From assembly GCA_964653045.1 (NCBI GenBank), contig CAZZBW010000001.1, forward strand, positions 617 through 64,616: a stretch of 64,000 bases of DNA. Reading direction: 5' to 3'. Position 1 is the stretch's first letter. Each line of letters starts with the position of its first letter. The position numbers and the translations under genes are program-made. Below are positions 1 through 64,000 of the stretch, piece by piece. Below the pieces are notes generated by a model, which had not been told where the DNA came from, did not search any database, and saw only the letters and a program-made list of their open reading frames with translations. The stretch is from an uncultured Pseudomonadales bacterium. Lineage in GTDB: Bacteria > Patescibacteriota > Microgenomatia > UBA1400 > PJMF01.

Positions 1-949
1 CTATTGGGGGTTGATCCAGGTTGATTCGATCAATGGTATTTCAGTCAAAGAGTCGAGTAAGCAAGAGAGACCGAGGTTTCACAAGTTGACTCCGGTTTAT
101 CCAGACTCACAGATCAAGTTGGAGATGGGTGACGAGCCTCTCTCGCTGAGAATTATTGACTTAATTGCCCCAATTGGTAAAGGCCAACGCAGTTTGCTAG
201 TCTCTCCGCCCAAAGCTGGGAAAACTAATATTCTCAAGGAAATCGCCAGTGGGGTGGCCGCCAATCACCCGGAAATCCATATTATGGCGGTGTTGGTAGG
301 AGAACGACCAGAGGAAGTGACAGATATTCGCCGACATATTGAACGAATCACTCAAGGCAAGGGTGAGGTGGCGGCCAGTAATTTTGACGAGTCAGCCAAA
401 GATCAAACCCATGTGGCTGAGCTCGCTTTGGAGCGGGCCAAGCGCCTAGTGGAAATTGGTCAAGACGTAATTATTTTGCTTGACTCAATCACCCGTTTGG
501 CTAGAGCTTACAACTTGGCGATGCCCACGTCAGGGAGGACTTTGTCTGGTGGTTTTGATCCAGCAGCGTTGTTCCCACCGAAAAAGTTTTTTGGGGCTGC
601 CCGAAATTTTGAAGTGCCGGGCAGCTTAACGATCGTCGGTACTGCGCTGGTTGACACTGGTTCGCGCATGGATGACCTGGTCTATGAAGAGTTCAAGGGC
701 ACTGGTAATCAAGAGGTGCATCTAACCCGAAGTTTGGCCGAAAGACGAATTTATCCCGCAATTGATGTCCAGCGATCAAGTACGCGCCGCGATGATCTAC
801 TGATTAATAGTGTTGATTACCAATCAGTCATGACATTACAGAGGATGCTCGATACTCTAGATAAGGACGAGCGCAGTTTAACCCTAATCAATCAACTGCG
901 CCGCACCAAGACCAACAAAGAATTTTTGGCCAATCTCAAGGCAGCTTAA
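1..949 (+). CDS. rho: Transcription termination factor Rho, C-terminal part (5' end lies upstream of the window)
   Basis: The ORF is open to the window edge. FHKLTPVYPD...RIIDLIAPIGKGQRSLLVSPPKAGKT matches the Rho RNA-binding/ATPase junction and Walker A. RecA-like ATPase core continues to the C-terminus. About 130 N-terminal residues are missing. Confidence 0.85.
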   Translation, partial: YWGLIQVDSINGISVKESSKQERPRFHKLTPVYPDSQIKLEMGDEPLSLRIIDLIAPIGKGQRSLLVSPPKAGKTNILKEIASGVAANHPEIHIMAVLVGERPEEVTDIRRHIERITQGKGEVAASNFDESAKDQTHVAELALERAKRLVEIGQDVIILLDSITRLARAYNLAMPTSGRTLSGGFDPAALFPPKKFFGAARNFEVPGSLTIVGTALVDTGSRMDDLVYEEFKGTGNQEVHLTRSLAERRIYPAIDVQRSSTRRDDLLINSVDYQSVMTLQRMLDTLDKDERSLTLINQLRRTKTNKEFLANLKAA

Positions 950-955
950 TCAATC

Positions 956-2080
956 ATGATCAAAAAACGTCGTACCATCTTTTCTATACCGATTGTGGGA
1001 GAACTCAATCAGTATATGAAATTTTTGCTCAAGTATGGCAAAAATCATTTTTATGCTTGGTTTGTCCACTTCGAAGATGCCAAGGATATCCTAGTAGATT
1101 TATTACATCGCAAGAGAGGTAGATACGCGCGACCGTTCTTGCATTTGGCCTTTGTGGCACTGACGTTTATGGTGATCAACGTGGGACCATGGTTGCTCAG
1201 CCCCGCTGAAGGCGGGGCTGATCTAGAAGATCTGAAAGGCACTTTCGCCACTCAAGCTTATGGTGTCAATTTTTATACCCAACAAGCCGAGGAAGTGAGT
1301 CGCTATCGAGGAGGGGAGATCATTAACCATTACGTGGGCGAAGGTGAAACTTTGAGTGATATCGCACAACGCTATAACCTCGAGATCGAGACAGTCCTTT
1401 GGGAAAATAATCTCGCAGCTAACAGCACCATTAAGCCGGGTCAGGAATTGAAAATTCTGCCAATTGACGGCGTTCGTCACCAAGTGGCTAGAGGTGAAAC
1501 AATTTATACTATTGCCAAGAAATATGGTTTGAACGAGTCCCAAGCCCAGATGATTATTGATTATCCGTTTAACGAATTTTTAAACGACGAAACATTTGAG
1601 CTGGCAGTCAATCAGAGTATTCTGGTACCTGAGGGAATTAAACCAGCAGAAAAGAAAGCTGTGCCATCTACTACTCGTTATGTGGCGCAAACGCCGAGTG
1701 CGGGGGTGGTAGCAGCCTCAGGATCGTTCGGATGGCCTGCTAGCGGAGGAATCAGTCAAGGTTATAAATTTTATCATAAAGCTATCGATATTTCTAACAA
1801 AGGTGGCGGGCCAATTTTGGCAGCTGACAGTGGCACCGTGGTGATAGCAGGATTTGTCGATAATTCAGGTTACGGTAATCGAGTAATGGTGGATCACGGC
1901 AATGGGTATGTAACTCTGTACGCGCACTTGAGCGTCGCTCAAGTGCAGCCGGGACAAACAGTTAGTCGCGGCAACGTCCTTGGTCAGATGGGGAGCACTG
2001 GGCGTTCCACTGGTACTCACCTCCACTTTGAGATCAGGAAAGATGGAGCTTTGCTCAATCCGCTGCAATTTCTGCAATAA
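956..2080 (+). CDS. LysM-domain M23 family metallopeptidase (cell-wall hydrolase)
   Basis: Two LysM-like motifs (GETLSDIAQRYNL, GETIYTIAKKYGL). C-terminal M23 signature: HKAIDIS...GNRVMVDHGNGYVTLYAHL...GSTGRSTGTHLHFEI. N-terminal TM helix. Confidence 0.8.
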   Translation: MIKKRRTIFSIPIVGELNQYMKFLLKYGKNHFYAWFVHFEDAKDILVDLLHRKRGRYARPFLHLAFVALTFMVINVGPWLLSPAEGGADLEDLKGTFATQAYGVNFYTQQAEEVSRYRGGEIINHYVGEGETLSDIAQRYNLEIETVLWENNLAANSTIKPGQELKILPIDGVRHQVARGETIYTIAKKYGLNESQAQMIIDYPFNEFLNDETFELAVNQSILVPEGIKPAEKKAVPSTTRYVAQTPSAGVVAASGSFGWPASGGISQGYKFYHKAIDISNKGGGPILAADSGTVVIAGFVDNSGYGNRVMVDHGNGYVTLYAHLSVAQVQPGQTVSRGNVLGQMGSTGRSTGTHLHFEIRKDGALLNPLQFLQ

Positions 2081-2105
2081 TAATATATAGGTTATACTGC
2101 ACATC

Positions 2106-3371
2106 ATGATTGATTGGGTGAGGTTGGAAATACTAGCAGGGGATGGCGGCAGCGGCAGCATTTCTTTTCGGCGTGAGAAATACGCGCCCAAGGGTGGCCC
2201 AGATGGTGGTGATGGTGGTAATGGAGGAAGCGTGATCGTGCGTGCCACCGCCCGCCTGTCGACGCTCAATCACCTGCAAGGTAAAAAAAAGATTCAAGCG
2301 GAAAGTGGTGGTCCTGGTCAAAAGCGCAAAAAATTTGGAGCTAACGCTAAGGATTTTTATCTGGATGTGCCGGTGGGAACGCGTATTATTGTGACCGCCG
2401 AGAATCCAATTTCACGCTTTGGTGCGAAAGCACTCAAGCGCAGCAATCTGGATTTTTACTGTTATAGTCAAGAGTATGAAGATCAGATTCAGAAAAATAT
2501 TTGTCGAGTAGACCAAGATGGTTCGCTGCGGGAAAAACAAAAGCAGCTGAGTGAGGTAGCTAATGAGTTAACTCCTGAGTTTGGACTTCCCATTTCAACT
2601 GGTAAAGTGGTATGCGAACTGAACGAAGTGGGGCAAGAATTTATACTCTGCCAAGGCGGATTGGGTGGGCGAGGTAATACCCAATTTAAGTCTTCAACTT
2701 TGACCACTCCTAGAATTGCAGAATATGGCAGTGTGGGCGAGCGCAAAGAAGTGGTGTTGGAGCTGAGATTGCTGGCCGACATCGGTTTGGTCGGCCAGCC
2801 CAATGTGGGCAAGAGTAGCTTGCTCTCTGTTTTGACCGAAGCCCGACCGAAAGTGGCCAATTATCCGTTTACCACTCTTGAGCCAAACCTGGGAATTCTG
2901 ACTCAAACCGATTTGGTGATGGCTGATATCCCCGGGTTGATTGCTGGAGCACACACCGGCAAAGGCTTGGGTACGAACTTCTTGCGTCATATTGCTCACT
3001 GTCGGGTTTTATGTTTTGTCGTGGCAGTGGCGGACACTCACTTGGTAGAGGTGGCTGAAGGTCAGTTTGCATCTCCGATTGTAGAGCTCAAACAGCAATT
3101 AGAGATGCTACATTCAGAGTTGATTCAGGCCTCTCCAACTTTTCTCGATAAACCACAGATAATTATCTTGAGTAAAATTGATCTTTATCCCGAGGGTTTA
3201 ATCAAGGCGGCCAAAACCAAACTGGTTGGTAAAACAAAAACACCATTTTTTGCTGTCAGTAGCGCTAATCGCGAGGGGATAGAACAACTGCGCCAATACC
3301 TGATGGGTATTGGCGCACAACTTACTCCACAACCGGTGGTGCCTCAGGAGTTGTGGTATCACTCGGTGTAA
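2106..3371 (+). CDS. obg: GTPase Obg/CgtA with an insertion in the Obg-fold domain and no C-terminal OCT/TGS extension
   Basis: N-terminal glycine-rich Obg fold (AGDGGSGSISFRREKYAPKGGPDGGDGGNGG). G1 motif GQPNVGKSS. G2/switch region PFTTLEPNLG. About 60 extra residues between the Obg fold and the G domain compared with canonical Obg. Confidence 0.85.
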   Translation: MIDWVRLEILAGDGGSGSISFRREKYAPKGGPDGGDGGNGGSVIVRATARLSTLNHLQGKKKIQAESGGPGQKRKKFGANAKDFYLDVPVGTRIIVTAENPISRFGAKALKRSNLDFYCYSQEYEDQIQKNICRVDQDGSLREKQKQLSEVANELTPEFGLPISTGKVVCELNEVGQEFILCQGGLGGRGNTQFKSSTLTTPRIAEYGSVGERKEVVLELRLLADIGLVGQPNVGKSSLLSVLTEARPKVANYPFTTLEPNLGILTQTDLVMADIPGLIAGAHTGKGLGTNFLRHIAHCRVLCFVVAVADTHLVEVAEGQFASPIVELKQQLEMLHSELIQASPTFLDKPQIIILSKIDLYPEGLIKAAKTKLVGKTKTPFFAVSSANREGIEQLRQYLMGIGAQLTPQPVVPQELWYHSV

Positions 3372-5457
3372 CATTCGATTCTGTTTGCTGAGAATCCGGA
3401 ATTACCACGTCATTGACCGGTGGAGTATTAACTAAATCAGCAGGTTGCGTTTCCAATTGTTGATTGGTAATCGAGTTTGTTGGTGTGGTGGCTGATTCTG
3501 GCGCGGTTTCCGCTGACTCTGACTTTGGTAGCGCATCAATCTCTTTCTGTAGCGCTTCAATCTCTTGGTTCAGCTTGATGAAATCTTCCGAGCCAGAGTC
3601 AACTAGAGCCAGAGTTTGTTGATAAGAAGTCATCGATTCTTCCAATCTTTTCAACTGTCTGAGCACAACTGCCAGGTTGTAGTGAGTGTTGGGATAATCT
3701 GGCTTGATATTAATTGTTTCAGATAGAACACCGACTGCTTGTTGAGCTTGCTCGGTAGCAACTAACACTCCACCCAGAGCAATTCTGAGATTGGGATCAG
3801 TGGGATAAGTTTGGATGGCATTGATGTACGCCTGAGTTGTCCACTGGGGCGCATCTTCAGCCAAGCCAATCATATTAGAGTAAATGTTGGCTAAGACTTG
3901 CCAGTTTTGCGAATCAAGCGGATCAAGAACCGTAGCTGCCGAGGCTTCTCGCACTGCCTGTTGCAGGAGCAGGTTGATCTGTTCCTTGTCCTCATCTGAT
4001 ACCTCGGCTTTATTGGCCAGGGCGCTGGCAATCAGCAGATTGGTAAATGCGTACGAGCGTCGATTAACATCAAGATAGGGATTGAGGGTGACCGCCCGTT
4101 GTTGCAGATCGTAAACCTGAGTTGCGTCATTGTTGACAGCAGCCAGATCAGCTTTGCGAAGCAGGATTAAGGGATAGAATCCACGATAAAGACCGTAAAA
4201 ACCCGCTGCTGTGCCGGCCAAAATAACTACACAGAGGAAGTAAACTGGCAGGCTGCTGTTTTTGGCTCTGCGGTCTTCGGTGAAAGCCTCATTGATTTGA
4301 TCTCCTTTAGATGAAGTCAAGCTAATGCTCATGCCACCAACGCTAAAACTGGGCAAGTGTTTTTTATCAATTGCTACTAGAGCTGCGAGCGTTACAGCCT
4401 GGAGGGTAATGATCACCAAGTTGGCAGGGAAGAAGAAGCTAATTATGATCGAAACCAAAATTGGTGCCAGAAGAGAAGACTCTTGTGATTTTTTGATCTG
4501 AGTCAGTGAAGTCCTCGCCACTCTATAGACCAACCATAGCCAGGCCGCAACACCCAAGATACCCATGGTAGTCAGAATAGTGAGGGGTTGATTATTGGCT
4601 GTACTGAATATTAGACTCCAATCTTCTGTACCGTTCACCCAAATTGGTTTGTATTGGCGGTAACTATTGGCATAACTTTCTGGACCAGCTCCAATCAGGG
4701 CAGTTCGTGGGGCCCTGAGGTTATCAAGAGAGATCGACCAGCTGGATAAGAAAGACTGATTCTTGAGTGGAGCTGGTCCAGCCTGGCGCATACTCCAGCC
4801 ATACAAACCAATGCCGATAATCAGCAACGGCATAATTATCGCGCTAAAAATTGAGATCTTCTTCTGTTTCCAGCTTTCCCAAGCTAGATAGCTGAGTCCG
4901 AGAATCGCAATTTGAAAGCTGATCCACACTCCACCAGCAAATGAGTAATTTAGCTCGGTGGGAAGACTCAGACCAAAAAGCTGATTGTATAGTTGAGCTG
5001 GGCCGAAGCCGATCATCTGGAAGGTACTGCCCAAGACATTGATCAAACCAACTATGGCAATTGTTTTACCTACTAATTTGTGGGCGTGAGCTGGCAAGAC
5101 CTGTGCACCCAGAAGTATGATCAAACCGAAGGCAATATACGCGCCTCCCCAGCCCAATAGGTTCTCCACGGGATAACTTGACGCCATTAGTGAAGAAACA
5201 AGACTTACTACCAACAAAGCCAGAACCGGCCAGAACCAGCGAGTGAAAACCAAATCGAGGCTCTTTTTCTGCCAAGATCGTACTCCATAGATGGCTACAA
5301 CTAATAAAGCGGACGCCATCAGCGCAAAAAGCTTGGTATCCTGGACAAAATTATTGGTGAGTGGCAGGTTGATTAAGCCAGTGGCGACAACCAGTCCAAG
5401 TATTAGCCAGAGGGCGATGTGATTTATTAAAGAGGAGTGATGGGTATTGTTGAACAT
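3322..5457 (-). CDS. Polytopic membrane protein, Wzy_C/O-antigen-ligase-like, with C-terminal TPR repeats and a P/T/S-rich tail; possible pilin O-oligosaccharyltransferase
   Basis: At least 10 predicted TM helices. C-terminal TPR-like region (YINAIQTYPTDPNLRIALGGVLV...YNLAVVLRQLKRLEES). Low-complexity PT-rich tail. Lies divergently adjacent to three pilin genes. The Wzy_C assignment rests on architecture only. Confidence 0.5.
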   Translation of the reverse strand: MFNNTHHSSLINHIALWLILGLVVATGLINLPLTNNFVQDTKLFALMASALLVVAIYGVRSWQKKSLDLVFTRWFWPVLALLVVSLVSSLMASSYPVENLLGWGGAYIAFGLIILLGAQVLPAHAHKLVGKTIAIVGLINVLGSTFQMIGFGPAQLYNQLFGLSLPTELNYSFAGGVWISFQIAILGLSYLAWESWKQKKISIFSAIIMPLLIIGIGLYGWSMRQAGPAPLKNQSFLSSWSISLDNLRAPRTALIGAGPESYANSYRQYKPIWVNGTEDWSLIFSTANNQPLTILTTMGILGVAAWLWLVYRVARTSLTQIKKSQESSLLAPILVSIIISFFFPANLVIITLQAVTLAALVAIDKKHLPSFSVGGMSISLTSSKGDQINEAFTEDRRAKNSSLPVYFLCVVILAGTAAGFYGLYRGFYPLILLRKADLAAVNNDATQVYDLQQRAVTLNPYLDVNRRSYAFTNLLIASALANKAEVSDEDKEQINLLLQQAVREASAATVLDPLDSQNWQVLANIYSNMIGLAEDAPQWTTQAYINAIQTYPTDPNLRIALGGVLVATEQAQQAVGVLSETINIKPDYPNTHYNLAVVLRQLKRLEESMTSYQQTLALVDSGSEDFIKLNQEIEALQKEIDALPKSESAETAPESATTPTNSITNQQLETQPADLVNTPPVNDVVIPDSQQTESNVTPSDTTTPEAPPVVE

Positions 5458-5536
5458 GTTCTACATTAAAGCAAACTACCATACACGAAAGCAAGAGCAA
5501 AAATTCACTACGACGATGTGATAAACTGATATATAG

Positions 5537-6007
5537 ATGAAGAATATGTCGCGCGCTCGCCTGGGTTTCAGCATGATTGAGATGATGATTATCATGGCTT
5601 TGATCGGCATTCTGTCTGTCAGCATCGGTTGGCAGGTGACCAGGCAGCTAGGTCGCGCTCGCGACAGCGAGCGCAAAGATGACCTGGCCAGGATCAAGCT
5701 AGCGTTTGAGGATTACTATAATGATCATGATGAGTATCCACCAGACGATACTATTTTAACTAATTGTGGTGGTGCCCAATTAATGCCATATCTTCCAGTG
5801 ATTCCTTGTGATCCGAGCACCCACGACCCTTATCTCTACGAGCCCGATCTAGCAACTGGCGGTTATCGTGTTTACGCTATCTTGGAGAACCCTGCTGAGA
5901 AATCTGTCACAGATCTGAATTGCGGTGGCTCACAGGGATGTAATGTAACTGGTCACTCTGAGTATAATTATGGTGTGGCAGTGGGTGTGCCTGTCAGGAT
6001 GCCTTAG
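5537..6007 (+). CDS. Type IV pilin/pseudopilin-like protein with class III prepilin signal
   Basis: N-terminal RARLG|FSMIEMMIIMALIGIL matches the prepilin peptidase site (G/F, Glu at +5). Hydrophobic alpha1 helix. C-terminal cysteines (NCGG...PCDPS...NCGGSQGC). Confidence 0.7.
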   Translation: MKNMSRARLGFSMIEMMIIMALIGILSVSIGWQVTRQLGRARDSERKDDLARIKLAFEDYYNDHDEYPPDDTILTNCGGAQLMPYLPVIPCDPSTHDPYLYEPDLATGGYRVYAILENPAEKSVTDLNCGGSQGCNVTGHSEYNYGVAVGVPVRMP

Positions 6008-6045
6008 TGAGAAATAACAAGTTAAAAACTATCGATAAGGAGCAT

Positions 6046-6513
6046 ATGCGCAATTTTTCTCCAGCCAAACGGGGTTTCACCATGATCGAGATTTTGGTGG
6101 TGGTTACCATCATTGGAATTCTAATTACATTGGGAATTCGTTCGTACAACGCTACTCAAATCAAAGCTCGAGACGTTAGGCGCAAAGCGGATTTGCACAA
6201 TATAGCCAAACCCCTCGAAGCATACTTCAATGATTATGGTGTGTATCCGATAGGAGCGGGCGTGATTACCATCGGTGTTAACACAATAGATTGGGGCGAA
6301 GCATTTGTTGACGGCAATGGAACAGTCTATATGTCACAGCTTCCTGAAGACCCCAGGGGTGACAGAAATTATTGGTATGAATCTAATGGCACTGAGTGGG
6401 CAATTTCGGCGCTGCTTGAGAATGAGAATGATCCCGATAGAGCGGGACCATTTCTTGGTACAACTTGTATAGTGGCTGATGACTGTAATTATCAAGTAAC
6501 TAGTACCAACTAA
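6046..6513 (+). CDS. Type IV pilin-like protein
   Basis: KRG|FTMIEILVVVTIIGIL prepilin motif. ATG at 6046 is preceded by AAGGAG at about -7. The ORF track begins at GTG 6007 and overlaps the upstream stop. C-terminal CxxxxC pair. Confidence 0.7.
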   Translation: MRNFSPAKRGFTMIEILVVVTIIGILITLGIRSYNATQIKARDVRRKADLHNIAKPLEAYFNDYGVYPIGAGVITIGVNTIDWGEAFVDGNGTVYMSQLPEDPRGDRNYWYESNGTEWAISALLENENDPDRAGPFLGTTCIVADDCNYQVTSTN

Positions 6514-6525
6514 ATAGATAAAAAT

Positions 6526-6990
6526 ATGTTCAAACTACCCTCCAGTAAATCAGGTTTTACCCTCATCGAGCTCTTAATCGTGATTGTGATTATTGCCTTG
6601 TTATTGGGAATTCTATTACCCAATATGCTGGGGATGAGAGAGAGGGCGAGGGATAGCGAGACAAAATCAGAGTTGAGAGAGCTCAAACTGGCGGTGGAGC
6701 TCTACGCTGACGAGTTTCAAGGGTATCCAGAAGGACATGCAAATAAAATGTATGGTTGTGGCACTACACCACCGGCGATCTGTAATGATGGTGATGTTTT
6801 CAGGCGAAATGGAATAGATTTTATGCAGGAAATGCCAGATGATTATAATTATGAGCAGCCAGACTCTACCAGTTTTTACATTTGGAAACTCTTAGAGAAT
6901 GAGTCCGATCAAGATATAGAAAGAAGTTGGGCAAAGTGTGGAATTACATCGTCGCCTGACCCGCAGGCTTATTTCGAATGCAGTTTTTAA
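6526..6990 (+). CDS. Type IV pilin-like protein
   Basis: KSG|FTLIELLIVIVIIALLLGIL prepilin motif. Conserved charged segment after the helix (RERARDSE, also present in the other two pilins). Four Cys in the C-terminal half. Confidence 0.7.
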   Translation: MFKLPSSKSGFTLIELLIVIVIIALLLGILLPNMLGMRERARDSETKSELRELKLAVELYADEFQGYPEGHANKMYGCGTTPPAICNDGDVFRRNGIDFMQEMPDDYNYEQPDSTSFYIWKLLENESDQDIERSWAKCGITSSPDPQAYFECSF

Positions 6991-7059
6991 TTTATTTTGT
7001 CATCATGTTACTTGGGACATATTGAGGTTTTGGTGAGATTTAAATTTCGGGATGGGTTA

Positions 7060-10000
7060 CTACTCAGTGAAAAACACTGCGCCATTATTGTAAACCGTCT
7101 GGATTTGGTCTTGAGTCAGGGCGTAGTTGAAGATCTGCACGTCGTCGATTTGACCGTCCCAAGTCGTTGTTGGAGAAGCTTTGCCTGCCCCAATGTACAA
7201 GTTTCCGGTTGAAGTAGTGTCGTACTTAAGGGTTTTGTTTAAGACAACCGATTTTTCCATTTGTCCATTGATATAGATTTTGGCAGTTGCTTGGTCATAG
7301 GTACAAGTTATATGAGTCCAGGTGTTGTTGGGAATATCGTTGACGCTATCAACATCAAGAGCATATGAGTTATCAGTAAAACCTAAAAAGCACTCTACCT
7401 TGTTATCATTGCTCCGGTCATAGATCATTGCATAAGAAGCGAATGGGGCGGCACCATCATTATTATATGTTTTACCAATAATCGACTTTGCTCCAGCGCT
7501 GGTTGTCGTGCGGTACACCCAAGCAGAGTAGGAGATTGAAGCAGGCTCTATAATGCTCGATCTTGGGATAGTAATAAAATCATCCGTACCATCAAAGTTA
7601 AGTGATGCGTTGAACTGCCCGGTGGCACCGTTACCCCAAGCGGTGCTTGGGGTGGAGCAGTCGCCGGCGGCGGTTTGCGCACCGCCGCCAGTCCCACCCC
7701 AAGTCCCATTTAAGTTAGCATCATATGTTTCGTTGCTGGAGTGAACCGTGGTGCCAGAGCACTCGTCCATTTTGTAATGAGCGACTGGATCACCGCGATT
7801 GTAATCCCAGGCAATCTGTGCCGGTGTACGGGCGTAGTTAAAGATTTGAACGTGATCAATTTGGCCTTCAAAAGGATAAGCTGTGTCAGAATCCCACCAA
7901 CCAGCACCAATTTCAATTTTTTCTCCTGCAAGATTGGGGGTACAATTTGAAAATTGATTCGAGGTGGTTTTTTCTTCGCCATTAATATAGATTTTTGTTG
8001 TCGAAGCTATCAATCCTGGACTTTTCACTACAGCGACGTGGTACCAATTGTTATTCTCGGTTATTACTTGTGTGCTGGTGTTTTGTCCACAAGTACCTGT
8101 ATGTAGTCCAATTCGACCACTGCCAGCGCCTGTAACACTGAGAATAATTGCTGCATGATTTCCAGTTCCTGTTACGGTTGGTAAAACACCGACAATTACC
8201 TGGTTTTCTTGTGTGTAGTCAGCGGGATTGATCCACGCCTCAAATGTTCCAGCAAAGTTTCCACTTAGTCCTGTATTGTTACCTGCATATTTAACATAAT
8301 CATTACTTCCATCAAAACTTAAAGCTTTGCCAATTTTGCCGTTTGTCCAGACGGGATCAGTAGTATCAGACCCAGAAGTTGATCCAAGCTGGCCAGTGTT
8401 GGCGTTGCCAGTCGTATCGTTGGTTACTTGGCCAGTACCCTCATCCAACTTCCACTCCGCCACAGGCGCACAACTGCCCGTACTATCTCCAGGTGGGCAG
8501 TACGAGCGGTCACTAGCATTTGAGGCTTCGCCTGACGCATCTGTTGAGAGCGCGCCCATGACGGTGGCTTTGCCCATGTTGAACTCGGCTTGGATTTGGG
8601 ACTCATCCAGAAAATGATTGTAGATTTTTAGCTCGTCGACGTTGAAGTTACTTGCATAATTTCCACCGTTTCCACCAATATAAAGAACGTCACTATAGTT
8701 ATAGACAGTTCCAGTCACTGTGGTTTCTCCCTTAAGTGAGCCGTCAACAAAAAGTCTTAGTTTTCCTGTACCTGAGTCATATTGACACACATAATGATTC
8801 CACTCTCCCAATACGCCGGAGTTATTCACAGCAAAGTTTGCGAGTGAAGTGTTTGCCAGCATACAACCGAAGCTGTTTGAGGCATTAGGTACTATTCCCC
8901 CATGAAATCCAAATTTTGCTATGGTTACTGAGTTTCCCCCATTGGCGTTTTTCTTCAACCATGCGCTGATTGAAAAAGAAGAAGTGCCTGAGTCAATCAA
9001 CCCAGGTAAATTCATCGTTGCATAATCACCATCTGGATTAGCAGCGCCATCAAACGACAATCCTTTGTCAAGTTTACTATTGTTATTCCAGCTAGGGCAG
9101 GTTGTTGCTCCAGGACAGGCTCCGCCCATATCGGCGTTATAACTACTACCCCCACTACCGGAATTGTGAAGTGTCTCGCCATAACCCTCGTCAAATTTCA
9201 AATGGACTAAGGCACTGCCCACCGGACTACCGGGCGGGGGATGCCCGGCGTTCATGTCTTCCACGATTTGTTGGGAAGTGCGGGCGTAGTTATACAACTT
9301 AATATCGTCAAGTTTTCCTTGAAAAGATCTAGTGGTGTAGTTGTAAATCGACCCACCAATCGAAAGTGGTTGACTAGTGGCAACATTGAGGACAATTGAT
9401 TGAGAGGTTTTTTGTTGACCATTTAGAAACTGCTTAATGTTCTGACCGTCATAACTGACAGTAATGTAATTCCATTCTGATAAATTGCCCGTTACTCCAG
9501 TGGCTGAAAAACCGTAGGTCTCAAAATTGAAGCTAGTATCAGTTACTCCGACCCTGGCGCTATTGTATCCACCTGACACATGAGTACCCCAGCCAATTGC
9601 AATATCTTCATAAGATTGTTGCCCCGAATCTTCTGCTTTTGCCCAGAAGCCAACGGTCCATGGTTTGTTAGAAACAACACTTTCAATAGATGCGCTAGAA
9701 TTGACGTTTAAATAATCGGCTCCATTAAACTGAAGACCAGAACTATACTGGCCAACTGTCCAACTGGATTCTGACATGGAACCTTCCATTGTTCCAACAT
9801 TATCTTTTCCTGAGTAATCAAAAGCGGATGTTCCCGTACCCTCGTCAAATTTCCAGTATCCGATTGGTCCTGGCGCCCAGTTGTAGAGAGCTTGAACTTC
9901 GGCGGGGGAGAGGGCGCGGTTGTAAACCCGAGTTTCATCAATGTTACCTTTAAAATTTTGCGAATAGGTACTATGACCTGAAGCACCTATGACAAAAGGA

Positions 10001-13000
10001 TTTGTAGTAGTCAGATCTCCAGCTGTGTCCGGAACTGTACTAACCAACGCTCCATCAAGGTAAAGGTAAAGGTTTTTTGTGTCTGAAACCATTACGCCAT
10101 GGTGCCACAATGTATCTTCAACGCTATTTGGAGAGGCCGCCGTAACTTTACTTGTGCCGTCACCAATTACCGCCTTTAACACACTTCCACCGTAGTCACG
10201 ATCAATATATAAGCTGTAACCTGGACCACTATCGTAGTTATCGCTCCATTTTTTATCAACAATCTGTTGGAAACCGGTAGAACCGGTGGATTTAAACCAA
10301 GCGGAAACTGTGAATTGATCGCTATCGGTCATGCTGAAATTATTACCGAAATTAACCACATCACCGTCTGCGTCAAACAATCCGCCATTGCTGTATTTTC
10401 CGGTACTGATGGTTGCATTGGTAGATGTTCCATTTTTACTGTTGCCGCTGCTATCTAGTACCTCACCTGAGGTACCGTTCCAGCTGGCCTCGTCCATCTT
10501 CCAGTAGCCGACCAAGCCTTGGCCGAGGGCGCCTTCGGCGCCATCACCGATGAATCCCGCGCTGATTCCTTTGACGCTGCCTCTGGCAGCGTACTCGGTC
10601 ATAATTTGAGTCGTATTTAGCGCATAGGTATAGACGCGCACCTCATCGATGAAACCTTTCCACGGATTACTACTGCCATCGCTATCGATGCCAACATAAA
10701 ATGTGGTGTTACTGCCGGACAATCCTCCTGTGGCTGTCAGTGCAGTAGTGACCATCTTCATTCCATCCACATACACATTAATACTATCTGTTTCTTTGAC
10801 CGCAGTGATGAAGTGCCACTCGGAATCGGCAAAGCTATCAGTCGAGCAAGCCGCGTCGTTTGGCCCCCAAGTGCTGTCGTCATCCACGCCAAAACAGACT
10901 TGCCCGCTGGCATTCATGTAGAGTTTGTACCCACTGGAAGAGTAACGACTGATCAGTGTTTGTTGAGCGCTGGCACCCGATGGGGCTTTAAACCAAGTTG
11001 AGACAGTGAAAGGTTTGGTAGTCGGATCGAGCTCAATGTCATTGTTGTAGGTTTTGGTCACGTAATCATTGGTGCCGTCAAACTGGAGACTTTTGCCATC
11101 TGGCGCGGAGCCGTACTCATCATCAGACCAAAGCGCCCCACTAATAGTGGCATTATTACCTTGATTGGAGCTATCGTATGCGATCTCGCCGAAACCATCG
11201 TCAAACTTCCAGAAAGCTACTGGGCCCTCCTGACCAGAAAACTGCTCAGTGTAATCAGTTTGCAGTTCGTGTGAGCCCAGGCCGGAGTAGTAGAGCGAGG
11301 CGACTTCGGAGGCGGTGAGGGAAGTTTGAAATGTTCTAAAATCAGATATATTTTGGTTTGCAATTATTGAATTGACTGTTCCGAGCCTAAAACTTGATGG
11401 AGTTGACATTGTATAGCTAGCATCAGTGCCATTAAGGCTTCCGTTTGAATAACCTCGAAGATTGGATCCGTCCCACGTAATAACATAATGCATCCATTTT
11501 TTAATTGGTGCTGCAGTTAAATTAACACTTCCGTCATTAGCGACATTAATATTAAAATCAACTTGATTAGTGCTTTGACAATTGTTCGTTGATGAAAGAA
11601 CTCTAAGAGCCCCTAAGCCTGAGCCAACATCAATCAAGCCACCTCCGTAATTCCAGCCCCTTCCTGTTCCATCCCAGCAATGATTAAGTTTTATCCAAAA
11701 AGATATTGATCCTGAGTTTTGTAAAATATTGTTTGTAGCGCTAAACGACAAATTGTCGACCTGCCTAGTGCTTGATGAATCATGCTCTGATGATAACCAG
11801 GAGTATCCAGTTCCCAAACTCCCATCAGCATACGTAGTCGCATAGGCCTTTTCCTCCAACTGCACGCCATCGATATAGATAGTTTTGCCAGAAAGAGCCT
11901 GGACGCCGTAGTTGCCGGAGGCATTTGCGGTAGCCGCTGAGTAGGAAAGTCGCCACCAGCCCCCGCCCATATCGGTATAGGCACTTGGTGTAACAACAGA
12001 GCCATTGAACACCAGCTTGGCCGCGGTGGCAGAAACCGCGCCACCCACATTACCTGTCGTGCCATCGTACACATAAGCAGATAGAGTATGAGTGTTGGTA
12101 TTGCCAGGGTTGATTGAAGTCACATACCCTCGACCATCTCCCCCAATATTGACTAATTTAGCCGAACTAGTGGCGAACTTACTGTATGGAGAAGTAGTGT
12201 TCTGAGAGGCAGAAATTGGTTCTGGGGCCAGTGCTGCATCTCCCTGATTTGCTCCGTTGGAATTTGAACCCCAGTAGGCAATGTTGGGGGCGTCGGCAAA
12301 GGTACTGGGGATAGACGACAAGGTAATCCTAGCCGTGCCGTCCACTGACAGCACCATCGTGCCGCCGCCAGTGTACGTAATTTGCATGGCATAAGTGGTG
12401 CCGGCGCTGATCGCGCCAGTGGCAGTCCAGGTAGAACTGGTGACTGTGCCGCCATTCATCTGATACTCTAGTCTCAAGGTGTTGGCGGCACTCCAGTACA
12501 GAGCAATGTAATCTGTGGCGCCACTCATCAGCTTGGCAATGTATGGAGTCGTTTCACCAAACTTGGCAACATCCGCCGCTGAGTGGCGCGGCGTGTACGA
12601 GAAATTAATCGTACCTGTGCTAGCCGTGAGTGAGGGTAGGGTATGGGTGTAGGTGTCCTTACCATCAACACGAAGTTGGTCAGATTCGGTGGAGGAAGAT
12701 AAGGAAGAGGGACTAACGATCACCATTGCAGGGTTTAAAGTGTATGAGTAAAAATCATCCCAGTCTGAAGTTGTCCCCCCACTTGCTCCAGATTGAGCCT
12801 GTCCCGAGAAGTTGTTTGAATTTACTGCTTTTACTATTCCGTTATATCTTTTCCAAACCAAGTTGCTATTTTCCGCACCCATTGAAAAACCACAGTTTGG
12901 ATCAGTTGGAGAACAGTAGTTTGTTTGCAATTGGAAACCCGTATTGTAATTACTTCGAAAGTATTGTGGGTAGGTTGGGGTTCCATAATCATATTTATAA

Positions 13001-16000
13001 AAACCAAATGAAAAAAATTGATCAGTAGTTTTTGCAATTGTTCCAGAATTTATTCCTTCATACCATGACGAGCCATCAACGTAGGTTATCTTGAACGAAC
13101 TTAGACCAGACCGGTTATTAGTTGTCTCTTGTATTCCTTCTCCAGGCTCTAAGTTACTACTGCTCCACCATGTTGGAATCCATGGATCTCCAGCTCCAAT
13201 TTCAAAAGAGGGATTTGAAAATTTATTTTCTAAAACTTCCACCTGGTGCCAGTAAGCCGTGCCGCTAGCAGCTGTGCTTACTAGTTTAATTCTTACTGTT
13301 GTTGTGGCAGTTTGGCCACCAGTTAAGTTGGTACCAGAAACTGTAGTATTGTCAGCAGTTTCTGAGAGAGCGACATTTCCAGATGCTCCAGCGTTAATTG
13401 CTGTAAGGATGATATTTCCTCCTGATGCAGCAGCAGTCACCACTGTATGTGCAGTAACACCAGTTCCGTATTTATAGTTAGTATTTAGTGTTCCAGCATT
13501 GGTAATCGCTCTGCGTAAATTATCAGCAGTATTGGTATAGGCAGCACCGATTAGTACCCAGGCCTCGCCTGGATTTGGTGTTCCGAGTAGTGAAGTTTTA
13601 AAGATGTATGTTTGTGTGTCAATAGTGACGGTTTGAGTATCGGCAGGTTGGCCAGTCATGCTAATCCATCCGCGCGCTTTACCATCCGGTGCCTCACCAG
13701 TGAACAACAGCATGTTTGGCGCGGTCCGAGTAGAAGTGGTAGTACCAGTTAGGCTGCCAATCTCTGCACCATTAGTTTGATCGAAGAGAATTAATTTAGG
13801 TACAGAAGTACCATCAGAGTGAGCTAATCCCCTGATAACAAAATCTTGTCCTGCTGTAACAGTAATGTCTTTATATATTCCTTCATTAGCAGCATCTGAA
13901 GTAACTTTGTATCCACCACCATAGATCTTCTCAGTACTAGCTAGAGCAGCTACAGAAGTAGGTGTACCTTCATCAGCAAATCCATCAGTAGTGTAAGTAC
14001 CATTAAGCATGAATCCAGCTGCACCGTTAGTGCCTCCTAATAAGTTACTCGCGTGTGGGTGGGACCACGCTTCGCCGGTGCCAGTTACGAGATTTCCTAC
14101 TGAAGAATTTGTGGGCAAGGCAAAGACAATATCCCAGGAGCCGGTAATCAGGGTGGGATCGGTGCCACCTGAGTTTTTGACTACTGTGACCTCGTCTACA
14201 CCAGCGTTGGCATTCACGCCATACATTCCATCAAATAATACACGCCGATAGATAGTCAGTCCTTCAATCAGACCAGACGCCGCCCCAGTGGTGCCATTTG
14301 AACCCACATAAATCTTGGTGGCTGGTACTGAAGCCGAAGGTTGAGTAGTAATGCCATACGTATGCGTATCGTCAATCGAGAGTGCGGCATAGTTTGTGCC
14401 ATCAAGAGTGGTTTTAGTATCCCAGCGCGCCACTAATCCTTGGGAAGTACCAGCCACAATATTTGAGGCTACAGTCATTGTTTGACCACCAGCGCCAAGT
14501 TGGTATCGGTCATTGGCGTAATCATAGGCCAGGTAATAGTTGGCGTTGGCATAATACAGATAATGAAGACCAGAACCGGATAGAGAGTTGTATGAATATT
14601 CTGGTGTCCACCACAGCGCCACCGAGCCTTGGGTAGTGTCAAAGTTGGTATAAAAATACTCACCGATAGATTTTTCGCGGTGGAAGGAGAGGGTATCATC
14701 GGTTAAACCGCTGGTGTTAGTTGGATCACCTTGAACCAGAACACCAGCGGTGAATGGACCTGAGCTGGAGCCATTACGCTTTGCCAGACTTGGGTTGGTG
14801 GGGCTAAAACGGACGTCGGCCAAGATGAATGTTGAGCCAGTGGTGGCTGGTGCGAATAAGGCATCTCCTTGTCGGTCACCTTCTTTACGCGAGCCCCAAA
14901 AGGCGAGGTAAGGCGCTACGGCAAAGTTGGCGGGGATGGTGCTCAAGGTAATGCGGGTGGTGCCAGCAACTGCTAATGTCATATTCGAACCGCCGGTGTA
15001 ATCGATCTGGATGTCGTAGGTAGTCCCAGCCACAATCGCGCCGGTAGCATTCCAAGTACTACTGCCGGTGGTGCCATTCATGCTGTAAGCCAAGGTAATA
15101 GTGTTGGCGGCATTCCAGTACAGGCGGATGTAGTCAGTGGCGGTGCCCACAAACTCAGCAATATATGCATCAGTGACCTCGATGAATTTGAGTGCATCCG
15201 CAGCTGAGTGGCGGGGAGTGTACTTGAATTTTATCGAGCCGGAACCATCGCTTAAGCTAGAGATTTCTTGAATCGCCATATCGCGGCCATCCACACGCAG
15301 GCCGGCGGTTTCAGTTGAGTTGAGTTGAGAGGAGGGAGTGAGAAATAAATTAATGTCTTGATTTTGTACCACATATAAATCATCTACCAGGGTGTATGTT
15401 GCGTAACTGGGGTGACCAAGCAAAGCAAAAGCATTGTTCCAAAGAGCTGCCCCGAACCTAGCCACTCCTTTGCTGTGTGTCCATGCAGTATCTGCTGATC
15501 CAACAGCAAACGTTGTGTTTGGAAGATGTTGAAATGTTAGAGCATTTGAGGCGTTATACGAACTAAATCTTGGAGCGTAAGATGAGGAGGTAACTTTATT
15601 AAACCCTCCAATAGAATAAAAACCGTTTGGAGATGTAAAAATATTTGTTGTCCAAATATTTTTGATATTACTCCAGCCGCTCATAAGTATTGAGTTAGCT
15701 CCACTATGAGCGTCCGCAGAGCTTGAAAGTTCTCCTACCGCAGGTCCTGGAGATCCACCACTCCAACCAGTTGGCATCCAAGGATCACCTGACCCTGATG
15801 CAAAAGAGGGATTGGTAAGTAAATTTCGTATCACCTCTACCTGATGCCAGTAAGCAATCCCAGATGCAGCAGTATTGATTAGCTTGACTCGAATAGTGGT
15901 ACATCCCGTGGGTGCCTCACCAGTAAACAACAGCATGTTTGGCGCGGTCCGAGTAGAAGTGGTAGTACCAGTTAGGCTGCCAATCTCTGCACCATTAGTT

Positions 16001-18672
16001 TGATCGAAGAGAATTAATTTAGGTACAGAAGTACCATCAGAGTGAGCTAATCCTCGTATGACAAAATCTTGTCCAGCTGTAACAGTAATGTCTTTATATA
16101 TACCTTCATTAGCTGCATCTGAAGTAACTTTATAACCACCCCCATAGATCTTTTCGGTACTAGAGAGTGCGACCACAGAACTTGGTGTACCTTCATCGGC
16201 AAAACCATCAGCAGTATAGGTGCCATTGAGCATAAACCCAGCTGCTCCATTCGTCCCTCCCAACAAGTTGCTCGCATGAGGATGTGACCAAGCTTCGCCG
16301 GTGCCAGAGCTCATGGCTCCCACACTACTATTAGTAGGCAGTGCAAACACCACATCCCAAGAACCAGTGACAAGAGTTGGGTCTTTAGAACTTGCCACAG
16401 AACCATTCCAAACTTGAGAGAGCTCATTCCCATTACCAACATCAATACCATTGGTCCCATCAAATAAGGGCCTTCTATAGATTGTTAAACCTTCAATGAT
16501 AGCGTTGGCAGGATACTGACCCAACCAGGTTGCATGACCAACCCCGCCAATTGTAAATGCTCCTGAATAGTTGTTGCTTGTAATAGCAGTTGTTCTTCCG
16601 TACGTGGTGGTGCCATTAACTGTTAGACTCAAATAGTTTGTACCATCAAGCGTATTATCAAGGTCCCATCTAGCAACAACCTGGTAGGTAGTTCCAGCAG
16701 TCCAACTAATGGGCACGCTCAGACTTTGGTTATATGCTAGGTCTAAGACTAGACTGGAAGTGTCGTGATAAACCTGGAACCAGTTGTGATGGGAGAGAAA
16801 CACATGTCTTCCCGAGCCTGCTCCAGAGTTCCATTCTGGAGTTACCCAAAAAACCACAGAACCCTGGTTTCGATCAAAGATATCACCAAACTGATTAGAA
16901 ATTACTTTTGGAGTTTGAACCTTAATCAGATCTCGTGGATACTGAGCATCCGAAGAATAACCACCTTGGACAATGGGGGCGGCGGTAAATGGGCCGGGGG
17001 CATTGCGCTTGGCGAGCGATTGACTGCCTTGGGTGAAAGTTTCAAAAGAGTTGCCCCCGGCCGACCAATTGGTATTGTAGGTAGTGTGTTCAAAGCTGGG
17101 ATTGGTGATTTTGTTGGTGGTGCCTTCTTCGATGAAAACACCTTCGTGAGAAGCATATGATTGAGATGGAGCTTTGCCAGTGTCGGTGGCGGAGGCATCG
17201 ACACCCACTAGGCCAGAAACGTACTTGGCACCGGTGATGGTGCCGTGATTAGCGTTGCCTGAATCGTCAATGGCTTTGCCAGTATTGCGTGGGTCATCGC
17301 CGTTTTCATCAAAGTGGAGGAGGAGCTTGGTGTACTCGTCACGGACGAAGGGAGTGGTTTGGGGGGTGAAGTTGGTGGCATAGCGCTTGATGTTGGAGAT
17401 TCTAACTTCATCTTGCAAACCTCTGTAATAAATACTTGATCCGGAAGCAGCACCAAGAGTAAGGTTAGACGTGTTATCAGTTGCGTATGTACCGCTACCA
17501 GCTGTTTTTGATGAATTAGATAAGACACCGTTAAGATAAATATCGCTACTTTTTGTCGTGGCATCCCACACAACGGCCCAGTGAATCCATTGATCTGAAG
17601 AAGTGCCAGAAGAGTAAGTGCGAGCATCACTGGTCAGATTCACAACAAAATCAATCATTGACGGGCTAGTTCCACCAGCCAGTCTAACAAGCCAACCCCC
17701 AGTACCTCCTTTAGAAATTAAAATAGGATAATTGCCGTTTTGAGTGTTTCTATACATCCATCCCTCAACCGTCATATCAGAATTTGGTAAATCGTCTAGA
17801 CTACCATCTGTTCCTGAATCTAATGTGTCATTGATTCCATCAAAACTCATTGCGCTTTTGGCGCCGGAGTAGCGGATGGCGCCGGTGGCGGTGGTGGGGG
17901 TTTCGGCACCGGCGCTGTTGACGCAAGTGGTATCGCCGTTGAAAGGGCAAACAAGCGTGGCTTGTTTGCCACCAACATCAAAAGCGCTGACGCTGGCTTC
18001 GGAAACGGCGGAATCGTTATCGTAGTATAAATAGTACTCAGTATCAGTAACATTATTACTCAAACTGGCTTGGAGCGGGAAGTAGAGCTTGGTCGCTTCG
18101 CTATCGCTGCAACCGGTTGTACCAGAGGCAGGATCGAAATAGTAAGCGAGCTTAGTATTGGTATTTTCATCCGGCTGGTAATAGATCCGCAGGTCAGAGC
18201 AATCGCTATTTAGATCACCAGCGTCCACCAGCTCCTTGGTATTTAGAGTAATGGAGTAGGTGGTGGTGGCGATTAAGGTTTGTCCAGAGTTGTTGATTAG
18301 GCTGAGGCGTTTACGTTTCTGCCAATCTGTGGCAGTGGTGGCCCAGGGGGCAGCCTTGGTCTGATTAGGGCGAATTAGAGTCAGGTAAACAGTTGGACCG
18401 ACCAGGAGAATCAGCGCACCCGCGAAGAGGGCCAGCTTGCGACGGTGGGCGCGCAGGCGCGCAGGAATAATTGACCACAATCGGCTATTACTTATTATTT
18501 TGAGTAACTTTGTGCCTTTTTGAGTAACTAATTTTGCTAATTTGTTCCGGATTGGTTTTGTGTGATTAAGTAACCTTGGCGCATATTTAGATACAAATAA
18601 ATGCAATTGATGGAGTAACTTAAAAAAGGATCGAGAAAAGTGGGTAGTAAATTGGGCAACGCGGTATTTCAT
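7060..18672 (-). CDS. Giant (3870 aa) membrane-anchored surface protein with CBM4/9-like modules and at least 7 LamG (concanavalin-A-like lectin) domains
   Basis: Basic N-terminus plus one TM helix (LALFAGALILLVGPTVYLTLI). Repeated NPSFE...W modules. Seven C-terminal LamG signatures (e.g. DEVRVYTYALNTTQI, DETRVYNRALSPAEVQALYN, DDVQIFNYALTQDQI). Start codon lies 1 nt after the stop of the upstream giant ORF. Confidence 0.8.
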   Translation of the reverse strand: MKYRVAQFTTHFSRSFFKLLHQLHLFVSKYAPRLLNHTKPIRNKLAKLVTQKGTKLLKIISNSRLWSIIPARLRAHRRKLALFAGALILLVGPTVYLTLIRPNQTKAAPWATTATDWQKRKRLSLINNSGQTLIATTTYSITLNTKELVDAGDLNSDCSDLRIYYQPDENTNTKLAYYFDPASGTTGCSDSEATKLYFPLQASLSNNVTDTEYYLYYDNDSAVSEASVSAFDVGGKQATLVCPFNGDTTCVNSAGAETPTTATGAIRYSGAKSAMSFDGINDTLDSGTDGSLDDLPNSDMTVEGWMYRNTQNGNYPILISKGGTGGWLVRLAGGTSPSMIDFVVNLTSDARTYSSGTSSDQWIHWAVVWDATTKSSDIYLNGVLSNSSKTAGSGTYATDNTSNLTLGAASGSSIYYRGLQDEVRISNIKRYATNFTPQTTPFVRDEYTKLLLHFDENGDDPRNTGKAIDDSGNANHGTITGAKYVSGLVGVDASATDTGKAPSQSYASHEGVFIEEGTTNKITNPSFEHTTYNTNWSAGGNSFETFTQGSQSLAKRNAPGPFTAAPIVQGGYSSDAQYPRDLIKVQTPKVISNQFGDIFDRNQGSVVFWVTPEWNSGAGSGRHVFLSHHNWFQVYHDTSSLVLDLAYNQSLSVPISWTAGTTYQVVARWDLDNTLDGTNYLSLTVNGTTTYGRTTAITSNNYSGAFTIGGVGHATWLGQYPANAIIEGLTIYRRPLFDGTNGIDVGNGNELSQVWNGSVASSKDPTLVTGSWDVVFALPTNSSVGAMSSGTGEAWSHPHASNLLGGTNGAAGFMLNGTYTADGFADEGTPSSVVALSSTEKIYGGGYKVTSDAANEGIYKDITVTAGQDFVIRGLAHSDGTSVPKLILFDQTNGAEIGSLTGTTTSTRTAPNMLLFTGEAPTGCTTIRVKLINTAASGIAYWHQVEVIRNLLTNPSFASGSGDPWMPTGWSGGSPGPAVGELSSSADAHSGANSILMSGWSNIKNIWTTNIFTSPNGFYSIGGFNKVTSSSYAPRFSSYNASNALTFQHLPNTTFAVGSADTAWTHSKGVARFGAALWNNAFALLGHPSYATYTLVDDLYVVQNQDINLFLTPSSQLNSTETAGLRVDGRDMAIQEISSLSDGSGSIKFKYTPRHSAADALKFIEVTDAYIAEFVGTATDYIRLYWNAANTITLAYSMNGTTGSSTWNATGAIVAGTTYDIQIDYTGGSNMTLAVAGTTRITLSTIPANFAVAPYLAFWGSRKEGDRQGDALFAPATTGSTFILADVRFSPTNPSLAKRNGSSSGPFTAGVLVQGDPTNTSGLTDDTLSFHREKSIGEYFYTNFDTTQGSVALWWTPEYSYNSLSGSGLHYLYYANANYYLAYDYANDRYQLGAGGQTMTVASNIVAGTSQGLVARWDTKTTLDGTNYAALSIDDTHTYGITTQPSASVPATKIYVGSNGTTGAASGLIEGLTIYRRVLFDGMYGVNANAGVDEVTVVKNSGGTDPTLITGSWDIVFALPTNSSVGNLVTGTGEAWSHPHASNLLGGTNGAAGFMLNGTYTTDGFADEGTPTSVAALASTEKIYGGGYKVTSDAANEGIYKDITVTAGQDFVIRGLAHSDGTSVPKLILFDQTNGAEIGSLTGTTTSTRTAPNMLLFTGEAPDGKARGWISMTGQPADTQTVTIDTQTYIFKTSLLGTPNPGEAWVLIGAAYTNTADNLRRAITNAGTLNTNYKYGTGVTAHTVVTAAASGGNIILTAINAGASGNVALSETADNTTVSGTNLTGGQTATTTVRIKLVSTAASGTAYWHQVEVLENKFSNPSFEIGAGDPWIPTWWSSSNLEPGEGIQETTNNRSGLSSFKITYVDGSSWYEGINSGTIAKTTDQFFSFGFYKYDYGTPTYPQYFRSNYNTGFQLQTNYCSPTDPNCGFSMGAENSNLVWKRYNGIVKAVNSNNFSGQAQSGASGGTTSDWDDFYSYTLNPAMVIVSPSSLSSSTESDQLRVDGKDTYTHTLPSLTASTGTINFSYTPRHSAADVAKFGETTPYIAKLMSGATDYIALYWSAANTLRLEYQMNGGTVTSSTWTATGAISAGTTYAMQITYTGGGTMVLSVDGTARITLSSIPSTFADAPNIAYWGSNSNGANQGDAALAPEPISASQNTTSPYSKFATSSAKLVNIGGDGRGYVTSINPGNTNTHTLSAYVYDGTTGNVGGAVSATAAKLVFNGSVVTPSAYTDMGGGWWRLSYSAATANASGNYGVQALSGKTIYIDGVQLEEKAYATTYADGSLGTGYSWLSSEHDSSSTRQVDNLSFSATNNILQNSGSISFWIKLNHCWDGTGRGWNYGGGLIDVGSGLGALRVLSSTNNCQSTNQVDFNINVANDGSVNLTAAPIKKWMHYVITWDGSNLRGYSNGSLNGTDASYTMSTPSSFRLGTVNSIIANQNISDFRTFQTSLTASEVASLYYSGLGSHELQTDYTEQFSGQEGPVAFWKFDDGFGEIAYDSSNQGNNATISGALWSDDEYGSAPDGKSLQFDGTNDYVTKTYNNDIELDPTTKPFTVSTWFKAPSGASAQQTLISRYSSSGYKLYMNASGQVCFGVDDDSTWGPNDAACSTDSFADSEWHFITAVKETDSINVYVDGMKMVTTALTATGGLSGSNTTFYVGIDSDGSSNPWKGFIDEVRVYTYALNTTQIMTEYAARGSVKGISAGFIGDGAEGALGQGLVGYWKMDEASWNGTSGEVLDSSGNSKNGTSTNATISTGKYSNGGLFDADGDVVNFGNNFSMTDSDQFTVSAWFKSTGSTGFQQIVDKKWSDNYDSGPGYSLYIDRDYGGSVLKAVIGDGTSKVTAASPNSVEDTLWHHGVMVSDTKNLYLYLDGALVSTVPDTAGDLTTTNPFVIGASGHSTYSQNFKGNIDETRVYNRALSPAEVQALYNWAPGPIGYWKFDEGTGTSAFDYSGKDNVGTMEGSMSESSWTVGQYSSGLQFNGADYLNVNSSASIESVVSNKPWTVGFWAKAEDSGQQSYEDIAIGWGTHVSGGYNSARVGVTDTSFNFETYGFSATGVTGNLSEWNYITVSYDGQNIKQFLNGQQKTSQSIVLNVATSQPLSIGGSIYNYTTRSFQGKLDDIKLYNYARTSQQIVEDMNAGHPPPGSPVGSALVHLKFDEGYGETLHNSGSGGSSYNADMGGACPGATTCPSWNNNSKLDKGLSFDGAANPDGDYATMNLPGLIDSGTSSFSISAWLKKNANGGNSVTIAKFGFHGGIVPNASNSFGCMLANTSLANFAVNNSGVLGEWNHYVCQYDSGTGKLRLFVDGSLKGETTVTGTVYNYSDVLYIGGNGGNYASNFNVDELKIYNHFLDESQIQAEFNMGKATVMGALSTDASGEASNASDRSYCPPGDSTGSCAPVAEWKLDEGTGQVTNDTTGNANTGQLGSTSGSDTTDPVWTNGKIGKALSFDGSNDYVKYAGNNTGLSGNFAGTFEAWINPADYTQENQVIVGVLPTVTGTGNHAAIILSVTGAGSGRIGLHTGTCGQNTSTQVITENNNWYHVAVVKSPGLIASTTKIYINGEEKTTSNQFSNCTPNLAGEKIEIGAGWWDSDTAYPFEGQIDHVQIFNYARTPAQIAWDYNRGDPVAHYKMDECSGTTVHSSNETYDANLNGTWGGTGGGAQTAAGDCSTPSTAWGNGATGQFNASLNFDGTDDFITIPRSSIIEPASISYSAWVYRTTTSAGAKSIIGKTYNNDGAAPFASYAMIYDRSNDNKVECFLGFTDNSYALDVDSVNDIPNNTWTHITCTYDQATAKIYINGQMEKSVVLNKTLKYDTTSTGNLYIGAGKASPTTTWDGQIDDVQIFNYALTQDQIQTVYNNGAVFFTE
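13688..14300. repeat. About 600-bp intragenic repeat in the 3870-aa gene, copy A (about 95% identical to 15912-16520)
   Basis: Both copies encode TGEAWSHPHASNLLGGTNGAAGFMLNGTYT.DGFADEGTP...KLILFDQTNGAEIGSLTGTTTSTRTAPNMLLFTGEAP with only a few substitutions. Confidence 0.75.
15912..16520. repeat. About 600-bp intragenic repeat in the 3870-aa gene, copy B
   Basis: See copy A. Confidence 0.75.
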
Positions 18673-18673
18673 A

Positions 18674-21600
18674 TTAATTAACTATCCACCAATTAAATTG
18701 TAAGTCAGTATCCAGAGCTTGATCAACCGCCACACTGAAGTGGCCGGGGATGATCACTGTCTCTTCTGGCTTTTCCTCAGTTGCTTCAGTAATAATCTCT
18801 TGATCAGGCTGCTGCGAAGCGACGTACAGCACTTGATTCTGGGTGCTGCCTAGCGGAGTGATATAGACCAGGGATTTGTCAGTTATGGCTGAGGTCTCGA
18901 TCACCAGTAATGATTGGCCGGCGGGGAGGACGGCTTTGCCAGATGTCTTATCAGTGTTAATCACTGTATCTGCCGAGGCAGAGGCAGACTGGTCGCTCAA
19001 GTCTTCGCTGCCGATGCCGATCCCGCCGGCAAACTCAGCTCTGCCTTGAGCTGAGATGGTGGCCACGGGAGCGCCCGTGGCATCAACAATCTCGAAGCGG
19101 GAGTTTTTCAACTCGCCACTCTCACTGCTCGCACCAGCCACCTGCACTTGGAAGGGATTACCGAAATCAACTGGTTGGAGCAGGTTGCTCAAGAGTGAGC
19201 CTTCGGTGGTGATGTCACCAGCCACATGGAGGTTGCCGGTGATGTTGACCAGGCCGGTTTCGTCGAGGGTCATCAGCCCAGCCATGATCGAGAGCACGCC
19301 CTTGCCTGAGGGCTGAATCTGGAAGATAGCTAGCTCGCCCTCAGCTTCGGGATTGGCGGTAAAAGCCAAGTAGTTTTCAGTCAGCTGGACTTTATTACCA
19401 ATATTCAATTGTTGGCCAATGCCCAAGCTTTCAGCAATATAGCCAGTGCCATTAACGCGGAAGTACTCCTCGATGAAAAGGGCAGAGCCATTCAGGACTA
19501 CTTCTTCTTCAGTTAGGCTCAACTCTTCCAATGACTTATCAAAGCTGCTTAGCTCTTGGACAGTTGAGTCTAAGGAGGCGATCAACTGATTGATTTGATC
19601 TAGTTCTTGAGTAATTTCAGATTTTTCGTTGAAGAATAGCTCTGATAACGAAGGCTGAGTGAACGCCTCAGCGATATGCTGATCTAGATCGGCGATGTTT
19701 TCGACATATAGAGTACCAGAGACGGTGGCGTTTGCCAAAGAGGCGGTGAGCGCCGTGACCTCGTCGATCTTGGCCAGGTTTGACTCGATTACGTCAAACC
19801 TGGCCGCAGTTGCTTCAAGATCGGTAGCTTTGAGCTCGAGCTCAAAGCTCCCACTGTCCGCCACCAAGTTTTGTGTATCAACAGTGGTTGTCGTTACTGA
19901 GCTAGCGCTTAGTCCACCGCTGACAGTGACTTCTTGGGCGTTCAGCTCACCAAGCAGAGTGGGTTGAGTTGGGTCAAAGCTAACTGGGTCAGTCACACTC
20001 GGAGTAGGAGTGGGGCTAACCGCGCTTAATCTTTGGGCAATGCGCTCATCCAGGTATTGATCGATCGGGATTTGATTAATTGCTAATGTATTTACCTCAA
20101 GTTCATTGATTTCCGCGCGGCGATTGACAACCAAATCACTTAATTGCAGTATTTCTGGGATTGAAGCAATCAGCCCACTGGTATTTGCTAGAGCTTCATC
20201 AACTATCTCACGGACATAGATGGATAATGATTTTCCTCCGACTGATAAGGCATCAGCGGCAACATTTGTGGCTGAGATAGAATTAGCGACTAAGTTTGAG
20301 ATCAAAGCCTGGGTTGGAATACTAACTCGATTTATGACAGCTTCAGTGAAGCTGGCCTTGCCTGTTGCATCTACAGAAGCAAGGATTTTGCCCGTGTCAC
20401 CCTTGAACTCTAGACTGTTTGTCGTGATATTACGAGAAGCCAACTGATCAGTTATGATTTGATTGGACTCAACGATGGGTGAGACGAGCTTGTCTTCGAC
20501 AAAAATTTCTTTTGATAATACCAAACCAGCTGTGAGTTCGCCGATCATGCTTTGAGAGAAGGCTGATACCCGGTTGATTTTTTGACCACTTGGATCATAG
20601 ACGTCATATGAGCTATCAGCGGTGTGTGACAGGGATAATTGGCTGACACTTGTCAGCGAAGTGTCCGGATCAAACCAGCCAGGGTTAACAAAGGCGATTA
20701 CTTTTCCGATTAAGGTCCCGTCTGGAAGCCGATAGCAATCTTTGGTATATTCCAAAGGACTGCCGCCCTTGGGAAAATCTGGCCACAGTATGCCTTCGGC
20801 TGACGCCACGTACTGACAGCTTGCAGGATCGGGATTGAAGTTTTGTAATACATAACCAGCGCTGAAGCCAGCCTGTGAGCTGCGCATGCCAATACCAGGT
20901 AGATTTGAGCTAGTCACCCTATCCCCAGTTTTCAACGGACCGTTAATTGTGGATACCTTGACTGGTACTCTCCCGGCGAGAGCGACAGCCTTTTCCAAGT
21001 TTGGTGATTTTTTGTTTTCTCCCTCAGAATCATCCCATGGGATTCCTCCAATAAAACCAGGTTGTGTAGATACAATACCAACTAAGTTCTCGTCATATTG
21101 CCTCGAAGCCCTATCTAGTGTTTCAATCACACCGTCATTTGCGACTACTGATACCAGATCTCCTTTGGAGACACTTGTCTCGTTGACGTATGGGAATTTT
21201 TCGGCGTAGTCAAAAGAAGCACTTGACCAACCACCTCCTTCCGCTGTGTTGTACTGGGCGGTGGCAGAATCTGTCCAAAACCTGAACATTTTATCATCAT
21301 CAAGAGCGGCCATGTATATAAAACCTGCAGTTGAGGTGTTGGTTGCTCCCCCCAATATCCCTGCGTTATTCGCATTTATTTTGAGGTTCCCACCATAGAT
21401 CTCGAGTTTTTGACCAGCGCCCGTTGTTGTTCCGATGCCGAGATTACCGGAGGCAGTTAATATCATTTTCAGAGAGTTATTTGTGCCAAATCTAATATTT
21501 GAACCCGCCCTGTTCCAAATAAGTGCGTCATTTCCTTCACCGGTATAAGCGGAACCTCTTAGTCCAACAAGAAACAGGTCGCTTGACGCATTATTTCCAA

Positions 21601-24600
21601 ACTGCAAGAAGTTTGAAGCGCTGGTGCCGGTGCTTGTATTAGTTAAGTTTGCCGTGTAAGAGCTGCCATCTAGAGATGTAACAATATTCAACTTTGATGC
21701 TGGAGCAGTTGTCCCGATACCAACGTTGTCGCCGCTAATTGATAGCCTGGTGGCATCGGATCCTCCAGCAAAGGTATTAAAATCAAGTCTGCCTATTTCA
21801 CTGCCGGCAGTACTGCTAACAATATTCGCATTCATACTGGCATATTCTTGTTCAGCAAAGCCACTATCTAGTCCACCAAATGCAATTTCTCCCAAATTGG
21901 CTCCATTAGAATTGCTTGTGGTTTTTAGATAAAAAACACCAGCGGGAGAATTGCCACCCAACTGAAGATTAACGCCGCTAAGGACGCTGGACGTCTTTAT
22001 ACCAACATTTCCTATCACGATAGTATTTCTAAGAGCAGTATCTCCATCTACTTCCAAAGCGTCTTGCACATACAAATCTCCATCGCCTGTGGCACTGTTT
22101 ATTGTTCCTCCACTGCCAATCCGAACTTCATCTCCAGTTATTTGTAATTTGCCTAATGGGTTTGTTATCCCGATTCCGACGTTGCCTGTCCCGGCAGGCA
22201 TGAGGCTTAGGTGTTCGTTGGTGGCAGTAGTAATATCACTGGCGACGCCTGAAAAGTTGAGTGTTCCAGTCATGGTGTCGCCAGTGATATTCACCCAGTT
22301 GTCTGTAGAAGCAGGCATGTAGTAACTACCATGTTGATTATCTAGTAAATCTGCATTGAGATTTGTATTTAGAGTGGTAGAGGTAACAGCAAATGGAGAT
22401 GTACCTACAGCCAGTGAAGAAGTAATTTGACCTGAGTAGTTACCTAAGACACTATAGATATTGGCAAATCGAATGGCTGATGATCCCAGTTTTGAAGTGT
22501 TATTAGTTTGTCCACCAATATCTCCAGAGACCTGAAGCTTGAAGTTATTGGGATTGGTGGTTTCAATCCCGACGTTGCCGCCAAAATACGCAGCAACATT
22601 AGTATCTGCACCTGTTGGAGTTTCAACATACAAACCATAATTAGTTGAAGTACCGGTAAGGTTCATTGAGAGGGCGTTTTGGATATAGACACCATAGGCA
22701 TTAATAGTTCCACTAGTAACATTTCCACCTGCCTGGAATCTACCACCAATGGAGTGGGTAGTAGCGCCGTTGACTCCGGAGCTCCAACCAGAAAATTGTC
22801 CGCCGATAGTGTACTGTGTGCCTGTGGTTATCGCTGACATCTGGGAAGCCTGCAGAGCTCCTGCGGTAGTGGTACTGGCAGTGGTAGAAGTTGTTTGATA
22901 GTCGCTAATTAGACCAACACCAGCAGTTGCGGTACCAGTTAATCTGGTTTGAAAGATCGCCCCGAAACCGTACGCACCTGAAGCCAACGCGTCTTGAACT
23001 CGAAGTTTGGCATTTGGATTCGTCGTTCCAATACCGACGTTGCCGTTTCCTTTTATTGTAAGAGCATTTATAGGAGCGACTGCAGTTTTCGTTCGTATAA
23101 ATATATCTCCGTTATCATTGTTATATAAATTATCGATATATGAAGCTCCTGTACTATTATCATAAGTAAACTTTAATCCTTCGGTGGTAAGCGAGTCCCT
23201 ATCACTTAGAAATAGTACAGGATCAGTAGACTCGTTTGCAGATGCAATTTGAATATTACCATCGACATCGAGCTTTTGAAGTGGATTCGTTGTCCCGATA
23301 CCGACGTTACCGGCTGAGTCGATTCGCATTCTTTCAGTTCCTGTTGTAGTTGTTCCGTTAGCGGCGGTATAGAACAGCATATATGTAGTTGCATTCATCG
23401 CAGGTGTTCCTCCACCAAAGTGAAGAATGTTGTAGCCATTTTCACTTTGGGTTGTTGCTATTGCCACTGGTTCTTCTGCGTTAGTGTAATGATATCCTCC
23501 AAAACGACCCCATTTTTGTGTTGCGTTCGTTCTGGTTGAGGCTCCACTATCTGCTCCTAATATTAAAGCTAGTTGACCGTCGGCAATGTCTAACTTCCCG
23601 CCCGGACTTGTCGTTCCAATTCCTACCAGGTCACCAACTGTTGTTAGTCTCACAACGCTGCCATCATCTGTCCAACCACCGCCAATTGGACCGCCGGCAT
23701 TGATTGCTTCTCTGATACCTTGTTCTGTGACCAAAGTTGTGTCGTCGCCAGTAGCACCAACTGTAGTGGCAATGTAATTGACATTAGCACCTGTGGCCAA
23801 TTTAAGATCACCGTTGATGTGGAGTTTGGCAGAAGGAGTGGTGGTGCCGATGCCGACGTTGCCGTTGGCTGAAATTCTTAATCGCTCGTTGCCTGCAGCA
23901 CTTCCGGCAGTGAACATGGATATTACTCCCGCGGCGTTATTGGCTGTGAGAGACAAACCTCCTGAGTCATATCCAACTAAAGCTGTGGTGAGCGGAGCAT
24001 ATGCGCCTGAACCAGAGTAAGTTGAGCCGATGGAGTGAAGTGCAGCACCAACCGCTGCATCGGCATTACCACTATTTATTCTTAAAACACCATAGCCAGC
24101 GGTATTGGTATTGTCGATGAAAGCGCCGATACTACCGGTTGATGAACCACTGATAGCTAATTTATTGCCTGGAGAAGTGGTGCCAATACCGACGTTGCCA
24201 CCATTAGTTTGTAATGCTAATGCTTGATTACTCGCTTCCGTTGTCAAAATGGCATAGGAGTTATATACATTGAAATCCAGACCGGAACTTACTCCACCGA
24301 GACGCAAAGCGTTTCCGTTTGATCCATAAATGAATTGACCGTTCCCAACAACATCCAGTTTGTAACTCGGAGCAGTGGTGCCGATGCCGACATTGCTAGC
24401 AAGTGGATTTAAGATGAGAGGTGTTGATCCGTATGTTTGTATCCAACCGTAACTACCGGAAAGGTGTCCCATCGCAGTGCCGAACGCCCCTGAGGAAGGT
24501 GGTGTTCCTGAATCACTGATATCAGAATATCCACCAACAACACGTAATTTTGCTGATGGACTCGTCGTTCCAATACCCACGTTACCATTAGCAAAGATCG

Positions 24601-27600
24601 CGGCATAATTTGCAGTAGTGCCACCCGTTGCACTTGCATACAGCCCTACATTGGTTGAAGTTGTGCCGGCATGAGTATTGGTAATATATGCACCATAAGT
24701 TGTTTGAGCCGAAGTAACATTTGTGCCAGAAAGAGAAATATTCAAGCCTTTTTGAGTACTGCCAGTTGCTGCAGTAGAAGTTGTGACTAAGTCTAGTAAA
24801 GAACCAGAGCTTAGAGTGCTGGAACTGATTGCCAGCCCTTTGCCCGTAGTAAGTGAGTTGACATTGATTGCCATGGCATTACCAGTTGCGGTCGCATCAT
24901 CTAGCTGAAAGCCGTTGCCCGTATGAGCACCTGTGAAGTTAAATCTCACTCCACCATTACTGAAAGCTGAAGTAGAAGGAGAAGTAACATACAGAGCATT
25001 CCCAGTCAGTCCAGTTCCACCGGCTGTAATAGATAGGGCCGTGCCTGATGTCAGAGCAGTACCGGAGATACTGGATAGAGTTCCTGTTGTAGCTGAGTTA
25101 GCTGTCAGAGTCAGTAGCCCTGTCCCGGTATATATTCCGGTAGTAGCAATGGTGGCGCCGTTACCTGCGGTAGCGGCGCCCATATCTATATTAAGTAACT
25201 TTCCTCCCGTTGTCAGGCCTGCTCCAGAGCGAGCAAGAGAGAACATCGTTCCACTAGTTAGAGAAGTACTACTAGATGTTAGACCTGTACCAGTAGTCAG
25301 AGAGTTCCATGTCCAAGTAGAAGTATTAGCTCCCATTGTTAGTGACTGAGCACCCACTGGACTCTGAATCGCATCCCAGGTAGTACTACCAGTAGAGATA
25401 GTTGTCCAAGAAGTATTACCACTCCCATCTGTAGTCAGCATCTGATTAAGATCACCATCATTAGCAGGTAAAGTCAGAGTCCAATCACCTGCTGCTTCTG
25501 CAGGTTGGATTTGAGTGTAACCAGAAGTGTTGCCAGTTAGCCTGAGCGTTCCTCTACTAGTTCCTGCCGTACCTAGTTGAAGCATGGCACTGGGAGCAGT
25601 GGTACCGATGCCGACGTTGCCACTAACTATCATTGATCCTGCCCCAGGATCAGTGACTATATAGCCATTTCCCAAAGATAAGCCACCAGTTGCAGATAAT
25701 CGCATTTTTTCTGAACCAGCGGTTTGGAAGCCAATTAAGCTGTTTTGGTAACCATATATTGTTGAGGTGCCCCAAGACACACCATAGCCATCAGAAAGAC
25801 CGATATAGCCTGAATCGACTGTTAATTTATACGTTGGACTGGTTGTCCCAATTCCCACATTCCCCATAAAGTGACCTGTGCCAGTATTAGCATCTGCTCT
25901 GAACTTAGCACTGGCGGTGGAGTTACCACCGATATATAGATTAAGAGACTGATTAGTAGGAGAGAGTCCTTGGTTAGCTAGTGTCCAGTAGTTAGTACCC
26001 ACAGTAGTAGGATCTGTCCAAGTCGGAGCTGTATTAGCCCCAGCAGAAGTCAATAGATATCCAGACGTTCCTGCTGCTGCTCCTGGCATGATTGCACCAG
26101 AAAATTGGAGATTACCAGCAATATCTAACTTCTGAGTTGGATTAGTACTTCCGATACCAACGTTGCCGGCAGTGGGGGCCATGATCAGATTAGCTGCGGG
26201 AGTGATGGTGATATTACCAGTGCTGTTGGCAATGGTGGAGGCAGCTCCAGCGATGTGGAGTCTGGCAGTAGGGTTAGTTGTGCCAATACCCAAGTTGCCT
26301 GTGAAGTGGCCAGTGCCGGTATCAGCATCTGCTCTGAACTTGGCACTGGCTGTAGAGTTACCACCTATATATAGGTTAAGAGTTGTGTTGGTGGGGTATA
26401 AACCTTGGTTAGCTAGACTCCAGTAAGACCCACCTCCTGTAGCAGTCATCTCAATCCAGGTAGGATCAGCTCCAGCCCCATTGGTAGAGAGGACATAGCC
26501 AGCCGTACTAGGAGCGAGGGTAGACATGGCACCTGTGTTATTGAAGAAAGGTACACTTCCTCTAGCTACTGCACTCCAGTTCTGACCAGTACCACCATAG
26601 GTAGTGCTCAATGTTCCCCAGGTGGGAGCAGCAGCTCCACCAGAAATGAGAGCCATACCAGAAGTACCAGCTGTTAAGTGTCCATAAGCAGCAGTCCCAG
26701 TAGAGTAGATGATCTCACCAGCTCCACCAGCAGTCATGTTAGCTCCCAGGCCTCCACGAGTGACATTAACATACTGTTCTGCAGCGAGAGTGTTAGAGTC
26801 TGGTGACCAGTAAGCGTTGTAACCATTTGTCCCAGAACCATCAACCAATGAAGTTCCCCAGACCCTAGTATCAATGCTCCGAGTCTGGAGAGTACCTGAG
26901 CTATGAGTAACAACTGTATCAGTGCTACCGGCACCTAATGTACCAACTACCAAATTATCATCTGTCTTAAGAGTATCTGCGGCAGAGCGATAGAGATTAG
27001 TATCACTGCCAAAGCCAATTCCTCCCACAGCTGTGGTAGCTGCGGCTAGGTTGAGCTTGAAAGCTGGAGCGGTGGTACCGATACCGACGTTGCCGGAAAC
27101 TTGTTGGACAAAAAACGGATCAATTACTCCATAAGTATCAATATATACACCCTGTCCTGAAACAGCTCGAATCGAATGATTAATATCTAGCATATATAGC
27201 GTGTTATTAACAAGCGCGTTACCGACCACTTCTAATTTCTGCGTTGGAACCGTTGTCCCAATCCCTACATTCCCCATGAAGTGACCAGCACCAGTATTGG
27301 CATCTGCTCTGAACTTAGCACTGGCTGTGGAGTTACCACCAACATATAGATTGAGAGTAGTATTAGTTGGATGAAGTCCTTGGTTAGCTAGTGTCCAGTA
27401 GTTAGTACCAACAGTAGTAGGATCTGTCCAAGTCGGAGCTGTATTAGCTCCAGCTGAAGTCAATAGATATCCAGATGTTCCTGCTGCTGCTCCGGGCATG
27501 ATTGCACCAGAGAACTGGAGATTACCAACAATATCGAGTTTCTGAGCAGGAGCGGTACTACCGATACCGACGTTGCCAGAATCAACAATAAGACCATAGT

Positions 27601-30600
27601 TTTTAACTGCTCCAGTAGCAGAAAAGTATCCCGCTACGTTAGTTGATGTGTTTATACCACCACCTGTTGCTGTTGAATAAATTCCATATCTTGTTTGGCT
27701 GTCTATAGATCCAATTTGTGAAACACTGACTGCTTTTCCACCACTAACCATTGTATCTGCGTATATATCTAAATAAGCTCCCGGACTTGTCGTTCCCACT
27801 CCTACATTCCCCCCCATATCTACCACAAACGGTGTGGTATCAGCATAAGTACCATCATCATTCACCCGTAGAGCTAGAGCACCAGTTCCAGTCTGAGAAG
27901 TAGTAATATTGAGAGCAGTACCAGAACCAAGAGCATCAGTACCAAGTAGCCCTACCTTAAGCGCACTCCCATCTACATCAGCATCTGCATTGTTATACTC
28001 AAACTTAGCCAGATCACCTGTCCAAGTAGAAGCTGGAGCACCTGTAGCAGAGAGATTAAGTAATCCTCCGCTCGATAGAGCAGTAGAAGAAGTAGAGAGA
28101 GAGAACATCGTTCCACTAGTCAGAGAAGTACTACTAGATGTTAGACCTGTACCAGTAGTCAGAGAGTTCCATGTCCAAGTAGAAGTATTAGCTCCCATTG
28201 TTAGTGACTGAGCACCCACTGGACTCTGAATCGCATCCCAGGTAGTACTACCAGTAGAGATAGTTGTCCAAGAAGTATTACCACTCCCATCTGTAGTCAG
28301 CATCTGATTAAGATCACCATCATTAGCAGGTAAAGTCAGAGTCCAATCACCTGCTGCTTCTGCAGGTTGGATTTGAGTGTAACCAGAAGTGTTGCCAGTT
28401 AGCCTGAGCGTTCCTCTACTAGTTCCTGCCGTACCTAGTTGAAGCATGGCACCGGGAGCGGTGGTGCCGATCCCCAAATTACCTGCAAAGTAACCAGCCC
28501 CAGTGGCTCCATCAGCCATGAATTTGGCACTGGCAGTGGAGTTACCACCTACGTAGAGATTGAGAGTGGTGTTGGTGGCGTGTAGACCTTGGTTAGCTAG
28601 TGTCCAGTAGCTGGTGCCTGTGATAGTACTTGGATCCGTCCAAGTCGGGGTGGCGCCGGCACCAGCGGAAGTCAGAAGGTATCCGCTGGTGCCGGCAGAG
28701 CTACCTGGCATGATTGCTCCAGAGAATTGGACATTACCAACGACGTCTAGTTTCTGAGCTGGAGCGGTACTACCGACACCAACATTGCCGGTTGGAACCA
28801 AGAAATTACCGGTACCACTCAGGTTAGCAATGATGTCGCCAGCGCCGTATGTTTTGAGTGTCAGGTTATTACTTTCCCAGGCTTCGCCGACAGTGATGCT
28901 AAATGGCCCATAAGTCTGAATGTTTGAGCTAGTTTGGTTGGTGAAAATTAGGTCGTACGCCATCGACACATCACCTGCAGCGGTGAATTGATGGGGGACG
29001 GCACTGGTGATCTGATTTTGTGCGACAGAAAATACTTCGCTATCGTTGTTATATATTCCCAAAATTTTGCCAATGTTGCCGTATTGACCGACATTTAGCT
29101 TAAACAAGTCGCCGGTGGCATATACTTCGGTGGAACCAGATGGGTTCCAGTTGAGGTAAGCCAAGTTACCGGTCGTCAGAGCAGTTGAGGTTGATTCAAA
29201 ATACAGGCCGTTGCCGGTAGTCAAGCCGTCGAGGCTGACGTTGATACCGTTGCCTGAAGTGATCGAGTCGCCGGTTAGATTAAGCAAACTGGTGGTGTTG
29301 GTACTGACAATGTTGAGTTTGGCATTGGGCGCGGTGGAGCCAATACCGACATTGCCGGCGCTGGTGACATTAAACAAGGAGTTGACGTCGAAGAACGAAA
29401 GAGGTGAAGTGGAGCCAATACCCACATTACCATTATTTAGAATGGTGAAACGCTCGGTCAGACCAGCATCTCCGCCAGTTGAGGTGCGGATGCCGAAGGT
29501 ACCGCCATTGAGGATGTTGAGTTTTGTGGCTGGGTTGGCGCCTGTAGGGACTGCTAGCGCGAGGTTGCCAGAAATACTAGCGGTGGGTGTGCCAGAGTTA
29601 ACGTTGAGGAAGGCGAACTTGGCAGAAGAAGAAGCAGTTCCGCCGATCAGCATATCTAGAGAAGTGTTGTTTGGCGAAATTGTGCCGGCATTTACAGTCC
29701 AGTTGCTGGAGGGGCCACAGTTGCCTGAAGCATCACACACCATTTTGTCGCCCCAGTACAGGCTGCTTGAAGCCGCACCGGCAGCAGCGGAAGTGTTGAG
29801 GACATTGTTGGCGCCAGCCGCCCCCAGGCGGATGGCGCCACTCACGTCTAATTTTTGTGAAGGTGTGGTTGTCCCAATCCCTACATTTCCAGCAAAGTAT
29901 CCTTGTCCGGTTGCTCCATCAGCCATGAACTTGGCAGTGGCTGTGGCATCACCACCCACATATAGATTCAGCGATTGATTAGTAGCAGATAGTCCTTGGT
30001 TAGCTAATGTCCAGTAGTTAGTTCCAGTAATAGTACTTGGATCTGTCCAAGTAGGAGTACCTGATCCAGCGCTCGTTAACAGATAACCAGTGGTACCGAC
30101 ACTACTAAAGCCATATGCAGTCCCAGTAGAGTAAGCAATCGTGCCAGCTGAACCTACAGTAGTAGCATTAGTCCCACCATTTCCAACTCCTAATGTTCCT
30201 GTTACTTCAGCTGATGCTAGATTAATCGCTGCACTGATTAGATCCTTATTAGCATTAGTCTTAACTGGCAGAGAAGCAGTTAGACCTGTGACTCGCACAT
30301 CACCCGCAACTTCCAGCTTTTGAGCTGGGGTGATAGTTCCAATTCCGACATTACCAGAATTAGCTAGAAATATCTGGTTGCCCCCGTCTTGAGATTTGAG
30401 TAACAAACCAGAAACTGTATTTGCCGTACTAATTGTTGCTGGGTTTGTACCGTCATAAGTTGTAAACAATAGCGATCTATTTGCGGAATCTCTGATGCGT
30501 AAGGAACCACCTGTTCCAGCAAGTATGTCAACAAATGAGATGGGATTCGTAGTTCCAATTCCCACGTTTGTCCCGTTGTTATATAGAAGTGAATTAGCAA

Positions 30601-33600
30601 TCCAAGAAGTACCATCATGGCGGAGGGTCTGACCGCTGGTACCAGTGGGGAGCAGCACACTAGATAAATTTGTCCAGACTGGGGCAGTATTCGCTCCTTG
30701 GCTCTGTAAGTAATATCCACTGGTACCAGCTAAGCCGCCTGGCATCAGGGCATTACTAAACTGGAGATTGCCAGCAATGTCTAGTTTTTGAGCTGGAGCA
30801 GTGGTGCCGATGCCGACGTTACCGGTAGTATTTATAACGAATTTTTGGTTCGCCGCATTGTAATCGGTGCCGATTCCGTAACTATATTGGGCACCGCCAT
30901 AAAATACACCAGAAAACCATGATGCGCTTGCTCCTGTGTATTGAATTCCAGCAATGCGGTCTATTGCTCCTCTGGTTAACTCTAAAATGGCTGAATTTCC
31001 TTCAAATTTAGCCATTGTTGCCAAGGATGGACCATTGGTAACATTCAAAATTACGCTTGGACTCGTCGTCCCAATTCCCACATTCCCCATGAAGTGACCA
31101 GCACCAGTGTTTGCATCTGCTCTAAACTTAGCACTGGCGGTGGAGTTTCCACCGATATATAGATTAAGAGACTGATTAGTAGGAGAGAGTCCTTGGTTGG
31201 CTAGTGTCCAGTAGTTAGTACCAACAGTAGTAGGATCTGTCCAAGTAGGAGTACCTGATCCAGCACTGGTTAACAGGTATCCGGTAGTACCAACACTACT
31301 GAAGCCATATGCAGTCCCAGTAGAGTAAGCAATCGTGCCAGCTGAACCGACTGTCGTGGCTCCCGTACCACCATATCCAACTCCCAGAGTACCAGTCACT
31401 TCAGTCGAACCCAAGTTAATCGCTTCACTGATCAGATCTTTATTAGCATTAGTTTTAACAGGTAGAGAAGCAGTTAGACCTGTGACTCGCACATCACCCG
31501 CAACTTCCAGCTTTTGAGCTGGTGCAGTGGTACCGATACCGACGTTGCCGGTAGAACTAATTGCTAACCTTGTCGTAGTTGTCTGGTTAAAATATATTGG
31601 ACCATCGCTTCTTTGATTTGCGATAATTGCAGAAAGACCACTGGCCGCTCCCGTAATTTTAACCCCATTGGATGAATCAAGTGAAGCTCTAATAAGGATA
31701 GATGGGGCACTGCCGGCAACATCTAAATTTGAACCGGCGATCGTCGTCCCAATCCCGACGTTCCCCATAAAGTGACCTGCACCAGTGTTTGCATCTGCTC
31801 TAAACTTAGCACTTGCCGTGGAGTTACCACCGATATATAGATTTAGAGACTGATTAGTAGGAGAGAGTCCTTGGTTAGCTAATGTCCAGTAGTTAGTACC
31901 CACAGTAGTAGGATCTGTCCAAGTAGGAGCTGTATTAGTCCCAGCAGAAGTCAATAGATATCCAGATGTTCCTGCTGCTGCTCCTGGCATGATTGCACCA
32001 GAGAATTGGAGGTTACCGGCTATGTCTAGTTTCTGAGCTGGTACTGTTGTCCCAATCCCTACGTTTGTCCCATCGTTATGTAGAAGTGAGTTAGCAATCC
32101 AAGATGTGCCGTCGTGTCTGAGGGTCTGGCCGCTGGTACCAGTGGGGAGTAACACACTAGACAAATTTGTCCAGACTGGGGCAACATTGGCTCCTTGGCT
32201 CTGTAAGTAATATCCACTGGTACCAGCTAAGCCGCCTGGCATCAGGGCACCACTGAACTGCAGGTTACCAGCTATATCTAGTTTCTGAGTGGGAGCAGTA
32301 CTACCAATGCCGACATTGCCAAGTGGATTAACAACAAATAATGATTGCGATGTTGAATCTTGAATCTGAAAGATATTGGCTGTCTGAGAAGCTGCTCCCT
32401 TAAGAATAAGGGCGTTATCTGTGGCGGTGTTGGACTGTAAGGTAAAATCATCGCTTGTCCAAATACCATTGAATTTTATTAAACCGTATCTTGAAGCAGA
32501 TGCTTGGGGGTATTGGTTAACGGTGCCGCTGGTAGTGTTGTTGGTCAAATACGAGTAATAGAGGTTAGCAACTCCGCCAGTACTGATGTCGTAGTCTGAA
32601 CCCCCAAAATAACTATTTTTTGCATTTACGGTATAGGCACCAGGAACATATAGTCCATACCTGGTGCCAGTAAAGTATCCAACGCTTGACACAGTAGTTC
32701 TCTCAATTGAAATTGTTTGCCAATTGTTGTATATGCCAACGGCGTCTTTATAGTCACCTCTTACCGATACGTTGCTGTCAAATATTGAAAGGGATGCGTT
32801 CGAGCTAAATATTCCATATAAGCTTCCGGAGCCAGTTGTTGATGAAACCGAAATAGACACATCACGGATAATGTTGCCGGATGTCCCTGATCCGGCGCCA
32901 ACTGTTATTGCTGCTACTGATCCGATATCTTTAATGTTTGTTGTATTACTGATTTGAATATCTTCTATCGACGATCCGCTACCAGACAAGTTCACTATAT
33001 AATTTATGCCTGTTCCTGCCGTTCCATCCCCATTTATTACAACATTTCCCGCACGTGATTTAAGTGTCGTATATGCAGGAACCAGTACGTTTTCAGTATA
33101 AGTACCAGGTAACACTTCAACTAAAAAGCGATTGTCTGGTGCTGGTGATTGTGTAGAAACATAAGTCATTGCGGCAGAAATGGTTGTGAAATCACCTTCG
33201 CCGTCAGGATCGACCACGACAGCGTGATCATAGGGACTCAGCATGCCGTCTTGAAATCTCACCTGACCTCCAGTTACGTCTAGCTTGTATTGAGGAGCAG
33301 TCGTCCCAATTCCTACATTCCCCATAAAGTGACCAGCACCAGTATTAGCATCCGCTCTGAATTTAGCTGAGGCTGTGGAGTTACCACCAACATACAGATT
33401 AAGAGATTGATTAGTAGGAGATAGTCCTTGATTAGCCAGTGTCCAGTAGTTTGTACCTACAGTAGTAGGATCTGTCCAAGTAGGAGTTCCTGTTCCAGCA
33501 CTGGTAAGTAAGTAACCTGTAGTACCAACACTACTGAATCCATATGCAGTCCCAGTAGAGTAAGCAACACTACCAGCTGAGCCTACCGTAGTAGCATTAG

Positions 33601-36256
33601 TACCACCATTACCTACACCCAGAGTACCTGTCACTTCAGCACTAGCTAGATTAATAGCTCCACTAATTAGATCTTTACTGGTATTAGTCTTAACCGGTAG
33701 AGAAGCAGTCAATCCTGTAATCCGGACATCGCCAACTACCTCTAGCTTCTGAGCTGGGGAAGCGGTACCGATACCAACATTACCCGTAGTTGGTAAGATT
33801 ACCAGATCTTCTGCAGGAGTAATGGTGATATCGCCATCATCGTTGGCAATTGTTGAGGCTGCGCCAGCGATGTGTAACCTGGCGGCAGGATTGTAAGTGC
33901 CAATACCAACATTACCCATAAAGTGACCAGTACCAGTGTCTGCGTCAGCCCGAAATTTAGCCGTAGCGGTGGAGTCGCCACCGACATAGAGGTTGAGAGT
34001 GGTATTAAGTGCGTGTAATCCCTGATTAGCCAGTGTCCAGTATGTCTCACCTGTGGCCGTCATCTCGATCCAGGTGGGATCGGCTCCAGCGCCGTTGGTA
34101 GAGAGGACATAACCAGCAGTACTTGGGGCAAGGGTGGTCATGGTGCCAGTGTTGTTAAAGAAGGGAATGCTGCCTCTGACCACACTACTCCAGTTCTGAC
34201 CAGTCCCGCCGTTACTGACACCTAGTGCGCCAGTTACTTCTGAACTGGCGAGATTAATTGCAGCACTAATGAGATCTTTATTGGCGTTAGTCTTGACTGG
34301 CAGAGATGCAGTCAGGCCTGTGATCCGGACATCTCCTACTACCTCAAGCTTCTGAGCAGGTGCGGTGGTGCCGATACCGACATTTGTCCCATCGTTAAAA
34401 AGAAGTGAGTTGGCTGTCCAAGATGTGCCGTCGTGTCTGAGAGTCTGACCGCTGATCCCAGTGGGCAGAAGAGTGCTGCTCATATCTGTCCAAACTGGCG
34501 CCGTATTAGCTCCCTGACTCTGTAAGTAATACCCACTGGTACCAGATTGGCCGCCTGGCATCAGGGCGCCGGAGAATCGGAGATTACCTGAGACGTCGAG
34601 CTTTTCTACAGGATTCGAGGTACCGATTCCCAGATTACCAGCCGAATTAATTACGCCAAGAGTAGTATCTGTACTCGTTTTCCATTGGGCAATATCGGCG
34701 GTGGCGGATGGGCCGGCTTTGAGGATGAGGGCGGTGCCACCCGCGTAGGTAGCGGAGAGGGTGGCACCGGGAGCGCTCAGATAGCCTTCCACATCTAAAT
34801 CAGAATTGATTTCAACTTTGCCAATTCCATCAGGGTCAAGGACAATGTCACCGTTCGAGCCGGCCGGAGTTTGGAGAGTCAGGGTCGCAGCTTCAATGGT
34901 GAATGATGTGCCAGTAGATTTGAGTATACTGTTGGACTCAGCAATCAGGATTTGACCGGCGTTGTCCATTACAAGAACAGTATTTTTGGTAGCACCACCA
35001 GTGGGAGCTGGAGGGTAACCTTGGAGCGTTTCGGAGTTGAGGGCATACGCCACTGATTTAATCGCTTGTCGCGGCGTCAGCACCTCTGCGTCGACCTCAA
35101 CCTCCAGCCAGACGTTGGAGTTTTCGGTAAATACTTCATTACCGATCTCGGCGCCGCACTCGTCGCCCAAGCCTATGGAAAAAATACCGTCTTGATCTGG
35201 ATCGACGCTACACGTCCCGCCTGAGTCCCAGAGCAAACTTCCGCCTGTACCTGGGCCGGTGTCGTAGAGATAGAACCGGACTGGAGTGGGGTCAATAATT
35301 GGGGTTTTGGCAATATCGGTTAATCTTCCTTGAAACGAGAGCGATCGATAAGGTCGGGTGAGCTCGGTGGGATAAGCAAGAGAAGGTGTGGCCGAGTCAA
35401 GCCACTGTTGATAGCCAAAAAGGCCTAGAGCCGAGAACAATAAAGCAACTATGGCCAATGTGGTGTAATTGAGCGAAGGTGCGCGGCTGGCGGAATGAAG
35501 TCGAGAGAGGGCGGAATTGAGTTGATACTGCCAGTCCTGATTGGAGCGAGTACTGACAGAACTGGTAAAGTTGTGATCTAAGGTGAGTAAAGGCAGCTGC
35601 CAGAGTTGTTTTTTGTTGGCAGAAGGTGTTTGTTTGGGTGTTTTGGGTAACTTTTTGGTCTTAAGTCCAGAAGCCATTCGGGTTAAGTGGGGCTCCGCCT
35701 GCGCATTAAGAGCAACAATTTCTGAGAAGCCATGTTCGACAAAACCCTCTTTTTGTAGCCATAGTGCAAATTGGGTAATACTCGATAATTTCCTTTTGAC
35801 CGTGCTGATTGATTGACCTTGGAAAAGAGAATTCTCGAGGAAGCTCAATAATTTGGGTTTTGTCAGAATTTGGGTTAGAGAAGATTGCTGGATGAATGCG
35901 ATGAATTGGCCGATATCAGAGCGATAACCCTTAATCGTTTGCGGTGAGCAGTGGGCACGATGGAGTGCTAAAAGATATGTTTGGAGCGCGACTCCAGCCT
36001 GGGAAATGAAATAGAGTCTTGCAAACTGATGGAGCAAGGGTTGGGGCTGACGTTTCGGATGAAGAAAGCGAGAAAGTAAAGCACGGGCGTGTCCAAACAG
36101 ATTTTGAGCCGCTTGGTGATGATGAAGTTCGACCAGCTCATCGATGGCAGCACGAATATCTTGCTCTTTGGCCTCAATTGAGCGACCAAAAAGACCTACA
36201 AGGTCAATGAGGGCAATGAAAGTGCGCTTTTCGGTTGGCATGAGCAGCTTTGTCAA
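18674..36256 (-). CDS. Giant (5860 aa) surface fibril protein: N-terminal integrase-type core-binding domain, one TM helix, then a long tail-fibre-like repeat array
   Basis: Continuous ORF. Residues about 90-180 match the Phage_integrase_N / XerCD core-binding fold. TM LAIVALLFSALGLFGY. At least 30 copies of the GNVGIGTT.P..KL.V.G motif. At least 9 copies of YWTLANQGL...NLY.GG.STASAKF.AD. A tail-fibre-like LDNQHGSYY module. C-terminal coiled-coil region. Confidence 0.8.
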   Translation of the reverse strand: MTKLLMPTEKRTFIALIDLVGLFGRSIEAKEQDIRAAIDELVELHHHQAAQNLFGHARALLSRFLHPKRQPQPLLHQFARLYFISQAGVALQTYLLALHRAHCSPQTIKGYRSDIGQFIAFIQQSSLTQILTKPKLLSFLENSLFQGQSISTVKRKLSSITQFALWLQKEGFVEHGFSEIVALNAQAEPHLTRMASGLKTKKLPKTPKQTPSANKKQLWQLPLLTLDHNFTSSVSTRSNQDWQYQLNSALSRLHSASRAPSLNYTTLAIVALLFSALGLFGYQQWLDSATPSLAYPTELTRPYRSLSFQGRLTDIAKTPIIDPTPVRFYLYDTGPGTGGSLLWDSGGTCSVDPDQDGIFSIGLGDECGAEIGNEVFTENSNVWLEVEVDAEVLTPRQAIKSVAYALNSETLQGYPPAPTGGATKNTVLVMDNAGQILIAESNSILKSTGTSFTIEAATLTLQTPAGSNGDIVLDPDGIGKVEINSDLDVEGYLSAPGATLSATYAGGTALILKAGPSATADIAQWKTSTDTTLGVINSAGNLGIGTSNPVEKLDVSGNLRFSGALMPGGQSGTSGYYLQSQGANTAPVWTDMSSTLLPTGISGQTLRHDGTSWTANSLLFNDGTNVGIGTTAPAQKLEVVGDVRITGLTASLPVKTNANKDLISAAINLASSEVTGALGVSNGGTGQNWSSVVRGSIPFFNNTGTMTTLAPSTAGYVLSTNGAGADPTWIEMTATGETYWTLANQGLHALNTTLNLYVGGDSTATAKFRADADTGTGHFMGNVGIGTYNPAARLHIAGAASTIANDDGDITITPAEDLVILPTTGNVGIGTASPAQKLEVVGDVRITGLTASLPVKTNTSKDLISGAINLASAEVTGTLGVGNGGTNATTVGSAGSVAYSTGTAYGFSSVGTTGYLLTSAGTGTPTWTDPTTVGTNYWTLANQGLSPTNQSLNLYVGGNSTASAKFRADANTGAGHFMGNVGIGTTAPQYKLDVTGGQVRFQDGMLSPYDHAVVVDPDGEGDFTTISAAMTYVSTQSPAPDNRFLVEVLPGTYTENVLVPAYTTLKSRAGNVVINGDGTAGTGINYIVNLSGSGSSIEDIQISNTTNIKDIGSVAAITVGAGSGTSGNIIRDVSISVSSTTGSGSLYGIFSSNASLSIFDSNVSVRGDYKDAVGIYNNWQTISIERTTVSSVGYFTGTRYGLYVPGAYTVNAKNSYFGGSDYDISTGGVANLYYSYLTNNTTSGTVNQYPQASASRYGLIKFNGIWTSDDFTLQSNTATDNALILKGAASQTANIFQIQDSTSQSLFVVNPLGNVGIGSTAPTQKLDIAGNLQFSGALMPGGLAGTSGYYLQSQGANVAPVWTNLSSVLLPTGTSGQTLRHDGTSWIANSLLHNDGTNVGIGTTVPAQKLDIAGNLQFSGAIMPGAAAGTSGYLLTSAGTNTAPTWTDPTTVGTNYWTLANQGLSPTNQSLNLYIGGNSTASAKFRADANTGAGHFMGNVGIGTTIAGSNLDVAGSAPSILIRASLDSSNGVKITGAASGLSAIIANQRSDGPIYFNQTTTTRLAISSTGNVGIGTTAPAQKLEVAGDVRVTGLTASLPVKTNANKDLISEAINLGSTEVTGTLGVGYGGTGATTVGSAGTIAYSTGTAYGFSSVGTTGYLLTSAGSGTPTWTDPTTVGTNYWTLANQGLSPTNQSLNLYIGGNSTASAKFRADANTGAGHFMGNVGIGTTSPSVILNVTNGPSLATMAKFEGNSAILELTRGAIDRIAGIQYTGASASWFSGVFYGGAQYSYGIGTDYNAANQKFVINTTGNVGIGTTAPAQKLDIAGNLQFSNALMPGGLAGTSGYYLQSQGANTAPVWTNLSSVLLPTGTSGQTLRHDGTSWIANSLLYNNGTNVGIGTTNPISFVDILAGTGGSLRIRDSANRSLLFTTYDGTNPATISTANTVSGLLLKSQDGGNQIFLANSGNVGIGTITPAQKLEVAGDVRVTGLTASLPVKTNANKDLISAAINLASAEVTGTLGVGNGGTNATTVGSAGTIAYSTGTAYGFSSVGTTGYLLTSAGSGTPTWTDPSTITGTNYWTLANQGLSATNQSLNLYVGGDATATAKFMADGATGQGYFAGNVGIGTTTPSQKLDVSGAIRLGAAGANNVLNTSAAAGAASSSLYWGDKMVCDASGNCGPSSNWTVNAGTISPNNTSLDMLIGGTASSSAKFAFLNVNSGTPTASISGNLALAVPTGANPATKLNILNGGTFGIRTSTGGDAGLTERFTILNNGNVGIGSTSPLSFFDVNSLFNVTSAGNVGIGSTAPNAKLNIVSTNTTSLLNLTGDSITSGNGINVSLDGLTTGNGLYFESTSTALTTGNLAYLNWNPSGSTEVYATGDLFKLNVGQYGNIGKILGIYNNDSEVFSVAQNQITSAVPHQFTAAGDVSMAYDLIFTNQTSSNIQTYGPFSITVGEAWESNNLTLKTYGAGDIIANLSGTGNFLVPTGNVGVGSTAPAQKLDVVGNVQFSGAIMPGSSAGTSGYLLTSAGAGATPTWTDPSTITGTSYWTLANQGLHATNTTLNLYVGGNSTASAKFMADGATGAGYFAGNLGIGTTAPGAMLQLGTAGTSRGTLRLTGNTSGYTQIQPAEAAGDWTLTLPANDGDLNQMLTTDGSGNTSWTTISTGSTTWDAIQSPVGAQSLTMGANTSTWTWNSLTTGTGLTSSSTSLTSGTMFSLSTSSTALSSGGLLNLSATGAPASTWTGDLAKFEYNNADADVDGSALKVGLLGTDALGSGTALNITTSQTGTGALALRVNDDGTYADTTPFVVDMGGNVGVGTTSPGAYLDIYADTMVSGGKAVSVSQIGSIDSQTRYGIYSTATGGGINTSTNVAGYFSATGAVKNYGLIVDSGNVGIGSTAPAQKLDIVGNLQFSGAIMPGAAAGTSGYLLTSAGANTAPTWTDPTTVGTNYWTLANQGLHPTNTTLNLYVGGNSTASAKFRADANTGAGHFMGNVGIGTTVPTQKLEVVGNALVNNTLYMLDINHSIRAVSGQGVYIDTYGVIDPFFVQQVSGNVGIGTTAPAFKLNLAAATTAVGGIGFGSDTNLYRSAADTLKTDDNLVVGTLGAGSTDTVVTHSSGTLQTRSIDTRVWGTSLVDGSGTNGYNAYWSPDSNTLAAEQYVNVTRGGLGANMTAGGAGEIIYSTGTAAYGHLTAGTSGMALISGGAAAPTWGTLSTTYGGTGQNWSAVARGSVPFFNNTGAMSTLAPSTAGYVLSTNGAGADPTWIEMTATGGGSYWSLANQGLYPTNTTLNLYIGGNSTASAKFRADADTGTGHFTGNLGIGTTNPTARLHIAGAASTIANSTGNITITPAANLIMAPTAGNVGIGSTNPTQKLDIAGNLQFSGAIMPGAAAGTSGYLLTSAGANTAPTWTDPTTVGTNYWTLANQGLSPTNQSLNLYIGGNSTASAKFRADANTGTGHFMGNVGIGTTSPTYKLTVDSGYIGLSDGYGVSWGTSTIYGYQNSLIGFQTAGSEKMRLSATGGLSLGNGYIVTDPGAGSMIVSGNVGIGTTAPSAMLQLGTAGTSRGTLRLTGNTSGYTQIQPAEAAGDWTLTLPANDGDLNQMLTTDGSGNTSWTTISTGSTTWDAIQSPVGAQSLTMGANTSTWTWNSLTTGTGLTSSSTSLTSGTMFSLARSGAGLTTGGKLLNIDMGAATAGNGATIATTGIYTGTGLLTLTANSATTGTLSSISGTALTSGTALSITAGGTGLTGNALYVTSPSTSAFSNGGVRFNFTGAHTGNGFQLDDATATGNAMAINVNSLTTGKGLAISSSTLSSGSLLDLVTTSTAATGSTQKGLNISLSGTNVTSAQTTYGAYITNTHAGTTSTNVGLYASATGGTTANYAAIFANGNVGIGTTSPSAKLRVVGGYSDISDSGTPPSSGAFGTAMGHLSGSYGWIQTYGSTPLILNPLASNVGIGTTAPSYKLDVVGNGQFIYGSNGNALRLGGVSSGLDFNVYNSYAILTTEASNQALALQTNGGNVGIGTTSPGNKLAISGSSTGSIGAFIDNTNTAGYGVLRINSGNADAAVGAALHSIGSTYSGSGAYAPLTTALVGYDSGGLSLTANNAAGVISMFTAGSAAGNERLRISANGNVGIGTTTPSAKLHINGDLKLATGANVNYIATTVGATGDDTTLVTEQGIREAINAGGPIGGGWTDDGSVVRLTTVGDLVGIGTTSPGGKLDIADGQLALILGADSGASTRTNATQKWGRFGGYHYTNAEEPVAIATTQSENGYNILHFGGGTPAMNATTYMLFYTAANGTTTTGTERMRIDSAGNVGIGTTNPLQKLDVDGNIQIASANESTDPVLFLSDRDSLTTEGLKFTYDNSTGASYIDNLYNNDNGDIFIRTKTAVAPINALTIKGNGNVGIGTTNPNAKLRVQDALASGAYGFGAIFQTRLTGTATAGVGLISDYQTTSTTASTTTAGALQASQMSAITTGTQYTIGGQFSGWSSGVNGATTHSIGGRFQAGGNVTSGTINAYGVYIQNALSMNLTGTSTNYGLYVETPTGADTNVAAYFGGNVGIETTNPNNFKLQVSGDIGGQTNNTSKLGSSAIRFANIYSVLGNYSGQITSSLAVGTSPFAVTSTTLNTNLNADLLDNQHGSYYMPASTDNWVNITGDTMTGTLNFSGVASDITTATNEHLSLMPAGTGNVGIGITNPLGKLQITGDEVRIGSGGTINSATGDGDLYVQDALEVDGDTALRNTIVIGNVGIKTSSVLSGVNLQLGGNSPAGVFYLKTTSNSNGANLGEIAFGGLDSGFAEQEYASMNANIVSSTAGSEIGRLDFNTFAGGSDATRLSISGDNVGIGTTAPASKLNIVTSLDGSSYTANLTNTSTGTSASNFLQFGNNASSDLFLVGLRGSAYTGEGNDALIWNRAGSNIRFGTNNSLKMILTASGNLGIGTTTGAGQKLEIYGGNLKINANNAGILGGATNTSTAGFIYMAALDDDKMFRFWTDSATAQYNTAEGGGWSSASFDYAEKFPYVNETSVSKGDLVSVVANDGVIETLDRASRQYDENLVGIVSTQPGFIGGIPWDDSEGENKKSPNLEKAVALAGRVPVKVSTINGPLKTGDRVTSSNLPGIGMRSSQAGFSAGYVLQNFNPDPASCQYVASAEGILWPDFPKGGSPLEYTKDCYRLPDGTLIGKVIAFVNPGWFDPDTSLTSVSQLSLSHTADSSYDVYDPSGQKINRVSAFSQSMIGELTAGLVLSKEIFVEDKLVSPIVESNQIITDQLASRNITTNSLEFKGDTGKILASVDATGKASFTEAVINRVSIPTQALISNLVANSISATNVAADALSVGGKSLSIYVREIVDEALANTSGLIASIPEILQLSDLVVNRRAEINELEVNTLAINQIPIDQYLDERIAQRLSAVSPTPTPSVTDPVSFDPTQPTLLGELNAQEVTVSGGLSASSVTTTTVDTQNLVADSGSFELELKATDLEATAARFDVIESNLAKIDEVTALTASLANATVSGTLYVENIADLDQHIAEAFTQPSLSELFFNEKSEITQELDQINQLIASLDSTVQELSSFDKSLEELSLTEEEVVLNGSALFIEEYFRVNGTGYIAESLGIGQQLNIGNKVQLTENYLAFTANPEAEGELAIFQIQPSGKGVLSIMAGLMTLDETGLVNITGNLHVAGDITTEGSLLSNLLQPVDFGNPFQVQVAGASSESGELKNSRFEIVDATGAPVATISAQGRAEFAGGIGIGSEDLSDQSASASADTVINTDKTSGKAVLPAGQSLLVIETSAITDKSLVYITPLGSTQNQVLYVASQQPDQEIITEATEEKPEETVIIPGHFSVAVDQALDTDLQFNWWIVN
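25241..25590. repeat. About 350-bp intragenic repeat, copy A (near-identical to 28114-28463)
   Basis: Direct comparison of the two stretches shows 1 mismatch over about 350 bp. Both lie inside the 5860-aa ORF and encode the same about 116-aa segment (...GAMLQLGTAGTSRGTLRLTGNTSGYTQIQPAEAAGDWTLTLPANDGDLNQML...). Confidence 0.85.
28114..28463. repeat. About 350-bp intragenic repeat, copy B
   Basis: See copy A. The copies lie about 2.9 kb apart, in direct orientation and in frame. Confidence 0.85.
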
Positions 36257-36739
36257 AATACGTTTGTACCAGATTGATTACACCCAAAACAAATACTTAA
36301 CCAGTGTAGAGAAATCGAGAAGTAAGTCAAGATCGAGTAATCCAGGCTAAAATTAATAATAGTAATAAAGCTCACAAAATTAAACAAAAAGCAGAATATA
36401 ACTGCAATATTAACGTATTTTCACAATAAGCCACTGTGATCAGAACGGATCAATGGAAGTAACATGTTTGGATAAAATTCGATAAGTGGAGATAAAATGG
36501 ATAAGAACTAGACTTGCATCCACATCGTGAATATGTTCTACTTATGTGATCTAAGTGAACGTAAATAAAAAAGAATAAGTATAAGTACTGTGATTACTAG
36601 AGTAAAAAGGATTAATGATACACATATCAAACAGAAAAACTGCTAATTATGATTGTTTGGGTGAGCTAAGTGTGGAAAACCTCTTAACTGATCAATAAAT
36701 ATACTTTAATATTAACATGATAACTGCAAAGATAACTTT

Positions 36740-37486
36740 ATGAAAAAGTCATCACTCAAGGTTCTTATTAGTCTGGGGGCGTTAGGTTTACATTCTGCCC
36801 ATCTCGACGAGAATTACTTATCAGTAATAGTGCCCGAGCTGAGCATTAATGGGCAAAGATCGTTGATTTATCATCTAAAGCGATCTTTCTTGGTTGAACA
36901 GTTCCGACCTGCCAAAGGAATAAAGAGCTTGCGAATTACAACTGGGGGGATGAGAGTGTTGAAGGCTGAATTTCCGGCTCTCTTTCCTGAAAATGGAAAG
37001 AGAGCCGGATGGCACTGTATGGTGTTCGTTAAGCCGCCAAAGAATGACCCGGCTTTTCGATATCTGCGTTCCCAGGTGATAGCAGATGGAGGTATCAATC
37101 TAACTAGAGGGGTATATCTCAAGCAGTCGCCTTATTCGACCAAGCTGATGATGATGTGTGACAAGCTGTACGCCCAAGCAATCAGTATATTTTTGATAGA
37201 TTCTTGGATATTTGGGTTTGATTCGCTATATTTGGAGAAAATGCAGGGAGCAGATACCCATTTTTCACTACTGTCTGGTGTTAGCAGTGAAATAACTCAA
37301 TTGCTAAGTAAAATTAGCAAAGATAATATTGCGCAATATCAGCGAAAAAAGTTAATTGAGGGTCTGTTAGAAAGATACTATGCAATTACTCTCAATTATC
37401 CATACTTTACCAATAACGAATTCTCTCAATATATCTCGACATCGAACGTATATTTACAGGTGGGAGAGCTCTTAAAATTATTGTGA
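36740..37486 (+). CDS. Hypothetical protein, possibly a winged-helix (PaaX-like) regulator, divergent from the giant gene
   Basis: 248-aa ORF after a 480-bp AT-rich intergenic region. Weak resemblance to the PaaX N-terminal wHTH (SLIYHLKRSFLVE...LRITTGG). No strong motif recognised. Confidence 0.4.
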   Translation: MKKSSLKVLISLGALGLHSAHLDENYLSVIVPELSINGQRSLIYHLKRSFLVEQFRPAKGIKSLRITTGGMRVLKAEFPALFPENGKRAGWHCMVFVKPPKNDPAFRYLRSQVIADGGINLTRGVYLKQSPYSTKLMMMCDKLYAQAISIFLIDSWIFGFDSLYLEKMQGADTHFSLLSGVSSEITQLLSKISKDNIAQYQRKKLIEGLLERYYAITLNYPYFTNNEFSQYISTSNVYLQVGELLKLL

Positions 37487-37790
37487 CGTTGACCATAAAG
37501 TGGGTTGTCAATTACCGCACTATAATTTCATACCGAAGAGGGCAGAAAAATGATTTTTCTTAGCTATAATACGATTGGGTGCTTCGGGTTTGAAAATATT
37601 GATCCTTGGACTAGTATCATTGTCTAACATTGTAATATTAATAACATATATATCACTAATGCGGCAATAACTTACTAGAGTAGCGGTAATAAAGCGGCTA
37701 AACCGCGTTAATACATATTTTTATCTCTTCTGGCAAGGTGTTTGAGTGAAATCTTAAACTCTACATTAATTACCCAAATAAAGGCCATTG

Positions 37791-39413
37791 TTAGTTTATT
37801 TTATGAATATTCTTCCATGCGGCTATGCTGATTAGAATCAGCAGTAATAGTACATTCGTCCAGTGCGGCCATAATAGGGTGATTAGCGCACTGATGGGTA
37901 GATTAAGCATCCAAACTAACGGTCCGGTCCAACTGCCGCACTCTACTGATTTAGCTGCTTTGGTAGTTAGTCTTTTCCCGTTTTTTTCTATTAATGTGAG
38001 GGGAATGCCTACGACTGGTATAGTTTCTTTTTCTTTAATCTCAAACTTTTCACTTTGGTAAAAGTTTTGCCAGTGTCCATGTTTCGGTTTCTTTTCCAAG
38101 CATGGAAACAGCCCTGCTGGATGTTGGACTGATATCTGATATTTTCCTGGTTCTAGTTCAGTTAGCTGGTATCTTCCGTGTTGGTTGCTGAGCTTTCGAT
38201 CAACTTCTTGAGCAATCTCTTCATTATTAATTAGATATATGCTAATCCTGGCGGAGGCAAATCTGTGTCGCTCTGGTAACTCATACACCAGACCGAACCA
38301 CCGCGCGTGAATTGGCCACCAGCGCAGTATCCACAAGAACTCTTTCATCTGCCCAAAATTAGGCTTTCTGCCCAAGCGGCTGGTTAGATAAGCCAGTCCG
38401 ATCATAAGGGTGATAATTAACCAAATTAGTAGCATCAAGTACTCAGAGTAGCCCAGGTTGGGCAGGCGGCTTTTGGCATATGACCGCAGCGATGTTACAA
38501 CTGAAGCCATCTTGGTGGTTTGATCGGCAATTGTTTGAAATATAAGGGGAGGTGGTGAGCCGACAGTCTTGGGAGAGGCAATGATCATAAACTGCAGGTT
38601 CTGAATCATGCTGATATTGCCAGCTGCATCTTGGATGATGAAGCTGAGACTAATGGTAGCGTTTTCTGGAAGTTGAGGAAGCTGGGTTGTCCAGACTCCG
38701 TCAGGTCCAATCACGAAATCAATCACAATGGTCTGGCCATCAGGTAAGACGATGATCAGCTTCACTTGAGCGCCCGGTTCTCCAGTACCGTGGAGAACCG
38801 GGCTATTGGTATGAACGATCAATAACCCAGATTCGGTCAGATCTGACGGAGCAGTGAAATCAACTGGTAGCTGACCAATTTGATCAATACTGAATGCTGG
38901 GGCTAGGGTATCAATAATGAAGTACCAGATGGCCGAAAAACTGGAGTTACCACTGGTATCAACGGCTTCAACTTGCCAGAAGTGTTGTCCGTCTGCCAAG
39001 GGATGAAGGGAATTGAGAGTGAATACCCCGTTGACGATGCTGGACGGATCGATCAAGTCATACATGATCGATCCGTCCACCCACAACCGGTAATACGCCA
39101 CCTCGACGTTGTCAGTGCTGCCAATCCAGATAAAATCTGGAATGGCAATATTAATTTGGCTGTTATTATCTGGAGAGATGAGAATAGGAGCAGAAGGTTT
39201 GATAATATCTGGGACGCCGGCAGTCACTTGGGTGCCACGACTTATTTTAACTGTTTGGGCCAAACTAAGCTTGGGATTGATTACTGCCCAACTCAGTGAA
39301 ACCACCATCAAGCAGATGAGAACTTTGCTCGGGAGATTGAGTTTGAAACTACGCCTTTTTTTCAAGGTCTTGCAGCTTATTTTCCAACTCTTTGATGCGG
39401 GCAGATTGATCAT
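37791..39413 (-). CDS. Membrane protein with Ig/FN3-like ectodomains and a CarboxypepD_reg-like domain
   Basis: N-terminal signal/TM, central TM (LMLLIWLIITLMIGLAYL) and C-terminal TM. ARISIYLINNEE...HGRYQLTELEPGKYQISV matches the carboxypeptidase-regulatory / Cna-B-like beta-sandwich signature. True start is probably ATG at about 39308, since the long ORF overlaps the upstream gene by 64 nt. Confidence 0.5.
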   Translation of the reverse strand: MINLPASKSWKISCKTLKKRRSFKLNLPSKVLICLMVVSLSWAVINPKLSLAQTVKISRGTQVTAGVPDIIKPSAPILISPDNNSQINIAIPDFIWIGSTDNVEVAYYRLWVDGSIMYDLIDPSSIVNGVFTLNSLHPLADGQHFWQVEAVDTSGNSSFSAIWYFIIDTLAPAFSIDQIGQLPVDFTAPSDLTESGLLIVHTNSPVLHGTGEPGAQVKLIIVLPDGQTIVIDFVIGPDGVWTTQLPQLPENATISLSFIIQDAAGNISMIQNLQFMIIASPKTVGSPPPLIFQTIADQTTKMASVVTSLRSYAKSRLPNLGYSEYLMLLIWLIITLMIGLAYLTSRLGRKPNFGQMKEFLWILRWWPIHARWFGLVYELPERHRFASARISIYLINNEEIAQEVDRKLSNQHGRYQLTELEPGKYQISVQHPAGLFPCLEKKPKHGHWQNFYQSEKFEIKEKETIPVVGIPLTLIEKNGKRLTTKAAKSVECGSWTGPLVWMLNLPISALITLLWPHWTNVLLLLILISIAAWKNIHKIN

Positions 39414-40401
39414 TTTTCTTGCTGATAAGGTGTCTGCGAATAATAATTATCATAGCGACAACTACCAGCAGTGCAATGATCACGGCGAGTACTAAAGTAA
39501 TTGGGAAGAGCCAAAAGCTGAGTTTAGCAATCACGACTTTCCCTGATTGACCGTAATTCATGGTCAAAGTGGCAAAATACTTTCCCGTTCCCCAGATTTG
39601 TTCAAACTTACCATCAAATGGCCGCTCAGCCAGAGGAAAGACATTTTTTGACTCAATATTAATGCTGGCTACCTGCCGACCAAACATATTGGTAATTTCC
39701 AAGTTGATGTTGGGTTGAATATGAATGTCTGAGAGGTTCTCAACACTGAAAGAGAAAGGCACGGGACCGTACTCAGAAAAGGCTGGCATCTTAAAGTTGC
39801 GGATATATGCCTCTTCATTAATCGGTCCGTTGACGAAAACATAGAGTAGAGTGCCGACTTTTTGACTTATGCCAGACTGAGACTCGGTGAGTTGATCTAC
39901 TTCAGCACTGTCAAGCTTTTCCGGAGTGGGTTGGTGAGTGATCATGGCATAGTGACCACCTGGCAGAGCATCTGCGGGGATCTCGATCACCACTGATAAA
40001 GCCTTGACTTCATTAGCCTGAATTGTTTGTGAGTTGGGGGCGATGGTGATCCAATCAGCCAGGCTCCAGCGTGTGGAGGTTGATTCGGTAATGGGCATGG
40101 GGGTGGAACCATCGGCGCCGATCACAAAATCTTGAGCTTGAGACACAACATTTATCTGAGTGGTCGAAGAGTTTTTCACTCTAATGCTAGTTTGCAATGT
40201 TTCTCCTGGGTTACCCTTAAGAGTTCCGTCGTCACCGAGGCGAGGAGGGATAGCAGTTAGAGTCACCTGATTTTCGTCAGTAACTTGGGCGAAAACAGAA
40301 GCTAGAAAATGAGTTTTTCCCAAAAATACCAAGCCGGCAATAAACAAGGATAAGGCAAGTATTCTGGAGAGCTGGGATTTGGTTTTGTCTGGGCAGGACA
40401 T
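39349..40401 (-). CDS. Cell-surface protein with DUF916/DUF3324-like architecture (signal peptide, beta-rich ectodomains, C-terminal TM anchor plus basic tail)
   Basis: Signal peptide (LALSLFIAGLVFLG). C-terminal TM LFPITLVLAVIIALLVVVAMIIIIRRHLISKK. Internal ...IPADALPGGHYAMIT motif paralogous to the 41974-42966 product. Confidence 0.55.
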   Translation of the reverse strand: MSCPDKTKSQLSRILALSLFIAGLVFLGKTHFLASVFAQVTDENQVTLTAIPPRLGDDGTLKGNPGETLQTSIRVKNSSTTQINVVSQAQDFVIGADGSTPMPITESTSTRWSLADWITIAPNSQTIQANEVKALSVVIEIPADALPGGHYAMITHQPTPEKLDSAEVDQLTESQSGISQKVGTLLYVFVNGPINEEAYIRNFKMPAFSEYGPVPFSFSVENLSDIHIQPNINLEITNMFGRQVASINIESKNVFPLAERPFDGKFEQIWGTGKYFATLTMNYGQSGKVVIAKLSFWLFPITLVLAVIIALLVVVAMIIIIRRHLISKKNDQSARIKELENKLQDLEKKA

Positions 40402-40424
40402 ATTTGGCTTAAAGTTAATATTTA

Positions 40425-41903
40425 CTAAAATGTCGCAGTCGCGGTGTAGGTCACATAGTTAGAGTAAGTGCCGGCTGCTTGGAGAGGGGAAATTATGGCT
40501 TTGTAGCAGACATAAAGATTATGATTGTCGGCTACGGAGGTGTGAGTCATGATTGTCTGGGGTGGTTCAGTGATGGCATTTTCATCATCGGCAAACTGGC
40601 GGAAACAAGTGCCGGCGCCGGTACAGGCGCCAACAGCATTACTGGTGTATTGAAACGCAGGAGTAGTGCCACTGGTGTTGACATCGTGAAGAGAGAAAGC
40701 AAATCCCTTGACGGCAGTTTGGCTCCACTCGGCTGGATTGGTGTGTGACATATTGCTGGTGTTACCTACGGAATCGGGGATACACTCAGTACCAGTGTTG
40801 TCGCCCAGACATAAGTTGGCATTTCTTCCTAACTGATCATTTGCGATTGCAGTTACTGCGTAGCCATTACTGGCATTGGTGGAGACAGCCAAGCCTTGGG
40901 CAGCATAGGTAAAGCCGTCGATTGCGAGATAGCCGAAGGGTACGGAAGAAGGGGTGGTGGTGACAGACGTGTTAAAGCCACAGGCAGAAGTTCCAGAGTT
41001 CAAACCAAGGATTCGGAAAGTAATCTGAGGAGCCACTTCAGCTGTGATGCGGACTGCCTCGACCACTCCGATTGCCACCGTGCTGAAATCAGCTACAGCA
41101 TCCGAACTATCTAAATGTTGAATGATTGGTCTGTAGGTATCGGCGTAACCGAGTGAGTGAGTATCTTTTTTGGGAGCTGGATTGATAACTGAGCTAATAA
41201 TAATTGCGTCATTGGTGACACCGTCGAAGTCGGTGCCGATCGCGCCATTGCCAGTATAACTACACTCGTAGGCATGATAATCGACTCCGGCAATGGTGAC
41301 ATTGGAGGCGGTAGCGGTCCCGGCGGCAAAATCATAGCCAGTCAAGTCAGCTGGGCAAGTGACAGTAGGAGCCACGGTGCCGAAGTCAAACGCCCCGCCA
41401 TCGGGAATACCGTTAGCCGCTTCAGTGTCATCGGTGACTGCAGGCAGGAGAATTCTAAACGAACCGTTGGCAATAGCGTTGGTAGTTGAAAATCTGACAG
41501 TTAATGACGCAGAGCTGGTGGCGACCAGATCATCTCCTGCGTCGGCATCACCAGTGGCGAGAACAGGATCGATATTGACGGTTGAGTCACTGACTACATC
41601 TGTAACTGAGTACAGTGTAGCGGTATTACCAGTTCCAACAGTAAGGAGCTGGTCGCCGATGACTAATTGAGCTGAAGAGGTCGATGGCCAGGAGGCAGCG
41701 GTGGTAGTGAGAATTAGTTGTGAGGTGCCGACGGTATTGCCCGCAGCCAGGGAGCCGCGGAACGAAGGCCGAGAATTAGAGAGAGTAATCGAGACATCAC
41801 CAAGATTGGCAGAGCGAGTATCGTCGAGATATCCAGCGATGATAACCCCAGAAAGACCGATTGTTGCCAAGATACCTAATCTAAGGATAAAAGCTTTGGG
41901 CAT
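40425..41903 (-). CDS. Secreted beta-rich surface protein with a C-terminal WxL-like / spore-coat-U-like domain
   Basis: Signal peptide (ILRLGILATIGLSGVIIAG). C-terminal block ...FRQFADDENAITEPPQTIMTHTS...YKAIISPLQAAGTYSNYVTYTATATF is paralogous to the C-terminus of the 42970-43746 product. It ends with an AG.Y...V.Y.A motif reminiscent of SCPU and WxL C-termini. Confidence 0.55.
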   Translation of the reverse strand: MPKAFILRLGILATIGLSGVIIAGYLDDTRSANLGDVSITLSNSRPSFRGSLAAGNTVGTSQLILTTTAASWPSTSSAQLVIGDQLLTVGTGNTATLYSVTDVVSDSTVNIDPVLATGDADAGDDLVATSSASLTVRFSTTNAIANGSFRILLPAVTDDTEAANGIPDGGAFDFGTVAPTVTCPADLTGYDFAAGTATASNVTIAGVDYHAYECSYTGNGAIGTDFDGVTNDAIIISSVINPAPKKDTHSLGYADTYRPIIQHLDSSDAVADFSTVAIGVVEAVRITAEVAPQITFRILGLNSGTSACGFNTSVTTTPSSVPFGYLAIDGFTYAAQGLAVSTNASNGYAVTAIANDQLGRNANLCLGDNTGTECIPDSVGNTSNMSHTNPAEWSQTAVKGFAFSLHDVNTSGTTPAFQYTSNAVGACTGAGTCFRQFADDENAITEPPQTIMTHTSVADNHNLYVCYKAIISPLQAAGTYSNYVTYTATATF

Positions 41904-41973
41904 ATTTTGACAACAAAAAATCTGCTAATTCGTCCATTGTAGTCAGGTCAATGGATACTTTGCAATAGGCAAT

Positions 41974-42966
41974 TTACGATTTCCTCTTCAAGAAGTACCA
42001 AACTAATTGGGTAAAACCAAAAATGAAACCAATGAAAAACACTGAGAGTGGTAGAGCAAAGAATGCCCGTTGAAATTTTTGTGTAGAAAGATCGGCGTTG
42101 ATCAATTCAATCTCGAGTTGGTATGGTCCGAGGAGAAATTTTGGGGTAAAAACAAACTCAATGGGCGTCAACCCTTCACTTGGGTTGACAGTCGATTCAT
42201 CCAAGCTTGCGCCATATAACTTCCTTGTTTCTTTACCCAAGACGACCATAGGCATCAGCTTTTGTTCATAAATGCTTTCACCCCGCCAATTAATGAGTTT
42301 AGCACTGCCAGAGGCAATCGAAGCCTGAATGCTTTGATTGGTAATTGACGGGGAAAAATTAATTGGGCGAAAACTATCAACGATTGGGCCAATACCAAAA
42401 TCAGTGATACTTAAGTTGGTGTCTTGGTCCGTCTGCGAGACCAAGACAATCAGGTTGCTGCCAATTGAGGGCAGGACAGTAGTACTATTATTAAAGTTTG
42501 GAGCGCTGGCTTTATCGGTCTGTGGTAAGACTGATTCAAAGAGAATAGTGAGGTAGTACTCTTTTTCGAGCGCGTCGCGTGGTGGGGTAATTTTGATACT
42601 CAGCTGGCTTTTCCGCCCAGGTGGGAGAGTTACGGCGGCAAAGCCCTGATCGGGCAGATCTAAATGGGGAAAGGTCAGCTCTGCTTGGGGAATAGCTTTT
42701 CCCTGATTTGGGATAAAATCTACAAATTTTGGTTTGAGTGTCAATGCAGTTTGACCGGTGTTTTCCAAAGTAACGATATGGGTGGCCGAAGTACCTGGTC
42801 TGACTCTGAGGAAGGCGACGGGTGGAGTAATGGAAAGATCGAACACGGATTGGGCGCTGCTGGGGCTGGGATGAGCCACCAGCAGCGCCAACAGTATAAG
42901 TAGTAGTAATTTCACTCGAATCACCGGTTTATTTGCCAAAATTTGGTTAAAATTGGTTTTTGTCAT
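41974..42966 (-). CDS. Cell-surface protein with DUF916/DUF3324-like architecture (paralog of 39349-40401)
   Basis: Signal peptide (LLLLILLALLVAHPSPSSA). N-terminal SVFDLSITPP...TLENTGQTALTL. ...PPRDALEKEYYLTILFE motif. C-terminal TM FALPLSVFFIGFIFGF plus KRKS. Confidence 0.55.
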   Translation of the reverse strand: MTKTNFNQILANKPVIRVKLLLLILLALLVAHPSPSSAQSVFDLSITPPVAFLRVRPGTSATHIVTLENTGQTALTLKPKFVDFIPNQGKAIPQAELTFPHLDLPDQGFAAVTLPPGRKSQLSIKITPPRDALEKEYYLTILFESVLPQTDKASAPNFNNSTTVLPSIGSNLIVLVSQTDQDTNLSITDFGIGPIVDSFRPINFSPSITNQSIQASIASGSAKLINWRGESIYEQKLMPMVVLGKETRKLYGASLDESTVNPSEGLTPIEFVFTPKFLLGPYQLEIELINADLSTQKFQRAFFALPLSVFFIGFIFGFTQLVWYFLKRKS

Positions 42967-42969
42967 TTA

Positions 42970-43746
42970 TTAATACCCTGGCACAGCCACGTACACCACA
43001 CTAGTTTGATAGCGGCCGGCCGCTTCCGATCCGGATAGGCCTGCCTTGTAAGTAACAGTACTTAGCCTGTCGAATGCGGCACTGGTAGTGCTCATGATCG
43101 CCTCCATTGGCTCGACTGGAGAAGTGGCGGCTTTGTTGGCAAACTGGCGGAAATGATTACTAGAGGTGAAGTCAGGAGCAACGTCCACTCCTTGGATATT
43201 GAAGCCAAAGCCGCCCACACCTGTGTCTTGCCAGATTGTAGCCACTGTCTCATCACAATCATTATTATCACAAGTGGTATCGGGAATAGCATAACTACCG
43301 TCGACAGTTTGGAGTGGATGAGCTTCATAAGCGTAAATAGTGTAGCCACCGGCATTGGGGGCATTGATCAACAGGGTATGAGCGGCGGTGTTATGCGCTT
43401 GGGCAGTGAGCAGTCCCAGATTAATGTTGGTATTGCTGATCACAAACTGGAACGGTTTGATTTGGTAAATATACTGGAACCCACTGCCTAGGAAATAATT
43501 GGATACTCCATACTCACCGTATGGTCCCGCAAAGCTTTGCCCCACCGTGTCAGTGACGGTATAAGTATCACCAGATTTTTCTCCCGATGTAATATTAAAA
43601 TTGCCAAACTGAATGATATAGGAATCTGACTCGAGGTTTTCAGCTAAAACTGGGGCAACTAAAAAAGAGGTTGAAATGATGAATTGCGTTAACGCCAAAA
43701 CAAAAATCCAGTGCCAATGAGCGACTTTTCTTTGATTAAACCTCAT
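42970..43746 (-). CDS. Secreted surface protein with a C-terminal WxL-like / spore-coat-U-like domain (paralog of 40425-41903)
   Basis: Signal peptide. C-terminal ...HFRQFANKAATSPVEPMEAIMSTTSA...TYKAGLSGSEAAGRYQTSVVYVAVPGY. Stop is 4 nt before the start of the downstream gene. Confidence 0.55.
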   Translation of the reverse strand: MRFNQRKVAHWHWIFVLALTQFIISTSFLVAPVLAENLESDSYIIQFGNFNITSGEKSGDTYTVTDTVGQSFAGPYGEYGVSNYFLGSGFQYIYQIKPFQFVISNTNINLGLLTAQAHNTAAHTLLINAPNAGGYTIYAYEAHPLQTVDGSYAIPDTTCDNNDCDETVATIWQDTGVGGFGFNIQGVDVAPDFTSSNHFRQFANKAATSPVEPMEAIMSTTSAAFDRLSTVTYKAGLSGSEAAGRYQTSVVYVAVPGY

Positions 43747-43769
43747 ACAATTTACCCAATTTGCTTGTG

Positions 43770-44471
43770 TCAGCTATCTTGCTCAATCTGCTGATTCAAC
43801 TGCTCGATTTCGTCATGAATTTTTGGTTCACAACGGAAGTAAGTCGTTTGCCAAGACTGAAGTTGTTGCTTGAGATTAGATTGAAAAGTTTGAAAGGCTG
43901 CCAGTTGATCTGTGGCAACTTGTAGCTGTGATTTGTACTTTTCTAACTCGGTGTGCAGCGACTCGATTTCGTTTTCTTGGGTTTTCAAAGCTTGAGTGTC
44001 TTCCCGCAGTGTTTGTTTTTTGGTGATAACCTCCTCGTGTTGCAACTTGGCAAACATAAAAAAAACCATGACGATGGGCAGAGTTGCCAGATGGACAAAT
44101 ACACCCAGGTCCAGAACGGGTGACAAACTCAAGTGAAACAGGGCGGCTCCAGCCATCACTGCTGTCGCCACTGATGGTCTGGTGCTCATTACCAAAAAGA
44201 ACAGATGAATATAAGTCAGCGGATAAAGCGGAGAGTTAAGGTTACCGGTTCTACCAATAACCAAGAGCAAGCTGAAAGTGACAAAAGCTAGTTCAAACGA
44301 GGTTTGCCCTGGCAAAAGATGCCAGGGCTTGGTTTTTTTGAGGGCAAAATAACAGATAGCAGAGAGCGCGACTGCCTGAATCGAATAGGGTACAAGGAGG
44401 GGAGTGCGCAACCACAAATAAGCTAGGGTAACTGCGGCAAGAAGTACCAGGGCGTGAAGGGTTGGGCGCAT
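43770..44471 (-). CDS. Integral membrane protein with a C-terminal coiled-coil; first gene of the surface-complex operon
   Basis: At least 5 TM helices, then a heptad-rich tail (KKQTLREDTQALKTQENEIESLHTELEKYKSQLQ...). No recognisable catalytic motif. Confidence 0.5.
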   Translation of the reverse strand: MRPTLHALVLLAAVTLAYLWLRTPLLVPYSIQAVALSAICYFALKKTKPWHLLPGQTSFELAFVTFSLLLVIGRTGNLNSPLYPLTYIHLFFLVMSTRPSVATAVMAGAALFHLSLSPVLDLGVFVHLATLPIVMVFFMFAKLQHEEVITKKQTLREDTQALKTQENEIESLHTELEKYKSQLQVATDQLAAFQTFQSNLKQQLQSWQTTYFRCEPKIHDEIEQLNQQIEQDS

Positions 44472-44563
44472 GTGATCATCATACCAGCCCGAGATATTTT
44501 TTCCAAAACGATTTTGCCATGTTATACTTACTTACTCTGGTATGAGGATATTCATGGATAAAA

Positions 44564-47128
44564 ATGAGTAAAACAAAAGATAGTTCGCCCGCCAAAGTTT
44601 ATGACCCGATTAAGTTTGAGCCGATTTGGCAAAAACAGTGGGAAAAACTTGCTTTGTTTCAAAATACTCCTGAGCATTTTGATCAATCGAAAGAAAAGTT
44701 GTTTTTATTGTTCGCGTTTGCTTATCCCTCTGGAGCAGGCTTACATGTAGGACACGTCGAGAGCAAGACAGCTCTCGACATTTTAGCTAGATACTACCGG
44801 ATGAAAGGCAAACAAGTATTTTTTCCGGTGGGATGGGATGCGTTCGGCCTGCCAGCGGAAAACTATGCTGTCAAGACAGGGGTGCATCCGGCGATTACCA
44901 CCAAGAATGCGATCAACACCTTTCGCTCACAAATCAAGCGTTTGGGAATTTCTTACGATTGGGCTAATGAGTTGGCCACCAATCACCCAGGATACTACAA
45001 ATGGACGCAATGGTTGTTCCTCGAGTTGTTTCAAAAAGGTTTGGCTTATCAGGCACTCGGTGCGGTCAATTGGTGTCCGTCGTGTCAAACGGTCTTGGCT
45101 AACGAGCAAGTAGTTGAGGGGAAATGTGAGCGGTGTGGGAGTGAGGTGGTGCAAAAAAACCTGAAACAATGGTACTTCAAAATTACGGAGTATAAGGATG
45201 AGTTGATTGATGGGTTGGCTCAGGTGGACTGGCCTCATGCCACCAAGCAGCAGCAGCTCAACTGGATTGGTAAGAAATCAGGGATAAATATTAATTATCC
45301 AATCGAGGATGAGGCTGGCAAAGTGGTGGGAAATGTTGAGTGTTTTACCACCAGACCTGACACCAATTTTGGCGCCACCTTTGTTGTGTTGGCGCCTGAG
45401 CATCCCTTAGCAATTGATTTCGCCCAAAACAACCCAGAAGCAGCTGAGTATCTGGAAAAATCCCGAAAAAAAACCGAGCTGGAAAGACAGCGGGAGGGAA
45501 GAATTAAAACCGGAATTAATACTGGCTTAGTTGTGGTTAATCGACTGAACGGTCGCAAGTTGCCAGTGTGGATCTCTGATTTTGTCCTTGGTGGTTTTGG
45601 TACGGGTGCGGTTGTGGGAGTGCCCGGACATGATAAGCGTGATTTTGAGTTTGCTCAAGCTTTTGGAATTGATGTGATTCGGGTGGTGGTGGCTCAAGAT
45701 GGTGACAGCGCGGCGATTACAAACACTAGTCAGGTGTTTGAAGATGAAGGAACAACGATTAATTCTGATTTTCTTGACGGGTTGGATACTCCCACTGCTC
45801 AACAGCAAATGATGGATTATCTAGAGGGGAAAGGGTGGGGTAAAAGAGTGACGACCTACAAATTACGTGACTGGTTGATTAGTCGGCAGCGGTATTGGGG
45901 GGCGCCGATCCCGATCGTGTACGATCCGGATGGCGCCCCCCACCCAATTGATCCTGATTCTTTACCCTGGCTTCTACCCACTGACGTTGATTTCAAGCCA
46001 ACTGGCGAGTCGCCTCTGACTTCTTCTCAAGAATTTCAGCAACGGACCGAGCAGTACGTGGCAAAGAACTTTGCTTGGTTAATCAAACAAAAAGGTTGGG
46101 ATAAGTCAGGCAAAGGTTGGCGCCCAGAGTACGATACGATGGACACCTTTGTCGATTCTAGCTGGTACTACCTGCGCTACGCCAACTCTCGAGATGAGCA
46201 TCAATTCGCCGACAGTGCTCAATTGAGTCGTTGGCTTCCGGTCGATTTTTACATGATTGGCCCAGAGCACATTGTGTTGCACTTACTTTATTCGCGATTT
46301 TTTACCAAGTTTCTCAGAGATCAGGGCTATCTCAAGTTTAGCGAGCCATTTCTCAAGATGCGACACCAGGGGATGATTCTTGGTCCCGATGGTCGGAAAA
46401 TGAGTAAGAGCAAGGGCAATGTGATTAATCCTGATGAAACTATTGAAAAGTTTGGGGCCGATACCCTGCGGGTTTACGAGATGTTCATGGGTCCGATCGA
46501 AGCAGACAAACCTTGGGATCCCCGGGCAGTGATCGGGGTGTATCGATTTCTCAATCGAGTGTTTAACCTGGTTCAGTTGGCAAGTGGAATCGATCCAGAT
46601 CTAGAGAAGCAGGGTAACCAATCAAGTGACGAAGTCAGGCGTAAGCTTCACCAAGTAGTGGCGAAGCTTGATCACGATCTTCCCAAGCTGAAATTTAACA
46701 CCGCGATTGCCAGTCTGATGGAGTTGGTCAATCTCTGGGAAAAAGTCGGCGCCACAGCTCTTGATCGTGGTGATTTACTGATTTTGATCAAGGCTCTGGC
46801 GCCGATTGCCCCTTTCCTAGCAGAGGAGTTATATCAATTATTAAACTCTGGTGATCAAACTTTTCGTACTGTTCATCTGCAATCTTGGCCAGACCATGAC
46901 CCCCAACTTGCCAAGTCAGAAATGACAATAATTCCCATCCAGATCGATGGCAAAGTCAGGGCGCAGCTTGAGCAGCCCAGTGATCAGCTGGGGCAAGAGT
47001 ATCGCGCGGTCATTCTGACGCAAGCTCAAGCGCTTCCGGCGGTCAAGCGGTGGTTGGAGCAAGGCACCTTGAAACAAAGCATGTATATTGAAGGCAAAAT
47101 CGTGAGTTTGGTGTTAGATCACAGTTAA
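44564..47128 (+). CDS. leuS: Leucine--tRNA ligase
   Basis: Class I HIGH motif (LHVGHVESKTALDILARYY). KMSKS (GRKMSKSKGN). CP1 editing-domain region. LeuS-typical length of 854 aa. Confidence 0.95.
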   Translation: MSKTKDSSPAKVYDPIKFEPIWQKQWEKLALFQNTPEHFDQSKEKLFLLFAFAYPSGAGLHVGHVESKTALDILARYYRMKGKQVFFPVGWDAFGLPAENYAVKTGVHPAITTKNAINTFRSQIKRLGISYDWANELATNHPGYYKWTQWLFLELFQKGLAYQALGAVNWCPSCQTVLANEQVVEGKCERCGSEVVQKNLKQWYFKITEYKDELIDGLAQVDWPHATKQQQLNWIGKKSGININYPIEDEAGKVVGNVECFTTRPDTNFGATFVVLAPEHPLAIDFAQNNPEAAEYLEKSRKKTELERQREGRIKTGINTGLVVVNRLNGRKLPVWISDFVLGGFGTGAVVGVPGHDKRDFEFAQAFGIDVIRVVVAQDGDSAAITNTSQVFEDEGTTINSDFLDGLDTPTAQQQMMDYLEGKGWGKRVTTYKLRDWLISRQRYWGAPIPIVYDPDGAPHPIDPDSLPWLLPTDVDFKPTGESPLTSSQEFQQRTEQYVAKNFAWLIKQKGWDKSGKGWRPEYDTMDTFVDSSWYYLRYANSRDEHQFADSAQLSRWLPVDFYMIGPEHIVLHLLYSRFFTKFLRDQGYLKFSEPFLKMRHQGMILGPDGRKMSKSKGNVINPDETIEKFGADTLRVYEMFMGPIEADKPWDPRAVIGVYRFLNRVFNLVQLASGIDPDLEKQGNQSSDEVRRKLHQVVAKLDHDLPKLKFNTAIASLMELVNLWEKVGATALDRGDLLILIKALAPIAPFLAEELYQLLNSGDQTFRTVHLQSWPDHDPQLAKSEMTIIPIQIDGKVRAQLEQPSDQLGQEYRAVILTQAQALPAVKRWLEQGTLKQSMYIEGKIVSLVLDHS

Positions 47129-47160
47129 GTAAAGGAATCGGTTTTAACATCTCAATTGAG

Positions 47161-47796
47161 ATGTTTGAAACGCAGTCCCAATCTGGATTTTCTCTGCATC
47201 AATTGAATTTTGTGATGTTGAGTGGATTATTGGGACTATTCCTTGGTTTAATTCTGGCAACAGCGGGAGTGGTGATTGCGCTTAGTGAGAGAAAAGAAGG
47301 TGCTAACGCAGAGTTTGATTCAAACCTGACTTTGCATATCACAGGTGCAGTGAGATCTCCAGGTGTTTACGTACTGAAACCAGATTCAAGGCTCCAAGAT
47401 TTAGTGGATGCAGCAGGTGGATTAAGCAAAGAGGTCGACCAAGAGTATCTAATACAGAAGCTGAATCTAGCCCAGAAAATAACCGATGGGCAAAAAATCT
47501 ATATTCCCTTGCAAACAGAAAGTAACAACGCTAATACAAATAGTAGTCAGAGTGGGGGATTGGCAATGTCAAAACCCAGCCAAAGTAACTATAGCAGTGT
47601 TGTAAGTACTAGCGCTGGCTTGATTTCGATCAATCAAGCCAGCGCCACCGAGCTCGAATCACTTACGGGCATTGGCACTAAAAGGGCAGAGGCAATTATT
47701 GTTGGTAGACCCTACCACGCGATTGAAGAATTGATCAGCAAAAAAATTGTCAGCGAAAGCATATTTAAAGAAATTAAGACGCAAATTAAATTATAA
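47161..47796 (+). CDS. comEA: Competence protein ComEA (DNA receptor; SLBB plus helix-hairpin-helix domains)
   Basis: N-terminal TM. SLBB-like SPGVYVLKPDSRLQDLVDAAGG. C-terminal tandem HhH (INQASATELESLTGIGTKRAEAII). Confidence 0.8.
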   Translation: MFETQSQSGFSLHQLNFVMLSGLLGLFLGLILATAGVVIALSERKEGANAEFDSNLTLHITGAVRSPGVYVLKPDSRLQDLVDAAGGLSKEVDQEYLIQKLNLAQKITDGQKIYIPLQTESNNANTNSSQSGGLAMSKPSQSNYSSVVSTSAGLISINQASATELESLTGIGTKRAEAIIVGRPYHAIEELISKKIVSESIFKEIKTQIKL

Positions 47797-47905
47797 AACC
47801 CGAACACTTAAATAGATCAAACTAAACAAAGTTACGAGTTTAAATTAAAGTAGTTATAAGACATATACTAAGAGTACAAAAACTATAACAACCCATAATA
47901 CTTAA

Positions 47906-49231
47906 GTGCAACTAAAGATTATTATATTGATATTATTAACGATATTAATATTAACGCGGATTATTCATATATATGAATATTATCGCAAAATTGATGATAA
48001 CCAAAACATCTCGCTATTCTTGACTATAAAAGAATACCCAAAAACTTGCTGGTTCAGTACCGAAGGTTTTTTGTTTCAACTAAAGGATTGCACGAAGTAC
48101 CCACTGGCCTCACGCTTGCAGATAATTGGCAAGCGGAGCGGAGTGATTGCTAACAGTAATACACAAACAATTTTGCTTGAAATTGAGAGCATTATCACAG
48201 TCATTTCCAAAAATAATCCAATTGTTTTTTCCACACAAAAGGCGCAAGAGTTTCTCTTCTTGCTGCGTCTCAAGATTTACTCAAGATTGGCACTGTACTT
48301 GCCAGAACCGCTCCTTGGATTGTTCTTTTCATTGATTTTCGGTGGAAGTTCGCATTTAGATCCCGAAACTAAACAAATTATCACCCAGATTGGGGTGCAA
48401 CACTTGATTGCTGCATCTGGCATGCAAGTATCACTTTTGGTCGAGTTAGCTGCCAAGACTACTGTTAATGTTCCTAAAAAACTCCGGATTCCTTTGATAT
48501 TTTTGATAATCGTCACTTACCTCCATTTGGCTGGACTATCGATTTCTGTTATCCGAGCTGGTCTAATGCACTCTCTCCGCCTCATCTCTCAACTCGTCTT
48601 CAAGCAGTACTCAATATTCTTGTCTTTAGGTGTTGTTGCCTCGTTTTTGCTACTCATTTGGCCAAAGATTTTTTTTGAAGCTGGGTTTCAATTATCGTTC
48701 TTAGCTGTACTAGGTATTGTTGTGTCATTTTCGCACAGCACGACCAAGCAGTCCCAACTGCATCAACTCGAATCTGGAGATCTCAATGATCAGCTCCAGC
48801 AAGAGTCTGTTACAAATACCTGGATTCAGACTTGTCTGGATTACATCAATGGGTGTCTACAACTAACTTTGGTCGTTAACCTCTGGATTTGGCCGGTGCT
48901 TTGGTATCACTTTGGTGAATTAAATCTTTTTGGATTCATTTCTGGCCTTGTACTAATCTGGCTGCTGATCCCAATCTTTGTTTTTGGCTGGTTATTGTTG
49001 ATCGTCATATTAATCTTGCCAGTCGGACAGTTTGAGTTTTTGATTGAGAATTTTTTCCTTCCACCAGTTTATTGGTTAATGTGGTTGTTTGAGTGGATTT
49101 TTGAATTTTTGGCCAAATTTAACGGTTGGACTATTTTGTTAGGCAAATGGAGTTGGCAGCTCTCTCTAAGTTGGTACGGACTACTGATTCTGATGTTATT
49201 AATTAAAAACAGAGTGAAGGCGCGTGGGTGA
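47906..49231 (+). CDS. comEC: ComEC/Rec2 DNA-uptake channel, membrane 'competence' domain part
   Basis: Polytopic membrane protein. Competence-domain signature LIFGGSSHLDPETKQIITQIGVQHLIAASGMQVSLL. Stop overlaps the GTG start of the next ORF (GTGA). Confidence 0.75.
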   Translation: MQLKIIILILLTILILTRIIHIYEYYRKIDDNQNISLFLTIKEYPKTCWFSTEGFLFQLKDCTKYPLASRLQIIGKRSGVIANSNTQTILLEIESIITVISKNNPIVFSTQKAQEFLFLLRLKIYSRLALYLPEPLLGLFFSLIFGGSSHLDPETKQIITQIGVQHLIAASGMQVSLLVELAAKTTVNVPKKLRIPLIFLIIVTYLHLAGLSISVIRAGLMHSLRLISQLVFKQYSIFLSLGVVASFLLLIWPKIFFEAGFQLSFLAVLGIVVSFSHSTTKQSQLHQLESGDLNDQLQQESVTNTWIQTCLDYINGCLQLTLVVNLWIWPVLWYHFGELNLFGFISGLVLIWLLIPIFVFGWLLLIVILILPVGQFEFLIENFFLPPVYWLMWLFEWIFEFLAKFNGWTILLGKWSWQLSLSWYGLLILMLLIKNRVKARG

Positions 49232-50103
49232 AACTGAAAACTGCAATTGGTATATATTTACTGTCTGTTTTGTTGAATGCTACCTACCGATTGGCAAACA
49301 CTGCCCAGGGAGATCTTGAACTTATCGTGTGTGATGTGGGTCAAGGTGATGCGATTCTGATTCAATCGGGTAAAACTCAAGTGTTAATTGATGGAGGACC
49401 AGATGCAGCAGTCATGCGCTGTCTAGGAAAGTACATGGTGCGCTTTGATCGAGTGATTGAGTTGGTGGTAGTCACACATCTGGACTCTGATCACATTGCC
49501 GGTTTAATCCCGGTGTTATCGACTTATCAAGTCGATAAACTAATGATTGATGATGAAACCAAGGAAACTGACGATTTTAAGGATCTTAAACAGCTTGTCC
49601 AGGCTAAGAAAAGGCAGGGTATGGAGTCAATTGAGCCAGTTCACGGAACCGAAGTTGTCCTGGGAAAAGAGCAAAAATTACGAGTGATTAATATTTTCTC
49701 CGAAAGCACATTACAGGATTCAGGTATGAGCGATCTGAAAAGTACCGCTACGAGTAATGACCGATCTATCGGTCTTTTTCTAGTGTGCGATCAGGCAAAA
49801 GCCGTATTGATGGCAGACATTGAGGATCGGGTAGAGCAGGCAATGGTAAGTTTGAAATTGCTAGACGATGTAAACCTACTGAAAGTAGGGCATCATGGGT
49901 CAAAATCGAGTACAAGTGAAGCATTATTAAGGGTGACACGACCCGAAATTAGTGCTATAAGTGCAGGTAAAAACAATCATTTTGGTCATCCCTCTCCTCA
50001 AGTAATTTCTCGCCTACTCGAGTACGACTCCATGGTCTTGAGGACAGATCAAGAGGGTGACCTAGTTTTCCGGTGCCAAGCTGATCGTTACCAACTTCAG
50101 TAA
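49228..50103 (+). CDS. comEC: ComEC metallo-beta-lactamase domain protein (encoded as a separate, translationally coupled ORF)
   Basis: MBL motifs LIVCDVGQGDAILI, VVVTHLDSDHIAGL, VGHHGSKSST. GTG start overlaps the upstream stop by 4 nt. Confidence 0.8.
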   Translation: MKLKTAIGIYLLSVLLNATYRLANTAQGDLELIVCDVGQGDAILIQSGKTQVLIDGGPDAAVMRCLGKYMVRFDRVIELVVVTHLDSDHIAGLIPVLSTYQVDKLMIDDETKETDDFKDLKQLVQAKKRQGMESIEPVHGTEVVLGKEQKLRVINIFSESTLQDSGMSDLKSTATSNDRSIGLFLVCDQAKAVLMADIEDRVEQAMVSLKLLDDVNLLKVGHHGSKSSTSEALLRVTRPEISAISAGKNNHFGHPSPQVISRLLEYDSMVLRTDQEGDLVFRCQADRYQLQ

Positions 50104-50445
50104 TAGATCAAAAACGATCAGACATGTCTAGTTGTTGTTAAAGAGCACTAATTTTCTATCTTTTCATAATAGTGATATCAGTGTCAAGTGGTAATTTTCT
50201 CCCTTTATGGATAATGCAGAGAAATTAATGCATAATCTATCCCATAATATTGGTTTAGGAATAGAGTATTCGACCCAATCAAAATTATGGTAAAAATACT
50301 ATAGACATAATGACAATATAATCGTGTCCGAGTAAATACTTACACCAAGAGAAACCGATATTATTCACTTTAGAAATCTATTCCATGAGTAAACAAGTTG
50401 TTCGGAATACTTTGGTTTTTATTAGGTTGATGCCTCAAGTGAAGT

Positions 50446-52416
50446 ATGTTTATCGATTTCGCTAAGCAGTTACTTCTATATATTTGTTACAATACTGGCA
50501 TGACTAATCCCACGGTCCTCCAATTAGTTAAGGAAATAGAACTGGATTTGGCAGGAGTTATTGCAGATCTGTTTGGAGTTAAACTACTGGTAAAGTTGAA
50601 CTACCCTAAGGATTTGAAGCATGGTGACTTTACCACTAATGTAGCTTTGAGCTTGTTTTCGCTGCTCAAAGAGAGTGGACGCAAGGATGACTCTCCTTTG
50701 TTAGTGGCGCAAAAGCTTGTCACAGTTTTAAAAGAAAGCTGGAGTACGAAGCGCGGTGGATTCTCAAATTCAGTTATTTGGATCGATCGAGTGAGCGCAG
50801 AGCAACCCGGATTTATTAATTTCTGGTTAACGAACACTTATTTACACCAACTAAATTCTTCAATCTCCTCTGGTGCTGACATCGAGAGGTGGTTGTCTAA
50901 AAATTTAAGAGGAAAAAAAGTGATCGTAGAGTTTACCGACCCAAATCCGTTTAAGGAGTTTCATATTGGACATTTATATAGCAATATTGTTGGGGAGGCG
51001 ATTTGCCGGCTGGAGGAGGCTGTTGGAGCGCAAGTAAAACGCGCCTGCTATCAGGGAGACGTTGGCATGCATGTGGCCAAAAGTCTCTGGGGAATGTGGC
51101 AGAAAAAAGAGCAAATCGCCGAATTGAGTTCTCTGCCGTTGAGTAAGAGAGCACAGTTTCTTGGTCAGGCGTATGCCTTAGGCGCCAGCGTCTACGAGAC
51201 AGACGCTGGCGCCAAACAAGCCATCCAAGAGATTAATCAGGTTGTGTATCAGCGTCTCGACCTTAGTCAAGAAAGTCCGAGCTCAACGGTTCAGAAGACC
51301 GATTTTTCTTCTGTAGAGTTTATGGAGCTGTATCATCTGGGTAGGCAGTGGAGTCTGGAGTATTTTGCTTGGCTTTACGATCGCCTTGGTATGAAGTTCG
51401 ATTACTTCTTTTTTGAAAGCCAGGTCGGTCGAGCAGGAGTAGCAATCGTCAAGGAGTACTTGGCTAAGGGTGTGTTTGAGACCAGTCAGGGTGCCGTTAT
51501 CTTCCCTGGCTCGAAACACGGTTTGCATGATCGAGTATTCATTAACTCGCTCGGTCTGCCTACTTACGAAGCCAAGGAGCTAGGTTTAGCTCCGACCAAG
51601 TATGCTCAGTATGCTTACGATCGCTCCATTATCATCACGGGCAACGAGATTGATGAGTATTTTAAAGTACTGCTCAAGGCTATGAGTCTGACTCATCCAG
51701 ACCTAGCTGAAAAAACTACTCACCTTTCTCATGGTATGGTCAAGCTGCCAGAGGGAAAGATGTCGAGCCGAACCGGTAAAGTGATTACTGGCGAGTGGCT
51801 GATGAATCAGGCTACCGAACAAATGGTGGACCGATTGCGCTCAACTCGTCCAGAGTTGAGCGCAACCAAACAGGCCAAAATCGGCTCAGAAATCGCTCTT
51901 GGAGCGATTAAGTATGCTTTACTTAAATCTAACATCGGGGGGGATGTAGTTTTTTCATTCGAACAATCGCTGGCTTTCAGCGGAAACTCAGGACCATACC
52001 TTCAATACACCGCGGTTCGCTGTATGGGAGTATTACGGAAAGCGACTGCTGCTATGCAATTAAGTAGCATAAGTATACTTATTGATCTATTAAAAAATAT
52101 TAAAGTAGATATTGATCAACTAGACGCAAAAACTAGTTATACAAGTTTAGATAAAGATTTATTAAGAATCATTGCGCGATATTTTGATACACTAGAAATG
52201 GCTGCAGCGAAATATACTCCTCATTCACTGACGGAATACCTTTATGAGTTTGCCCAAAAATTAAATTATTGGTATGACAAACAAAAAATTATTGAGCTTG
52301 AATCGGGTAAGCTTACGCAACCGGCTCAATTGAAGTTATCGCTCGCGTTGACTGCTTATCAAGTTTTGTTTCATGGCTTGAGTGTGTTAGGTATCAATAT
52401 TCCAGAGGAGATGTAG
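50446..52416 (+). CDS. argS: Arginine--tRNA ligase
   Basis: HIGH motif (FHIGHLYSNIVGEAICRL). Class I catalytic core. C-terminal DALR anticodon-binding region (LAFSGNSGPYLQYTAVRC...). A start at ATG 50498 (MTNPTVLQ) is also possible. Confidence 0.9.
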   Translation: MFIDFAKQLLLYICYNTGMTNPTVLQLVKEIELDLAGVIADLFGVKLLVKLNYPKDLKHGDFTTNVALSLFSLLKESGRKDDSPLLVAQKLVTVLKESWSTKRGGFSNSVIWIDRVSAEQPGFINFWLTNTYLHQLNSSISSGADIERWLSKNLRGKKVIVEFTDPNPFKEFHIGHLYSNIVGEAICRLEEAVGAQVKRACYQGDVGMHVAKSLWGMWQKKEQIAELSSLPLSKRAQFLGQAYALGASVYETDAGAKQAIQEINQVVYQRLDLSQESPSSTVQKTDFSSVEFMELYHLGRQWSLEYFAWLYDRLGMKFDYFFFESQVGRAGVAIVKEYLAKGVFETSQGAVIFPGSKHGLHDRVFINSLGLPTYEAKELGLAPTKYAQYAYDRSIIITGNEIDEYFKVLLKAMSLTHPDLAEKTTHLSHGMVKLPEGKMSSRTGKVITGEWLMNQATEQMVDRLRSTRPELSATKQAKIGSEIALGAIKYALLKSNIGGDVVFSFEQSLAFSGNSGPYLQYTAVRCMGVLRKATAAMQLSSISILIDLLKNIKVDIDQLDAKTSYTSLDKDLLRIIARYFDTLEMAAAKYTPHSLTEYLYEFAQKLNYWYDKQKIIELESGKLTQPAQLKLSLALTAYQVLFHGLSVLGINIPEEM

Positions 52417-52417
52417 G

Positions 52418-53719
52418 ATGTTAAAGCACCAATTGAATAAATTAGATTCTGGATTGGAAGTAATCAGGGTACCAATCGATAGCCTACCTTCTGTGACGGT
52501 TTTGATACTTGGTAACACCGGCTCTCGATACGAGACAGCAGCGGAACAAGGACTGGCTCACTTTTTCGAGCACATGGTATTCAAAGGCACAAAAAAATTT
52601 CCTTCAGCCAAAATTATTTCTGAGTTAATTGACGGAGTGGGAGCTGAGAGCAACGCATTTACCAGCAAAGAGTTTACTGGTTATTACATCAAGGTGAAAA
52701 GCGATCATATTCAGCTGGCTCTTGATATCTTGTCGGATATGTTACTAGCGCCAAAGTTAGTCGAAAGCGAGATCGAGAAAGAAAAGGGTGTGATTATCGA
52801 AGAAATGAACATGTATCTGGATACACCGATGCGTGATATAGGTAATCTATTTGATCAGCTGGTGTTTGCAGACCAGAGTGTGGGTCACGATGTGATTGGC
52901 ACCAAGCAAACTGTCTCAGGTATGAGCAAACAGAACTTTATCAATTTTCTAGATAAGTGGTATGGTTTAGCCAACTTGACGTTAGTGCTCGCTGGTGATG
53001 CACGCGTGCTGAACCAAGCTGACCTGCTTGACGGAATTAACAAGCTGTTTACCAGCAAACTAGCTGGTGCTGATCGATTCAAGAAGCGGGTAGAGATTGA
53101 AGATTTGTTGGGTCCGGCGCCGCTGCGGCGGCGCCGGCTAATCATCCGCAAACAAAAAACCAAGCAAGTGCACTTGATGCTGGGTTGGCCGGGTATTGCC
53201 AGAAATGATAAGCGATATTACGCCATGTCTATCCTGGCAAATATCCTAGGTGGGAACATGAGCTCGAGATTGTTCAGTGAAGTACGAGAAAAACGGGGTT
53301 TGTGTTATTACGTCAACTCTTCGCCAGATTATTATCATGATGCTGGTACTTTGACCGTGGCGGCTGGAGTTGATCCGCAGCGAGTGCATGAGGCGTTGTC
53401 TGTAATTATTGATGAGTGTCAGAAACTGGCCAGCGGTAAGGAGCCACTGAGTGAGAAAGAGATGACCAAAGCCAAAGAGAACCTGGTGGGTAATATGGCG
53501 TTGTCGTTTGAAGATAGCATGGCTGTCGCCCAATTTTTTGGTTTAAGACAAGTTCTGACCCAAAAAATCGAAACACCAGAGGAGGTGATGAATCAAGTGA
53601 GAGGGGTGACGCTTGAGTCGGTTCAAGCTTTGGCCAAGGAAATTATCCGCCAGCCCCAGCTGCGGCTGGCGGTGATTGGTCCATTCACTGAAAGTGAATT
53701 CAAGCGTTACGTAGAGTAA
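52418..53719 (+). CDS. M16 family zinc peptidase (insulinase-like, inverted HxxEH)
   Basis: GLAHFFEHMVFKGT zinc-binding motif. M16 N- and C-domain length. Starts 2 nt after the argS stop. Confidence 0.8.
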   Translation: MLKHQLNKLDSGLEVIRVPIDSLPSVTVLILGNTGSRYETAAEQGLAHFFEHMVFKGTKKFPSAKIISELIDGVGAESNAFTSKEFTGYYIKVKSDHIQLALDILSDMLLAPKLVESEIEKEKGVIIEEMNMYLDTPMRDIGNLFDQLVFADQSVGHDVIGTKQTVSGMSKQNFINFLDKWYGLANLTLVLAGDARVLNQADLLDGINKLFTSKLAGADRFKKRVEIEDLLGPAPLRRRRLIIRKQKTKQVHLMLGWPGIARNDKRYYAMSILANILGGNMSSRLFSEVREKRGLCYYVNSSPDYYHDAGTLTVAAGVDPQRVHEALSVIIDECQKLASGKEPLSEKEMTKAKENLVGNMALSFEDSMAVAQFFGLRQVLTQKIETPEEVMNQVRGVTLESVQALAKEIIRQPQLRLAVIGPFTESEFKRYVE

Positions 53720-53787
53720 ATATTTAGTAGACAGTCAATTTAAAATTTGGAATAAGTAGTTGTATAATTCTCCATAAGAAGGGGAGA

Positions 53788-54264
53788 TTGATTATGAAAA
53801 ACACCCGCACCGCAGTGTTAGTCAAACCAGATGGTCTACAACGAGGTCTAATCGGCGAGATTATCAGCCGTTTTGAACGCAAAGGCTTGAAATTAGTGGG
53901 AATCAAGATGGTGAGCATGACTGATGCCCAACTGTCTGAGTGGTATCAAGAACACCAGGCGAAAAGTTTCTTTGGTGATCTCAAAAATTTCATGGGAAGC
54001 ATGCCAGTAGTGGCAATGGTTTGGGAGGGAGTTGAGGCAGTGCCGGTAGTGCGAAAATTAGTTGGTACTACGGTTGGCCGTGAAGCTGAAGCTGGCTCAA
54101 TCCGCGGAGATTTTGGCATGAGTCGCCAGTTCAATCTGATTCATGCGTCCTCGTCCGACTCGGACGCCCAACGCGAGATCGATATTTTGTTCAATGTTGA
54201 CGAGCTATTTAACTACTCTGGTGCCATGGAGTGCGTGGTATATACAGATGAGGAGAGAGAATAG
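53788..54264 (+). CDS. ndk: Nucleoside diphosphate kinase
   Basis: RTAVLVKPDGLQRGLIGEIISRFERKGLKLVG...NLIHASSSDSDAQREI (active-site His context). 158 aa. Confidence 0.9.
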   Translation: MIMKNTRTAVLVKPDGLQRGLIGEIISRFERKGLKLVGIKMVSMTDAQLSEWYQEHQAKSFFGDLKNFMGSMPVVAMVWEGVEAVPVVRKLVGTTVGREAEAGSIRGDFGMSRQFNLIHASSSDSDAQREIDILFNVDELFNYSGAMECVVYTDEERE

Positions 54265-54267
54265 ATT

Positions 54268-54585
54268 ATGCAAGAGACAAGAACTACGAACGAAAAATCT
54301 CCTAAAAGATGGTTGTTAGAAACAATGCGAGTTGGTCAGGTATTGATGTTTAGAACTAAGAAGTCAACTTATCTTCTAAGATGTGAACAACAGGCGGAGA
54401 GGGGTAAGCTTTTAGAATTTCGGATTTTGAATCCCTTACATATGGCTCAACAATTTCCTGATTCTGTGAGTATAGCGGGCGATTTTATTCAAGCTGGAAA
54501 AAGCGTACTTGTTGTCGACGCAAATACGAGGGAAGCACTATTTGCTACATCTGAAGTGACTGAAGCAAGGGTAAACAACCAATAG
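54268..54585 (+). CDS. Hypothetical protein
   Basis: 105-aa ORF immediately after ndk, same strand. No recognised motif. Confidence 0.35.
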   Translation: MQETRTTNEKSPKRWLLETMRVGQVLMFRTKKSTYLLRCEQQAERGKLLEFRILNPLHMAQQFPDSVSIAGDFIQAGKSVLVVDANTREALFATSEVTEARVNNQ

Positions 54586-54643
54586 CAGTTGTTTGATTGT
54601 CCCAATTGTCTATTAAAAATTTCGGTGTATACTGAAATGCAGT

Positions 54644-54928
54644 ATGCAACCATTTTTTGTCAAAACATTTAGTAAAGGTCAAATGACGATCCCTAAGGTC
54701 ATACGCCAGAAATGGGGTGTGGGGGACGATTTTTGGATGAAAGTTAGATTTGATGAAAGTGGGGCATTAATTCTCATGCCCATTGAACACTCGCCTGATT
54801 CAGGGGGCATACTTGACCGCTTGTCAGCACTGCCCAAACCTCAAGAGTCGTGGTTTTCTCAGAAAGAGAATGAAAATATGAGAAACGAAGTCGAATTAGC
54901 GTTGAAGCGCAAGCTTAAAGATTGGTGA
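54644..54928 (+). CDS. vapB: AbrB/MazE/SpoVT-fold antitoxin (VapB-like)
   Basis: KGQMTIPKVIRQKWGVGDDFWMKV... swapped-hairpin motif. Stop is 1 nt before the PIN gene start. Confidence 0.6.
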   Translation: MQPFFVKTFSKGQMTIPKVIRQKWGVGDDFWMKVRFDESGALILMPIEHSPDSGGILDRLSALPKPQESWFSQKENENMRNEVELALKRKLKDW

Positions 54929-54929
54929 G

Positions 54930-55307
54930 ATGAATGTATTACTTGATACTTCAGTTATAGTTGATTGGTTGAGGCAAAAAGATAGTCGTGATACCTGGCT
55001 TTTCCAGTTACTAAAAGCTGACTGTCGGTTGTTTGTGCCTGTGGTGGTGGTGGCCGAGCTATATACTGGGTCGAGTGTCTGGCAGATTGCGGATGCAAGA
55101 TTGAGGCTCGAAGGTTTTTTGCGTGAGTGCCAGGTCATGAGTTTGGAGACAAATACCGCGGTTTTGGCGGGACAAATCAAAAACAAGTATAAGATCAACC
55201 TGATTGATGCGTTGGTAGCGGCTGAAGCAATGGAAAGATCACTAAAGCTAGCCACGCTCAACACGAAAGATTTTGCCAAAATCGAAGGATTGGATTTGGT
55301 GAAGTAG
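54930..55307 (+). CDS. vapC: PIN-domain ribonuclease toxin VapC
   Basis: MNVLLDTSVIVDW (Asp at position 6). ...LIDALVAAEAM..., ...ATLNTKDF acidic quartet positions. 125 aa. Confidence 0.75.
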   Translation: MNVLLDTSVIVDWLRQKDSRDTWLFQLLKADCRLFVPVVVVAELYTGSSVWQIADARLRLEGFLRECQVMSLETNTAVLAGQIKNKYKINLIDALVAAEAMERSLKLATLNTKDFAKIEGLDLVK

Positions 55308-55311
55308 CTCG

Positions 55312-55383
55312 TGCCCCCGACAGGAATCGAACCTGTACCAACGGTTCCGGAAACCGTAATTCTATCCGTTGAACTACGGGGGC
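55312..55383 (-). tRNA. tRNA-Arg (anticodon CCG)
   Basis: Manual fold of the reverse complement. Acceptor GCCCCCG/CGGGGGC, D stem GTTC/GAAT, anticodon stem ACGGT/ACCGT with loop TTCCGGA, T arm ACAGG-TTCGATT-CCTGT, discriminator A. CCA is not encoded. Confidence 0.85.
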
Positions 55384-55529
55384 GGTGATCATGAGTTATT
55401 GTACATCATTGAGGTAGGCTTCTCGGCGTAACTGAGCTTGCCTATATCAAGTTGTTTTTGCTACACTGAAAGATGAAATAAATCCAGGATCTTCTTGGAA
55501 TTTGTTGTGTTGGGGTTAGATAAAAACTG

Positions 55530-58500
55530 ATGAAAAAGAGTCACTTGCCCACTAGCCTGATTAATCGAGTAATTACTTGGTTAGCTGTTTCTCTGGTGAT
55601 TGCAAGTATTGCTTTGGGGCAGGTAACAAATAGTGTAGTTTGGGCAGCTTCAGAATCGCAGACCAAGAGTGCGAGTGTAGTCAGCACGAATCCAGTGAAT
55701 GATGAAGCTGCCCCACAAGAAATCAGCGTTGAGCCAGTCGAAGTGGAAGTCAAAGCTCAGCCTTCGGCTTGGCAGAGATTATTGAAGTCAACCGGGATTC
55801 GTGCCAATTACCAGGGAATTAAGGCCGAGATCAGGAATAGTGAAGGCGAAAAAGTGGAGGATGTGGTGTCTGATGACTCCAACTCTGCCGATCAGTTTTT
55901 GTTTCATTTGGATCCAGCCAAACTAGAACTGGCTCCAGGCGAATATCAATTGGTTGTAGAGTACGCCGGCGAGGTGATTTATCAAGATTTTACTTACGGC
56001 GTGCTGGCGGTGAACGCCACCAAAGATGTGTACACATTGGGAGAGGCGGCCAGCCTGGAGCTGGCCGCCCTAGACAGTCACGGTACCACGCTGTGCAACG
56101 CCAACTTACTCCTCACCATTACTACTCCCGATGGGGGACAAACCAATCCAGAAGTGGTTAAATCTGGTGAGTGTGACGGAAATAATGTGACTGACGTGCC
56201 GGATTATTCGGCAGAATATGTACCTGAGCTTGAGGGCGAGTATCGCCTCAAGCTCCAAAACCTCGATCAAAATTTTGTGATCGAATCAAGTTTCCAAGTC
56301 GTAGCGGATCCTGAGTTAAGTATCGAGAGGTTGGGCCCGAGCAGAATATATCCAATGGCTAATTACTTGATGAATATCAATGTGTACTCAAAAAATGGCT
56401 TTAGTGGAACGGTGAGTGAAAGTGTGCCCAGCTCGTTTGCTATCGAAAGCGATGGTGCGTCAAAAAGCCAGCAGGGTGAACTGACGATTATCTCTTGGCC
56501 GGTTGAGATTGCTCCAGGAGAAACTGCGGAGCTGGCGTATCTTTTTGACGCACCGGACGTCTCTCCCCAATTTTATTCTCTTGGCTCGATTCAGTTATTA
56601 GATAACAAAAACCCAATTTATACCGAATCTCGCCAGTGGCAAGTTGCCTCAGATGATACTTCCACCAAGGCAATCGGCTCCGAGTCTGGCACCAACTGGT
56701 CAGCCTCAGGTGGCTGTACCTTCGGCACCAACTGCGTGACTACTTCTAACAATCAGTACGCTACTTTTAATGGCACTGGTCGGAATACTTTGTACCTTAA
56801 AAACATTGGTTTTTCAATTCCTGCGGGATCGACAATTGATGGCATTGTGATTGGATTCGAGGGATACGGGTCAGGCACTACTGCCGCAAGAAGAACCATA
56901 AGGTTGAATGTAACAAAAAATGGTACCAATGCAACTGATGCCACTTGGAATACCCAAGCTTTTACGACTCGAGATGCTAGTTATACCACAGGGACTAGCA
57001 CTGATCTTTGGGGCACGACTTGGACAGTCAGTGAAATTAATTCGACCAACTTTGGGGTAATGATTTCAGATAATGATACTACTGCCCGCGCTTTATACAT
57101 TGATCATGTTCAGATTACGGTGTACTACACACCACCAGTGACAATTAATGTGTCTGGTTCAACCAATGTCGCTAGTGGGACAGTTAAATGGGCGAAAAAT
57201 GGAGTGGCACAGGCTGAAACAGCTACGATCGGTTCTGGGACGTGGTCACTAACTGCTACTGGTTTAGCCCAAAACGATATCGTCACTACTTGGATTGATG
57301 CGGCAGCTGAGACCGATGAGAGTACCGCGATCACCAAGTATGACGGCACTGGTGATATCACTGGCATGGTGCTCAATGCCAATGTTCTGTCTGTAGGTAG
57401 TGTCGATAATCCTAGTCTGGTACTATCAAATTTCGCCTACACCAATACCAATAATGAAAATGTGATGCACAGCTACGGTAGTAGTACGCTGACGGTCGAT
57501 GGGGGTAATTCTTACTCAACAGAAAAACTTGACGTGCTGAGTGGAGCTACGCTGACGGTGGGTATCAGCGAGATAGTCAATACTCATCATCTGTCCATCA
57601 ACGGCACGCTGACTTCTGGTGGCAGTAGTACTTACAATGTTTATGGTAATTGGGAGAACAACGCGACTTTCACTGCCTCGACCAGCACGGTAGATTTCAA
57701 GCTTGCCTCAGGGACGCAGACGCTCAAGAGCGGTGGGACTGGGGCAGGCAAGTTGTTTAATAATCTGACACACTCTGGTGCCGGCACGCTCCAGCTGAAT
57801 ACCAATGCCATTGACGTTGATGGTAACTTTGCTCAAACCGCCGGCACCTTCGACGCCAATAGTTTCAGCCAGAACTTTGCTGGGGATTTTTCTTTGTCGA
57901 GTGGAACCGTGTTTACCAAAGGTGGAACCACCACGTTTGACGGTTCGGTAGCTAAAGCTATCACTGATAACACCACTGGTCAGCAAGATCTGGGTGCGGT
58001 GGTGATTGATGGGACGAGTAAAAGTATTTCTTCTTCAACAAATATCAAGCTGACCACTTTGTCGATCGGAGCGGATGATACGTTGGATATTTCTTCTGAT
58101 ACTTTGGCTATTTTGGGAAGCGGTACGCCGTTTACCAAAACGGGTGCGTTTACCACTACTGGTTCGACCGTGGTATATGCTGGGACTACGGCTACCAACG
58201 TTACCACCACGGCTTACAACAATCTGACGTTCACTCCCGCTTCAGGCACGCCGACATACACTTTACAAGCCAGTTTGACCGCCGGCAATGCGATTGCGGG
58301 CAACTTAACAATCAGTAGTGGTGCAACTTTAAGCACTTCAGCTTCAAACTTCAATCTAGAAGTTAAGGGCAATTGGGCGAATGCCGGCAGTTTTACTTCA
58401 GGTACCAACACCGTGACTTTTTCGGCAACCGCTACTGGCAAAACGATCGTGACCGGTGGGACCGGTACTGGTCAGGATTTTAATCATGTAGTGTTTAACA

Positions 58501-61500
58501 GTTCTTCCGGAGGATGGACAATCCAGACTAATGATATGAAAGTGGCTGGTAATTTGACCATTACCGATGTCAATGATTGGACGCTGCAAACGGGGAGGAT
58601 TCTTGAGGTAAATGGCCAGTACACCATTACTGGCAATGAAACGGCCGCTACCACTTGGACTGGTTCGACGCTTTATCTTAATAACGGCACTAGCACTAGT
58701 TACACTATTAACTCGATTAAAACTGCCTCAGCTGAGACCTATGGCACGTTGCAAATCGGTGCTAACACTGATGTACGGATGTGGAACTCAACCGCCACGA
58801 CCTTTACTGTGGATGCGACTGGTTCTTTATACTCGCAAAATCATGCCAATACGGCTGGTAGCCTGTATATTTGGGGTGATTACAACGTGGTGGGCACAGA
58901 TTACTGGAGTTACGCGACTGATTTTGACAGTGTGGCGTTGGGAGGATCTTCCCGCCAGGCAAATGTCAGAATTGATCCAGCTGGTGGAGTGACCGTGGGC
59001 AGTGGTAAAACACTAAATGCCATTGGCACATCGAGTTTTCGCACCACAGTGGATCGGCAGGGCGCCAGCAATGGTTACGGGCTAACCATTGCTGGCGGCA
59101 CAATTAACTTCAATTACGTCAACTTTGACCGGCTAGACGGTAACAAGGGTTTGGATATTCAAACAGGTTCAACCGTCACCAGTCTCGATTATACCAAGTA
59201 CGACAACTTGGTTGGAACGGCTGGTACCGATGATGCGTTTATTACTTTGAGTACTTCAATTGTTGGCACTGGCACTAAAATTTTGACCGGTTTACAGTTT
59301 GATAATACTGGGACTGGGGCAGAGTTCAATGTCAATTTGAGCGGAACGGCGGTCACCGGTTACTGGGATTTTGAGTCCAGCTCTGGGACATTCGATGGCG
59401 AGAGCTATGATGGCGCCAGCGGCATGGCCGAGGCCGATCCAGGCACACTGCGTTGGGATGACTCGGCCCAGCCGCCGCTGGCGCCCACCGACCTTTTAGC
59501 CGAGGGAGCGACCAACCCAACCGGCGTGATCGATCTGACTCCAGAGATGTCGGCGATTTATCGCGATAACAACGTTGGTGATACTGCTAATAAGTACCAG
59601 ATCCAAGTCGACGACAACTCAGATTTCACCTCAGTCTTTTGGGACTCTGGCGCGAGTGGTACCTCCATGACCAACTGTACAGTCAACAACCGCTGTCAAG
59701 ATATCTCATACACTGGTTCAGTGTTAACAAGAGGAATAACGTATTACTGGCGAATTAAGTATTGGGATATTGCAGGATTGGAGGGCGATTTTTCTTCAGA
59801 GTCAGCCACTTTCAAGCTCAATCAATTACCTAACACGCCGACCAACACTGCGCCAACTGATGGATTGGGCAATCAATCTTTGACTCCGACACTCCAGTCT
59901 TCAGCTTTCTCTGACTCAGATGTGGGTGATACCCACTCCGCCTCCCAGTGGCAGGTATCGACTGCTAGTGGGGCAGGATTTGATGCTGGCATTGTTTGGG
60001 ATTCAGGCACAGACACGACCAACAAAACATCCCGAGTAGTTGGTACCACGCTTTCCACTGGTACAACTTACTATTGGCGAGTCAGGCACCAGGATGATAA
60101 AACCGAGTGGTCGAGTTACTCGACAATTACTAGTTTTACCACCTATTACCCACCCTCTGCTCCCACTGATTTATTGGCAGAGGGAGCGACTAATCCCACG
60201 GGAATCATTGATTTGACCCCAGAATTATCAGCCATCTATCGTGATTCCGACGCAGGTGATACTGCTAATAAGTACCAGATCCAAGTCGATGATAATTCAG
60301 ATTTTACCTCGGTCTTTTGGGATTCTGGTGCGAGTGGTACTTCCATGACCAACTGTACCGTCAATAATCGTTGTCAAGATATTTCATACTCAGGATCAGC
60401 TCTTACCAGAGGCACAACTTATTACTGGAGAATTAAATTCTGGGATGTGGGTGGGGCAGAGGGGGCATTCTCTTCCGTCACAGCTACTTTCAAGATTAAT
60501 CAAATACCTAATACTCCAACTAACACTTCTCCAACGAATGGGGCAGGTAATCAATCACTGACTCCGACACTCCAGTCTTCAGCTTTCTCTGACTCAGATG
60601 TAGGAGATACCCATGCTGCTTCTCAATGGCAGGTATCTACCGCCACTGGGGCTGGCTTTGATGCCGGCATCGTTTGGGATTCGGGCACAGACACGACCAA
60701 CAAAACATCCCGAGTGGTTGGCACCACGCTCTCTACTGGTACTATTTACTATTGGCGGGTTAGACACCAAGATAACCGAACTGAGTGGTCGAGTTACTCA
60801 ACTATTACTAGTTTTACCACTAGCTATCCACCCAACACCCCGACTAATACCTCGCCAACCAATGGTGCGATCAACCAATCACTCACTCCAACGCTCCAGT
60901 CTTCTGCATTTTCCGATCCTGATGCTGGGGCGACTCATGCCGCTTCTCAATGGCAGGTATCTACCGCCAGTGGGGCTGGATTTGATGCCGCGATTGTTTG
61001 GGATTCAGGTACGGACACGACCAACAAAACATCTAGGGTAGTTGGTACCACGCTCAATCCCGGAGTGACGTATTATTGGAGAGTTCGCCATCGGGATGAT
61101 CGGAGTGTTTGGTCCAGCTACTCTGTTATTACCAGCTTTACAACTTATTATGCTCCCTCTGCTCCCACGGACCTCTTAGCCGAGGGAGCAACTAACCCCA
61201 ACGGCTTAATTGATCTTACCCCTGAGTTATCTGCGATCTATCGTGACTCAGATGCGGGTGATACCGCCAATAAATATAGAATCCAAGTGGATGATAACTC
61301 AGATTTCTCTTCAGTGTTCTGGGACACAGGAGTCAGTGGTACATCTATGACCAACTGTACCGTCAATACTCGTTGTCAAGATATTTCATACTCAGGATCA
61401 GCTTTAACTAGAGGTACAGTGTATTACTGGCGAATTAAATTCTGGGATGTGGGTGGGGCAGAGGGAGTATTCTCCAGTGAATCGGCTACTTTCAAACTCA

Positions 61501-62279
61501 ATCAATTGCCAAATACTCCAACCAACACTTCACCAACTAATGGCGGTACAGAGCAAAGCCAAAATCCGACTTTGCAATCATCGGCTTTTTCCGATTCCGA
61601 CGTTGGGGACACGCACTCCAACTCCCAGTGGCAGGTATCTACCGCCACTGGAGCTGGATTCGATGCAGCCATTGTCTGGGATTCGGGGGTCACCGCCACC
61701 AACAAGACCTCTGTGGTAGTCAACAGTACCAACGGTACTTTCCAGGGTAGTTTAAGTGGGCAAACACAACTAGCCTTAAACAGCACTTACTATTGGCGGG
61801 TTAGACACCAGGATGATAAAACCGAGTGGTCCAGCTACTCAACTATTACCAGTTTCACCACCATTGTGTCTAACCCGCCTACAGCTCCCACTATTCCTTG
61901 GTGTGAGGGCCAAACCAATCCAACTAATGTAACTAGCGCCACTCCGAGCTTTTCTGCCATACACAACGATCCTGACGGTGATGCAGCAAATTTTTATCAA
62001 ATTGAGGTAAATACTAACTCAAGCTTCAGTGGGACAGTGATGTGGAATTCTACCAAAACTTCTATGAGCAATCTCGCTTCTGGCGTGCGCTCTGCCGATT
62101 TTGTTTATGCTGGTTCTGGTTTGCAGTTAAGTACCACTTACTATTGGCGCATCCGATTTTGGGATGTGAACGGCTATGAAGGTGCAGTCTCCGCCACCCA
62201 ACAATTCACAACGGCGAGCTTCGTCAGCGGCAACTTCTTTTTTGAGGGTTTGCAAATGGAAGGTTTAAATATCAACTAG
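55530..62279 (+). CDS. Large (2249 aa) secreted adhesin-like protein: signal peptide, beta-helix-like T/G-rich region, then 9 alternating FN3-like modules
   Basis: N-terminal signal/TM (ITWLAVSLVIASIALG). Two module types alternate. A: PSAPTDLLAEGATNPTG.IDLTPE...YYWRIK.WD. B: PNTPTNTSPTNG..QSLTPTLQSSAFSD.D.GDTH.ASQWQVST...YYWRVRHQD. The W/YYW pattern is typical of fibronectin-III-like folds. Confidence 0.8.
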   Translation: MKKSHLPTSLINRVITWLAVSLVIASIALGQVTNSVVWAASESQTKSASVVSTNPVNDEAAPQEISVEPVEVEVKAQPSAWQRLLKSTGIRANYQGIKAEIRNSEGEKVEDVVSDDSNSADQFLFHLDPAKLELAPGEYQLVVEYAGEVIYQDFTYGVLAVNATKDVYTLGEAASLELAALDSHGTTLCNANLLLTITTPDGGQTNPEVVKSGECDGNNVTDVPDYSAEYVPELEGEYRLKLQNLDQNFVIESSFQVVADPELSIERLGPSRIYPMANYLMNINVYSKNGFSGTVSESVPSSFAIESDGASKSQQGELTIISWPVEIAPGETAELAYLFDAPDVSPQFYSLGSIQLLDNKNPIYTESRQWQVASDDTSTKAIGSESGTNWSASGGCTFGTNCVTTSNNQYATFNGTGRNTLYLKNIGFSIPAGSTIDGIVIGFEGYGSGTTAARRTIRLNVTKNGTNATDATWNTQAFTTRDASYTTGTSTDLWGTTWTVSEINSTNFGVMISDNDTTARALYIDHVQITVYYTPPVTINVSGSTNVASGTVKWAKNGVAQAETATIGSGTWSLTATGLAQNDIVTTWIDAAAETDESTAITKYDGTGDITGMVLNANVLSVGSVDNPSLVLSNFAYTNTNNENVMHSYGSSTLTVDGGNSYSTEKLDVLSGATLTVGISEIVNTHHLSINGTLTSGGSSTYNVYGNWENNATFTASTSTVDFKLASGTQTLKSGGTGAGKLFNNLTHSGAGTLQLNTNAIDVDGNFAQTAGTFDANSFSQNFAGDFSLSSGTVFTKGGTTTFDGSVAKAITDNTTGQQDLGAVVIDGTSKSISSSTNIKLTTLSIGADDTLDISSDTLAILGSGTPFTKTGAFTTTGSTVVYAGTTATNVTTTAYNNLTFTPASGTPTYTLQASLTAGNAIAGNLTISSGATLSTSASNFNLEVKGNWANAGSFTSGTNTVTFSATATGKTIVTGGTGTGQDFNHVVFNSSSGGWTIQTNDMKVAGNLTITDVNDWTLQTGRILEVNGQYTITGNETAATTWTGSTLYLNNGTSTSYTINSIKTASAETYGTLQIGANTDVRMWNSTATTFTVDATGSLYSQNHANTAGSLYIWGDYNVVGTDYWSYATDFDSVALGGSSRQANVRIDPAGGVTVGSGKTLNAIGTSSFRTTVDRQGASNGYGLTIAGGTINFNYVNFDRLDGNKGLDIQTGSTVTSLDYTKYDNLVGTAGTDDAFITLSTSIVGTGTKILTGLQFDNTGTGAEFNVNLSGTAVTGYWDFESSSGTFDGESYDGASGMAEADPGTLRWDDSAQPPLAPTDLLAEGATNPTGVIDLTPEMSAIYRDNNVGDTANKYQIQVDDNSDFTSVFWDSGASGTSMTNCTVNNRCQDISYTGSVLTRGITYYWRIKYWDIAGLEGDFSSESATFKLNQLPNTPTNTAPTDGLGNQSLTPTLQSSAFSDSDVGDTHSASQWQVSTASGAGFDAGIVWDSGTDTTNKTSRVVGTTLSTGTTYYWRVRHQDDKTEWSSYSTITSFTTYYPPSAPTDLLAEGATNPTGIIDLTPELSAIYRDSDAGDTANKYQIQVDDNSDFTSVFWDSGASGTSMTNCTVNNRCQDISYSGSALTRGTTYYWRIKFWDVGGAEGAFSSVTATFKINQIPNTPTNTSPTNGAGNQSLTPTLQSSAFSDSDVGDTHAASQWQVSTATGAGFDAGIVWDSGTDTTNKTSRVVGTTLSTGTIYYWRVRHQDNRTEWSSYSTITSFTTSYPPNTPTNTSPTNGAINQSLTPTLQSSAFSDPDAGATHAASQWQVSTASGAGFDAAIVWDSGTDTTNKTSRVVGTTLNPGVTYYWRVRHRDDRSVWSSYSVITSFTTYYAPSAPTDLLAEGATNPNGLIDLTPELSAIYRDSDAGDTANKYRIQVDDNSDFSSVFWDTGVSGTSMTNCTVNTRCQDISYSGSALTRGTVYYWRIKFWDVGGAEGVFSSESATFKLNQLPNTPTNTSPTNGGTEQSQNPTLQSSAFSDSDVGDTHSNSQWQVSTATGAGFDAAIVWDSGVTATNKTSVVVNSTNGTFQGSLSGQTQLALNSTYYWRVRHQDDKTEWSSYSTITSFTTIVSNPPTAPTIPWCEGQTNPTNVTSATPSFSAIHNDPDGDAANFYQIEVNTNSSFSGTVMWNSTKTSMSNLASGVRSADFVYAGSGLQLSTTYYWRIRFWDVNGYEGAVSATQQFTTASFVSGNFFFEGLQMEGLNIN

Positions 62280-62342
62280 GGTGGGTGAGTCTGTGTGACA
62301 GACGTATTGACTTAGTACATAGTACACAGTATACTATATACT

Positions 62343-63332
62343 ATGAAAACAACTACTAGATCTGATATTCTGACTTTCATCAAAAAACGAGGTCAAGTTT
62401 CTCCCCATCAGTTGAAACAACACTTAGGCCTAGGTGGTCCAGCTATTCACCGGCAACTAAGAAAATTGGAGGCTGAGCTCTCAATTGTTAAGATTGGCAA
62501 AGCACCGAAAGTAGTATATGTGGCGCGTGAGGGTAGTCGAGTTATGCCAGCCATATCCACTTTGCCACCTGAGTTGGCAGAGGTGATCGAGGCGAGATAC
62601 ACTTTCGTTAATCCCGATGGAGTGATGCTAGAGGGAGTGGAGGGATTTGTCCATTGGGTGCAGAAAACTGGTCAATCTGCGAATCTAACAGCCTTGGCAC
62701 AAGAGTTTGTTAAAGTTCGCCAAGAAGCTGACAGTTGGTACCAAGGTAAATCTTGGATTGATGCGACTACTAAACTTAGTCAGACATTCCCTAATACTTT
62801 GATTGATCAAGTGGCCTACGCCGATTTTTATGCATTGCCCAAGTTTGGTAAAACCAAGTTGGGTGCCTATACGCTTCACGCCAAGGTTTCCCAGAATCAG
62901 TCATTAATGGTGAAAATCGCAACTCAAGTTAGTCCGATCATTCAGGAACTGATTGCTGGTTGGAAAATTCAAGCGGTGGCCTACATTCCGCACTCTATTC
63001 CCAGAATATTGCCACTTTTACCGGTTATCAAGCAAGAGCTGGCGCTCGCCTTGCCTTTGATTAAAGTAGAAAAATTATACGCAGGAGATATTAGAGTGGC
63101 ACAAAAAAGTTTGTCTAAGTTGAGTGATCGAGTGGAGAATGCCAGGCGCACAATGTTTGTCACGAGTGAGATACCTTGGAAGCGAGTGTTACTAATTGAT
63201 GACGCGGTGGGATCGGGAGCAACGCTTAATGAAGTGGCGGTCAAACTTAAGAGCGAAAAACAAGTTGAGTTTGTCGGTGGATTTGCGATAGTGGGGAGTT
63301 ACAAAGGATTCGAAGTGATTAATGAAGTGTAA
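62343..63332 (+). CDS. Winged-HTH plus phosphoribosyltransferase(PRTase)-type domain protein (PurR/ComF-like fold)
   Basis: N-terminal DeoR-like wHTH (DILTFIKKRGQVSPHQLKQHLGLGGPAIHRQLRKLE). C-terminal PRPP-binding-like motif VLLIDDAVGSGATLNEVAV. Confidence 0.6.
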   Translation: MKTTTRSDILTFIKKRGQVSPHQLKQHLGLGGPAIHRQLRKLEAELSIVKIGKAPKVVYVAREGSRVMPAISTLPPELAEVIEARYTFVNPDGVMLEGVEGFVHWVQKTGQSANLTALAQEFVKVRQEADSWYQGKSWIDATTKLSQTFPNTLIDQVAYADFYALPKFGKTKLGAYTLHAKVSQNQSLMVKIATQVSPIIQELIAGWKIQAVAYIPHSIPRILPLLPVIKQELALALPLIKVEKLYAGDIRVAQKSLSKLSDRVENARRTMFVTSEIPWKRVLLIDDAVGSGATLNEVAVKLKSEKQVEFVGGFAIVGSYKGFEVINEV

Positions 63333-63333
63333 G

Positions 63334-63351
63334 GTGCCCTCACCAGGACTC
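63334..63351. repeat. 18-nt direct repeat of the 3' end of tRNA-Arg(CCT), from T loop to acceptor end plus 2 nt of trailer (gtgccctcaccaggactc); second copy is within the tRNA at 63396-63413
   Basis: Exact 18/18 match. The copy lies 44 nt beyond the tRNA 3' end and immediately after the stop codon of the 62343-63332 gene. The intervening segment contains the hairpin CCCGC-TTA-GCGGG. Confidence 0.8.
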
Positions 63352-63396
63352 CCCGCTTAGCGGGGTAAACTTCTCGTCTTGGGTTCGTGCACTTTG

Positions 63397-63468
63397 TGCC
63401 CTCACCAGGACTCGAACCTGGATCGGAGGTTTAGGAAACCTCTGTTCTATCCCTTGAACTATGAGAGC
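63397..63468 (-). tRNA. tRNA-Arg (anticodon CCT)
   Basis: Manual fold. Acceptor GCTCTCA/TGAGGGC (one G-U pair), D stem GTTC/GAAC, anticodon stem GAGGT/ACCTC with loop TTCCTAA, T arm CCAGG-TTCGAGT-CCTGG, discriminator A. Confidence 0.85.
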
Positions 63469-63474
63469 GAGGGA

Positions 63475-63496
63475 GCTCTGTCGGGGTGGCTGGACT
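63475..63496. repeat. 22-nt direct repeat of the 3' end of tRNA-Pro(CGG) (gctctgtcggggtggctggact); second copy is within the tRNA at 63558-63579
   Basis: Exact 22/22 match including 6 nt of 3' trailer. The copy lies 6 nt upstream of the 5' end of tRNA-Arg(CCT). The intervening 62 nt contain the hairpin TCCCGAT-[gaagcttaagcgaa]-ATCGGGA. Confidence 0.8.
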
Positions 63497-63563
63497 TCCC
63501 GATTTCGCTTAAGCTTCATCGGGATAAACTTCTCGCCAGCCAACTCGACTTCACTTCGCTCTG

Positions 63564-63637
63564 TCGGGGTGGCTGGACTCGAACCAGTGACCTCGTCGTC
63601 CCGAACGACGCACTCTAGCCATCTGAGCTACACCCCG
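63564..63637 (-). tRNA. tRNA-Pro (anticodon CGG)
   Basis: Manual fold. Acceptor CGGGGTG/CACCCCG with the C1-G72 pair typical of bacterial tRNA-Pro. D stem GCTC/GAGT, anticodon stem CGTCG/CGACG with loop TTCGGGA, T loop TTCGAGT (one A-C mismatch in the T stem), discriminator A. Confidence 0.8.
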
Positions 63638-63664
63638 TTTGTATTTCGTTAATGTTAATTTCGT

Positions 63665-63772
63665 TTAAACCAGTGACCTCCCCGCCGAAGCTTTAAGCGT
63701 AGGCGGAGCACTCTAGCCACCTACCTACATTGCTACGCAATTTTGGCGGGTAAATCTGAGCTACACCCCGTT
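63665..63772 (-). pseudogene. Degenerate tRNA-Pro-like copy: acceptor 5' strand and D arm with a 35-nt D-loop insertion, anticodon arm replaced by a GC hairpin, 3' acceptor strand missing
   Basis: Reverse complement reads CGGGGTG-TA-GCTC-AGA[35 nt]TGGCTA-GAGT-GC[TCCGCC..GGCGGG hairpin]GAGGTCACTGGTT. It shares the 5' half and variable/T-stem with tRNA-Pro at 63564-63637. It cannot fold into a cloverleaf. Confidence 0.45.
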
Positions 63773-64000
63773 TACCCGTCTAAGTTTTATGAAGCGTTAA
63801 CGTCAATAATTCTTGGCGAGTCAGTGCTATTCTAACTCAATTGCGTACAAATTGAGTGGCACATCTGGGCTGAAGCCGGTCAGGACCAGCAAGCGACTGC
63901 CAGTTGGCCAAGGATAAACAAATTGTTCAAAAAATGGTCCCGAGTAAATCGTGTTGGTATTACTGCTGTCATACTCAATGACTTTAATCTGGTTTTCACT

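Follow-up and report, generated by a model that had tools for sequence, protein, structure and literature searches.

Patescibacteria are presumed to attach to their hosts by means of pili and giant surface proteins; pilin glycosylation has been predicted in this group, but no enzyme has ever been linked to it (PMC11623550). The locus described here raises the question of what is done by a 711-aa membrane protein whose gene lies beside three type IV pilin genes and two giant genes, and which of these neighbours, if any, it serves. An initial annotation of the window (i.e., the whole stretch of 64,000 nucleotides analysed) had proposed a pilin O-glycosylation module, and its open reading frames were recovered at the same coordinates: 3322–5457 on the reverse strand (711 aa), and 5537–6007 (156 aa), 6007–6513 (168 aa) and 6526–6990 (154 aa) on the forward strand. 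The pilin array is indeed divergent from the membrane-protein gene, across a 79-bp spacer (5458–5536) in which a promoter scan found no match to the sigma-70 consensus, and convergent with the gene for a 3870-aa LamG protein (7060–18672, reverse strand). A terminator-like hairpin with a 12-bp stem (3289–3317, reverse strand) stands directly 3′ of the membrane-protein stop codon and lies within obg, a convergent gene, at its 3′ end. The absence of pilB, pilC and pilM-Q from the window also held for the larger ORFs scanned with Pfam, which were other than the 2249-aa ORF at 55530–62279: none gave a PilB/PilC/PilM-Q-type match, and neither a prepilin peptidase nor an assembly ATPase or platform protein was among them. 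The Pfam scan of the ORFs likewise yielded no glycosyltransferase, flippase, sugar-nucleotide or other glycan-synthesis gene in the window.

The class III prepilin signals are genuine in all three small proteins. Pfam N_methyl (PF07963; cut-off 21.2 bits) scores 22.7, 29.7 and 34.2 bits for pilins 1, 2 and 3, respectively; TIGR02532 is above its cut-off in each, and all three resemble GspG and have a GspG-type E-x-Y-x-x-D-x-x-x-Y-P motif in common. In phmmer searches against the PDB, the alignments of the solved pilins Geobacter PilA-N, Thermus PilA, GspG and PilE pair their first residue with F11, F24 and F11, the predicted first mature residues, which fixes the G|F cleavage sites. The C-terminal cysteines noted before are borne out by Cys pairs kept in each of the three orthologue groups (27 orthologues per pilin), as befits a globular pilin head with disulfides in its C-terminal region. 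Pilin 1 (5537–6007, forward strand) has the leader MKNMSRARLG|FSMIE, a mature form of about 146 aa and two conserved Cys pairs. In pilin 2 (6007–6513, forward strand; MRNFSPAKRG|FTMIE), the true start is, judging by the start-site sequence, most likely the ATG at 6046 that follows AAGGAG (6037–6042); it would give a 10-aa leader, as in pilins 1 and 3. The single Cys pair of pilin 2, C131/C137, is conserved in the 27 orthologues together with S143/T144/N145, and a conserved T-S-[ST]-N follows it at the C-terminus. Pilin 3 (6526–6990, forward strand; MFKLPSSKSG|FTLIE), which has a conserved C-terminal Cys pair, is the most GspG/ComGC-like of the three (GspG, 48.6 bits).

The first giant protein, encoded upstream of the membrane-protein gene and in the same direction, combines a signal-anchor with at least nine Laminin_G_3 domains (Pfam E 6e-166, nine stretches). 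The second (5860 aa; 18674–36256, reverse strand) has a huge ectodomain; its recognisable parts are a cytoplasmic Phage_int_SAM_1-like domain (aa 92–171), a TM helix at about aa 263–285 and a conserved C-terminal domain of some 400 aa.

The 711-aa protein itself is made up of a WaaL-fold membrane domain (aa 1–425; 4183–5457, reverse strand), a TPR domain (aa ~445–642; 3532–4125) and a disordered tail rich in Pro, Thr, Ser and Glu (aa 645–711; 3325–3525; pLDDT < 30), in which S662, T664 and Q666 of a conserved SITxQ motif are invariant (alignment A4). It had been described as polytopic with an external TPR domain, and the predictions agree. From the helices of the AF2 model, together with a clean positive-inside pattern, 11 TM helices are predicted, with the N-terminus in and the C-terminus out; Pfam TPR_17, TPR_11 and TPR_19 are above threshold, and the model has helical repeats in that region, which the topology would place outside the membrane. 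A large extracytoplasmic loop (aa 223–289; 4591–4791, reverse strand) is the equivalent of the Wzy_C active-site loop and contains most residues that are invariant in the 60-sequence alignment A3; in more canonical family members, the Wzy_C profile maps to the corresponding region. Model confidence is low in this loop (pLDDT 52–67 in the full-length model, < 50 in the membrane-only model). Sequence and AF2 model together predict that the ligase-type loop and the TPR domain face the same, outer side.

The likeness to Wzy_C-type O-antigen ligases that had been reported holds for the fold and for the family, but not for a direct match. Searched with the Wzy_C (PF04932) and PglL models, the check that the initial annotation had named as able to overturn it, the 711-aa protein gave no match at E ≤ 1, which goes part of the way to refuting the original proposal, and PglL_A (PF15864) is not among its Pfam matches at that threshold. 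Scanned directly with Pfam and NCBIfam, the protein and its membrane domain returned nothing but TPR matches, weak NCBIfam ones to PgaA, PrsT and VpsP among them. Against PDB sequences, the membrane-domain profiles A2 and A5 found nothing even at E ≤ 10 (hmmsearch) and the full-length profile A1 found TPR proteins only, while hhalign of the 60-sequence family profile with the single E. coli WaaL sequence produced no meaningful alignment. A transitive search, on the other hand, found Wzy_C matches in 12 of 60 family members and in nine of 10 of the canonical subgroup, all sub-threshold (21–29 bits; gathering score 31.7), and the 711-aa protein has the WaaL-type GT-C_B membrane fold, with no match to the ArnT-type (GT-C_A) fold. 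It belongs to the WaaL/Wzy_C (GT-C_B) superfamily, in a clade that is large and unannotated. This family comprises 4031 cluster representatives, carries just the name “TPR repeat protein” in databases, and comes from Patescibacteria wherever a source organism is named. The SEDS proteins RodA and FtsW match much more weakly than WaaL, have no TPR domain and conserve other residues, and no PBP gene is found near the gene studied here.

WaaL (7TPJ/7TPG) shares with the 711-aa protein the large loop followed by a helix with xN-x9-G-xx-G in the same profile register, but has 12 TM helices with both ends inside, instead of 11 and an outside TPR domain, and transfers to an LPS/lipid A-core acceptor that the host lineage here does not have. 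A further difference is in the motif itself. The register H[NSQ]x9Gxx[GTY] is kept as N288-N289-x9-G299-xx-G302 (4552–4596, reverse strand; translation TANNQPLTILTTMGILGV), so that Asn288 and H338 of E. coli WaaL (H338-N-x9-G-xx-G) both fall on Wzy_C profile position 130. Position 288 is nearly always non-His across the family (n = 60: S in 24, R in 12, T in seven, A in six, N in three), with His in one member (P0152); the catalytic His of EcWaaL (H338), NmPglL (H349), PglS (H324) and TfpM (H286) has no counterpart in the 711-aa protein. That residue is required in WaaL, PglL, PglS and TfpM (PMC3643930, PMC9829042, PMC12800693), and its change to Ala inactivates both PglS and TfpM (PMC12800693, PMC9829042). 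Ligases also have two conserved Arg residues, R215 and R288 in EcWaaL and R224 and R298 in NmPglL (for WaaL, we took residue roles from secondary sources). By motif-anchored counting, the equivalent of WaaL R288 would not be basic: the position 15 residues before the conserved loop Pro is F, L or S, not Arg, in both subgroups. Two basic positions elsewhere, [KR]248 and [KR]270, are conserved instead.

With the catalytic His gone, and the R288 equivalent probably gone as well, catalysis might have been lost altogether, leaving a WaaL-derived membrane scaffold whose TPR domain organises or anchors the giant protein, the pilus or both, in the manner of the TPR proteins PilF, PilW and Tgl in pilus biogenesis; the tight pairing with a membrane-anchored giant protein would fit. 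The loop speaks against a dead site. G256, G258, P271 and N275 are invariant in alignment A3 and D245, [KR]248, [KR]270 and W280 nearly so; G299 is invariant as well, and five of the seven invariant columns (n = 60) lie within aa 256–299, i.e., the active-site loop and the next helix. The strongest conservation of the whole protein coincides with the former active site, which suggests that a site for binding or catalysis has been retained. The TPR matches, moreover, are generic and far under family cut-offs, and the outer-membrane secretins on which PilF, PilW and Tgl act would be lacking in Patescibacteria, which are thought to have no outer membrane. We consider a pseudo-enzyme improbable, although the protein could possibly be a scaffold for neighbouring surface proteins; a PilF/PilW-type pilotin is rejected on the generic TPR similarity and the lack of a secretin in bacteria without an outer membrane.

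The same residues bear on the pilin glycosylation module as first proposed, which in its strict form is a PglL/TfpO-type O-oligosaccharyltransferase that uses the canonical Arg/Arg/His mechanism to pass an Und-PP-linked oligosaccharide to Ser/Thr residues in the neighbouring pilins. PglL, PglS, TfpO (PilO) and TfpM share the superfamily fold, a pilin-gene neighbour and an additional extracytoplasmic C-terminal domain with the 711-aa protein. Genes of this group commonly adjoin pilin genes (PglL, TfpO and TfpM; for PglL homologues, 21 of 31; PMC3643930), and the Ser/Thr-rich C-terminus of pilin 2 after its disulfide loop recalls TfpO and TfpM acceptors (PMC9829042). All known members of the group, however, have a Wzy_C domain and the essential His (H349, H324, H286), and the 711-aa protein has neither; it has no PglL_A motif and its C-terminal domain is a TPR domain. 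Its gene does adjoin a pilin gene, 79 bp from pilin 1 and in most relatives too, but divergently, whereas tfpO, tfpM and pglS are downstream, co-oriented and co-transcribed with theirs.

How close the link with the pilins is can be gauged from 45 species-level relatives, gathered with alignment A4. At least one pilin gene is divergently upstream of the membrane-protein gene in 37 of them, and the full triplet in about 25. At least six loci have no pilin gene although their flanks are long enough, and distant relatives have none either; there, the membrane-protein gene is kept, with a giant-protein gene still beside it. With pilins that are real, a TPR domain predicted outside, no Wzy_C or PglL match, an Asn in place of the His and a pilin link weaker than it looks, glycosylation of the pilins is only one of several readings, and its strict PglL/TfpO version is very unlikely.

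In most loci with a sufficient flank, by contrast, a giant gene is found upstream in the same orientation. In five pilin-less loci (L011, L025, L029, L035 and L048), it directly adjoins the membrane-protein gene with gaps of 58–222 bp; in L048, the adjoining gene is the orthologue of the first giant gene. The second giant is the most persistent neighbour in related genomes: by tblastn, its C-terminal domain has its end next to the pilins or to the membrane-protein gene itself in L001, L003, L005, L011, L014, L023, L025, L029, L035 and L006. In the distant subgroup, a homologue of the C-terminal domain of the second giant occurs in L006, a LamG giant in L057, and in L058 a Phage_int_SAM plus TM protein whose gene overlaps the membrane-protein start codon by 8 bp; a giant-protein neighbour with short co-directional gaps persists in relatives at 27% identity and without pilins. 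L058 also has genes for LytR_C, an RmlD-type epimerase and an NTP-transferase within 10 kb. In related genomes, a giant surface protein, and not the pilins, is thus the most constant companion of the membrane-protein gene. This gene forms the fixed end of a surface-appendage block that is conserved, in which the giant or giants are followed by the usual pilin triplet on the opposite strand and then by the membrane-protein gene.

The other flank is steadier than the pilins: Obg is found in 43 of the 45 loci, M23 in 42 and Rho in 41, with the gaps falling on contigs that are short. Every one of the 37 loci in which a pilin was detected belongs to these Rho-M23-Obg loci. With this set in nearly every locus, much of the synteny is backbone, and gene order may reflect inheritance and not function; inferring function from gene adjacency is unsafe in lineages with whole-neighbourhood synteny. 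The protein might be a Wzy-like polymerase or ligase for a capsule-like or wall-linked envelope glycopolymer, with an outer TPR domain that handles the polymer or partner proteins and with neighbours inherited alongside but not directly linked to it in function. Polymerases independent of the ligase His exist in the Wzy_C superfamily, the TPR domain is common in exopolysaccharide machinery (cf. the PgaA, PrsT and VpsP matches), and the Rho-M23-Obg set being steadier than the pilins and the LytR_C, epimerase and NTP-transferase genes of L058 fit as well. No glycan-synthesis, Wzx or chain-length gene adjoins the gene, in the window or in most loci, however, and the giant neighbour at such low identity and with such short gaps would be unexpected under pure drift. 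This reading is doubtful, albeit not far-fetched.

We tentatively favour, at somewhat less than even confidence, a non-canonical WaaL-fold glycan transferase that serves the neighbouring surface proteins. In such an enzyme, the conserved loop would bind a glycan linked to polyprenyl-(pyro)phosphate, whose phosphates [KR]248 and [KR]270 could hold. The enzyme would pass the glycan to one or more surface proteins encoded alongside, the acceptor being docked by the TPR domain; this domain is no proof of a protein acceptor, as TPR domains are also known from polysaccharide export proteins. As the canonical catalytic His is Asn, a different base would be needed, for which D245, E98 and N275 are candidates. 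The pilins are one candidate acceptor, as the Ser/Thr C-terminus of pilin 2 after the disulfide loop resembles TfpO/TfpM sites; the giant protein is another, which gene-order conservation supports equally well or better. WsaB and WsfB, described as Wzy_C-superfamily O-oligosaccharyltransferases of Gram-positive S-layers (review PMC2943079), act on a large surface protein in bacteria that have no outer membrane and are a precedent for the latter, although they are encoded inside S-layer glycan biosynthesis clusters, none of which is present in the window. That the family as a whole is a new class of protein glycan transferases, with a His-independent WaaL scaffold and TPR docking, decorating or maturing both the giant proteins and the type IV pili by which ultrasmall Patescibacteria attach to hosts, is rather unlikely. 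The candidate enzyme family is nevertheless concrete and widespread (the 4031 representatives above), with specific residues and two candidate acceptors named. If the 711-aa protein is active without the His deemed essential in WaaL- and PglL-type enzymes, it would make the accepted mechanism of this scaffold broader than thought; an inactive protein would clearly exemplify the recruitment of an enzyme fold to a scaffolding role.

A close likeness in overall plan is to TfpW, which glycosylates the group IV pilins of P. aeruginosa as an arabinosyltransferase/oligosaccharyltransferase and has its N-terminus in, 11 TM helices, a periplasmic TPR domain and pilA as neighbour (bioRxiv 10.1101/2020.04.19.049825). 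The modelled 711-aa protein appears to have the same plan (11 TM helices, N-terminus in, outer C-terminal TPR domain), and TfpW is near-identical in size (~650–710 aa) and pilin-gene neighbourhood. TfpW follows the ArnT model (GT-C_A) with an essential DDX in periplasmic loop 1, whereas the 711-aa protein follows WaaL (GT-C_B) and has no DDX in that loop. Homology to TfpW was rejected on these grounds, and the likeness is therefore one of convergent architecture.

With Pfam and NCBIfam, the 711-aa membrane protein encoded at 3322–5457 (minus strand) matches TPR repeats only, at about aa 445–642; in Pfam, neither Wzy_C (PF04932) nor PglL_A (PF15864) is matched at E ≤ 1. A word-indexed protein search recovered only about ten full-length relatives, annotated no further than TPR. 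When the membrane domain alone served as the profile query, an exhaustive search returned 4031 cluster representatives at E ≤ 1e-3 (394 of them at E ≤ 1e-30), nearly all about 700 aa long. Wzy_C is matched by 12 of the 60 sampled members of this family (best E 5.8e-8) and by nine out of ten members of a more canonical subgroup (E 1e-4 to 8e-7), where all matches are under the gathering score and on one region, profile positions about 20–148. Because family members match Wzy_C and the 711-aa protein itself does not, the resemblance to Wzy_C noticed in the initial annotation holds for the fold and for transitive homology only, and fails in the direct HMM search against PF04932 that was proposed there. 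The protein belongs to a large clade, all of whose named members come from Patescibacteria, in which a WaaL fold lacking the motif His is fused to an external TPR domain; the current database label for this clade is TPR protein, nothing further.

Basic residues are concentrated in loops 62–74, 121–131, 196–204, 313–330 and 363–402, and are absent from the short loops 93–102, 149–176 and 342–347. Combined with the helices of the AF2 model, this pattern indicates a cytoplasmic N-terminus and 11 TM helices, and both the large loop (aa 223–289) and the TPR domain are predicted to be on the outer side of the membrane. AF2 confidence for the active-site loop (aa 224–287) is higher with the TPR domain (block means 52–67) than in the membrane-only model (35–47), a hint of packing of the TPR domain against this loop. 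A disordered Pro/Thr/Ser/Glu-rich tail (aa 645–711; window 3325–3525, minus strand) carries the conserved motif SIT[NDE]Q, of which S662, T664 and Q666 are invariant among seven relatives, at identities down to 34%. The gene is convergent with obg, the two overlapping by 50 nt (window 3289–3371), and a terminator-like hairpin for the minus-strand gene, with a 12-bp stem, lies within the obg coding end.

The motif H338-N-x9-G-xx-G of E. coli WaaL reads N288-N289-x9-G299-xx-G302 in the 711-aa protein; Wzy_C profile position 130 corresponds to E. coli H338 and to the equivalent residue of family members. R215, R288 and H338 of E. coli WaaL correspond to R224, R298 and H349 of PglL (PMC3643930). 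The motif His is essential in characterised WaaL/PglL-type enzymes (PMC3643930, PMC9829042, PMC12800693), and TfpM H286A and PglS H324A are both inactive (PMC9829042, PMC12800693). In a 60-sequence alignment of the family, the His-equivalent column holds Ser (24), Arg (12), Thr (7), Ala (6) or Asn (3), with His in a single member (P0152), while G299 does not vary at all and G302 scarcely varies. Residue counting, anchored on the loop's conserved Pro, suggests that the R288 equivalent is not basic either.

Since the catalytic His is missing, the protein could have a polymerase-like role, as a polymerase or ligase for an envelope glycopolymer, which we consider somewhat unlikely; the same absence would suit a pseudo-enzyme, that is, a non-catalytic scaffold, which is unlikely. 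Against a decayed site stands the active-site loop, where conservation in the protein is highest: G256, G258, P271, N275 and G299 make up five of the seven invariant columns of the alignment, and D245, [KR]248, [KR]270 and W280 are almost invariant. With this conservation, the active site looks remodelled, not decayed.

We have scanned related loci using one genome per species, which yielded 45 loci. The correctly lineage-named records are all from Patescibacteria (Woesebacteria, Pacebacteria), the nearest relative being a Woesebacteria MAG (88% identity). Many records with this Patescibacteria-type locus, among them L010, L011, L014, L016 and further GTDB loci, bear the title “uncultured Pseudomonadales bacterium”, “Methylococcaceae” or “Vitreimonas”; their gene content and a 75–83% identical Rho suggest that these organism labels are wrong. 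Much of the gene order is backbone synteny, since Obg (43 loci), M23 peptidase (42) and Rho (41) lie downstream in nearly every locus, the gaps falling on short contigs. Upstream, 37 of the 45 loci have one or more divergent pilin genes, and about 25 have all three. Pilins are absent despite enough flank in L011, L017, L029, L035, L047 and L048, as well as in a distant subgroup (L006, L056, L057, L058).

The upstream co-directional giant surface-protein gene is a more persistent neighbour than the pilins. The C-terminal domain (about 400 aa) of giant 2, the 5860-aa protein at 18674–36256 (minus strand), has tblastn homologues that end beside the pilins or the membrane-protein gene in L001, L003, L005, L011, L014, L023, L025, L029 and L035; in L006 (1979–2482), the homologue is 34% identical, though the membrane protein there is only 27% identical. 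This end (window 18674–20200, minus strand; ...LVYITP...NQVLYV...FNWW(I/V)(V/I)N) has no match in Pfam, and the last 400 aa or so are giant 2’s only widely conserved part. In L048, a LamG giant adjoins the membrane-protein gene with a 58-bp gap. The N-terminus of giant 2 (window 35057–36256, minus strand) consists of a cytoplasmic Phage_int_SAM_1-like domain (aa 92–171, E 2.5e-7) followed by a TM helix (about aa 263–285) and a huge ectodomain; an integrase-type DNA-binding fold is unexpected on the inner side of so large a surface protein. The same domain and TM helix occur in a 292-aa protein in L058 (3937–4815), the gene of which lies directly upstream of a distant membrane-protein homologue and overlaps its start codon by 8 bp.

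Given this persistent gene order, the giant protein equals or surpasses the pilins as a candidate acceptor. The most economical reading, which we put forward tentatively, is that of transfer onto neighbouring surface proteins: the 711-aa protein would be a glycan transferase that combines a WaaL fold with a non-canonical active site, and its outer TPR domain would recruit the surface-protein acceptor encoded next door. No glycan-synthesis genes were found in the window. An architectural precedent is TfpW, which glycosylates pilin: it likewise has 11 TM helices, an N-terminus inside and a periplasmic TPR domain, and its gene lies beside pilA, but it is built on a GT-C scaffold other than WaaL’s (bioRxiv 10.1101/2020.04.19.049825). 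In Patescibacteria, pilin glycosylation has so far been predicted only, with no enzyme proposed (PMC11623550).

The four ORFs of the glycosylation module proposed in the initial annotation, i.e., the membrane-protein gene and pilins 1, 2 and 3 (5537–6007, 6007–6513 and 6526–6990, all plus strand), lie exactly where it placed them, and its prepilin assignments are borne out. Pfam N_methyl scores 22.7, 29.7 and 34.2 bits, respectively (cut-off 21.2), TIGR02532 is above its cut-off in all three, and all resemble GspG. In phmmer comparisons with PDB sequences (Geobacter PilA-N, Thermus PilA, GspG, Neisseria PilE; E 1e-7 to 1e-11), residue 1 of the solved pilins aligns to F11, F24 and F11, which fixes the G|F cleavage sites. 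Across 27 related loci, each of the three pilins has an orthologue group of its own, each keeping its Cys pairs and all sharing a GspG-type E-x-Y-x-x-D-x-x-x-Y-P motif. The three pilins themselves are ordinary. The listed GTG start of pilin 2 (6007) shares 1 nt with the stop codon of pilin 1; the true start is probably the ATG at 6046, which is preceded by AAGGAG (6037–6042) and gives a 10-residue leader as in pilins 1 and 3.

In orthologues from L001–L052, the pilin 2 C-terminus (window 6440–6513) reads C-x5-C-N and then a conserved T-S-[ST]-N, right after the disulfide loop. Its resemblance to the TfpO/TfpM pilin acceptor sites speaks for a strict PglL/TfpO-type pilin OTase; with N288 in place of the His and neither PF04932 nor PF15864 matched, such an enzyme is very unlikely. 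Many pilin 2 orthologues carry variable Ser/Thr/Pro-rich C-terminal extensions beyond this motif, and the whole arrangement recalls O-glycosylation sites.

Pfam scans of larger ORFs in the window, other than the 2249-aa ORF at 55530–62279, matched no pilus-assembly proteins, in agreement to that extent with the earlier view that the window has no such genes. DNA-uptake genes occur at 47161–50103 (plus strand): ComEA (SLBB+HHH_3) and ComEC, the latter in two parts, a Competence-domain ORF (47906–49231) and a metallo-beta-lactamase ORF (49228–50103) overlapping it by 4 nt. As the same set also adjoins the distant membrane-protein homologue in L057 (7521–9981), the pilins could be part of a competence-type pilus.

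Cell-surface genes are unusually abundant in the window. The products of a six-gene run at 37791–44471 (minus strand) are surface proteins with a signal anchor or a C-terminal anchor; Big_13/SdrD_B and a weak WxL-interacting-protein domain are among their Pfam matches, and four of the six have no match. A PIN-domain gene (54930–55307, plus strand) lies between ndk and the 2249-aa ORF, and nearly its whole length is overlapped by a 127-aa ORF on the other strand (window 54896–55307).

Follow-up and report, generated by a model that had tools for sequence, protein, structure and literature searches.

Two adjacent giant genes at a pilus-associated locus of a Patescibacteria genome: a putative surface fibre and a LamG-rich neighbour

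Two giant reading frames, here called ORF-A and ORF-B, lie end to end on the minus strand of the window—the whole 64,000-nucleotide stretch of DNA that was analysed—between three type IV pilin genes and a pam-like pilus operon. The genes and the features within them are listed here by position, strand and content.

5537-6990, plus: three type IV pilin genes, N_methyl (PF07963) matches with E 7e-5 to 2e-8
7060-18672, minus: ORF-B, a predicted 3870-aa membrane-anchored, LamG-rich surface protein
7078-11763, minus: seven LamG/ConA-like lectin domains, ORF-B aa 2304-3865 (local domain map)
12298-17037, minus: beta-rich modules without Pfam match, holding a large internal duplication, ORF-B aa ~546-2125
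17362-17862, minus: eighth LamG domain, ORF-B aa 271-437
18370-18438, minus: single transmembrane (TM) helix of ORF-B, aa ~79-101 (one strongly hydrophobic segment in the hydropathy profile)
18670-18676, minus: junction of the two genes, TAA-t-ATG, with the Shine-Dalgarno (SD)-like GGTGGA inside the codons of conserved WWI residues
18674-36256, minus: ORF-A, 5860 aa from a TTG; probable start ATG 36241, giving 5855 aa
18677-19939, minus: family-defining C-terminal domain ending FNWWIVN, ORF-A aa 5440-5860 (alignment)
20642-21226, minus: G2-type intramolecular-chaperone-like (beta-tulip) domain with an FDYAE motif, ORF-A aa ~5011-5205
21377-34759, minus: repetitive shaft with 37 NVGIGT-type motifs, ORF-A aa ~500-4960
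25236-25609, no strand: near-identical 374-nt DNA repeat, 98.9% identity to its partner at 28098-28471
32387-33259, minus: right-handed beta-helix insert with a partial Pfam Pectinesterase match, ORF-A aa ~1000-1290
34997-35389, minus: juxtamembrane beta-sandwich with two invariant Cys, ORF-A aa ~290-420 (alignment; pLDDT 80-89)
35405-35467, minus: single TM helix (signal anchor), ORF-A aa ~264-284 (hydropathy)
35744-35980, minus: tyrosine-recombinase core-binding (SAM-like) domain, cytoplasmic, ORF-A aa 93-171
36740-37486, plus: 248-aa gene divergent from ORF-A, adjoining an ORF-A-like gene in 57 of 80 loci
37791-44471, minus: six-gene pam-like pilus operon, upstream of ORF-A on the same strand

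The preliminary description had recorded frames of 5860 and 3870 aa on the minus strand, and both are intact at those coordinates, with 0 internal stops in either translation. An off-frame of the same DNA carries stops at 151 of 2960 codons; from this rate, the chance of frames staying open so long is about 1e-133 for ORF-A and 1e-88 for ORF-B. In composition, the two genes match the remaining window. The TTG start of ORF-A, taken from a list of reading frames, is probably wrong—the homologs begin MPAR or MTAQ, and because these N-termini align at the MPTEKR of ORF-A, the ATG at 36241 is the better candidate.

The junction reads GTT AAT TAA t ATG AAA, with the stop at 18676-18674, one nucleotide, and then the ATG of ORF-B at 18672-18670; the base-level reading thus agrees with the spacing described earlier. 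This ATG has the SD-like GGTGGA 12 nt ahead of it, and there is no terminator-like site on the coding strand. Scans for promoters and terminators at the ORF-A start, the junction and the ORF-B end gave nothing above shuffled expectation, and are uninformative both ways. The same junction, FNWWIVN-TAA-t-ATG-MKYR, recurs in two JGI contigs (L088, L089) from a related strain at 89% nucleotide identity. The proposal of a single transcript is therefore plausible, given the one-nucleotide spacer, the SD-like site, the absence of a coding-strand terminator-like site and the shared junction.

Genes of this size and repetitiveness raise the question of assembly. Independent contigs from the Logan collection (runs SRR8925802 and SRR8925769), located via small flanking genes, are 100% identical to window positions 1-13732, 32220-39226 and 39226-57128, and so span the final 2223 aa of ORF-B and the initial 1340 aa of ORF-A. 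No independent contig was found across 13733-32219, and an exact look-up of ORF-B in public assemblies gave no match. The repeat count within 13733-32219 is uncertain because this region lies outside the independent contigs and holds the 374-nt repeat, whose copies stand 2862 nt apart and in frame; as the only near-identical DNA repeat, it is the single place where collapse or expansion could pass unseen. None of the remaining DNA repeats exceeds 93% identity or reaches 500 nt, and Tandem Repeats Finder reported no tandem arrays, the repeats being dispersed and diverged. At the protein level, internal repeats were detected by chunked self-BLAST; whole-protein self-BLAST returned the identity match alone.

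We regard it as quite unlikely that the size of ORF-A, or part of ORF-B, is an artefact of repeat expansion or collapse, or of a chimeric join of shorter repeat genes. Such an artefact would fit the stretch outside the independent contigs and the 374-nt repeat, as well as the fact that short-read assemblies break at repeats; one short-read contig (L090) ends beside the downstream copy (13688-14084) of the duplication in ORF-B. The module order upstream of the ORF-A C-terminus also differs in the related-strain contigs, and the closest full-length relative of ORF-A (L087) is just 3137 aa long. However, both frames are uninterrupted, the other repeats are diverged, short and free of tandem arrays, both outer ends and the junction are backed independently, and other assemblies contain family members 5,000-7,697 aa long whose N- and C-termini are the same. 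In the worst case, one 954-codon unit would be miscounted.

For both proteins, a single-pass, N-in topology with a huge ectodomain is predicted, as the preliminary description had proposed. It had also given both a short cytoplasmic N-terminus, which does not hold for ORF-A: the protein instead carries about 260 residues with a recombinase core-binding fold ahead of the membrane. Hydropathy finds exactly one strongly hydrophobic segment in ORF-A (aa ~261-283), and the predicted model places a helix at 258-282 (model numbering starts at aa 6). When ORF-A was checked for membership of the tyrosine recombinases, the core-binding (SAM-like) domain was present; the profile search gave no Phage_integrase match that would indicate a catalytic domain with the Tyr nucleophile, and the XerC and XerD models match over their first ~94 positions only. 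A linker and then the TM helix follow. All homologs have a basic cytoplasmic region (pI 8.9-10.4), and some relatives carry two tandem copies of the core-binding domain—a domain for which a purely adhesive model offers no use. On the predicted outer side, beyond the helix, lies the conserved Cys pair of the juxtamembrane beta-sandwich, which, within the N-terminal region, is the most conserved piece across the family (LAYPT..RxLSFQGRLT...PDQDGIF...LNSETLQGYP); its identity to the close relative P0111 is 69%, versus 36% for the cytoplasmic part.

The outer part of ORF-A had been called fibre-like, and homology bears this out: its NVGIGT-type motifs are shared with Bdellovibrio MAT fibres and phage tail fibres. 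The full consensus GNVGIGTTxPxxKL is found in 22 of the 37 motifs, which have a median spacing of ~98 aa and belong to mosaic repeats of 28-87% identity. A sequence profile (A2) matches the MAT fibre Bd2133 (8ond, E 8e-9) and 8ojn (E 3e-4) through NVGIGT..KL.V repeats; the matches to phage tail fibres are weak (E 1e-7). Within the shaft, the Pfam Pectinesterase match scores 28.4 bits against a cutoff of 27. We rejected a pectinesterase enzyme and read the insert as a beta-helix fold, since the match covers profile positions 2-65 only and no pectinesterase signature motif could be seen by eye.

Beyond the shaft, the predicted monomer model of the chaperone-type domain has the fold of the C-terminal fragment of phage gp12. 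Conservation among 29 homologs is 90% or more for D5016, A5018 and E5019, which may include counterparts of the acidic catalytic residues of gp12. Searched against PDB sequences, the domain gave no significant match. Pfam PF11962 finds it in ORF-A at 18.4 bits and E 0.0015, below the gathering cutoff of 25, which the relatives L034 (37.4 bits) and P0039 (28 bits) pass; true S74 domains with Ser-x4-Lys spacing occur in ORF-A orthologs. The domain is internal, since 655 residues, a conserved stretch, follow it. The sub-threshold score counts against a fibre model, as does the internal position, the chaperone domain of phage and MAT fibres being C-terminal. Trimer formation by ORF-A is suggested by the homology of the shaft and the predicted fold of this domain.

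The C-terminal domain likewise has no significant match among PDB sequences, and the C-terminal 876 aa of ORF-A match nothing in 50,697 phage genomes. This end of the protein is 65-69% identical to P0111, and the shaft is hypervariable—the opposite of MAT and phage fibres, which have variable receptor-binding tips. The conserved distal end is therefore a poor fit with a tip that acts as a host-specific receptor binder.

Judged by its C-terminal domain, ORF-A is not an orphan; it is a member of a large Patescibacteria family. At E<=1e-3 the domain occurs in at least 746 protein clusters, and it stands at the extreme C-terminus in nearly all of the 150 matches listed. Family members range from 1,500 to 7,697 aa; 37 of the 149 best matches reach at least 3000 aa (the largest has 7697), and among the 71 proteins that reach 1500 aa, 57 combine the domain with an ORF-A-type N-terminus. 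Among GTDB species genomes we counted 386 relatives of ORF-A. NCBI names fragments of the family "site-specific integrase, partial", because the core-binding domain is present and short-read assemblies break inside the gene. Papers that deal with the giant genes of Omnitrophota, or with huge proteins, do not treat this family. Complete records of related organisms are 0.98-1.17 Mb long, of Patescibacteria type, in keeping with the small genome that had been presumed.

The surroundings of ORF-A are conserved too. The three pilin genes convergent to the giant pair, already recognised in the preliminary description, have the N_methyl matches given above and a visible G-F-[TS]-[LM]-I-E motif, the class III signal peptide/N-methylation signature. 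Upstream, the divergent 248-aa gene has no family match and none that is significant among PDB sequences. The six-gene operon next to it encodes two proteins with a common Pam pilin C-domain, two with a signal peptide and a C-terminal TM helix (chaperone-like), one Ig-rich protein with a C-terminal TM helix and one membrane coiled-coil protein; it thus has the pilins, chaperone-like proteins and C-terminal-TM anchor of the Pam architecture. The protein of 42970-43746 matches the NCBIfam models CPR_pilus_PamT and CPR_Pam_pilin_C at 28 bits (E 1e-6), below their cutoffs of 240 and 55, and that of 40425-41903 matches Pam models at 19 bits, also below cutoff. Among 39 orthologs, Pam families are the sole matches (14 and 6 members, best E 6.5e-12), and for four of the six upstream genes the orthologs match Pam families only. 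We call the operon pam-like on the strength of these sub-threshold matches and its architecture; for comparison, a Microgenomatia PamA homolog is reported to be ~21% identical to PamA of M. amalyticus (10.64898/2026.03.03.709456).

The pam-like operon is syntenic with an ORF-A-like gene in 55-57 of 80 loci. Across dozens of species the order is pam-like operon, divergent 248-aa gene, ORF-A, variable slot and three convergent type IV pilins, followed by a TPR protein and Obg, with LeuRS as a further chromosomal neighbour. Convergent pilins stand at all eight of the full-length ORF-A-like gene ends visible in the genome scan (8/8), and also at L087. By gene order, ORF-A is a core gene of this widely syntenic locus. 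An ATP synthase subunit gene lies at 11-949 of the window, and ComEA and ComEC are encoded 11 kb away. The Pam preprint reports a 'tail fibre-like protein' that consistently adjoins the pam operon (10.64898/2026.03.03.709456).

ORF-B is a different case. Ahead of its TM helix is a strongly basic cytoplasmic tail of 78 aa, and its outer part had been described as lectin-like, which a Pfam Laminin_G_3 match of E 6.3e-166 supports; the match covers nine stretches, of which the local map resolves eight domains. The profile-HMM search recommended for both proteins has thus yielded the core-binding domain, the sub-threshold G2 match and Laminin_G_3. The LamG domains may bind glycans. About 1,850 aa of ORF-B have no Pfam family match, and the duplication in this region pairs 546-1250 with 1289-2125, reaching 93% identity for 764-923 versus 1505-1664. 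An obligate or conserved A-B pair can be rejected: ORF-B is absent from the closest full-length ORF-A relative (L087), and homologs of its N-terminal region sit at unrelated loci (L003, L004, L006) that have no ORF-A-like neighbour. In about a dozen of the 80 loci the stop of the ORF-A-like gene is visible, and in just one of them (L073) a LamG gene with the same architecture as ORF-B follows directly. From these comparisons, ORF-B is a strain-specific add-on in the variable slot, and the pair is lineage-specific.

Our preferred reading, to which we give a probability of about 0.7, is that ORF-A forms a trimeric surface fibre, with ORF-B as an accessory adhesin, in a conserved appendage locus that serves contact with a host or partner. 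ORF-A would be a type II (N-in) protein whose first ~260 residues, including a core-binding domain without a catalytic domain, remain in the cytoplasm; one helix would span the membrane, and the conserved beta-sandwich would sit at its outer face. A shaft of ~4,500 residues, made of phage-tail-fibre/MAT-type repeats with one beta-helix insert, would lead to the beta-tulip chaperone-type domain, which would bring about trimerisation in the way known from phage fibres; after a helical segment, the conserved FNWWIVN-ending domain would close the protein. If the fibre rises per residue as the MAT fibres of Bdellovibrio do, its length would come to ~0.2 um, close to the size of the cell. ORF-B, very probably co-transcribed and itself N-anchored, would display 8-9 LamG domains from a variable cargo slot between ORF-A and the pilins, and together with the pam-like pilus products the two proteins would serve to reach, recognise and hold on to a host or partner. 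The analysis itself shows intact genes, topology-type features, domain folds, the size of the family, the synteny and the lineage-specific presence of ORF-B; from these we infer trimer formation, surface exposure, co-transcription, glycan binding and the attachment role.

The same neighbourhood could also suggest that ORF-A works within the Pam or type IV pilus apparatus, for instance as its base, its anchor or an adaptor at the tip, and is not an independent fibre. The tight synteny with the pam-like operon and the convergent pilins favours this, the co-localisation is also reported in the preprint (10.64898/2026.03.03.709456), and the conservation of the juxtamembrane and C-terminal domains points to conserved partners of the cell's own. 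Yet the oppositely oriented gene between ORF-A and the pam-like genes puts them in different transcription units, ORF-A has its own membrane anchor, and its shaft is homologous to free-standing trimeric fibres. The published Pam model, with PamR as anchor and PamT as tip (10.64898/2026.03.03.709456), needs no fibre, and we consider a role as a pilus part unlikely. Still harder to credit, and in our view very improbable, is a mobile origin, in which ORF-A would be a prophage or phage-derived tail-fibre gene carried as cargo, or a site-specific integrase as the NCBI fragment names have it. The S74 and G2 chaperone-type domains and tail-fibre-like repeats recall phage genes, and the core-binding domain lies behind the integrase names; however, the recombinase likeness ends with SAM-like matches followed by a TM helix, with no catalytic domain. 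There are no phage genes in the window, the synteny beside LeuRS and Obg is kept across dozens of species, the composition is native and the C-terminal 876 aa are unmatched in phage genomes. We rejected an integrase, a prophage tail fibre and a foreign island on the lack of a catalytic domain and of phage genes and on the native composition.

It is also unlikely that the main task of ORF-A is signalling across the membrane or tethering of DNA, in which the core-binding domain binds DNA and the fibre acts as a sensor, in the manner of ToxR-type regulators or MyRF, or in which DNA is held at the envelope during uptake. In the eukaryotic MyRF, an S74-type chaperone (ICA) domain occurs together with a DNA-binding domain and an anchor in the membrane. 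The basic cytoplasmic region of all homologs, the tandem core-binding copies of some relatives, the intergenic region of 480 bp shared with the conserved divergent 248-aa gene, and the proximity of ComEA and ComEC all point the same way. Against this, the cytoplasmic part is the least conserved between close relatives (36%, versus 65-69% for the juxtamembrane and C-terminal parts), and since the chaperone-type domain is extracellular, freeing the core-binding domain as in MyRF would take another protease. Signalling is also compatible with an adhesin, and the two do not exclude each other. A broader proposal, to which we attach little weight, is that the family represents an undescribed class of envelope proteins, in which a recombinase core-binding domain is joined to a giant phage-type fibre, contact is relayed to DNA and the internal S74/G2 domain cleaves itself. 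If so, contact of the fibre with a host would be passed across the membrane by force, oligomerisation or regulated proteolysis, for gene regulation or the handling of incoming DNA, and autocleavage would free the conserved C-terminal piece of ~650-840 aa as a separate product.

Under the preferred reading of a surface fibre, the locus bears on a wider question. Patescibacteria (CPR) account for a large share of bacterial diversity; to our knowledge, every member in culture lives attached to another microbe. The ORF-A family is a candidate for the means by which Microgenomatia-type members recognise and hold their hosts, with an architecture, size range and gene context that are now defined. 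The putative fibre gene is a conserved and previously unstudied neighbour of the newly described CPR Pam pilus operon and of type IV pilins. The locus also presents a testable pattern, in that shaft length and the downstream cargo gene change between close relatives and both fibre ends stay fixed. On a surface fibre, the cytoplasmic core-binding domain may hint at a signal passed through the envelope.

Several known systems share parts of this design. ToxR/CadC and MyRF have an N-terminal DNA-binding-type fold in the cytoplasm, one TM helix and a large outer part; ORF-A shares this topology, its DNA binding being putative, and differs from MyRF in that its chaperone-type domain is outside and far from the core-binding domain. 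Phage appendages provide the chaperone-type likeness—Peptidase_G2 in phi29 gp12 (3gqh) and Peptidase_S74 in endosialidase and T5 pb1, with S74 present in ORF-A orthologs—and the shaft weakly matches phage fibre proteins. In contrast to these, ORF-A is cellular, membrane-anchored and in conserved chromosomal synteny, has ~650 more conserved residues after its chaperone-type domain, and ends in a region without phage match.

A close parallel is with the MAT fibres, experimentally trimeric surface adhesins of Bdellovibrio bacteriovorus such as Bd2133, Bd3182 and Bd2439 (Caulton et al. 2024, PMC10769870). Both have homologous, phage-tail-fibre-like shaft repeats with the motif sgNVGIGTtaPtsKLhV, and both are mosaic, with modules swapped between strains. 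The MAT family splits into members with and without an S74 chaperone domain, and S74-type members occur in the ORF-A family too. In both cases the fibre belongs at the surface of a bacterium living on other bacteria, a location predicted for ORF-A. However, MAT fibres belong to another phylum and are ~1,000 aa long, compared with 1,500-7,697 aa in the ORF-A family, and their N-terminal domain is not in ORF-A (NF053851 Bdello_MAT_N, 13 bits, E 0.064, cutoff 60), which has the core-binding domain, TM helix and juxtamembrane sandwich instead. MAT tips are variable and terminal, whereas the terminus of ORF-A is conserved and its chaperone-type domain internal.

For ORF-B, the parallel is with the giant LamG-rich surface proteins of DPANN nanohaloarchaea and CPR (PMC10266531, PMC11573180), which are likewise membrane-bound with many ConA-like/LamG domains and take up a large share of a tiny genome, ORF-B doing so in a probable operon with a fibre-like putative adhesin. 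ORF-B differs in being bacterial, in lacking the ATPase and protease modules of the SPEARE type and in its ~1,850 aa without family assignment. The locus as a whole can be compared with that of the Pam operon 'tail fibre-like protein' (Troman et al. 2026, 10.64898/2026.03.03.709456), which has the same neighbours, including the ATP synthase subunit gene; that system is from a Saccharimonadia species, and the ORF-A locus is of Microgenomatia type. The preprint gives the neighbourhood of its protein alone, and not sequence, architecture or size, and from this shared setting the protein may be a member of the ORF-A family.

Two giant open reading frames lie where the preliminary description had placed them:

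18674-36256, minus strand: ORF-A, 5860 aa, a membrane-anchored fibre-like protein
7060-18672, minus strand: ORF-B, 3870 aa, rich in LamG domains

A single base separates the stop of ORF-A from the start of ORF-B, also as first described (GTT AAT TAA t ATG AAA). Neither translation contains an internal stop; off-frame reading of the same DNA gives 151 stops in 2960 codons, so open frames of these lengths are very improbable by chance (~1e-133 for 5860 aa and ~1e-88 for 3870 aa). Base composition and GC3 of the two genes are the same as in the remainder of the window, and no RNA genes were found within the region. The mechanically called TTG start of ORF-A is probably five codons too early—homologs beginning MPAR or MTAQ align with MPTEKR, which favours ATG 36241.

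The DNA repeats in the region form no tandem arrays, and most have diverged (identity no higher than 93%, length under 500 nt). The sole exception is a 374-nt repeat of 98.9% identity (25236-25609 and 28098-28471), with an in-frame offset of 2862 nt between its copies, so that a gained or lost unit of that length would escape notice. Logan contigs, which are independent short-read assemblies of runs SRR8925802 and SRR8925769, are 100% identical to the window over 1-13732, 83-8096, 32220-39226, 35318-38339 and 39226-57128. The last 2223 aa of ORF-B and the first 1340 aa of ORF-A are thereby independently confirmed; this support ends at 13732 and resumes at 32220, with 13733-32219 outside the confirmed part. 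One Logan contig terminates beside a copy of an internal duplication of ORF-B. The junction FNWWIVN-TAA-t-ATG-MKYR recurs in two JGI contigs of a related strain, L088 and L089 (89% nucleotide identity), where the N-terminus of ORF-B is 90% identical.

ORF-A has a cytoplasmic part containing a core-binding domain, one hydrophobic helix (aa ~264-284 by hydropathy) and, directly outside the membrane, a beta-sandwich with two invariant cysteines that is the best-conserved stretch of the family's N-terminal alignment. The shaft (aa ~500 to ~4960) is a mosaic of repeats 28-87% identical to one another, with a beta-helix insert at aa ~1000-1290. Along the shaft, 37 NVGIGT-type motifs recur with a median spacing of ~98 aa, and 22 match the full consensus GNVGIGTTxPxxKL. 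The proposed fibre-like nature is supported by a profile including these repeats, which matches solved mosaic adhesive trimer (MAT) fibre proteins of Bdellovibrio (8ond/Bd2133, E 8e-9); phage tail-fibre proteins are weakly matched. The C-terminal domain (last ~420 aa) follows a helical stretch, ends in FNWWIVN and has no PDB match by sequence, and comparison of the C-terminal 876 aa with 50,697 phage genomes gave no match.

The N-terminal region of ORF-A retrieved 36 proteins, nearly all from Patescibacteria and nearly all cut off at contig ends; many carry the name 'site-specific integrase, partial'. Two homologs of the N-terminal region, P0013 and P0020, contain an intein (PF14890) directly after the fibre motif NVGIGT..KLxVxGxC, which is unusual within a secreted fibre protein. 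A scan of GTDB species genomes found 386 relatives, and 80 loci were retrieved with a limit of 10 kb: the A-like gene ends inside the locus in 22 (607-3322 aa) and is still open past 3,700 aa at the limit in 16. Among these loci (L007-L086), many GTDB records bear the titles 'uncultured Pseudomonadales bacterium', 'Limisphaerales', 'Methylococcaceae' or 'Vitreimonas', yet the locus is of Patescibacteria type—either such titles do not seem to suit the genes present or the contigs are mis-binned.

Both the N-terminal region and the last ~500 aa recur in ten full-length orthologs of 1702-3322 aa. Searched exhaustively, the C-terminal domain occurs in 746 clusters (352 at E<=1e-10), and it sits at the extreme C-terminus in all but a few of the best 150 matches. 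The best 149 include 37 proteins of at least 3000 aa and 9 of at least 5000 aa, the largest having 7697 aa; 57 of the 71 with at least 1500 aa also have the A-type N-terminus. Where ORF-A has a G2-type chaperone domain, many orthologs have a Peptidase_S74 chaperone domain (33-50 bits, cutoff 22) that keeps the Ser-x4-Lys spacing; of the 89 members with 1000 aa or more, 43 are of G2 type, 31 of S74 type, none of both and 15 of neither. That two unrelated phage-fibre chaperone modules occupy one position argues for a role there in fibre trimerisation and folding.

Among full-length relatives P0111 (3137 aa) is the closest: its juxtamembrane domain is 69% identical to that of ORF-A, its C-terminus 65-69% and its cytoplasmic part 36%, and the shafts are not colinear. 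In L088/L089 identity reaches 94% over the last 487 aa of ORF-A but just 27% in the G2 domain, and, against window 18051-28216, the match to aa ~2680-2820 is found a mere ~1.4 kb upstream of the C-terminal block. These differences suggest that fibre modules have been shuffled between strains, or else that L088/L089 are collapsed short-read contigs.

Comparison of window proteins with the 80 loci by tblastn gave a recurring order: LeuRS, six genes on the strand of ORF-A, a 248-aa gene on the opposite strand, the A-like gene, a variable slot, three convergent type IV pilin genes, a multi-TM TPR protein, Obg and an M23/LysM peptidase. The upstream genes were found in 55-57 of the 80 loci. The three convergent pilin genes noted earlier are part of this syntenic arrangement; they follow the A-like stop in all eight genome-scan loci with a full-length A-like gene ending inside, and in L087, the locus of the closest relative. 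Other features of the window are as follows:

11-949: ATP synthase alpha/beta-family gene
3322-5457, minus strand: 711-aa membrane protein (~10 TM helices, TPR region at the C-terminus), adjoining the pilin trio in those syntenic loci that reach this position, with a possible role in pilin modification or pilus assembly
36740-37486, plus strand: the 248-aa gene, divergent from ORF-A and adjoining the A-like gene in 57/80 loci, with no Pfam, NCBIfam or PDB match and no TM helix; its product could regulate the fibre gene
37791-40401, minus strand: two pam-like operon ORFs (39349-40401 and 37791-39413) overlapping by 65 nt as listed; the true start of the latter is probably at a later codon
47906-50103, plus strand: split ComEC (Competence-domain and metallo-beta-lactamase ORFs, 4-nt overlap), with ComEA just upstream
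54268-55307, plus strand: PIN-domain toxin gene, directly beside tRNA-Arg (55311-55383, minus strand); a small ORF upstream, called in the independent contig L001, is a likely antitoxin
55530-62279, plus strand: third giant surface gene (2249 aa), whose product has a hydrophobic segment at the N-terminus and seven Ig_Rha78A_N domains

The six upstream genes share the architecture of the pam pilus operon of CPR bacteria (bioRxiv 10.64898/2026.03.03.709456): two secreted proteins have a common pilin C-domain, two resemble PamC/PamD in having a signal peptide and a C-terminal TM helix, and one Ig-rich protein with a C-terminal TM resembles PamR. Their orthologs match NCBIfam Pam models exclusively, with significant scores below the curated cutoffs. 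The preprint reports a 'tail fibre-like protein' that consistently neighbours the pam operon; an ATP synthase subunit gene is near the locus as well (11-949 here), and we infer that the A family is that protein.

At its N-terminus ORF-B has a basic tail of 78 aa; one TM helix (aa 79-101) comes next, and then a domain resembling DUF2341—a resemblance only, PF10102 being found in two homologs. The lectin-like character claimed for it is borne out by its LamG domains:

aa 271-437: a single LamG domain
aa 2304-3865: seven more LamG domains

Some 1,850 aa have no Pfam match and include the large internal duplication. Homologs of the N-terminus (629 aa and up) are all of Patescibacteria type and occur at unrelated loci (L003, L004, L006). 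The closest, with 65% identity, is in L003 (JGI 3300027924, 1741-10315), where it seems split into LamG fragments by transposase/IS and AAA_14/DUF4143 ATPase genes.

Most relatives, the closest one (L087) among them, have nothing in the slot that separates the A-like gene from the pilins. In L073 the slot holds a B-type gene (TM, DUF2341-like, LamG) 6 nt past the A-like stop, and in L057, L060 and L077 a tblastn match to the third giant surface protein stands between the A-like gene and the conserved genes that come next. ORF-B is therefore lineage-specific cargo and no obligate partner; of the preliminary description, the observation is confirmed and the interpretation supported in part.

The analysis itself shows that the genes are intact, and it establishes their single-TM architecture, domain folds, family and synteny. 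In the mechanism we propose beyond this, ORF-A would insert N-in, be exported via its own signal-anchor, trimerise with the help of its internal chaperone-type domain and project as a fibre. Its 4,460-aa shaft would span ~0.18-0.27 µm by MAT dimensions (370 aa ~145 Å; whole fibre ~550 Å, PMC10769870), the latter assumed to represent ~900 aa. ORF-B, very probably made from the same transcript, would add surface lectin domains, and both most likely work alongside the Pam pilus and type IV pili to find and hold a host cell. Three features fit a simple adhesin poorly: the distal end is conserved while the shaft is variable, the chaperone-type domain is internal, and adhesion offers no role for the cytoplasmic core-binding domain. 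Two alternatives are therefore kept alive, namely that the core-binding domain serves signalling or DNA tethering, and that ORF-A is a structural part within the pilus apparatus; autocleavage freeing the conserved C-terminal piece is a further possibility.

The literature searched holds no description of the A-family architecture (core-binding domain, TM helix, sandwich, hypervariable MAT-type shaft, internal S74-or-G2 module and FNWWIVN domain), nor of its size range and constant position, with the pam-like operon on one side and the pilins on the other. Giant surface proteins of ultrasmall symbionts, LamG adhesins and the tail-fibre-like fibres of bacteria-preying bacteria are already known kinds, and a role in finding and holding a host is consistent with the biology of cultivated Patescibacteria and with the LamG giants of DPANN archaea (PMC10266531, PMC11573180).

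Follow-up and report, generated by a model that had tools for sequence, protein, structure and literature searches.

We show here that the 3870-aa protein encoded in this stretch of DNA is built, over nearly its whole length, from about 19 lectin-type beta-sandwich modules. The open reading frame occupies 7060..18672 on the minus strand of the window (the whole stretch analyzed, 64,000 nt), starts with ATG and has zero internal stop codons, so that a single uninterrupted frame covers 11.6 kb; all features given below with coordinates of this form lie on the same strand. Behind a transmembrane helix the modules follow in the order DUF2341-like segment, LamG domain, two copies of a four-domain cassette, a GTA head-spike-fiber-like domain and seven further LamG domains. 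Judged from its sequence, the protein is a fairly likely candidate for a membrane-anchored, multivalent lectin-type adhesin that addresses the surface of a host cell together with a fiber encoded upstream, and we infer its adhesive and glycan-binding function from the same source.

To our knowledge, it is largely unknown how ultrasmall Patescibacteria recognize and attach to their hosts, and we know of no domain-level analysis of the giant ConA-like proteins that are routinely named as attachment candidates. The LeuRS of this organism is 61-65% identical to proteins of Patescibacteria, Pacebacteria and Woesebacteria, and relatives of the whole 3870-aa protein come chiefly from Patescibacteria MAGs, the best one among GTDB representative genomes sharing 35% identity, and none is a close full-length homologue. 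By these sequence affiliations the organism is an ultrasmall Patescibacteria (CPR, Microgenomates-like) bacterium. Kyte-Doolittle analysis of the whole protein (19-residue windows above 1.6) places the sole transmembrane helix at aa 79-101 (18370..18438), preceded by a K/R-rich segment of 78 aa; it is probably a signal anchor with N-in/C-out topology. A segment further along, at about aa 157-228 (17989..18204) resembles DUF2341 only weakly (PF10102, E 0.023) and at 15.6 bits stays below the gathering threshold of 23.4 bits. PF10102 is present in one relative (P0009) and in a neighboring gene at a related locus (L066).

Eight of the modules are LamG domains. Pfam Laminin_G_3 (PF13385) matches with E 6e-166 over nine stretches that resolve to eight domains, with a total of 546 bits and segments of 60.7-109.4 bits against a gathering threshold of 27.6 bits. 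Domain 1 (aa 254-439; 17356..17913; E 2.7e-19) lies near the N-terminus, and the other seven fall into the C-terminal 1600 aa: domain 2 (aa 2262-2461; 11290..11889; two Laminin_G_3 stretches lie within aa 2370-2710, the edges being set by HMM scan), domain 3 (aa 2498-2694; 10591..11181; E 3e-31, also matched by Toxin_R_bind_N with E 6e-8), domain 4 (aa 2735-2932; 9877..10470; E 2.1e-30), domain 5 (aa 2948-3142; 9247..9831; E 2.3e-16), domain 6 (aa 3175-3366; 8575..9150; E 6.3e-21), domain 7 (aa 3417-3625; 7798..8424; E 7.1e-26) and domain 8 (aa 3662-3862; 7087..7689; E 2.4e-31). An earlier note, made from the sequence without database searches, had described a poly-lectin with LamG domains in its C-terminal part and CBM4/9-like modules. 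The poly-lectin architecture and the seven C-terminal LamG domains are borne out by these scores, while the Pfam scan gave no CBM assignments. The LamG consensus pattern as written in that note has zero matches in the protein; a loosened version has six, compared with a mean of 0.03 in shuffled sequences. Behind the cassettes, aa 2166-2281 (11830..12177) match the NCBIfam model GTA_spike_fiber (NF048003; E 1.9e-10) with 41.5 bits, exceeding the curated cut-off of 36 bits.

The central part, aa 515-2260, is a tandem duplication of a cassette of about 740 aa with four jellyrolls, LamG-like, CBM-like, CBM-like and LamG-like. In front of it lies a linker (aa 440-544; 17041..17355) that contains the first NPSFE (aa 524) as well as LLLHFDENG..., a truncated version of the LamG-type motif for the N-terminal strand. 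Copy 1 (aa 545-1274; 14851..17040) comprises the LamG-like D1 (545-753), the CBM-like D2 (769-951) and D3 (952-1114, starting with NPSFASG) and the LamG-like D4 (1115-1274). Copy 2, delimited by self-comparison and HMM scan (aa 1293-2148; 12229..14796), comprises D1' (1293-1496), D2' (1510-1662 plus 1788-1816), D3' (1819-1989, starting with NPSFEIG) and D4' (1990-2148). AF2 models the cassette as an all-beta structure with pLDDT 83 and pTM 0.87, with pLDDT below 50 for aa 515-541, and hhalign comparisons connect D1 and D4 with LamG, and D2 with D3. The NPSFE modules are not independent units; they belong to the duplicated cassette of four domains, two of which are divergent LamG-like ones. NPSF occurs three times (aa 524, 954 and 1820) and NPSL once (aa 1293), where composition predicts 0.04; only the motifs at aa 954 and 1820 open CBM-like domains, and the other two precede LamG-like ones.

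The CBM likeness of these domains is shown for the fold and not for the family. Structural superposition onto solved CBMs gave the CBM4/16/22/61-type beta-sandwich fold, and among single domains the best matches were lectins and CBMs without catalytic function; TM-scores against multi-domain targets are low, about 0.15-0.25. A profile of the cassette family searched against PDB sequences found CBM61 (2xom, E 9.4e-4), with NPSFE aligned to the NPGFE start, and CBM16 (2zex, E 7e-3), the alignments spanning all of D3, so that at the sequence level the likeness is marginal (E about 1e-3 to 1e-2). Neither CBM_4_9 (PF02018) nor any other CBM Pfam model matched segments of aa 515-2400 at E<=1, PF02018 was absent from 47 cassette homologues at E<=0.01, and a precomputed PF02018 match exists in one distant relative only (P0048). 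Membership in CBM4/9/22 is therefore not supported by any Pfam CBM match. In nine segments covering aa 1-2400, Pfam at E<=1 left aa 515-2400 empty apart from PA14 (E 0.2), which we judged spurious, and a phmmer search of PDB sequences with aa 515-2400 as query found no match. Pfam, NCBIfam and PHROG had no match to the cassette in aa 515-2260, and the cassette is thus a family without a model among those searched in these three collections.

This family is large, with about 430 cluster representatives at E<=1e-30 and about 1250 at E<=1e-3, and its members occur in several contexts. In Roizmanbacteria and Dojkabacteria proteins the cassette is fused to prepilin N-termini (P0025, P0030, P0072, P0076). 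Stand-alone cassette proteins are encoded on phage contigs, near TerL and portal genes (L048), near TerL (L052, L055) and near a tail-tube gene (L067), and the phage protein is probably virion-associated; BFVD matches are minor tail, tail-fiber and adhesin proteins (E 1e-18 to 1e-9). PHROGs had no match for the cassette or its phage homologues, and 50,697 GenBank phage records searched with the cassette by tblastn contained none, so that the phage link comes from metagenomic contigs only. Cellular stand-alone homologues adjoin Peptidase_C25 genes, and one family member has a weak Alginate_lyase2 match. The use of the cassette in phages and on pilin heads fits a receptor-binding role. It is a tentative idea, possible but doubtful, that the cassette binds receptors as a self-contained, mobile unit and passes between phage virion proteins, type IV pilin heads and giant Patescibacteria surface proteins; in this view the hypervariable D3 and lineage-specific loop inserts such as the 125-aa one described below would set specificity and D2 would be a constrained scaffold homogenized by conversion. 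If this were true, cassette phylogeny together with D3 typing could predict host ranges of uncultured CPR bacteria and of their phages.

Across the family a set of polar positions is invariant or nearly so: Q55, D67, D86, Q89, R219, D259, W281, H283, H285, R359, D583, D584, R612, R640 and H641. The invariant His, Asp and Arg residues, among them those of a WSHPH motif, may belong to a site for a metal or for catalysis instead of a sugar site. These residues, together with the Alginate_lyase2 match and the Peptidase_C25 neighbors, speak for a cassette or orphan insert that is catalytic (a jellyroll glycanase, lyase or peptidase) and degrades or remodels host polymers while the LamG array provides targeting. 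We consider this improbable, because no Pfam or NCBIfam scan of the protein revealed a catalytic domain, no enzyme family passed the threshold in Pfam, NCBIfam or PDB sequence searches, the enzyme structures that were matched were probably hit via their non-catalytic LamG-type domains, and the best single-domain matches are the lectins and CBMs mentioned above.

A further function has to be weighed, since LamG, pentraxin and CBM folds also serve as protein or lipid binders or as spacers. The jellyrolls might be rigid building blocks of a protein binder, or of a structural surface coat or spacer spanning or shielding the envelope, and not lectins. The predicted pTM of 0.87 suggests a rigid four-domain block, and the conservation of D2, which reaches 90% identity between paralogues and 91-96% between orthologues compared with 77% overall, would suit a core with a structural task or one in protein interaction; for other ultrasmall bacteria, giant ORFs resembling coat proteins have been proposed (PMC10066038). 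Nevertheless, the nearest small-domain matches are sugar-binding CBMs, the protein contains a domain homologous to a capsule-binding fiber, and both phages and pilin heads use the cassette, settings in which one would expect it to bind receptors. A protein binder, coat or spacer therefore seems unlikely to us, somewhat less so than a catalytic cassette, and we continue with the adhesin as the preferred reading.

The two cassette copies have diverged to very different degrees. In the tandem protein duplication (aa 546-1275 versus 1289-2150) domain identities range from 22 to 90%, with 38% for D1, 90% for D2, 22% for D3 and 60% for D4. At the DNA level, blastn aligns the copy-2 arm (13688..14084) to the copy-1 arm (15911..16307) with 89.4% identity over 397 nt, of which 128 nt (13703-13830) are identical without a break; identity, 98-100% at first, is down to 64-70% at about 14150. 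A duplication of 600 bp at about 95%, as claimed previously, is thus overstated, the ungapped identity across 13688-14300 being 70.5% only. By sequence comparison, the DNA repeat is the most similar part of the larger and older tandem cassette duplication. In its 3' 70 codons the paralogues are 96% identical, compared with 85-86% to the orthologous counterparts at a related locus (L068), and the pattern identifies a recent gene-conversion tract limited to the 3' 200-300 nt or so of the repeat. Over aa 764-823 third-codon-position identity is down to about 0.4 at a protein identity of 80-97%; therefore most of the D2 similarity reflects purifying selection, and this decay rules out a recent duplication as the sole source of the high D2 identity. 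The last loop of D2' carries an orphan insertion of 125 aa (aa 1663-1787; 13312..13686) that is found neither in copy 1 nor in 45 aligned family members and is 87% conserved in an ortholog (P0121). A word-based homology search returned no homologues of the insert, and it matched no family or structure, TPR matches in the PDB being spurious; its single-sequence AF2 model (pLDDT 37) is unusable.

The duplication could also be read less favorably, with the cassette as recently captured phage tail-fiber material in a chimera without adaptive adhesin role, or with the repeat as an assembly artifact. The stand-alone homologues on phage contigs are in line with this, as is the lack of any record of the identical 3870-aa product in other assemblies. 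However, an ortholog from another sample keeps both cassettes and the 125-aa insert at 77% identity over aa 238-1862, the frame is intact throughout, GC content is even along the whole gene, and the two arms of the repeat are in frame, have diverged flanks and show differences at 11% of their positions, unlike a collapsed or duplicated assembly. We consider such an origin very improbable.

In the adhesin reading, many weak sites for surface polysaccharide or glycoprotein would together hold the ultrasmall cell firmly and specifically to its host. D2 would act as a strongly conserved scaffold, with gene conversion keeping both copies alike, and D3, the most variable domain (22% between copies), would be the likeliest determinant of specificity. 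The adhesin probably acts jointly with the membrane-anchored fiber encoded 1 nt upstream. This neighbor is a fiber-like ORF of 5860 aa (18674..36256) with a transmembrane helix near its aa 263-286, and stretches of it match the beta-helix of the Bdellovibrio fiber Bd2133 (PDB 8ond; E 1.4e-7 and 2e-7). A single nucleotide separates its TAA (18676-18674) from the ATG of the 3870-aa ORF (18672-18670), and both are probably co-transcribed and translationally coupled; the spacer and the Bd2133 matches support the proposal, already made in the earlier note, of a position downstream of and tightly coupled to a fiber-like gene. Of 40 related loci, about 11 have a relative of the 5860-aa ORF in the upstream position and in the same orientation, and the nearest ortholog locus has no upstream fiber gene. 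Three pilin genes adjoin the 3870-aa gene in convergent orientation; pilin-like ORFs lie within 10 kb in 1 of 40 related loci, and we rejected a conserved pilus-adhesin locus on this ground.

Several known systems share elements with this protein. Bd2133 is a prey-recognition fiber of the mosaic adhesive trimer (MAT) type (PMC10769870), and the likeness is that of the 5860-aa neighbor and not of the 3870-aa protein; this neighbor is about five times the length of a MAT protein and is anchored by an N-terminal transmembrane helix, and the bacterium that encodes it presumably depends on other cells, judging by its phylum. The haloarchaeal TafC, a Tat-fimbriae tip with a LamG head (NF052521; PMC11821415), has a LamG head that the LamG repeats here resemble (192 bits over five stretches); only the LamG part of the profile (positions 147-362) is matched, and the score falls far short of the 410 bits required for an equivalog. 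Unlike TafC, the 3870-aa protein has neither a TafA-like donor-strand domain nor a Tat signal. CBM61, CBM16, CBM4 and CBM22 (PDB 2xom, 2zew, 4bj0, 1h6x) are the beta-sandwich comparators, and in contrast to CBMs appended to enzymes the CBM-like domains here are packed in a rigid four-domain unit. The head spike fiber of RcGTA (rcc01080) binds capsular polysaccharide (PMC10218006) and is attached to a capsid, whereas its counterpart at aa 2166-2281, which exceeds the NF048003 domain cut-off, is one of the domains inside a membrane protein of the cell. Streptococcus sanguinis PilC is a pilin whose ConA-like module has been proven to act as a lectin for sialylated glycans (PMC9934059); it shares with the 3870-aa protein a ConA-superfamily beta-sandwich at the cell surface, which in our case is a putative glycan binder. 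The cassette itself occurs on prepilin N-termini, as in modular type IV pilins with a lectin head, but the 3870-aa protein has an ordinary transmembrane anchor at aa 79-101 and about 19 modules instead of one; aa 1-110 gave no N_methyl match indicative of a class III (prepilin) signal, and a scan for the G-F-T-L-I-E motif found the three neighboring pilins and no occurrence in the 3870-aa ORF.

The closest parallel are the large DUF2341- or ConA-like proteins proposed as adhesins in Patescibacteria (PMC11809585, PMC12911398, PMC10066038). With its 3870 aa, a Patescibacteria genome, a transmembrane helix and LamG domains, our protein has the features of this group: both share a very large ORF in a reduced genome, an N-terminal membrane anchor, multiple Laminin_G_3 domains, a weak DUF2341-like segment, the lack of full-length close homologues and signs of recombination-driven evolution. 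This protein type has been proposed before, and no new kind of system is revealed. What the analysis adds is a near-complete map of the modules in one giant candidate adhesin, which defines a cassette family that is also used in phages and on pilins, and D2-D3, the GTA-spike-like domain and single LamG modules stand out as concrete binding candidates. Unlike the giant proteins proposed as adhesins so far, the 3870-aa protein lacks FhaB-type domains, and its map, with few gaps, contains a duplicated four-jellyroll cassette and a GTA head-spike-fiber-like domain.

The giant gene is an uninterrupted minus-strand reading frame (7060-18672; 3870 aa, ATG start) that is coupled to its upstream gene. 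Its start codon lies at 18672-18670 and the TAA of the 5860-aa fibre-like frame (18674-36256, minus) at 18676-18674; the ATG sits 1 nt past that stop on the same strand, hence the tight coupling. The protein has a membrane anchor at aa 79-101, its sole strongly hydrophobic segment, preceded by a K/R-rich N-terminus. Laminin_G_3 matches it in Pfam with E 6e-166, and segment-wise Pfam scans together with a self-built HMM delimit eight LamG domains, at aa 254-439, 2262-2461, 2498-2694, 2735-2932, 2948-3142, 3175-3366, 3417-3625 and 3662-3862. Domains 2-8 lie in the C-terminal half, where the earlier note had correctly counted at least seven; the exact regular expression it gave has zero matches in the protein, and a loosened form has 6 (0.03 expected).

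The protein contains three NPSF motifs and one NPSL (0.04 expected in all), and modules starting with this signature had been assigned to CBM4/9. The Pfam scan that recovered Laminin_G_3 found no CBM_4_9 in aa 515-2400, nor any other match at E<=1 apart from a spurious PA14 (E 0.2), and this region has no NCBIfam (outside aa 2166-2281), PHROG or direct PDB-sequence match. Self-comparison divides it into two copies (aa 546-1275 and aa 1289-2150) of a ~740-aa unit, the cassette. With copy 1 as query, a homology search returned 189 relatives. Many of these are stand-alone proteins, 710-790 aa long, whose match extends over 93-96% of the unit with 35-49% identity. An AlphaFold2 model from a 47-sequence alignment is all-beta with pLDDT 83 and pTM 0.87, which indicates four predicted jellyrolls (D1-D4) packed into one rigid unit. 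In profile-profile comparison D1 and D4 match the protein's own LamG repeats (89% and 82%) and each other (96%), D2 matches D3 (70%), and no such match links D2 or D3 to LamG. The family profile against PDB sequences matched CBM61 (E 9e-4) and CBM16 (E 7e-3) over all of D3, and the CBM61 alignment places the NPSxE of the cassette on the NPGFE start of CBM61. Judged by these profile matches, the cassette order is LamG-like, CBM-like, CBM-like, LamG-like. CBM-like domains are opened only by the NPSF at aa 954 and aa 1820, whereas the earlier note had supposed three or more such modules; the motifs at aa 524 and aa 1293 stand before the LamG-like D1. The poly-lectin architecture proposed in the earlier note was largely right; its CBM4/9 family assignment is not borne out.

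Aa 2166-2281, which follow cassette 2 and lead into the LamG array, score as a GTA head-spike fibre domain (41.5 bits, NCBIfam cut-off 36); the ligand of the GTA head-spike fibre protein in Rhodobacter is capsular polysaccharide (PMC10218006). In this domain architecture, beta-sandwich binding-type modules now cover ~88% of the giant protein. Such modules might also build a protein-binding or structural coat, which we consider unlikely. Family-wide in the cassette alignment A1, GTGEAWSHPH(A/S)SNLL is near-invariant at the D1/D2 junction (aa ~792-805 and 1533-1546 in the window protein), and other D, R and H positions show no variation in the family. This WSHPH-containing motif and the invariant residues may belong to a metal or active site. 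A hidden enzymatic activity of the giant protein, to which such a site could belong, is nevertheless improbable; domain scans detected no catalytic family.

The two cassettes arose by duplication and carry a conversion tract. A 600-bp duplication at ~95% identity had been reported, yet identity across 13688-14300 is 70.5%, and the actual DNA repeat (13688-14084 against 15911-16307) spans 397 nt at 89.4% identity, with a 128-nt exact run at 13703-13830 and a steady loss of identity toward 14150. Codon-level comparison of the copies gives 80-97% protein identity at aa 764-823 with near-random third positions (~0.4), so that the likeness of this motif-rich, family-wide conserved region is due to purifying selection. 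At aa 854-913 the third positions agree at 83-100%, which points to recent exchange. The nearest ortholog, P0121 (locus L068, another sample), is 77% identical over aa 238-1862 and shares both cassettes and a 125-aa insertion. Within the final 70 codons of D2 the two window paralogues share 96% identity, against 85-86% with their orthologous counterparts, and at some positions both paralogues of one genome share a residue while the other genome's pair shares another (S vs A, F vs Y). Since paralogues match each other better than orthologues and share genome-specific residues, the pattern is that of gene conversion postdating the split of the window and L068 lineages. Identity between the copies is 38% in D1, 90% in D2, 22% in D3 and 60% in D4, against family-wide means of 44%, 50%, 32% and 37%. 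D3 would set specificity, with D2 as scaffold. The conversion tract stops exactly at the edge of the orphan insertion (aa 1663-1787; 13312-13686, minus), which sits in copy 2 within the final loop of its CBM-like D2, is 87% conserved in one ortholog and is missing from 45 other aligned family members. Pfam, PHROG, PDB-sequence and homology searches gave it no relatives or fold assignment, and its model made without an alignment has pLDDT 37, too low for use. Codon 2563 of the L068 ortholog, seven codons before the contig end, is an in-frame TAG that the database translation renders as Q; either this protein ends after LamG-2 or the TAG is a contig-end error.

Searched exhaustively with a profile, 1.84 billion cluster representatives yielded 1253 cassette-family proteins at E<=1e-3, of which 431 reach E<=1e-30. 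Their architectures are of three kinds: stand-alone (~740 aa), of ~1250 aa, and giant (2300-4000 aa). The cassette is reused by phages and pilins. Four aligned members have a prepilin N-terminus. These fusions resemble modular pilins known from S. sanguinis, where the ConA-like module has been proven to be a lectin (PMC9934059). No signal peptide is present in the stand-alone members. Phage contigs with a stand-alone cassette relative are L048 (cassette 3170-5413; terminase, portal, Mom and ParB genes), L052 and L055 (terminase genes), L065 (cassette 7211-9448) and the similar L047 (HNH, methylase and glycosidase genes), and L067 (cassette 9001-11256; tail-tube gene). On L047 and L048 a phrog_7339 phosphoesterase-like gene lies near the cassette homologue. 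Structural comparison with BFVD matched the cassette to minor tail, tail-fibre and adhesin proteins (E 1e-18 to 1e-9, low TM-scores), and GenBank phage records gave no match. Cellular stand-alone copies of ~740 aa, on larger, non-phage contigs from larger genomes, recurrently precede Peptidase_C25 (gingipain-type) genes (L043 10364-13146; L045/L046 ~11000-13205; L066 14026-14430 and 19372-20235); the L066 protein also lies near a DUF7948-DUF2341-Laminin_G_3 protein.

With phage relatives at hand, the giant gene might be a recent phage capture, or else an assembly artefact, but either is very hard to credit. The window is cellular DNA with genes for Obg, LeuRS, ArgRS, ComEC, an M23/LysM peptidase and three tRNAs, and identical genes are present in the Logan assemblies of SRR8925802 and SRR8925769. 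Its origin is in the Patescibacteria: LeuRS shares 61-65% identity with proteins named Patescibacteria, Pacebacteria and Woesebacteria, and whole-protein relatives of the giant protein in species-representative genomes (<=35% identity) come mostly from Patescibacteria MAGs. ComEC functions are split over two overlapping frames, Competence (47906-49231, plus) and metallo-beta-lactamase (49228-50103, plus). Three consecutive small prepilin genes with N-terminal methylation motifs (5537-6990, plus) converge on the 3' end of the giant gene; we do not take this as functional linkage because the adjacency occurs in just 1 of 40 related loci. A gene run upstream of the giant pair (37791-44471, minus) encodes a Big_13/SdrD_B protein, a protein with a weak WxL-interacting peptidoglycan-binding domain and three further products without a Pfam match (scan up to 43770); run and pair may form a wider surface-protein locus. 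A second large surface-type protein (55530-62279, plus; 2249 aa) has seven Ig_Rha78A_N domains. GC content dips to 0.38 at 36001-38000 (~0.46 elsewhere in the window), taking in the intergenic region ahead of the two giant genes and a frame without a Pfam match (36740-37486).

The upstream protein has a Phage_int_SAM_1-like (integrase-SAM-like) domain at its own aa 93-171, ahead of a TM helix at ~aa 263-286, and no other Pfam domain in its remaining ~5600 aa; it is odd that a giant fibre protein should have a cytoplasmic domain of this integrase-core-binding-like kind. About 11 of 40 related loci carry a relative of this frame upstream and in the same orientation, and none is found at the L068 locus. 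We propose that the giant protein acts as a multivalent adhesin for host surface glycans and would cooperate with the upstream fibre. The likeness to the Bdellovibrio prey-recognition fibre Bd2133 belongs to the latter, two stretches of which match the Bd2133 beta-helix (PDB 8ond) at E ~1e-7. For Patescibacteria and other ultrasmall symbionts, earlier work already names large ConA-like or DUF2341 proteins as likely adhesins (PMC11809585, PMC12911398, PMC10066038), and we therefore count the giant protein as a further example among them. To these known systems the present analysis adds a module map, a cassette family without Pfam, NCBIfam or PHROG model, the links of this cassette to phages and pilins, and evidence of concerted evolution.

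Follow-up and report, generated by a model that had tools for sequence, protein, structure and literature searches.

What is a 5860-residue protein built on tail-fibre-like repeats doing among housekeeping genes, and are these repeats still changing it? The window, that is the whole stretch of 64,000 nucleotides that was analysed, contains the giant gene as a single reading frame at 18674..36256 (minus strand), as confirmed by the ORF list and its translation. The frame opens with a TTG codon at 36256. Alignments with homologues begin from about query residues 28-74 onward, and the true start may lie up to ~70 codons downstream of this TTG. The surroundings encode Obg, LeuRS, ArgRS, ComEA, ComEC, pilins, an M23 peptidase and NDK. 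Neither phage structural, packaging or lysis genes in the 64-kb window nor tail or baseplate genes beside the giant gene were found; housekeeping genes lie on both sides and, with surface-protein genes, fill the window. Because Obg, LeuRS, ArgRS, ComEA/ComEC and pilins are its neighbours, the gene is chromosomal, on a Patescibacteria-type chromosome, and does not belong to a phage. A prophage origin was rejected on this gene context. One nucleotide after the stop codon starts a gene of 3870 aa (7060..18672, minus strand) with nine Laminin_G_3 (ConA-like lectin) domains. It is a probable operon partner of the giant gene, and the junction between the two is also kept in a related lineage (contigs L083 and L084). 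We propose that the repeat region forms the shaft of a giant fibre on the cell surface of a Patescibacteria bacterium (Microgenomates/Paceibacteria-type). We give this model, taken as a whole, a probability of about 0.65.

All features of the giant protein are encoded on the minus strand. In order, they are a cytoplasmic integrase-SAM-like domain, a transmembrane helix, an Ig-like stem, the fibre, a G2-like chaperone domain and a tail of ~650 aa. The integrase N-terminal SAM-like domain (aa 93-171; 35743..35980) matches Pfam PF02899 above its cut-off (2.5e-07, 31.3 bits). PF02899 and PF13495, at aa 92-171, are the only recombinase-type Pfam matches. A recombinase catalytic domain (R-H-R-Y) is absent; XerC/XerD models reach 31-33 bits against cut-offs of ~330. 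Beyond the SAM-like domain, the protein consists of the transmembrane helix and the fibre. Thus, the public-record name, which identifies such proteins as tyrosine recombinases or site-specific integrases, was rejected for lack of the C-terminal catalytic domain. The fibre model does not explain what a recombinase-type SAM-like domain does in the cytoplasm.

A single transmembrane helix is predicted at about aa 262-284 (35405..35473). It is the only 19-residue window with a Kyte-Doolittle value above 1.6 across the 5860 aa, and a K/R-rich stretch precedes it. The N-terminus would then be inside the cell and the remainder outside. The conserved stem domain outside the membrane (aa 286-450; 34907..35401) bears an LSFQGRLTD signature and is predicted to be an Ig-like beta-sandwich. 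The fibre shaft spans aa 540-5056 (21089..34639). It includes a 334-aa segment devoid of internal motifs (aa 979-1312; 32321..33322), the start of which is pectinesterase-like, i.e. right-handed beta-helix (Pfam PF01095, 9.1e-07, 28.3 bits against a cut-off of 27, profile positions 2-65 only). A C-terminal block, from about aa 5377 (18677..20130), is conserved in the related lineage with ~89% nucleotide and 94% amino-acid identity.

The strict motif G[NDS][VLI]G[IV][GEK][TSI] occurs 32 times in the giant protein. A slightly broader GNVGIGTxxPxxKL-type pattern defines 38 segments, and their extent agrees with the 21400-34650 array of dozens of GNVGIGTT-type units reported by the first-pass annotation. 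That annotation had also counted at least nine YWTLANQGL units. There are exactly nine YW[ST]LANQGL units, at aa 739, 937, 1456, 1682, 2081, 2550, 2953, 3278 and 3423. Together with other DNA-level repeats of 72-94% identity, they form a zone at 25842..34084. Recurrent unit types are restricted to aa 540-3890 of the shaft, and all DNA-level repeats (E<=1e-10) lie within 25236-34658. In the distal shaft (21.1-25.2 kb), the short motif alone is repeated, at the protein level only. Exact repeats of at least 20 nt number 50, all of them (50/50) in frame. A repeat array arising by chance is excluded.

The tail-fibre likeness is borne out by profile and structure searches. The shaft matches PHROG tail-fibre families phrog_9942 (1.6e-31) and phrog_18345. 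A phmmer search of PDB sequences retrieved Bdellovibrio Bd2133 (8OND, E=5e-9, three stretches) as well as 8OML, and the alignment with Bd2133 matches GNVGIG.TAP..KLEVAG. The MAT fibres of Bdellovibrio bacteriovorus (Bd2133, Bd3182 and others) are trimeric beta-helices with the motif V-G-G/N-pi-x-x-P-x-x-x-L (Caulton et al. 2024, PMC10769870). This capping-loop motif of MAT and phage fibres opens the 38 segments, and the fibre units carry it with the sequence that follows it. MAT fibres also have a conserved ~130-aa beta-rich domain directly after the signal peptide and, at the C-terminus, either an S74 chaperone/protease (SDxxxK) or a different adhesive tip (PMC10769870). As in MAT fibres, the gene is chromosomal, the product is tail-fibre-like and probably surface-displayed, and the recurring motif takes the form VGIGTxxPxxKL; Bdellovibrio, too, lives on other bacteria. 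A beta-rich domain straight after the export or anchor signal is possibly common to both. Each has a chaperone or another kind of end at its C-terminus, and both show 'tip swapping' of a mosaic kind. In contrast to MAT fibres, the giant protein is 5-6 times longer (5860 versus ~1000 aa), and has a cytoplasmic SAM-like domain and a transmembrane anchor in place of a signal peptide. Its chaperone is of the G2 type, not the S74 type, and a 650-aa tail comes after it. Its gene has extensive internal DNA-level repeats and belongs to a monoderm-type Patescibacterium, not a Gram-negative predator. Phage fibres and tailspikes with S74 domains (T5 pb1, K1F endosialidase) belong to the same motif family and share the logic of a C-terminal chaperone, modular exchange and a trimeric beta-helix, the last of which is likely here; PHROG tail-fibre profiles match the giant protein. 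However, the giant gene is not in a phage, its fibre is membrane-anchored, and no S74 domain (PF13884) was detected on fragments of the giant protein even at E<=10. Elsewhere in the N-terminal family, P0175 and P0227 do carry S74. A tblastn search against 50,697 phage records gave weak matches to four records (three distinct phages) at 31-33% identity.

Near the C-terminus, aa 5005-5214 (20615..21244) form a putative Peptidase-G2-like intramolecular chaperone/autoproteolysis domain of the phi29 gp12 type. Pfam PF11962 scores E=0.001 and 19.0 bits on the giant protein, under its curated gathering cut-off of 25. Homologues P0171, P0178, P0180 and P0195 pass this model (precomputed matches), and P0145 reaches 29.4 bits. 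Searched alone against PDB sequences, the C-terminal 1008 aa gave no match; the family profile A2 matched phi29 gp12 (3GQH, 2.8e-4), aligned from chain residue 1. A single-chain AF2 model of the domain has a pLDDT of 86.7. Search for structural similarities using Foldseek identified 3SUC as the best match (probability 1.00, E-value 2.7e-3, TM 0.46). Thus D-x-A-E stands at the fragment start and the fold is the same, with a TM value of only 0.46. Residues D12 and E15 are invariant in the 30 sequences of profile A2. The D and E of D-x-A-E are presumably the catalytic residues of phi29 gp12. Cleavage is predicted before D5016 (SF/DYAEKF, with the slash at the cut). The likeness to phi29 gp12 (3GQH, 3SUC; MEROPS/Pfam Peptidase_G2) comprises a beta-helical fibre or spike, probably trimeric here as well, and after it an autochaperone that opens with D-[FY]-A-E and aligns from residue 1 of the released fragment. 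The sequence similarity to phi29 gp12 is marginal and under the Pfam cut-off, far more sequence follows the conserved beta core here, and cleavage is a prediction.

These features suggest how the fibre would be made. About 4500 aa of fibre units lie between the Ig-like stem and the G2-like chaperone domain. Judging from homology and from the chaperone domain, the chain would trimerise from its C-terminal chaperone, which would then cut itself off before D5016. The product would be an N-terminally membrane-anchored fibre ~0.2 um long, as scaled from Bd2133 (370 aa, ~150 A; PMC10769870). It would bind the surface of host or prey cells, together with the adjoining lectin-rich 3870-aa protein. We infer trimerisation, autocleavage, surface display and binding from the analyses above. 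The construction of the shaft is recorded in its DNA repeats. Three or four unit types were duplicated in frame long ago, and purifying selection has kept the copies. Some sub-unit exchange came later, as did one recent 355-nt gene conversion or duplication. As comparison with the related lineage shows, recombination at the conserved motif and at the conserved C-terminal block exchanges or removes whole blocks of the shaft.

The N-terminal module family comprises 359 genome loci. Those of its records that carry a name come from Patescibacteria, and their annotation is often "site-specific integrase, partial". The giant protein's architecture recurs in other members. A G2-like domain is found in 3 of 24 complete family ORFs, ~500-700 aa from the end. 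Among the best 150 representatives with a fibre unit, the stem occurs in 34, the SAM-like domain in 26 and the G2-like domain in 12; 35 of the 150 reach at least 3000 aa. In short-read assemblies, contigs of this family very often break off within the gene. A literature search for this architecture found nothing specific.

Only one pair of repeats is nearly identical at the DNA level. Copy A of a 355-nt module lies at 25236..25590 (aa 3556-3674, at the start of segment 3546-3890) and copy B at 28098..28452 (aa 2602-2720), with an offset of 2862 nt. The sole mismatch, at 25259, is synonymous and leaves a perfectly identical stretch of 331 nt. The one-mismatch pair had been noticed in the first-pass annotation, where the second copy, placed at 28114-28463, was 11 nt out of register; aligned in that way, 274 of 350 bases differ. 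The module has two copies only. Sequences near 25846, 27260, 31060, 31740 and 33310, taken as further copies at 90-95% identity, belong instead to the YWTLANQGL-unit repeat and are 86-94% identical among themselves. That several units are almost undiverged was likewise overstated, since the next exact matches are 60, 59 and 50 nt long.

Comparison of synonymous divergence between units separates this pair from the rest. Its dS is 0.011. All other repeat pairs show 72-94% identity, pS of 0.26-0.7, dS from ~0.3 to >2 or saturated, and dN/dS of ~0-0.2, far under 1. Because of these dS and dN/dS values, the other pairs are old duplicates under purifying selection. Their divergence argues against pervasive homogenisation and against the recent burst of duplication that had been suggested. 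The YWT core of unit 1682 shares 93% identity with cores that sit in units of a different upstream type, but only 73-86% with those of its own type. These identities indicate sub-unit exchange.

The shaft also differs between lineages. L083 and L084 are ~4-kb metagenome contigs from two JGI samples, ~90% identical to the window at the same locus. They cover part of the gene only, with their 5' end in the repeat zone. Between the GNVGVG motif (27794-27811) and window position 20130, the shaft measures ~460 aa in these contigs versus ~2560 aa here. The fibre is thus ~2100 aa shorter between shared anchors, and one breakpoint falls on the GNVG motif. From this shorter mosaic shaft and its breakpoint, the sequences show module exchange in the shaft over evolutionary time.

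Could the same repeats be at work today? The locus would then be a contingency locus, with in-frame repeats that serve RecA-dependent deletion, duplication or conversion in present-day cells. Cells of one population would differ in fibre length or in the order of units, which would give length or antigenic variation. The 331-nt perfect match would allow it, as would another 49 exact repeats (20-60 nt); all are in frame. A crossover between the 355-nt copies would remove exactly 954 codons. The much shorter shaft of the related lineage and the contigs that end inside the gene point the same way. However, only one pair is recent, and the others are not homogenised. Neither an invertase nor silent cassettes outside the gene were found in the window. 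The related lineage is ~10% diverged, so its rearrangement is evolutionary and not population-level. Moreover, an independent short-read assembly (L085) is 100% identical to window positions 32220-39226; it reproduces the first 4 kb of the giant gene and stops inside a 60-nt exact repeat. Two independent assemblies of the population match the window perfectly where they overlap. We therefore consider present-day switching unlikely. Of the ongoing length or antigenic variation first proposed, the form that holds is a weaker one: repeats all in frame, and a related lineage with a shorter mosaic gene. A diversity-generating retroelement was rejected as a source of variation, as Pfam scans of ORFs of at least 150 aa found no reverse transcriptase.

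A second question is whether the fibre binds anything. It could be a structural component of the envelope (S-layer-like coat, spacer or sheath), with repeats that merely set its length. A receptor-binding tip domain was not identified in the giant protein, and the membrane-proximal stem and the C-terminal block are its most conserved parts. In the CPR predator Vampirococcus, giant membrane proteins are linked to a fibrous cell surface (PMC8080830). However, among solved structures its nearest relatives are adhesive fibres and fibres with which phages bind their receptors, and lectin-type domains abound in the operon partner. The shaft is the part that varies and is exchanged between lineages, as expected of a recognition device. 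We regard a purely structural role as rather improbable.

The 355-nt pair might also be an assembly artefact, a repeat placed twice or a two-strain chimera, in a genome with one copy. The homologue search found no ~100% identical homologue of the repeat zone, so independent assemblies of the pair were not recovered and neither copy is covered by one. Genes of this family routinely break short-read assemblies, and scans of JGI metagenomes with a degenerate copy-A-junction pattern and a pattern inside the module gave no match. These scans are uninformative, because they missed the module-internal pattern, which JGI contigs L083/L084 do contain. Each copy lies in frame between flanks that are unique on either side, and each starts where a unit starts (GN[LV]GIGTTAP). 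The downstream flanks of the two are paralogues with weak homology, and a single synonymous base separates the copies themselves. The join between copy B and its downstream flank, on the C-terminal side, is also present in the related lineage, in two other samples. Finally, assemblers usually collapse repeats and do not create them. An artefact is thus very unlikely. That the gene is a phage or prophage tail-fibre gene, as its PHROG matches, integrase-type N-terminal domain and phi29-known G2-type chaperone might suggest, is hardly credible given its housekeeping surroundings free of phage genes, its N-terminal membrane anchor, its lack of a recombinase catalytic domain and its minimal similarity to phage records.

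As a cell-surface fibre, the giant gene product is a concrete candidate for host attachment in Patescibacteria. Outside a handful of cultured Saccharibacteria, in which pili and adhesins are indispensable (PMC10633639), little is known of how these ultrasmall, host-dependent bacteria recognise and hold their hosts. The building principle of phage tail fibres and Bdellovibrio MAT fibres would extend to a giant-fibre family in hundreds of genomes, with genes routinely truncated by assembly and often mislabelled 'site-specific integrase'. With its in-frame repeats and its mosaic relative, the gene suggests a route by which host range could shift. For expression, structure and long-read population work, the unit boundaries and the predicted cleavage site offer direct handles. 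A bolder and doubtful extension would make this an undescribed, widespread family of giant Patescibacteria host-recognition fibres, anchored via the cytoplasmic SAM-like domain, with shafts rebuilt by in-frame recombination at the motif-coding DNA (GGNAAYGTNGGNATHGG). The motif would then be both structural cap and recombination joint. If so, populations could retune fibre length and specificity to their hosts, and attachment might be coupled, through the cytoplasmic domain, to an intracellular process, e.g. DNA handling.

Giant surface proteins are known from Vampirococcus (PMC8080830), Omnitrophota (bioRxiv 10.1101/2023.11.21.568195) and Aureispira (GhpA, PDB 9FLP). GhpA gave only a very weak match (E=0.31), and the domains of these proteins, WD40/PKD/integrin or dockerin/TPR/SecA-type, are unlike those found here. 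Like the giant fibre protein, they are repeat-rich chains of several thousand residues associated with the membrane or surface, they have been proposed to contact other cells, and their genes fragment assemblies.

The giant gene is a single unbroken ORF of 5860 codons on the minus strand (window 18674..36256). Its product carries an integrase N-terminal SAM-like domain (aa 93-171; PF02899, 31 bits), and domain-model searches found no recombinase catalytic domain in the protein. A single hydrophobic helix (aa ~262-284), preceded by a K/R-rich stretch, leads to a conserved stem domain (aa 286-420) that bears an LSFQGRLTD signature and for which an Ig-like beta-sandwich fold is predicted. Then come the shaft (aa 540-5056), a C-terminal domain (aa ~5007-5214) whose conservation extends to over 80 homologues and a tail formed by the last ~650 aa. 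In the protein, 32 GNVGIGT-type motifs fit a strict pattern. A slightly broader one yields 38 motif-opened segments from aa 540 to 5056, corresponding to window 21089-34639, in near-exact agreement with the interval 21400-34650 proposed for a repeat array in the first-pass annotation. YW[ST]LANQGL units, of which at least nine had been claimed, number exactly nine. One 334-aa segment of the shaft has no internal motif (aa 979-1312; window 32321-33322, minus strand). Its start resembles a pectinesterase/pectin-lyase-fold beta-helix, through a 28.3-bit match to PF01095 that covers profile positions 2-65 only. The segment may serve as an insert that binds or degrades glycans; no DFIFG-type catalytic motif was seen in the segment by eye. 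A 255-aa ORF lies antisense within the gene (29211-29978, plus strand); most likely it is not a gene itself but a side effect of the Gly/Thr/Ala-rich coding strand.

The tail-fibre likeness suggested for the array was borne out by structural and phage databases. In PDB sequences, phmmer retrieved only two matching proteins, both Bdellovibrio fibres: Bd2133 (8OND, E=5e-9, three stretches) and 8OML. The aligned part comprises GNVGIG-TAP--KLEVAG and the next strand. In the Bdellovibrio fibres, which are related to phage T5 pb1 and K1F endosialidase, this motif forms the loop that caps an intertwined trimeric beta-helix (Caulton et al. 2024, PMC10769870). PHROG tail-fibre families also match the shaft (phrog_9942 at 1.6e-31). 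Sequenced phages show little similarity (4 records from 3 distinct phages, 31-33% identity), one of the matching proteins being a Thermus phage distal tail fibre. A HMMER search of 1.84 billion representatives with one shaft unit gave 8040 proteins at E<=1e-3, including 93 at E<=1e-30. Among the best 150 matches, 35 reach at least 3000 aa; the stem domain is present in 34, the SAM-like domain in 26 and the C-terminal domain in 12. Units spelled YW[ST]L are rare: they occur in 7 of these 150, and the main ORFs of the 80 fetched loci all lack them.

The C-terminal domain matches Peptidase_G2 (Pfam) below the cut-off (E=0.001). Its family profile, built from 30 sequences with D12 and E15 invariant, matched PDB entries for phi29 gp12 (3GQH at 2.8e-4, 6QZ9, 3SUC) as well as a tailspike chaperone domain. 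The alignment starts at residue 1 of the released gp12 fragment, which begins D-F-A-E-Y-F, as against D-Y-A-E-K-F in the giant protein. A confident AlphaFold2 model of the domain (pLDDT 86.7) has pre-mature gp12 as its best PDB fold match (3SUC, probability 1.00, TM 0.46). From the profile and fold matches we therefore predict a gp12-type intramolecular chaperone, with putative self-cleavage before D5016. In other genomes, 3 of 24 complete family ORFs have the G2-like domain at an equal distance from the end, and other members terminate in S74 domains (P0175, P0227). This S74/G2-like split parallels the S74 versus non-S74 split of the mosaic adhesive trimer (MAT) fibres of Bdellovibrio.

The architecture and homologies of the fibre are directly observed. 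It is of a known kind, MAT/tail-fibre-like; new here is a giant, TM-anchored, G2-capped form in Patescibacteria. We infer that the product trimerises and is displayed as an N-in, single-pass, membrane-anchored homotrimeric beta-helical fibre, ~0.2 um long if scaled from Bd2133. The C-terminal chaperone would nucleate the fibre and then free it by cleavage. Binding to the host cell would involve both the fibre and the adjacent 3870-aa lectin-domain protein.

The array had also been described as containing a near-identical repeat pair with further copies. The array and the pair are real; the coordinates required correction, since 274 of 350 bases differ in the earlier register. Window 25236-25590 and 28098-28452 differ by one mismatch (at 25259) at an offset of 2862 nt, and the match around this 355-nt module extends to 377 nt at 98.7% (BLAST). 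The module is present only twice in the gene; the supposed further copies belong to another family, the YWTLANQGL-containing units, which share 86-94% DNA identity among themselves. DNA-level repeats are restricted to 25.2-34.7 kb, and in the distal shaft (21.1-25.2 kb) the short motif alone recurs. The gene has 50 exact direct repeats of at least 20 nt, every one of them in frame; the longest measure 331, 60, 59 and 50 nt.

Both 355-nt copies are probably real, as argued by their unique in-frame flanks, the one difference between them and the conservation of the copy-B (28098-28452) junction in a contig of a related lineage. Independent Logan contigs (SRR8925802, SRR8925769), whose coverage lies outside both copies, are 100% identical to window 32220-39226, 35318-38339, 42564-49128 and 43506-47545. 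Within the giant gene, the first extends over 4 kb that contain several diverged repeats, and stops within the 60-nt exact repeat at 32190-32249.

A recent burst of duplication had been offered as one origin of the repeats. Nei-Gojobori distances over in-frame ungapped pairs, the comparison of synonymous divergence that had been suggested, date only the 355-nt pair as recent (one synonymous and no nonsynonymous difference, dS 0.011). All other pairs are old, with pS of 0.26-0.70 (dS ~0.3 to >2 or saturated) and dN/dS of ~0-0.2, which speaks against such a burst. Units whose 49-aa YW...GIGT cores share 98-100% identity as protein share only 84-93% as DNA. Thus, most of the array is old and kept by purifying selection on the protein, without current homogenisation. 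The repeats are mainly a fossil record of in-frame module duplication. Traces of sub-unit exchange are found within the array: in unit 1682, the YWT core, joined to a 'TGLTASLPVKTN'-type upstream half, shares 93% identity with cores that follow 'QFSGA'-type halves, but only 86% and 73% with those from units of the 1682 type. The 355-nt tract starts on a unit boundary (GN[LV]GIGTTAP), and its C-terminal edge falls suddenly into weakly, gappily similar flanks. The pattern resembles what gene conversion or the copying of a module between old paralogues would leave. Judging from the sequence, the 331-nt identity could plausibly allow 954 codons to be deleted or duplicated in frame.

Comparison of lineages ~10% apart, not of members of one population, shows directly that blocks have been exchanged or lost at this locus. 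Two JGI contigs, L083 and L084, each from a different sample, encode P0166, the best C-terminal homologue. Their DNA is ~89-90% identical to the window, and they have the same downstream gene with the same one-base spacing to the giant gene. The last ~485 aa of P0166 and the giant protein are 94% identical. Upstream, the contigs keep the C-terminal part of the 355-nt module plus the copy-B flank (window 28216-27794, 90%), followed directly by different units. The match breaks off at 27794 and resumes only at 20130, so the intervening shaft measures ~460 aa there versus ~2560 aa in the window. One breakpoint falls exactly on a GNVGVG motif (window 27811-27794). Comparison of L083 1-90 with window 26010-26056 and 28217-28452 shows that, upstream of the retained module fragment, a 'SGYLLTSAGANTAPTWT' piece from another unit type substitutes for the first two thirds of the module. 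An analogous x-L-x-T-x-G-x-G-x-x-x-W motif marks the join, suggesting another type of recombination joint beside GNVGIG.

A phage gene was rejected, as cellular genes surround the giant gene across the window: an ATP synthase alpha/beta-type protein, M23 peptidase, Obg, LeuRS, ArgRS, M16 peptidase, NDK, three pseudopilins, ComEA, ComEC, three tRNAs and several large surface proteins. The downstream 3870-aa gene (7060-18672, minus strand) starts 1 nt past the giant gene's stop. Its product has an N-terminal hydrophobic segment, nine Laminin_G_3 (ConA-like lectin) domains and weak sialidase-N and toxin receptor-binding matches; the gene contains a DNA repeat (13688-14084 vs 15911-16307, 89%). 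Three successive small genes (5537-6990, plus strand) whose products carry N-terminal methylation (type IV pilin-like) motifs adjoin the end of the probable operon of the two giant genes, on the strand opposite to it. Upstream of the giant gene, a six-gene run (37791-44471, minus strand) with no or weak domain matches (Big_13, Big_6, SdrD_B-like, WxL-interacting-protein-like, Fn3-like) is probably an additional surface-protein cluster. ComEA (47161-47796) lies just upstream of ComEC, which appears split into two plus-strand ORFs with a 4-nt overlap (Competence domain, 47906-49231; metallo-beta-lactamase domain, 49228-50103). A third very large gene (55530-62279, plus strand; 2249 aa) encodes seven Ig_Rha78A_N-type domains and contains a tandem DNA repeat of ~675-1040 nt (59481-61901, 71-81% identity).

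The N-terminal 450 aa retrieved 45 homologues. Named ones are mostly Patescibacteria (Pacebacteria, Woesebacteria, Shapirobacteria, Roizmanbacteria, Collierbacteria, Levybacteria), with a few named otherwise. In public records these N-terminal-module homologues (P0001-P0045, loci L003-L082) are mostly labelled 'site-specific integrase, partial'; of an integrase, the mislabelled proteins have the SAM-like domain alone, and then come the TM helix and fibre. Some members have two tandem SAM-like domains (e.g. P0252, P0256, P0278). Species-representative genomes contain 359 related loci, and many contigs of family loci end 1-4 kb into the gene. Dozens of gene-carrying GTDB records are titled 'uncultured Pseudomonadales bacterium' or 'Gammaproteobacteria' (L005, L007, L008 and many others), and further titles are Limisphaerales, Methylococcaceae, Vitreimonas and Nevskiaceae. 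These non-Patescibacteria titles look like mislabels or bin contamination.
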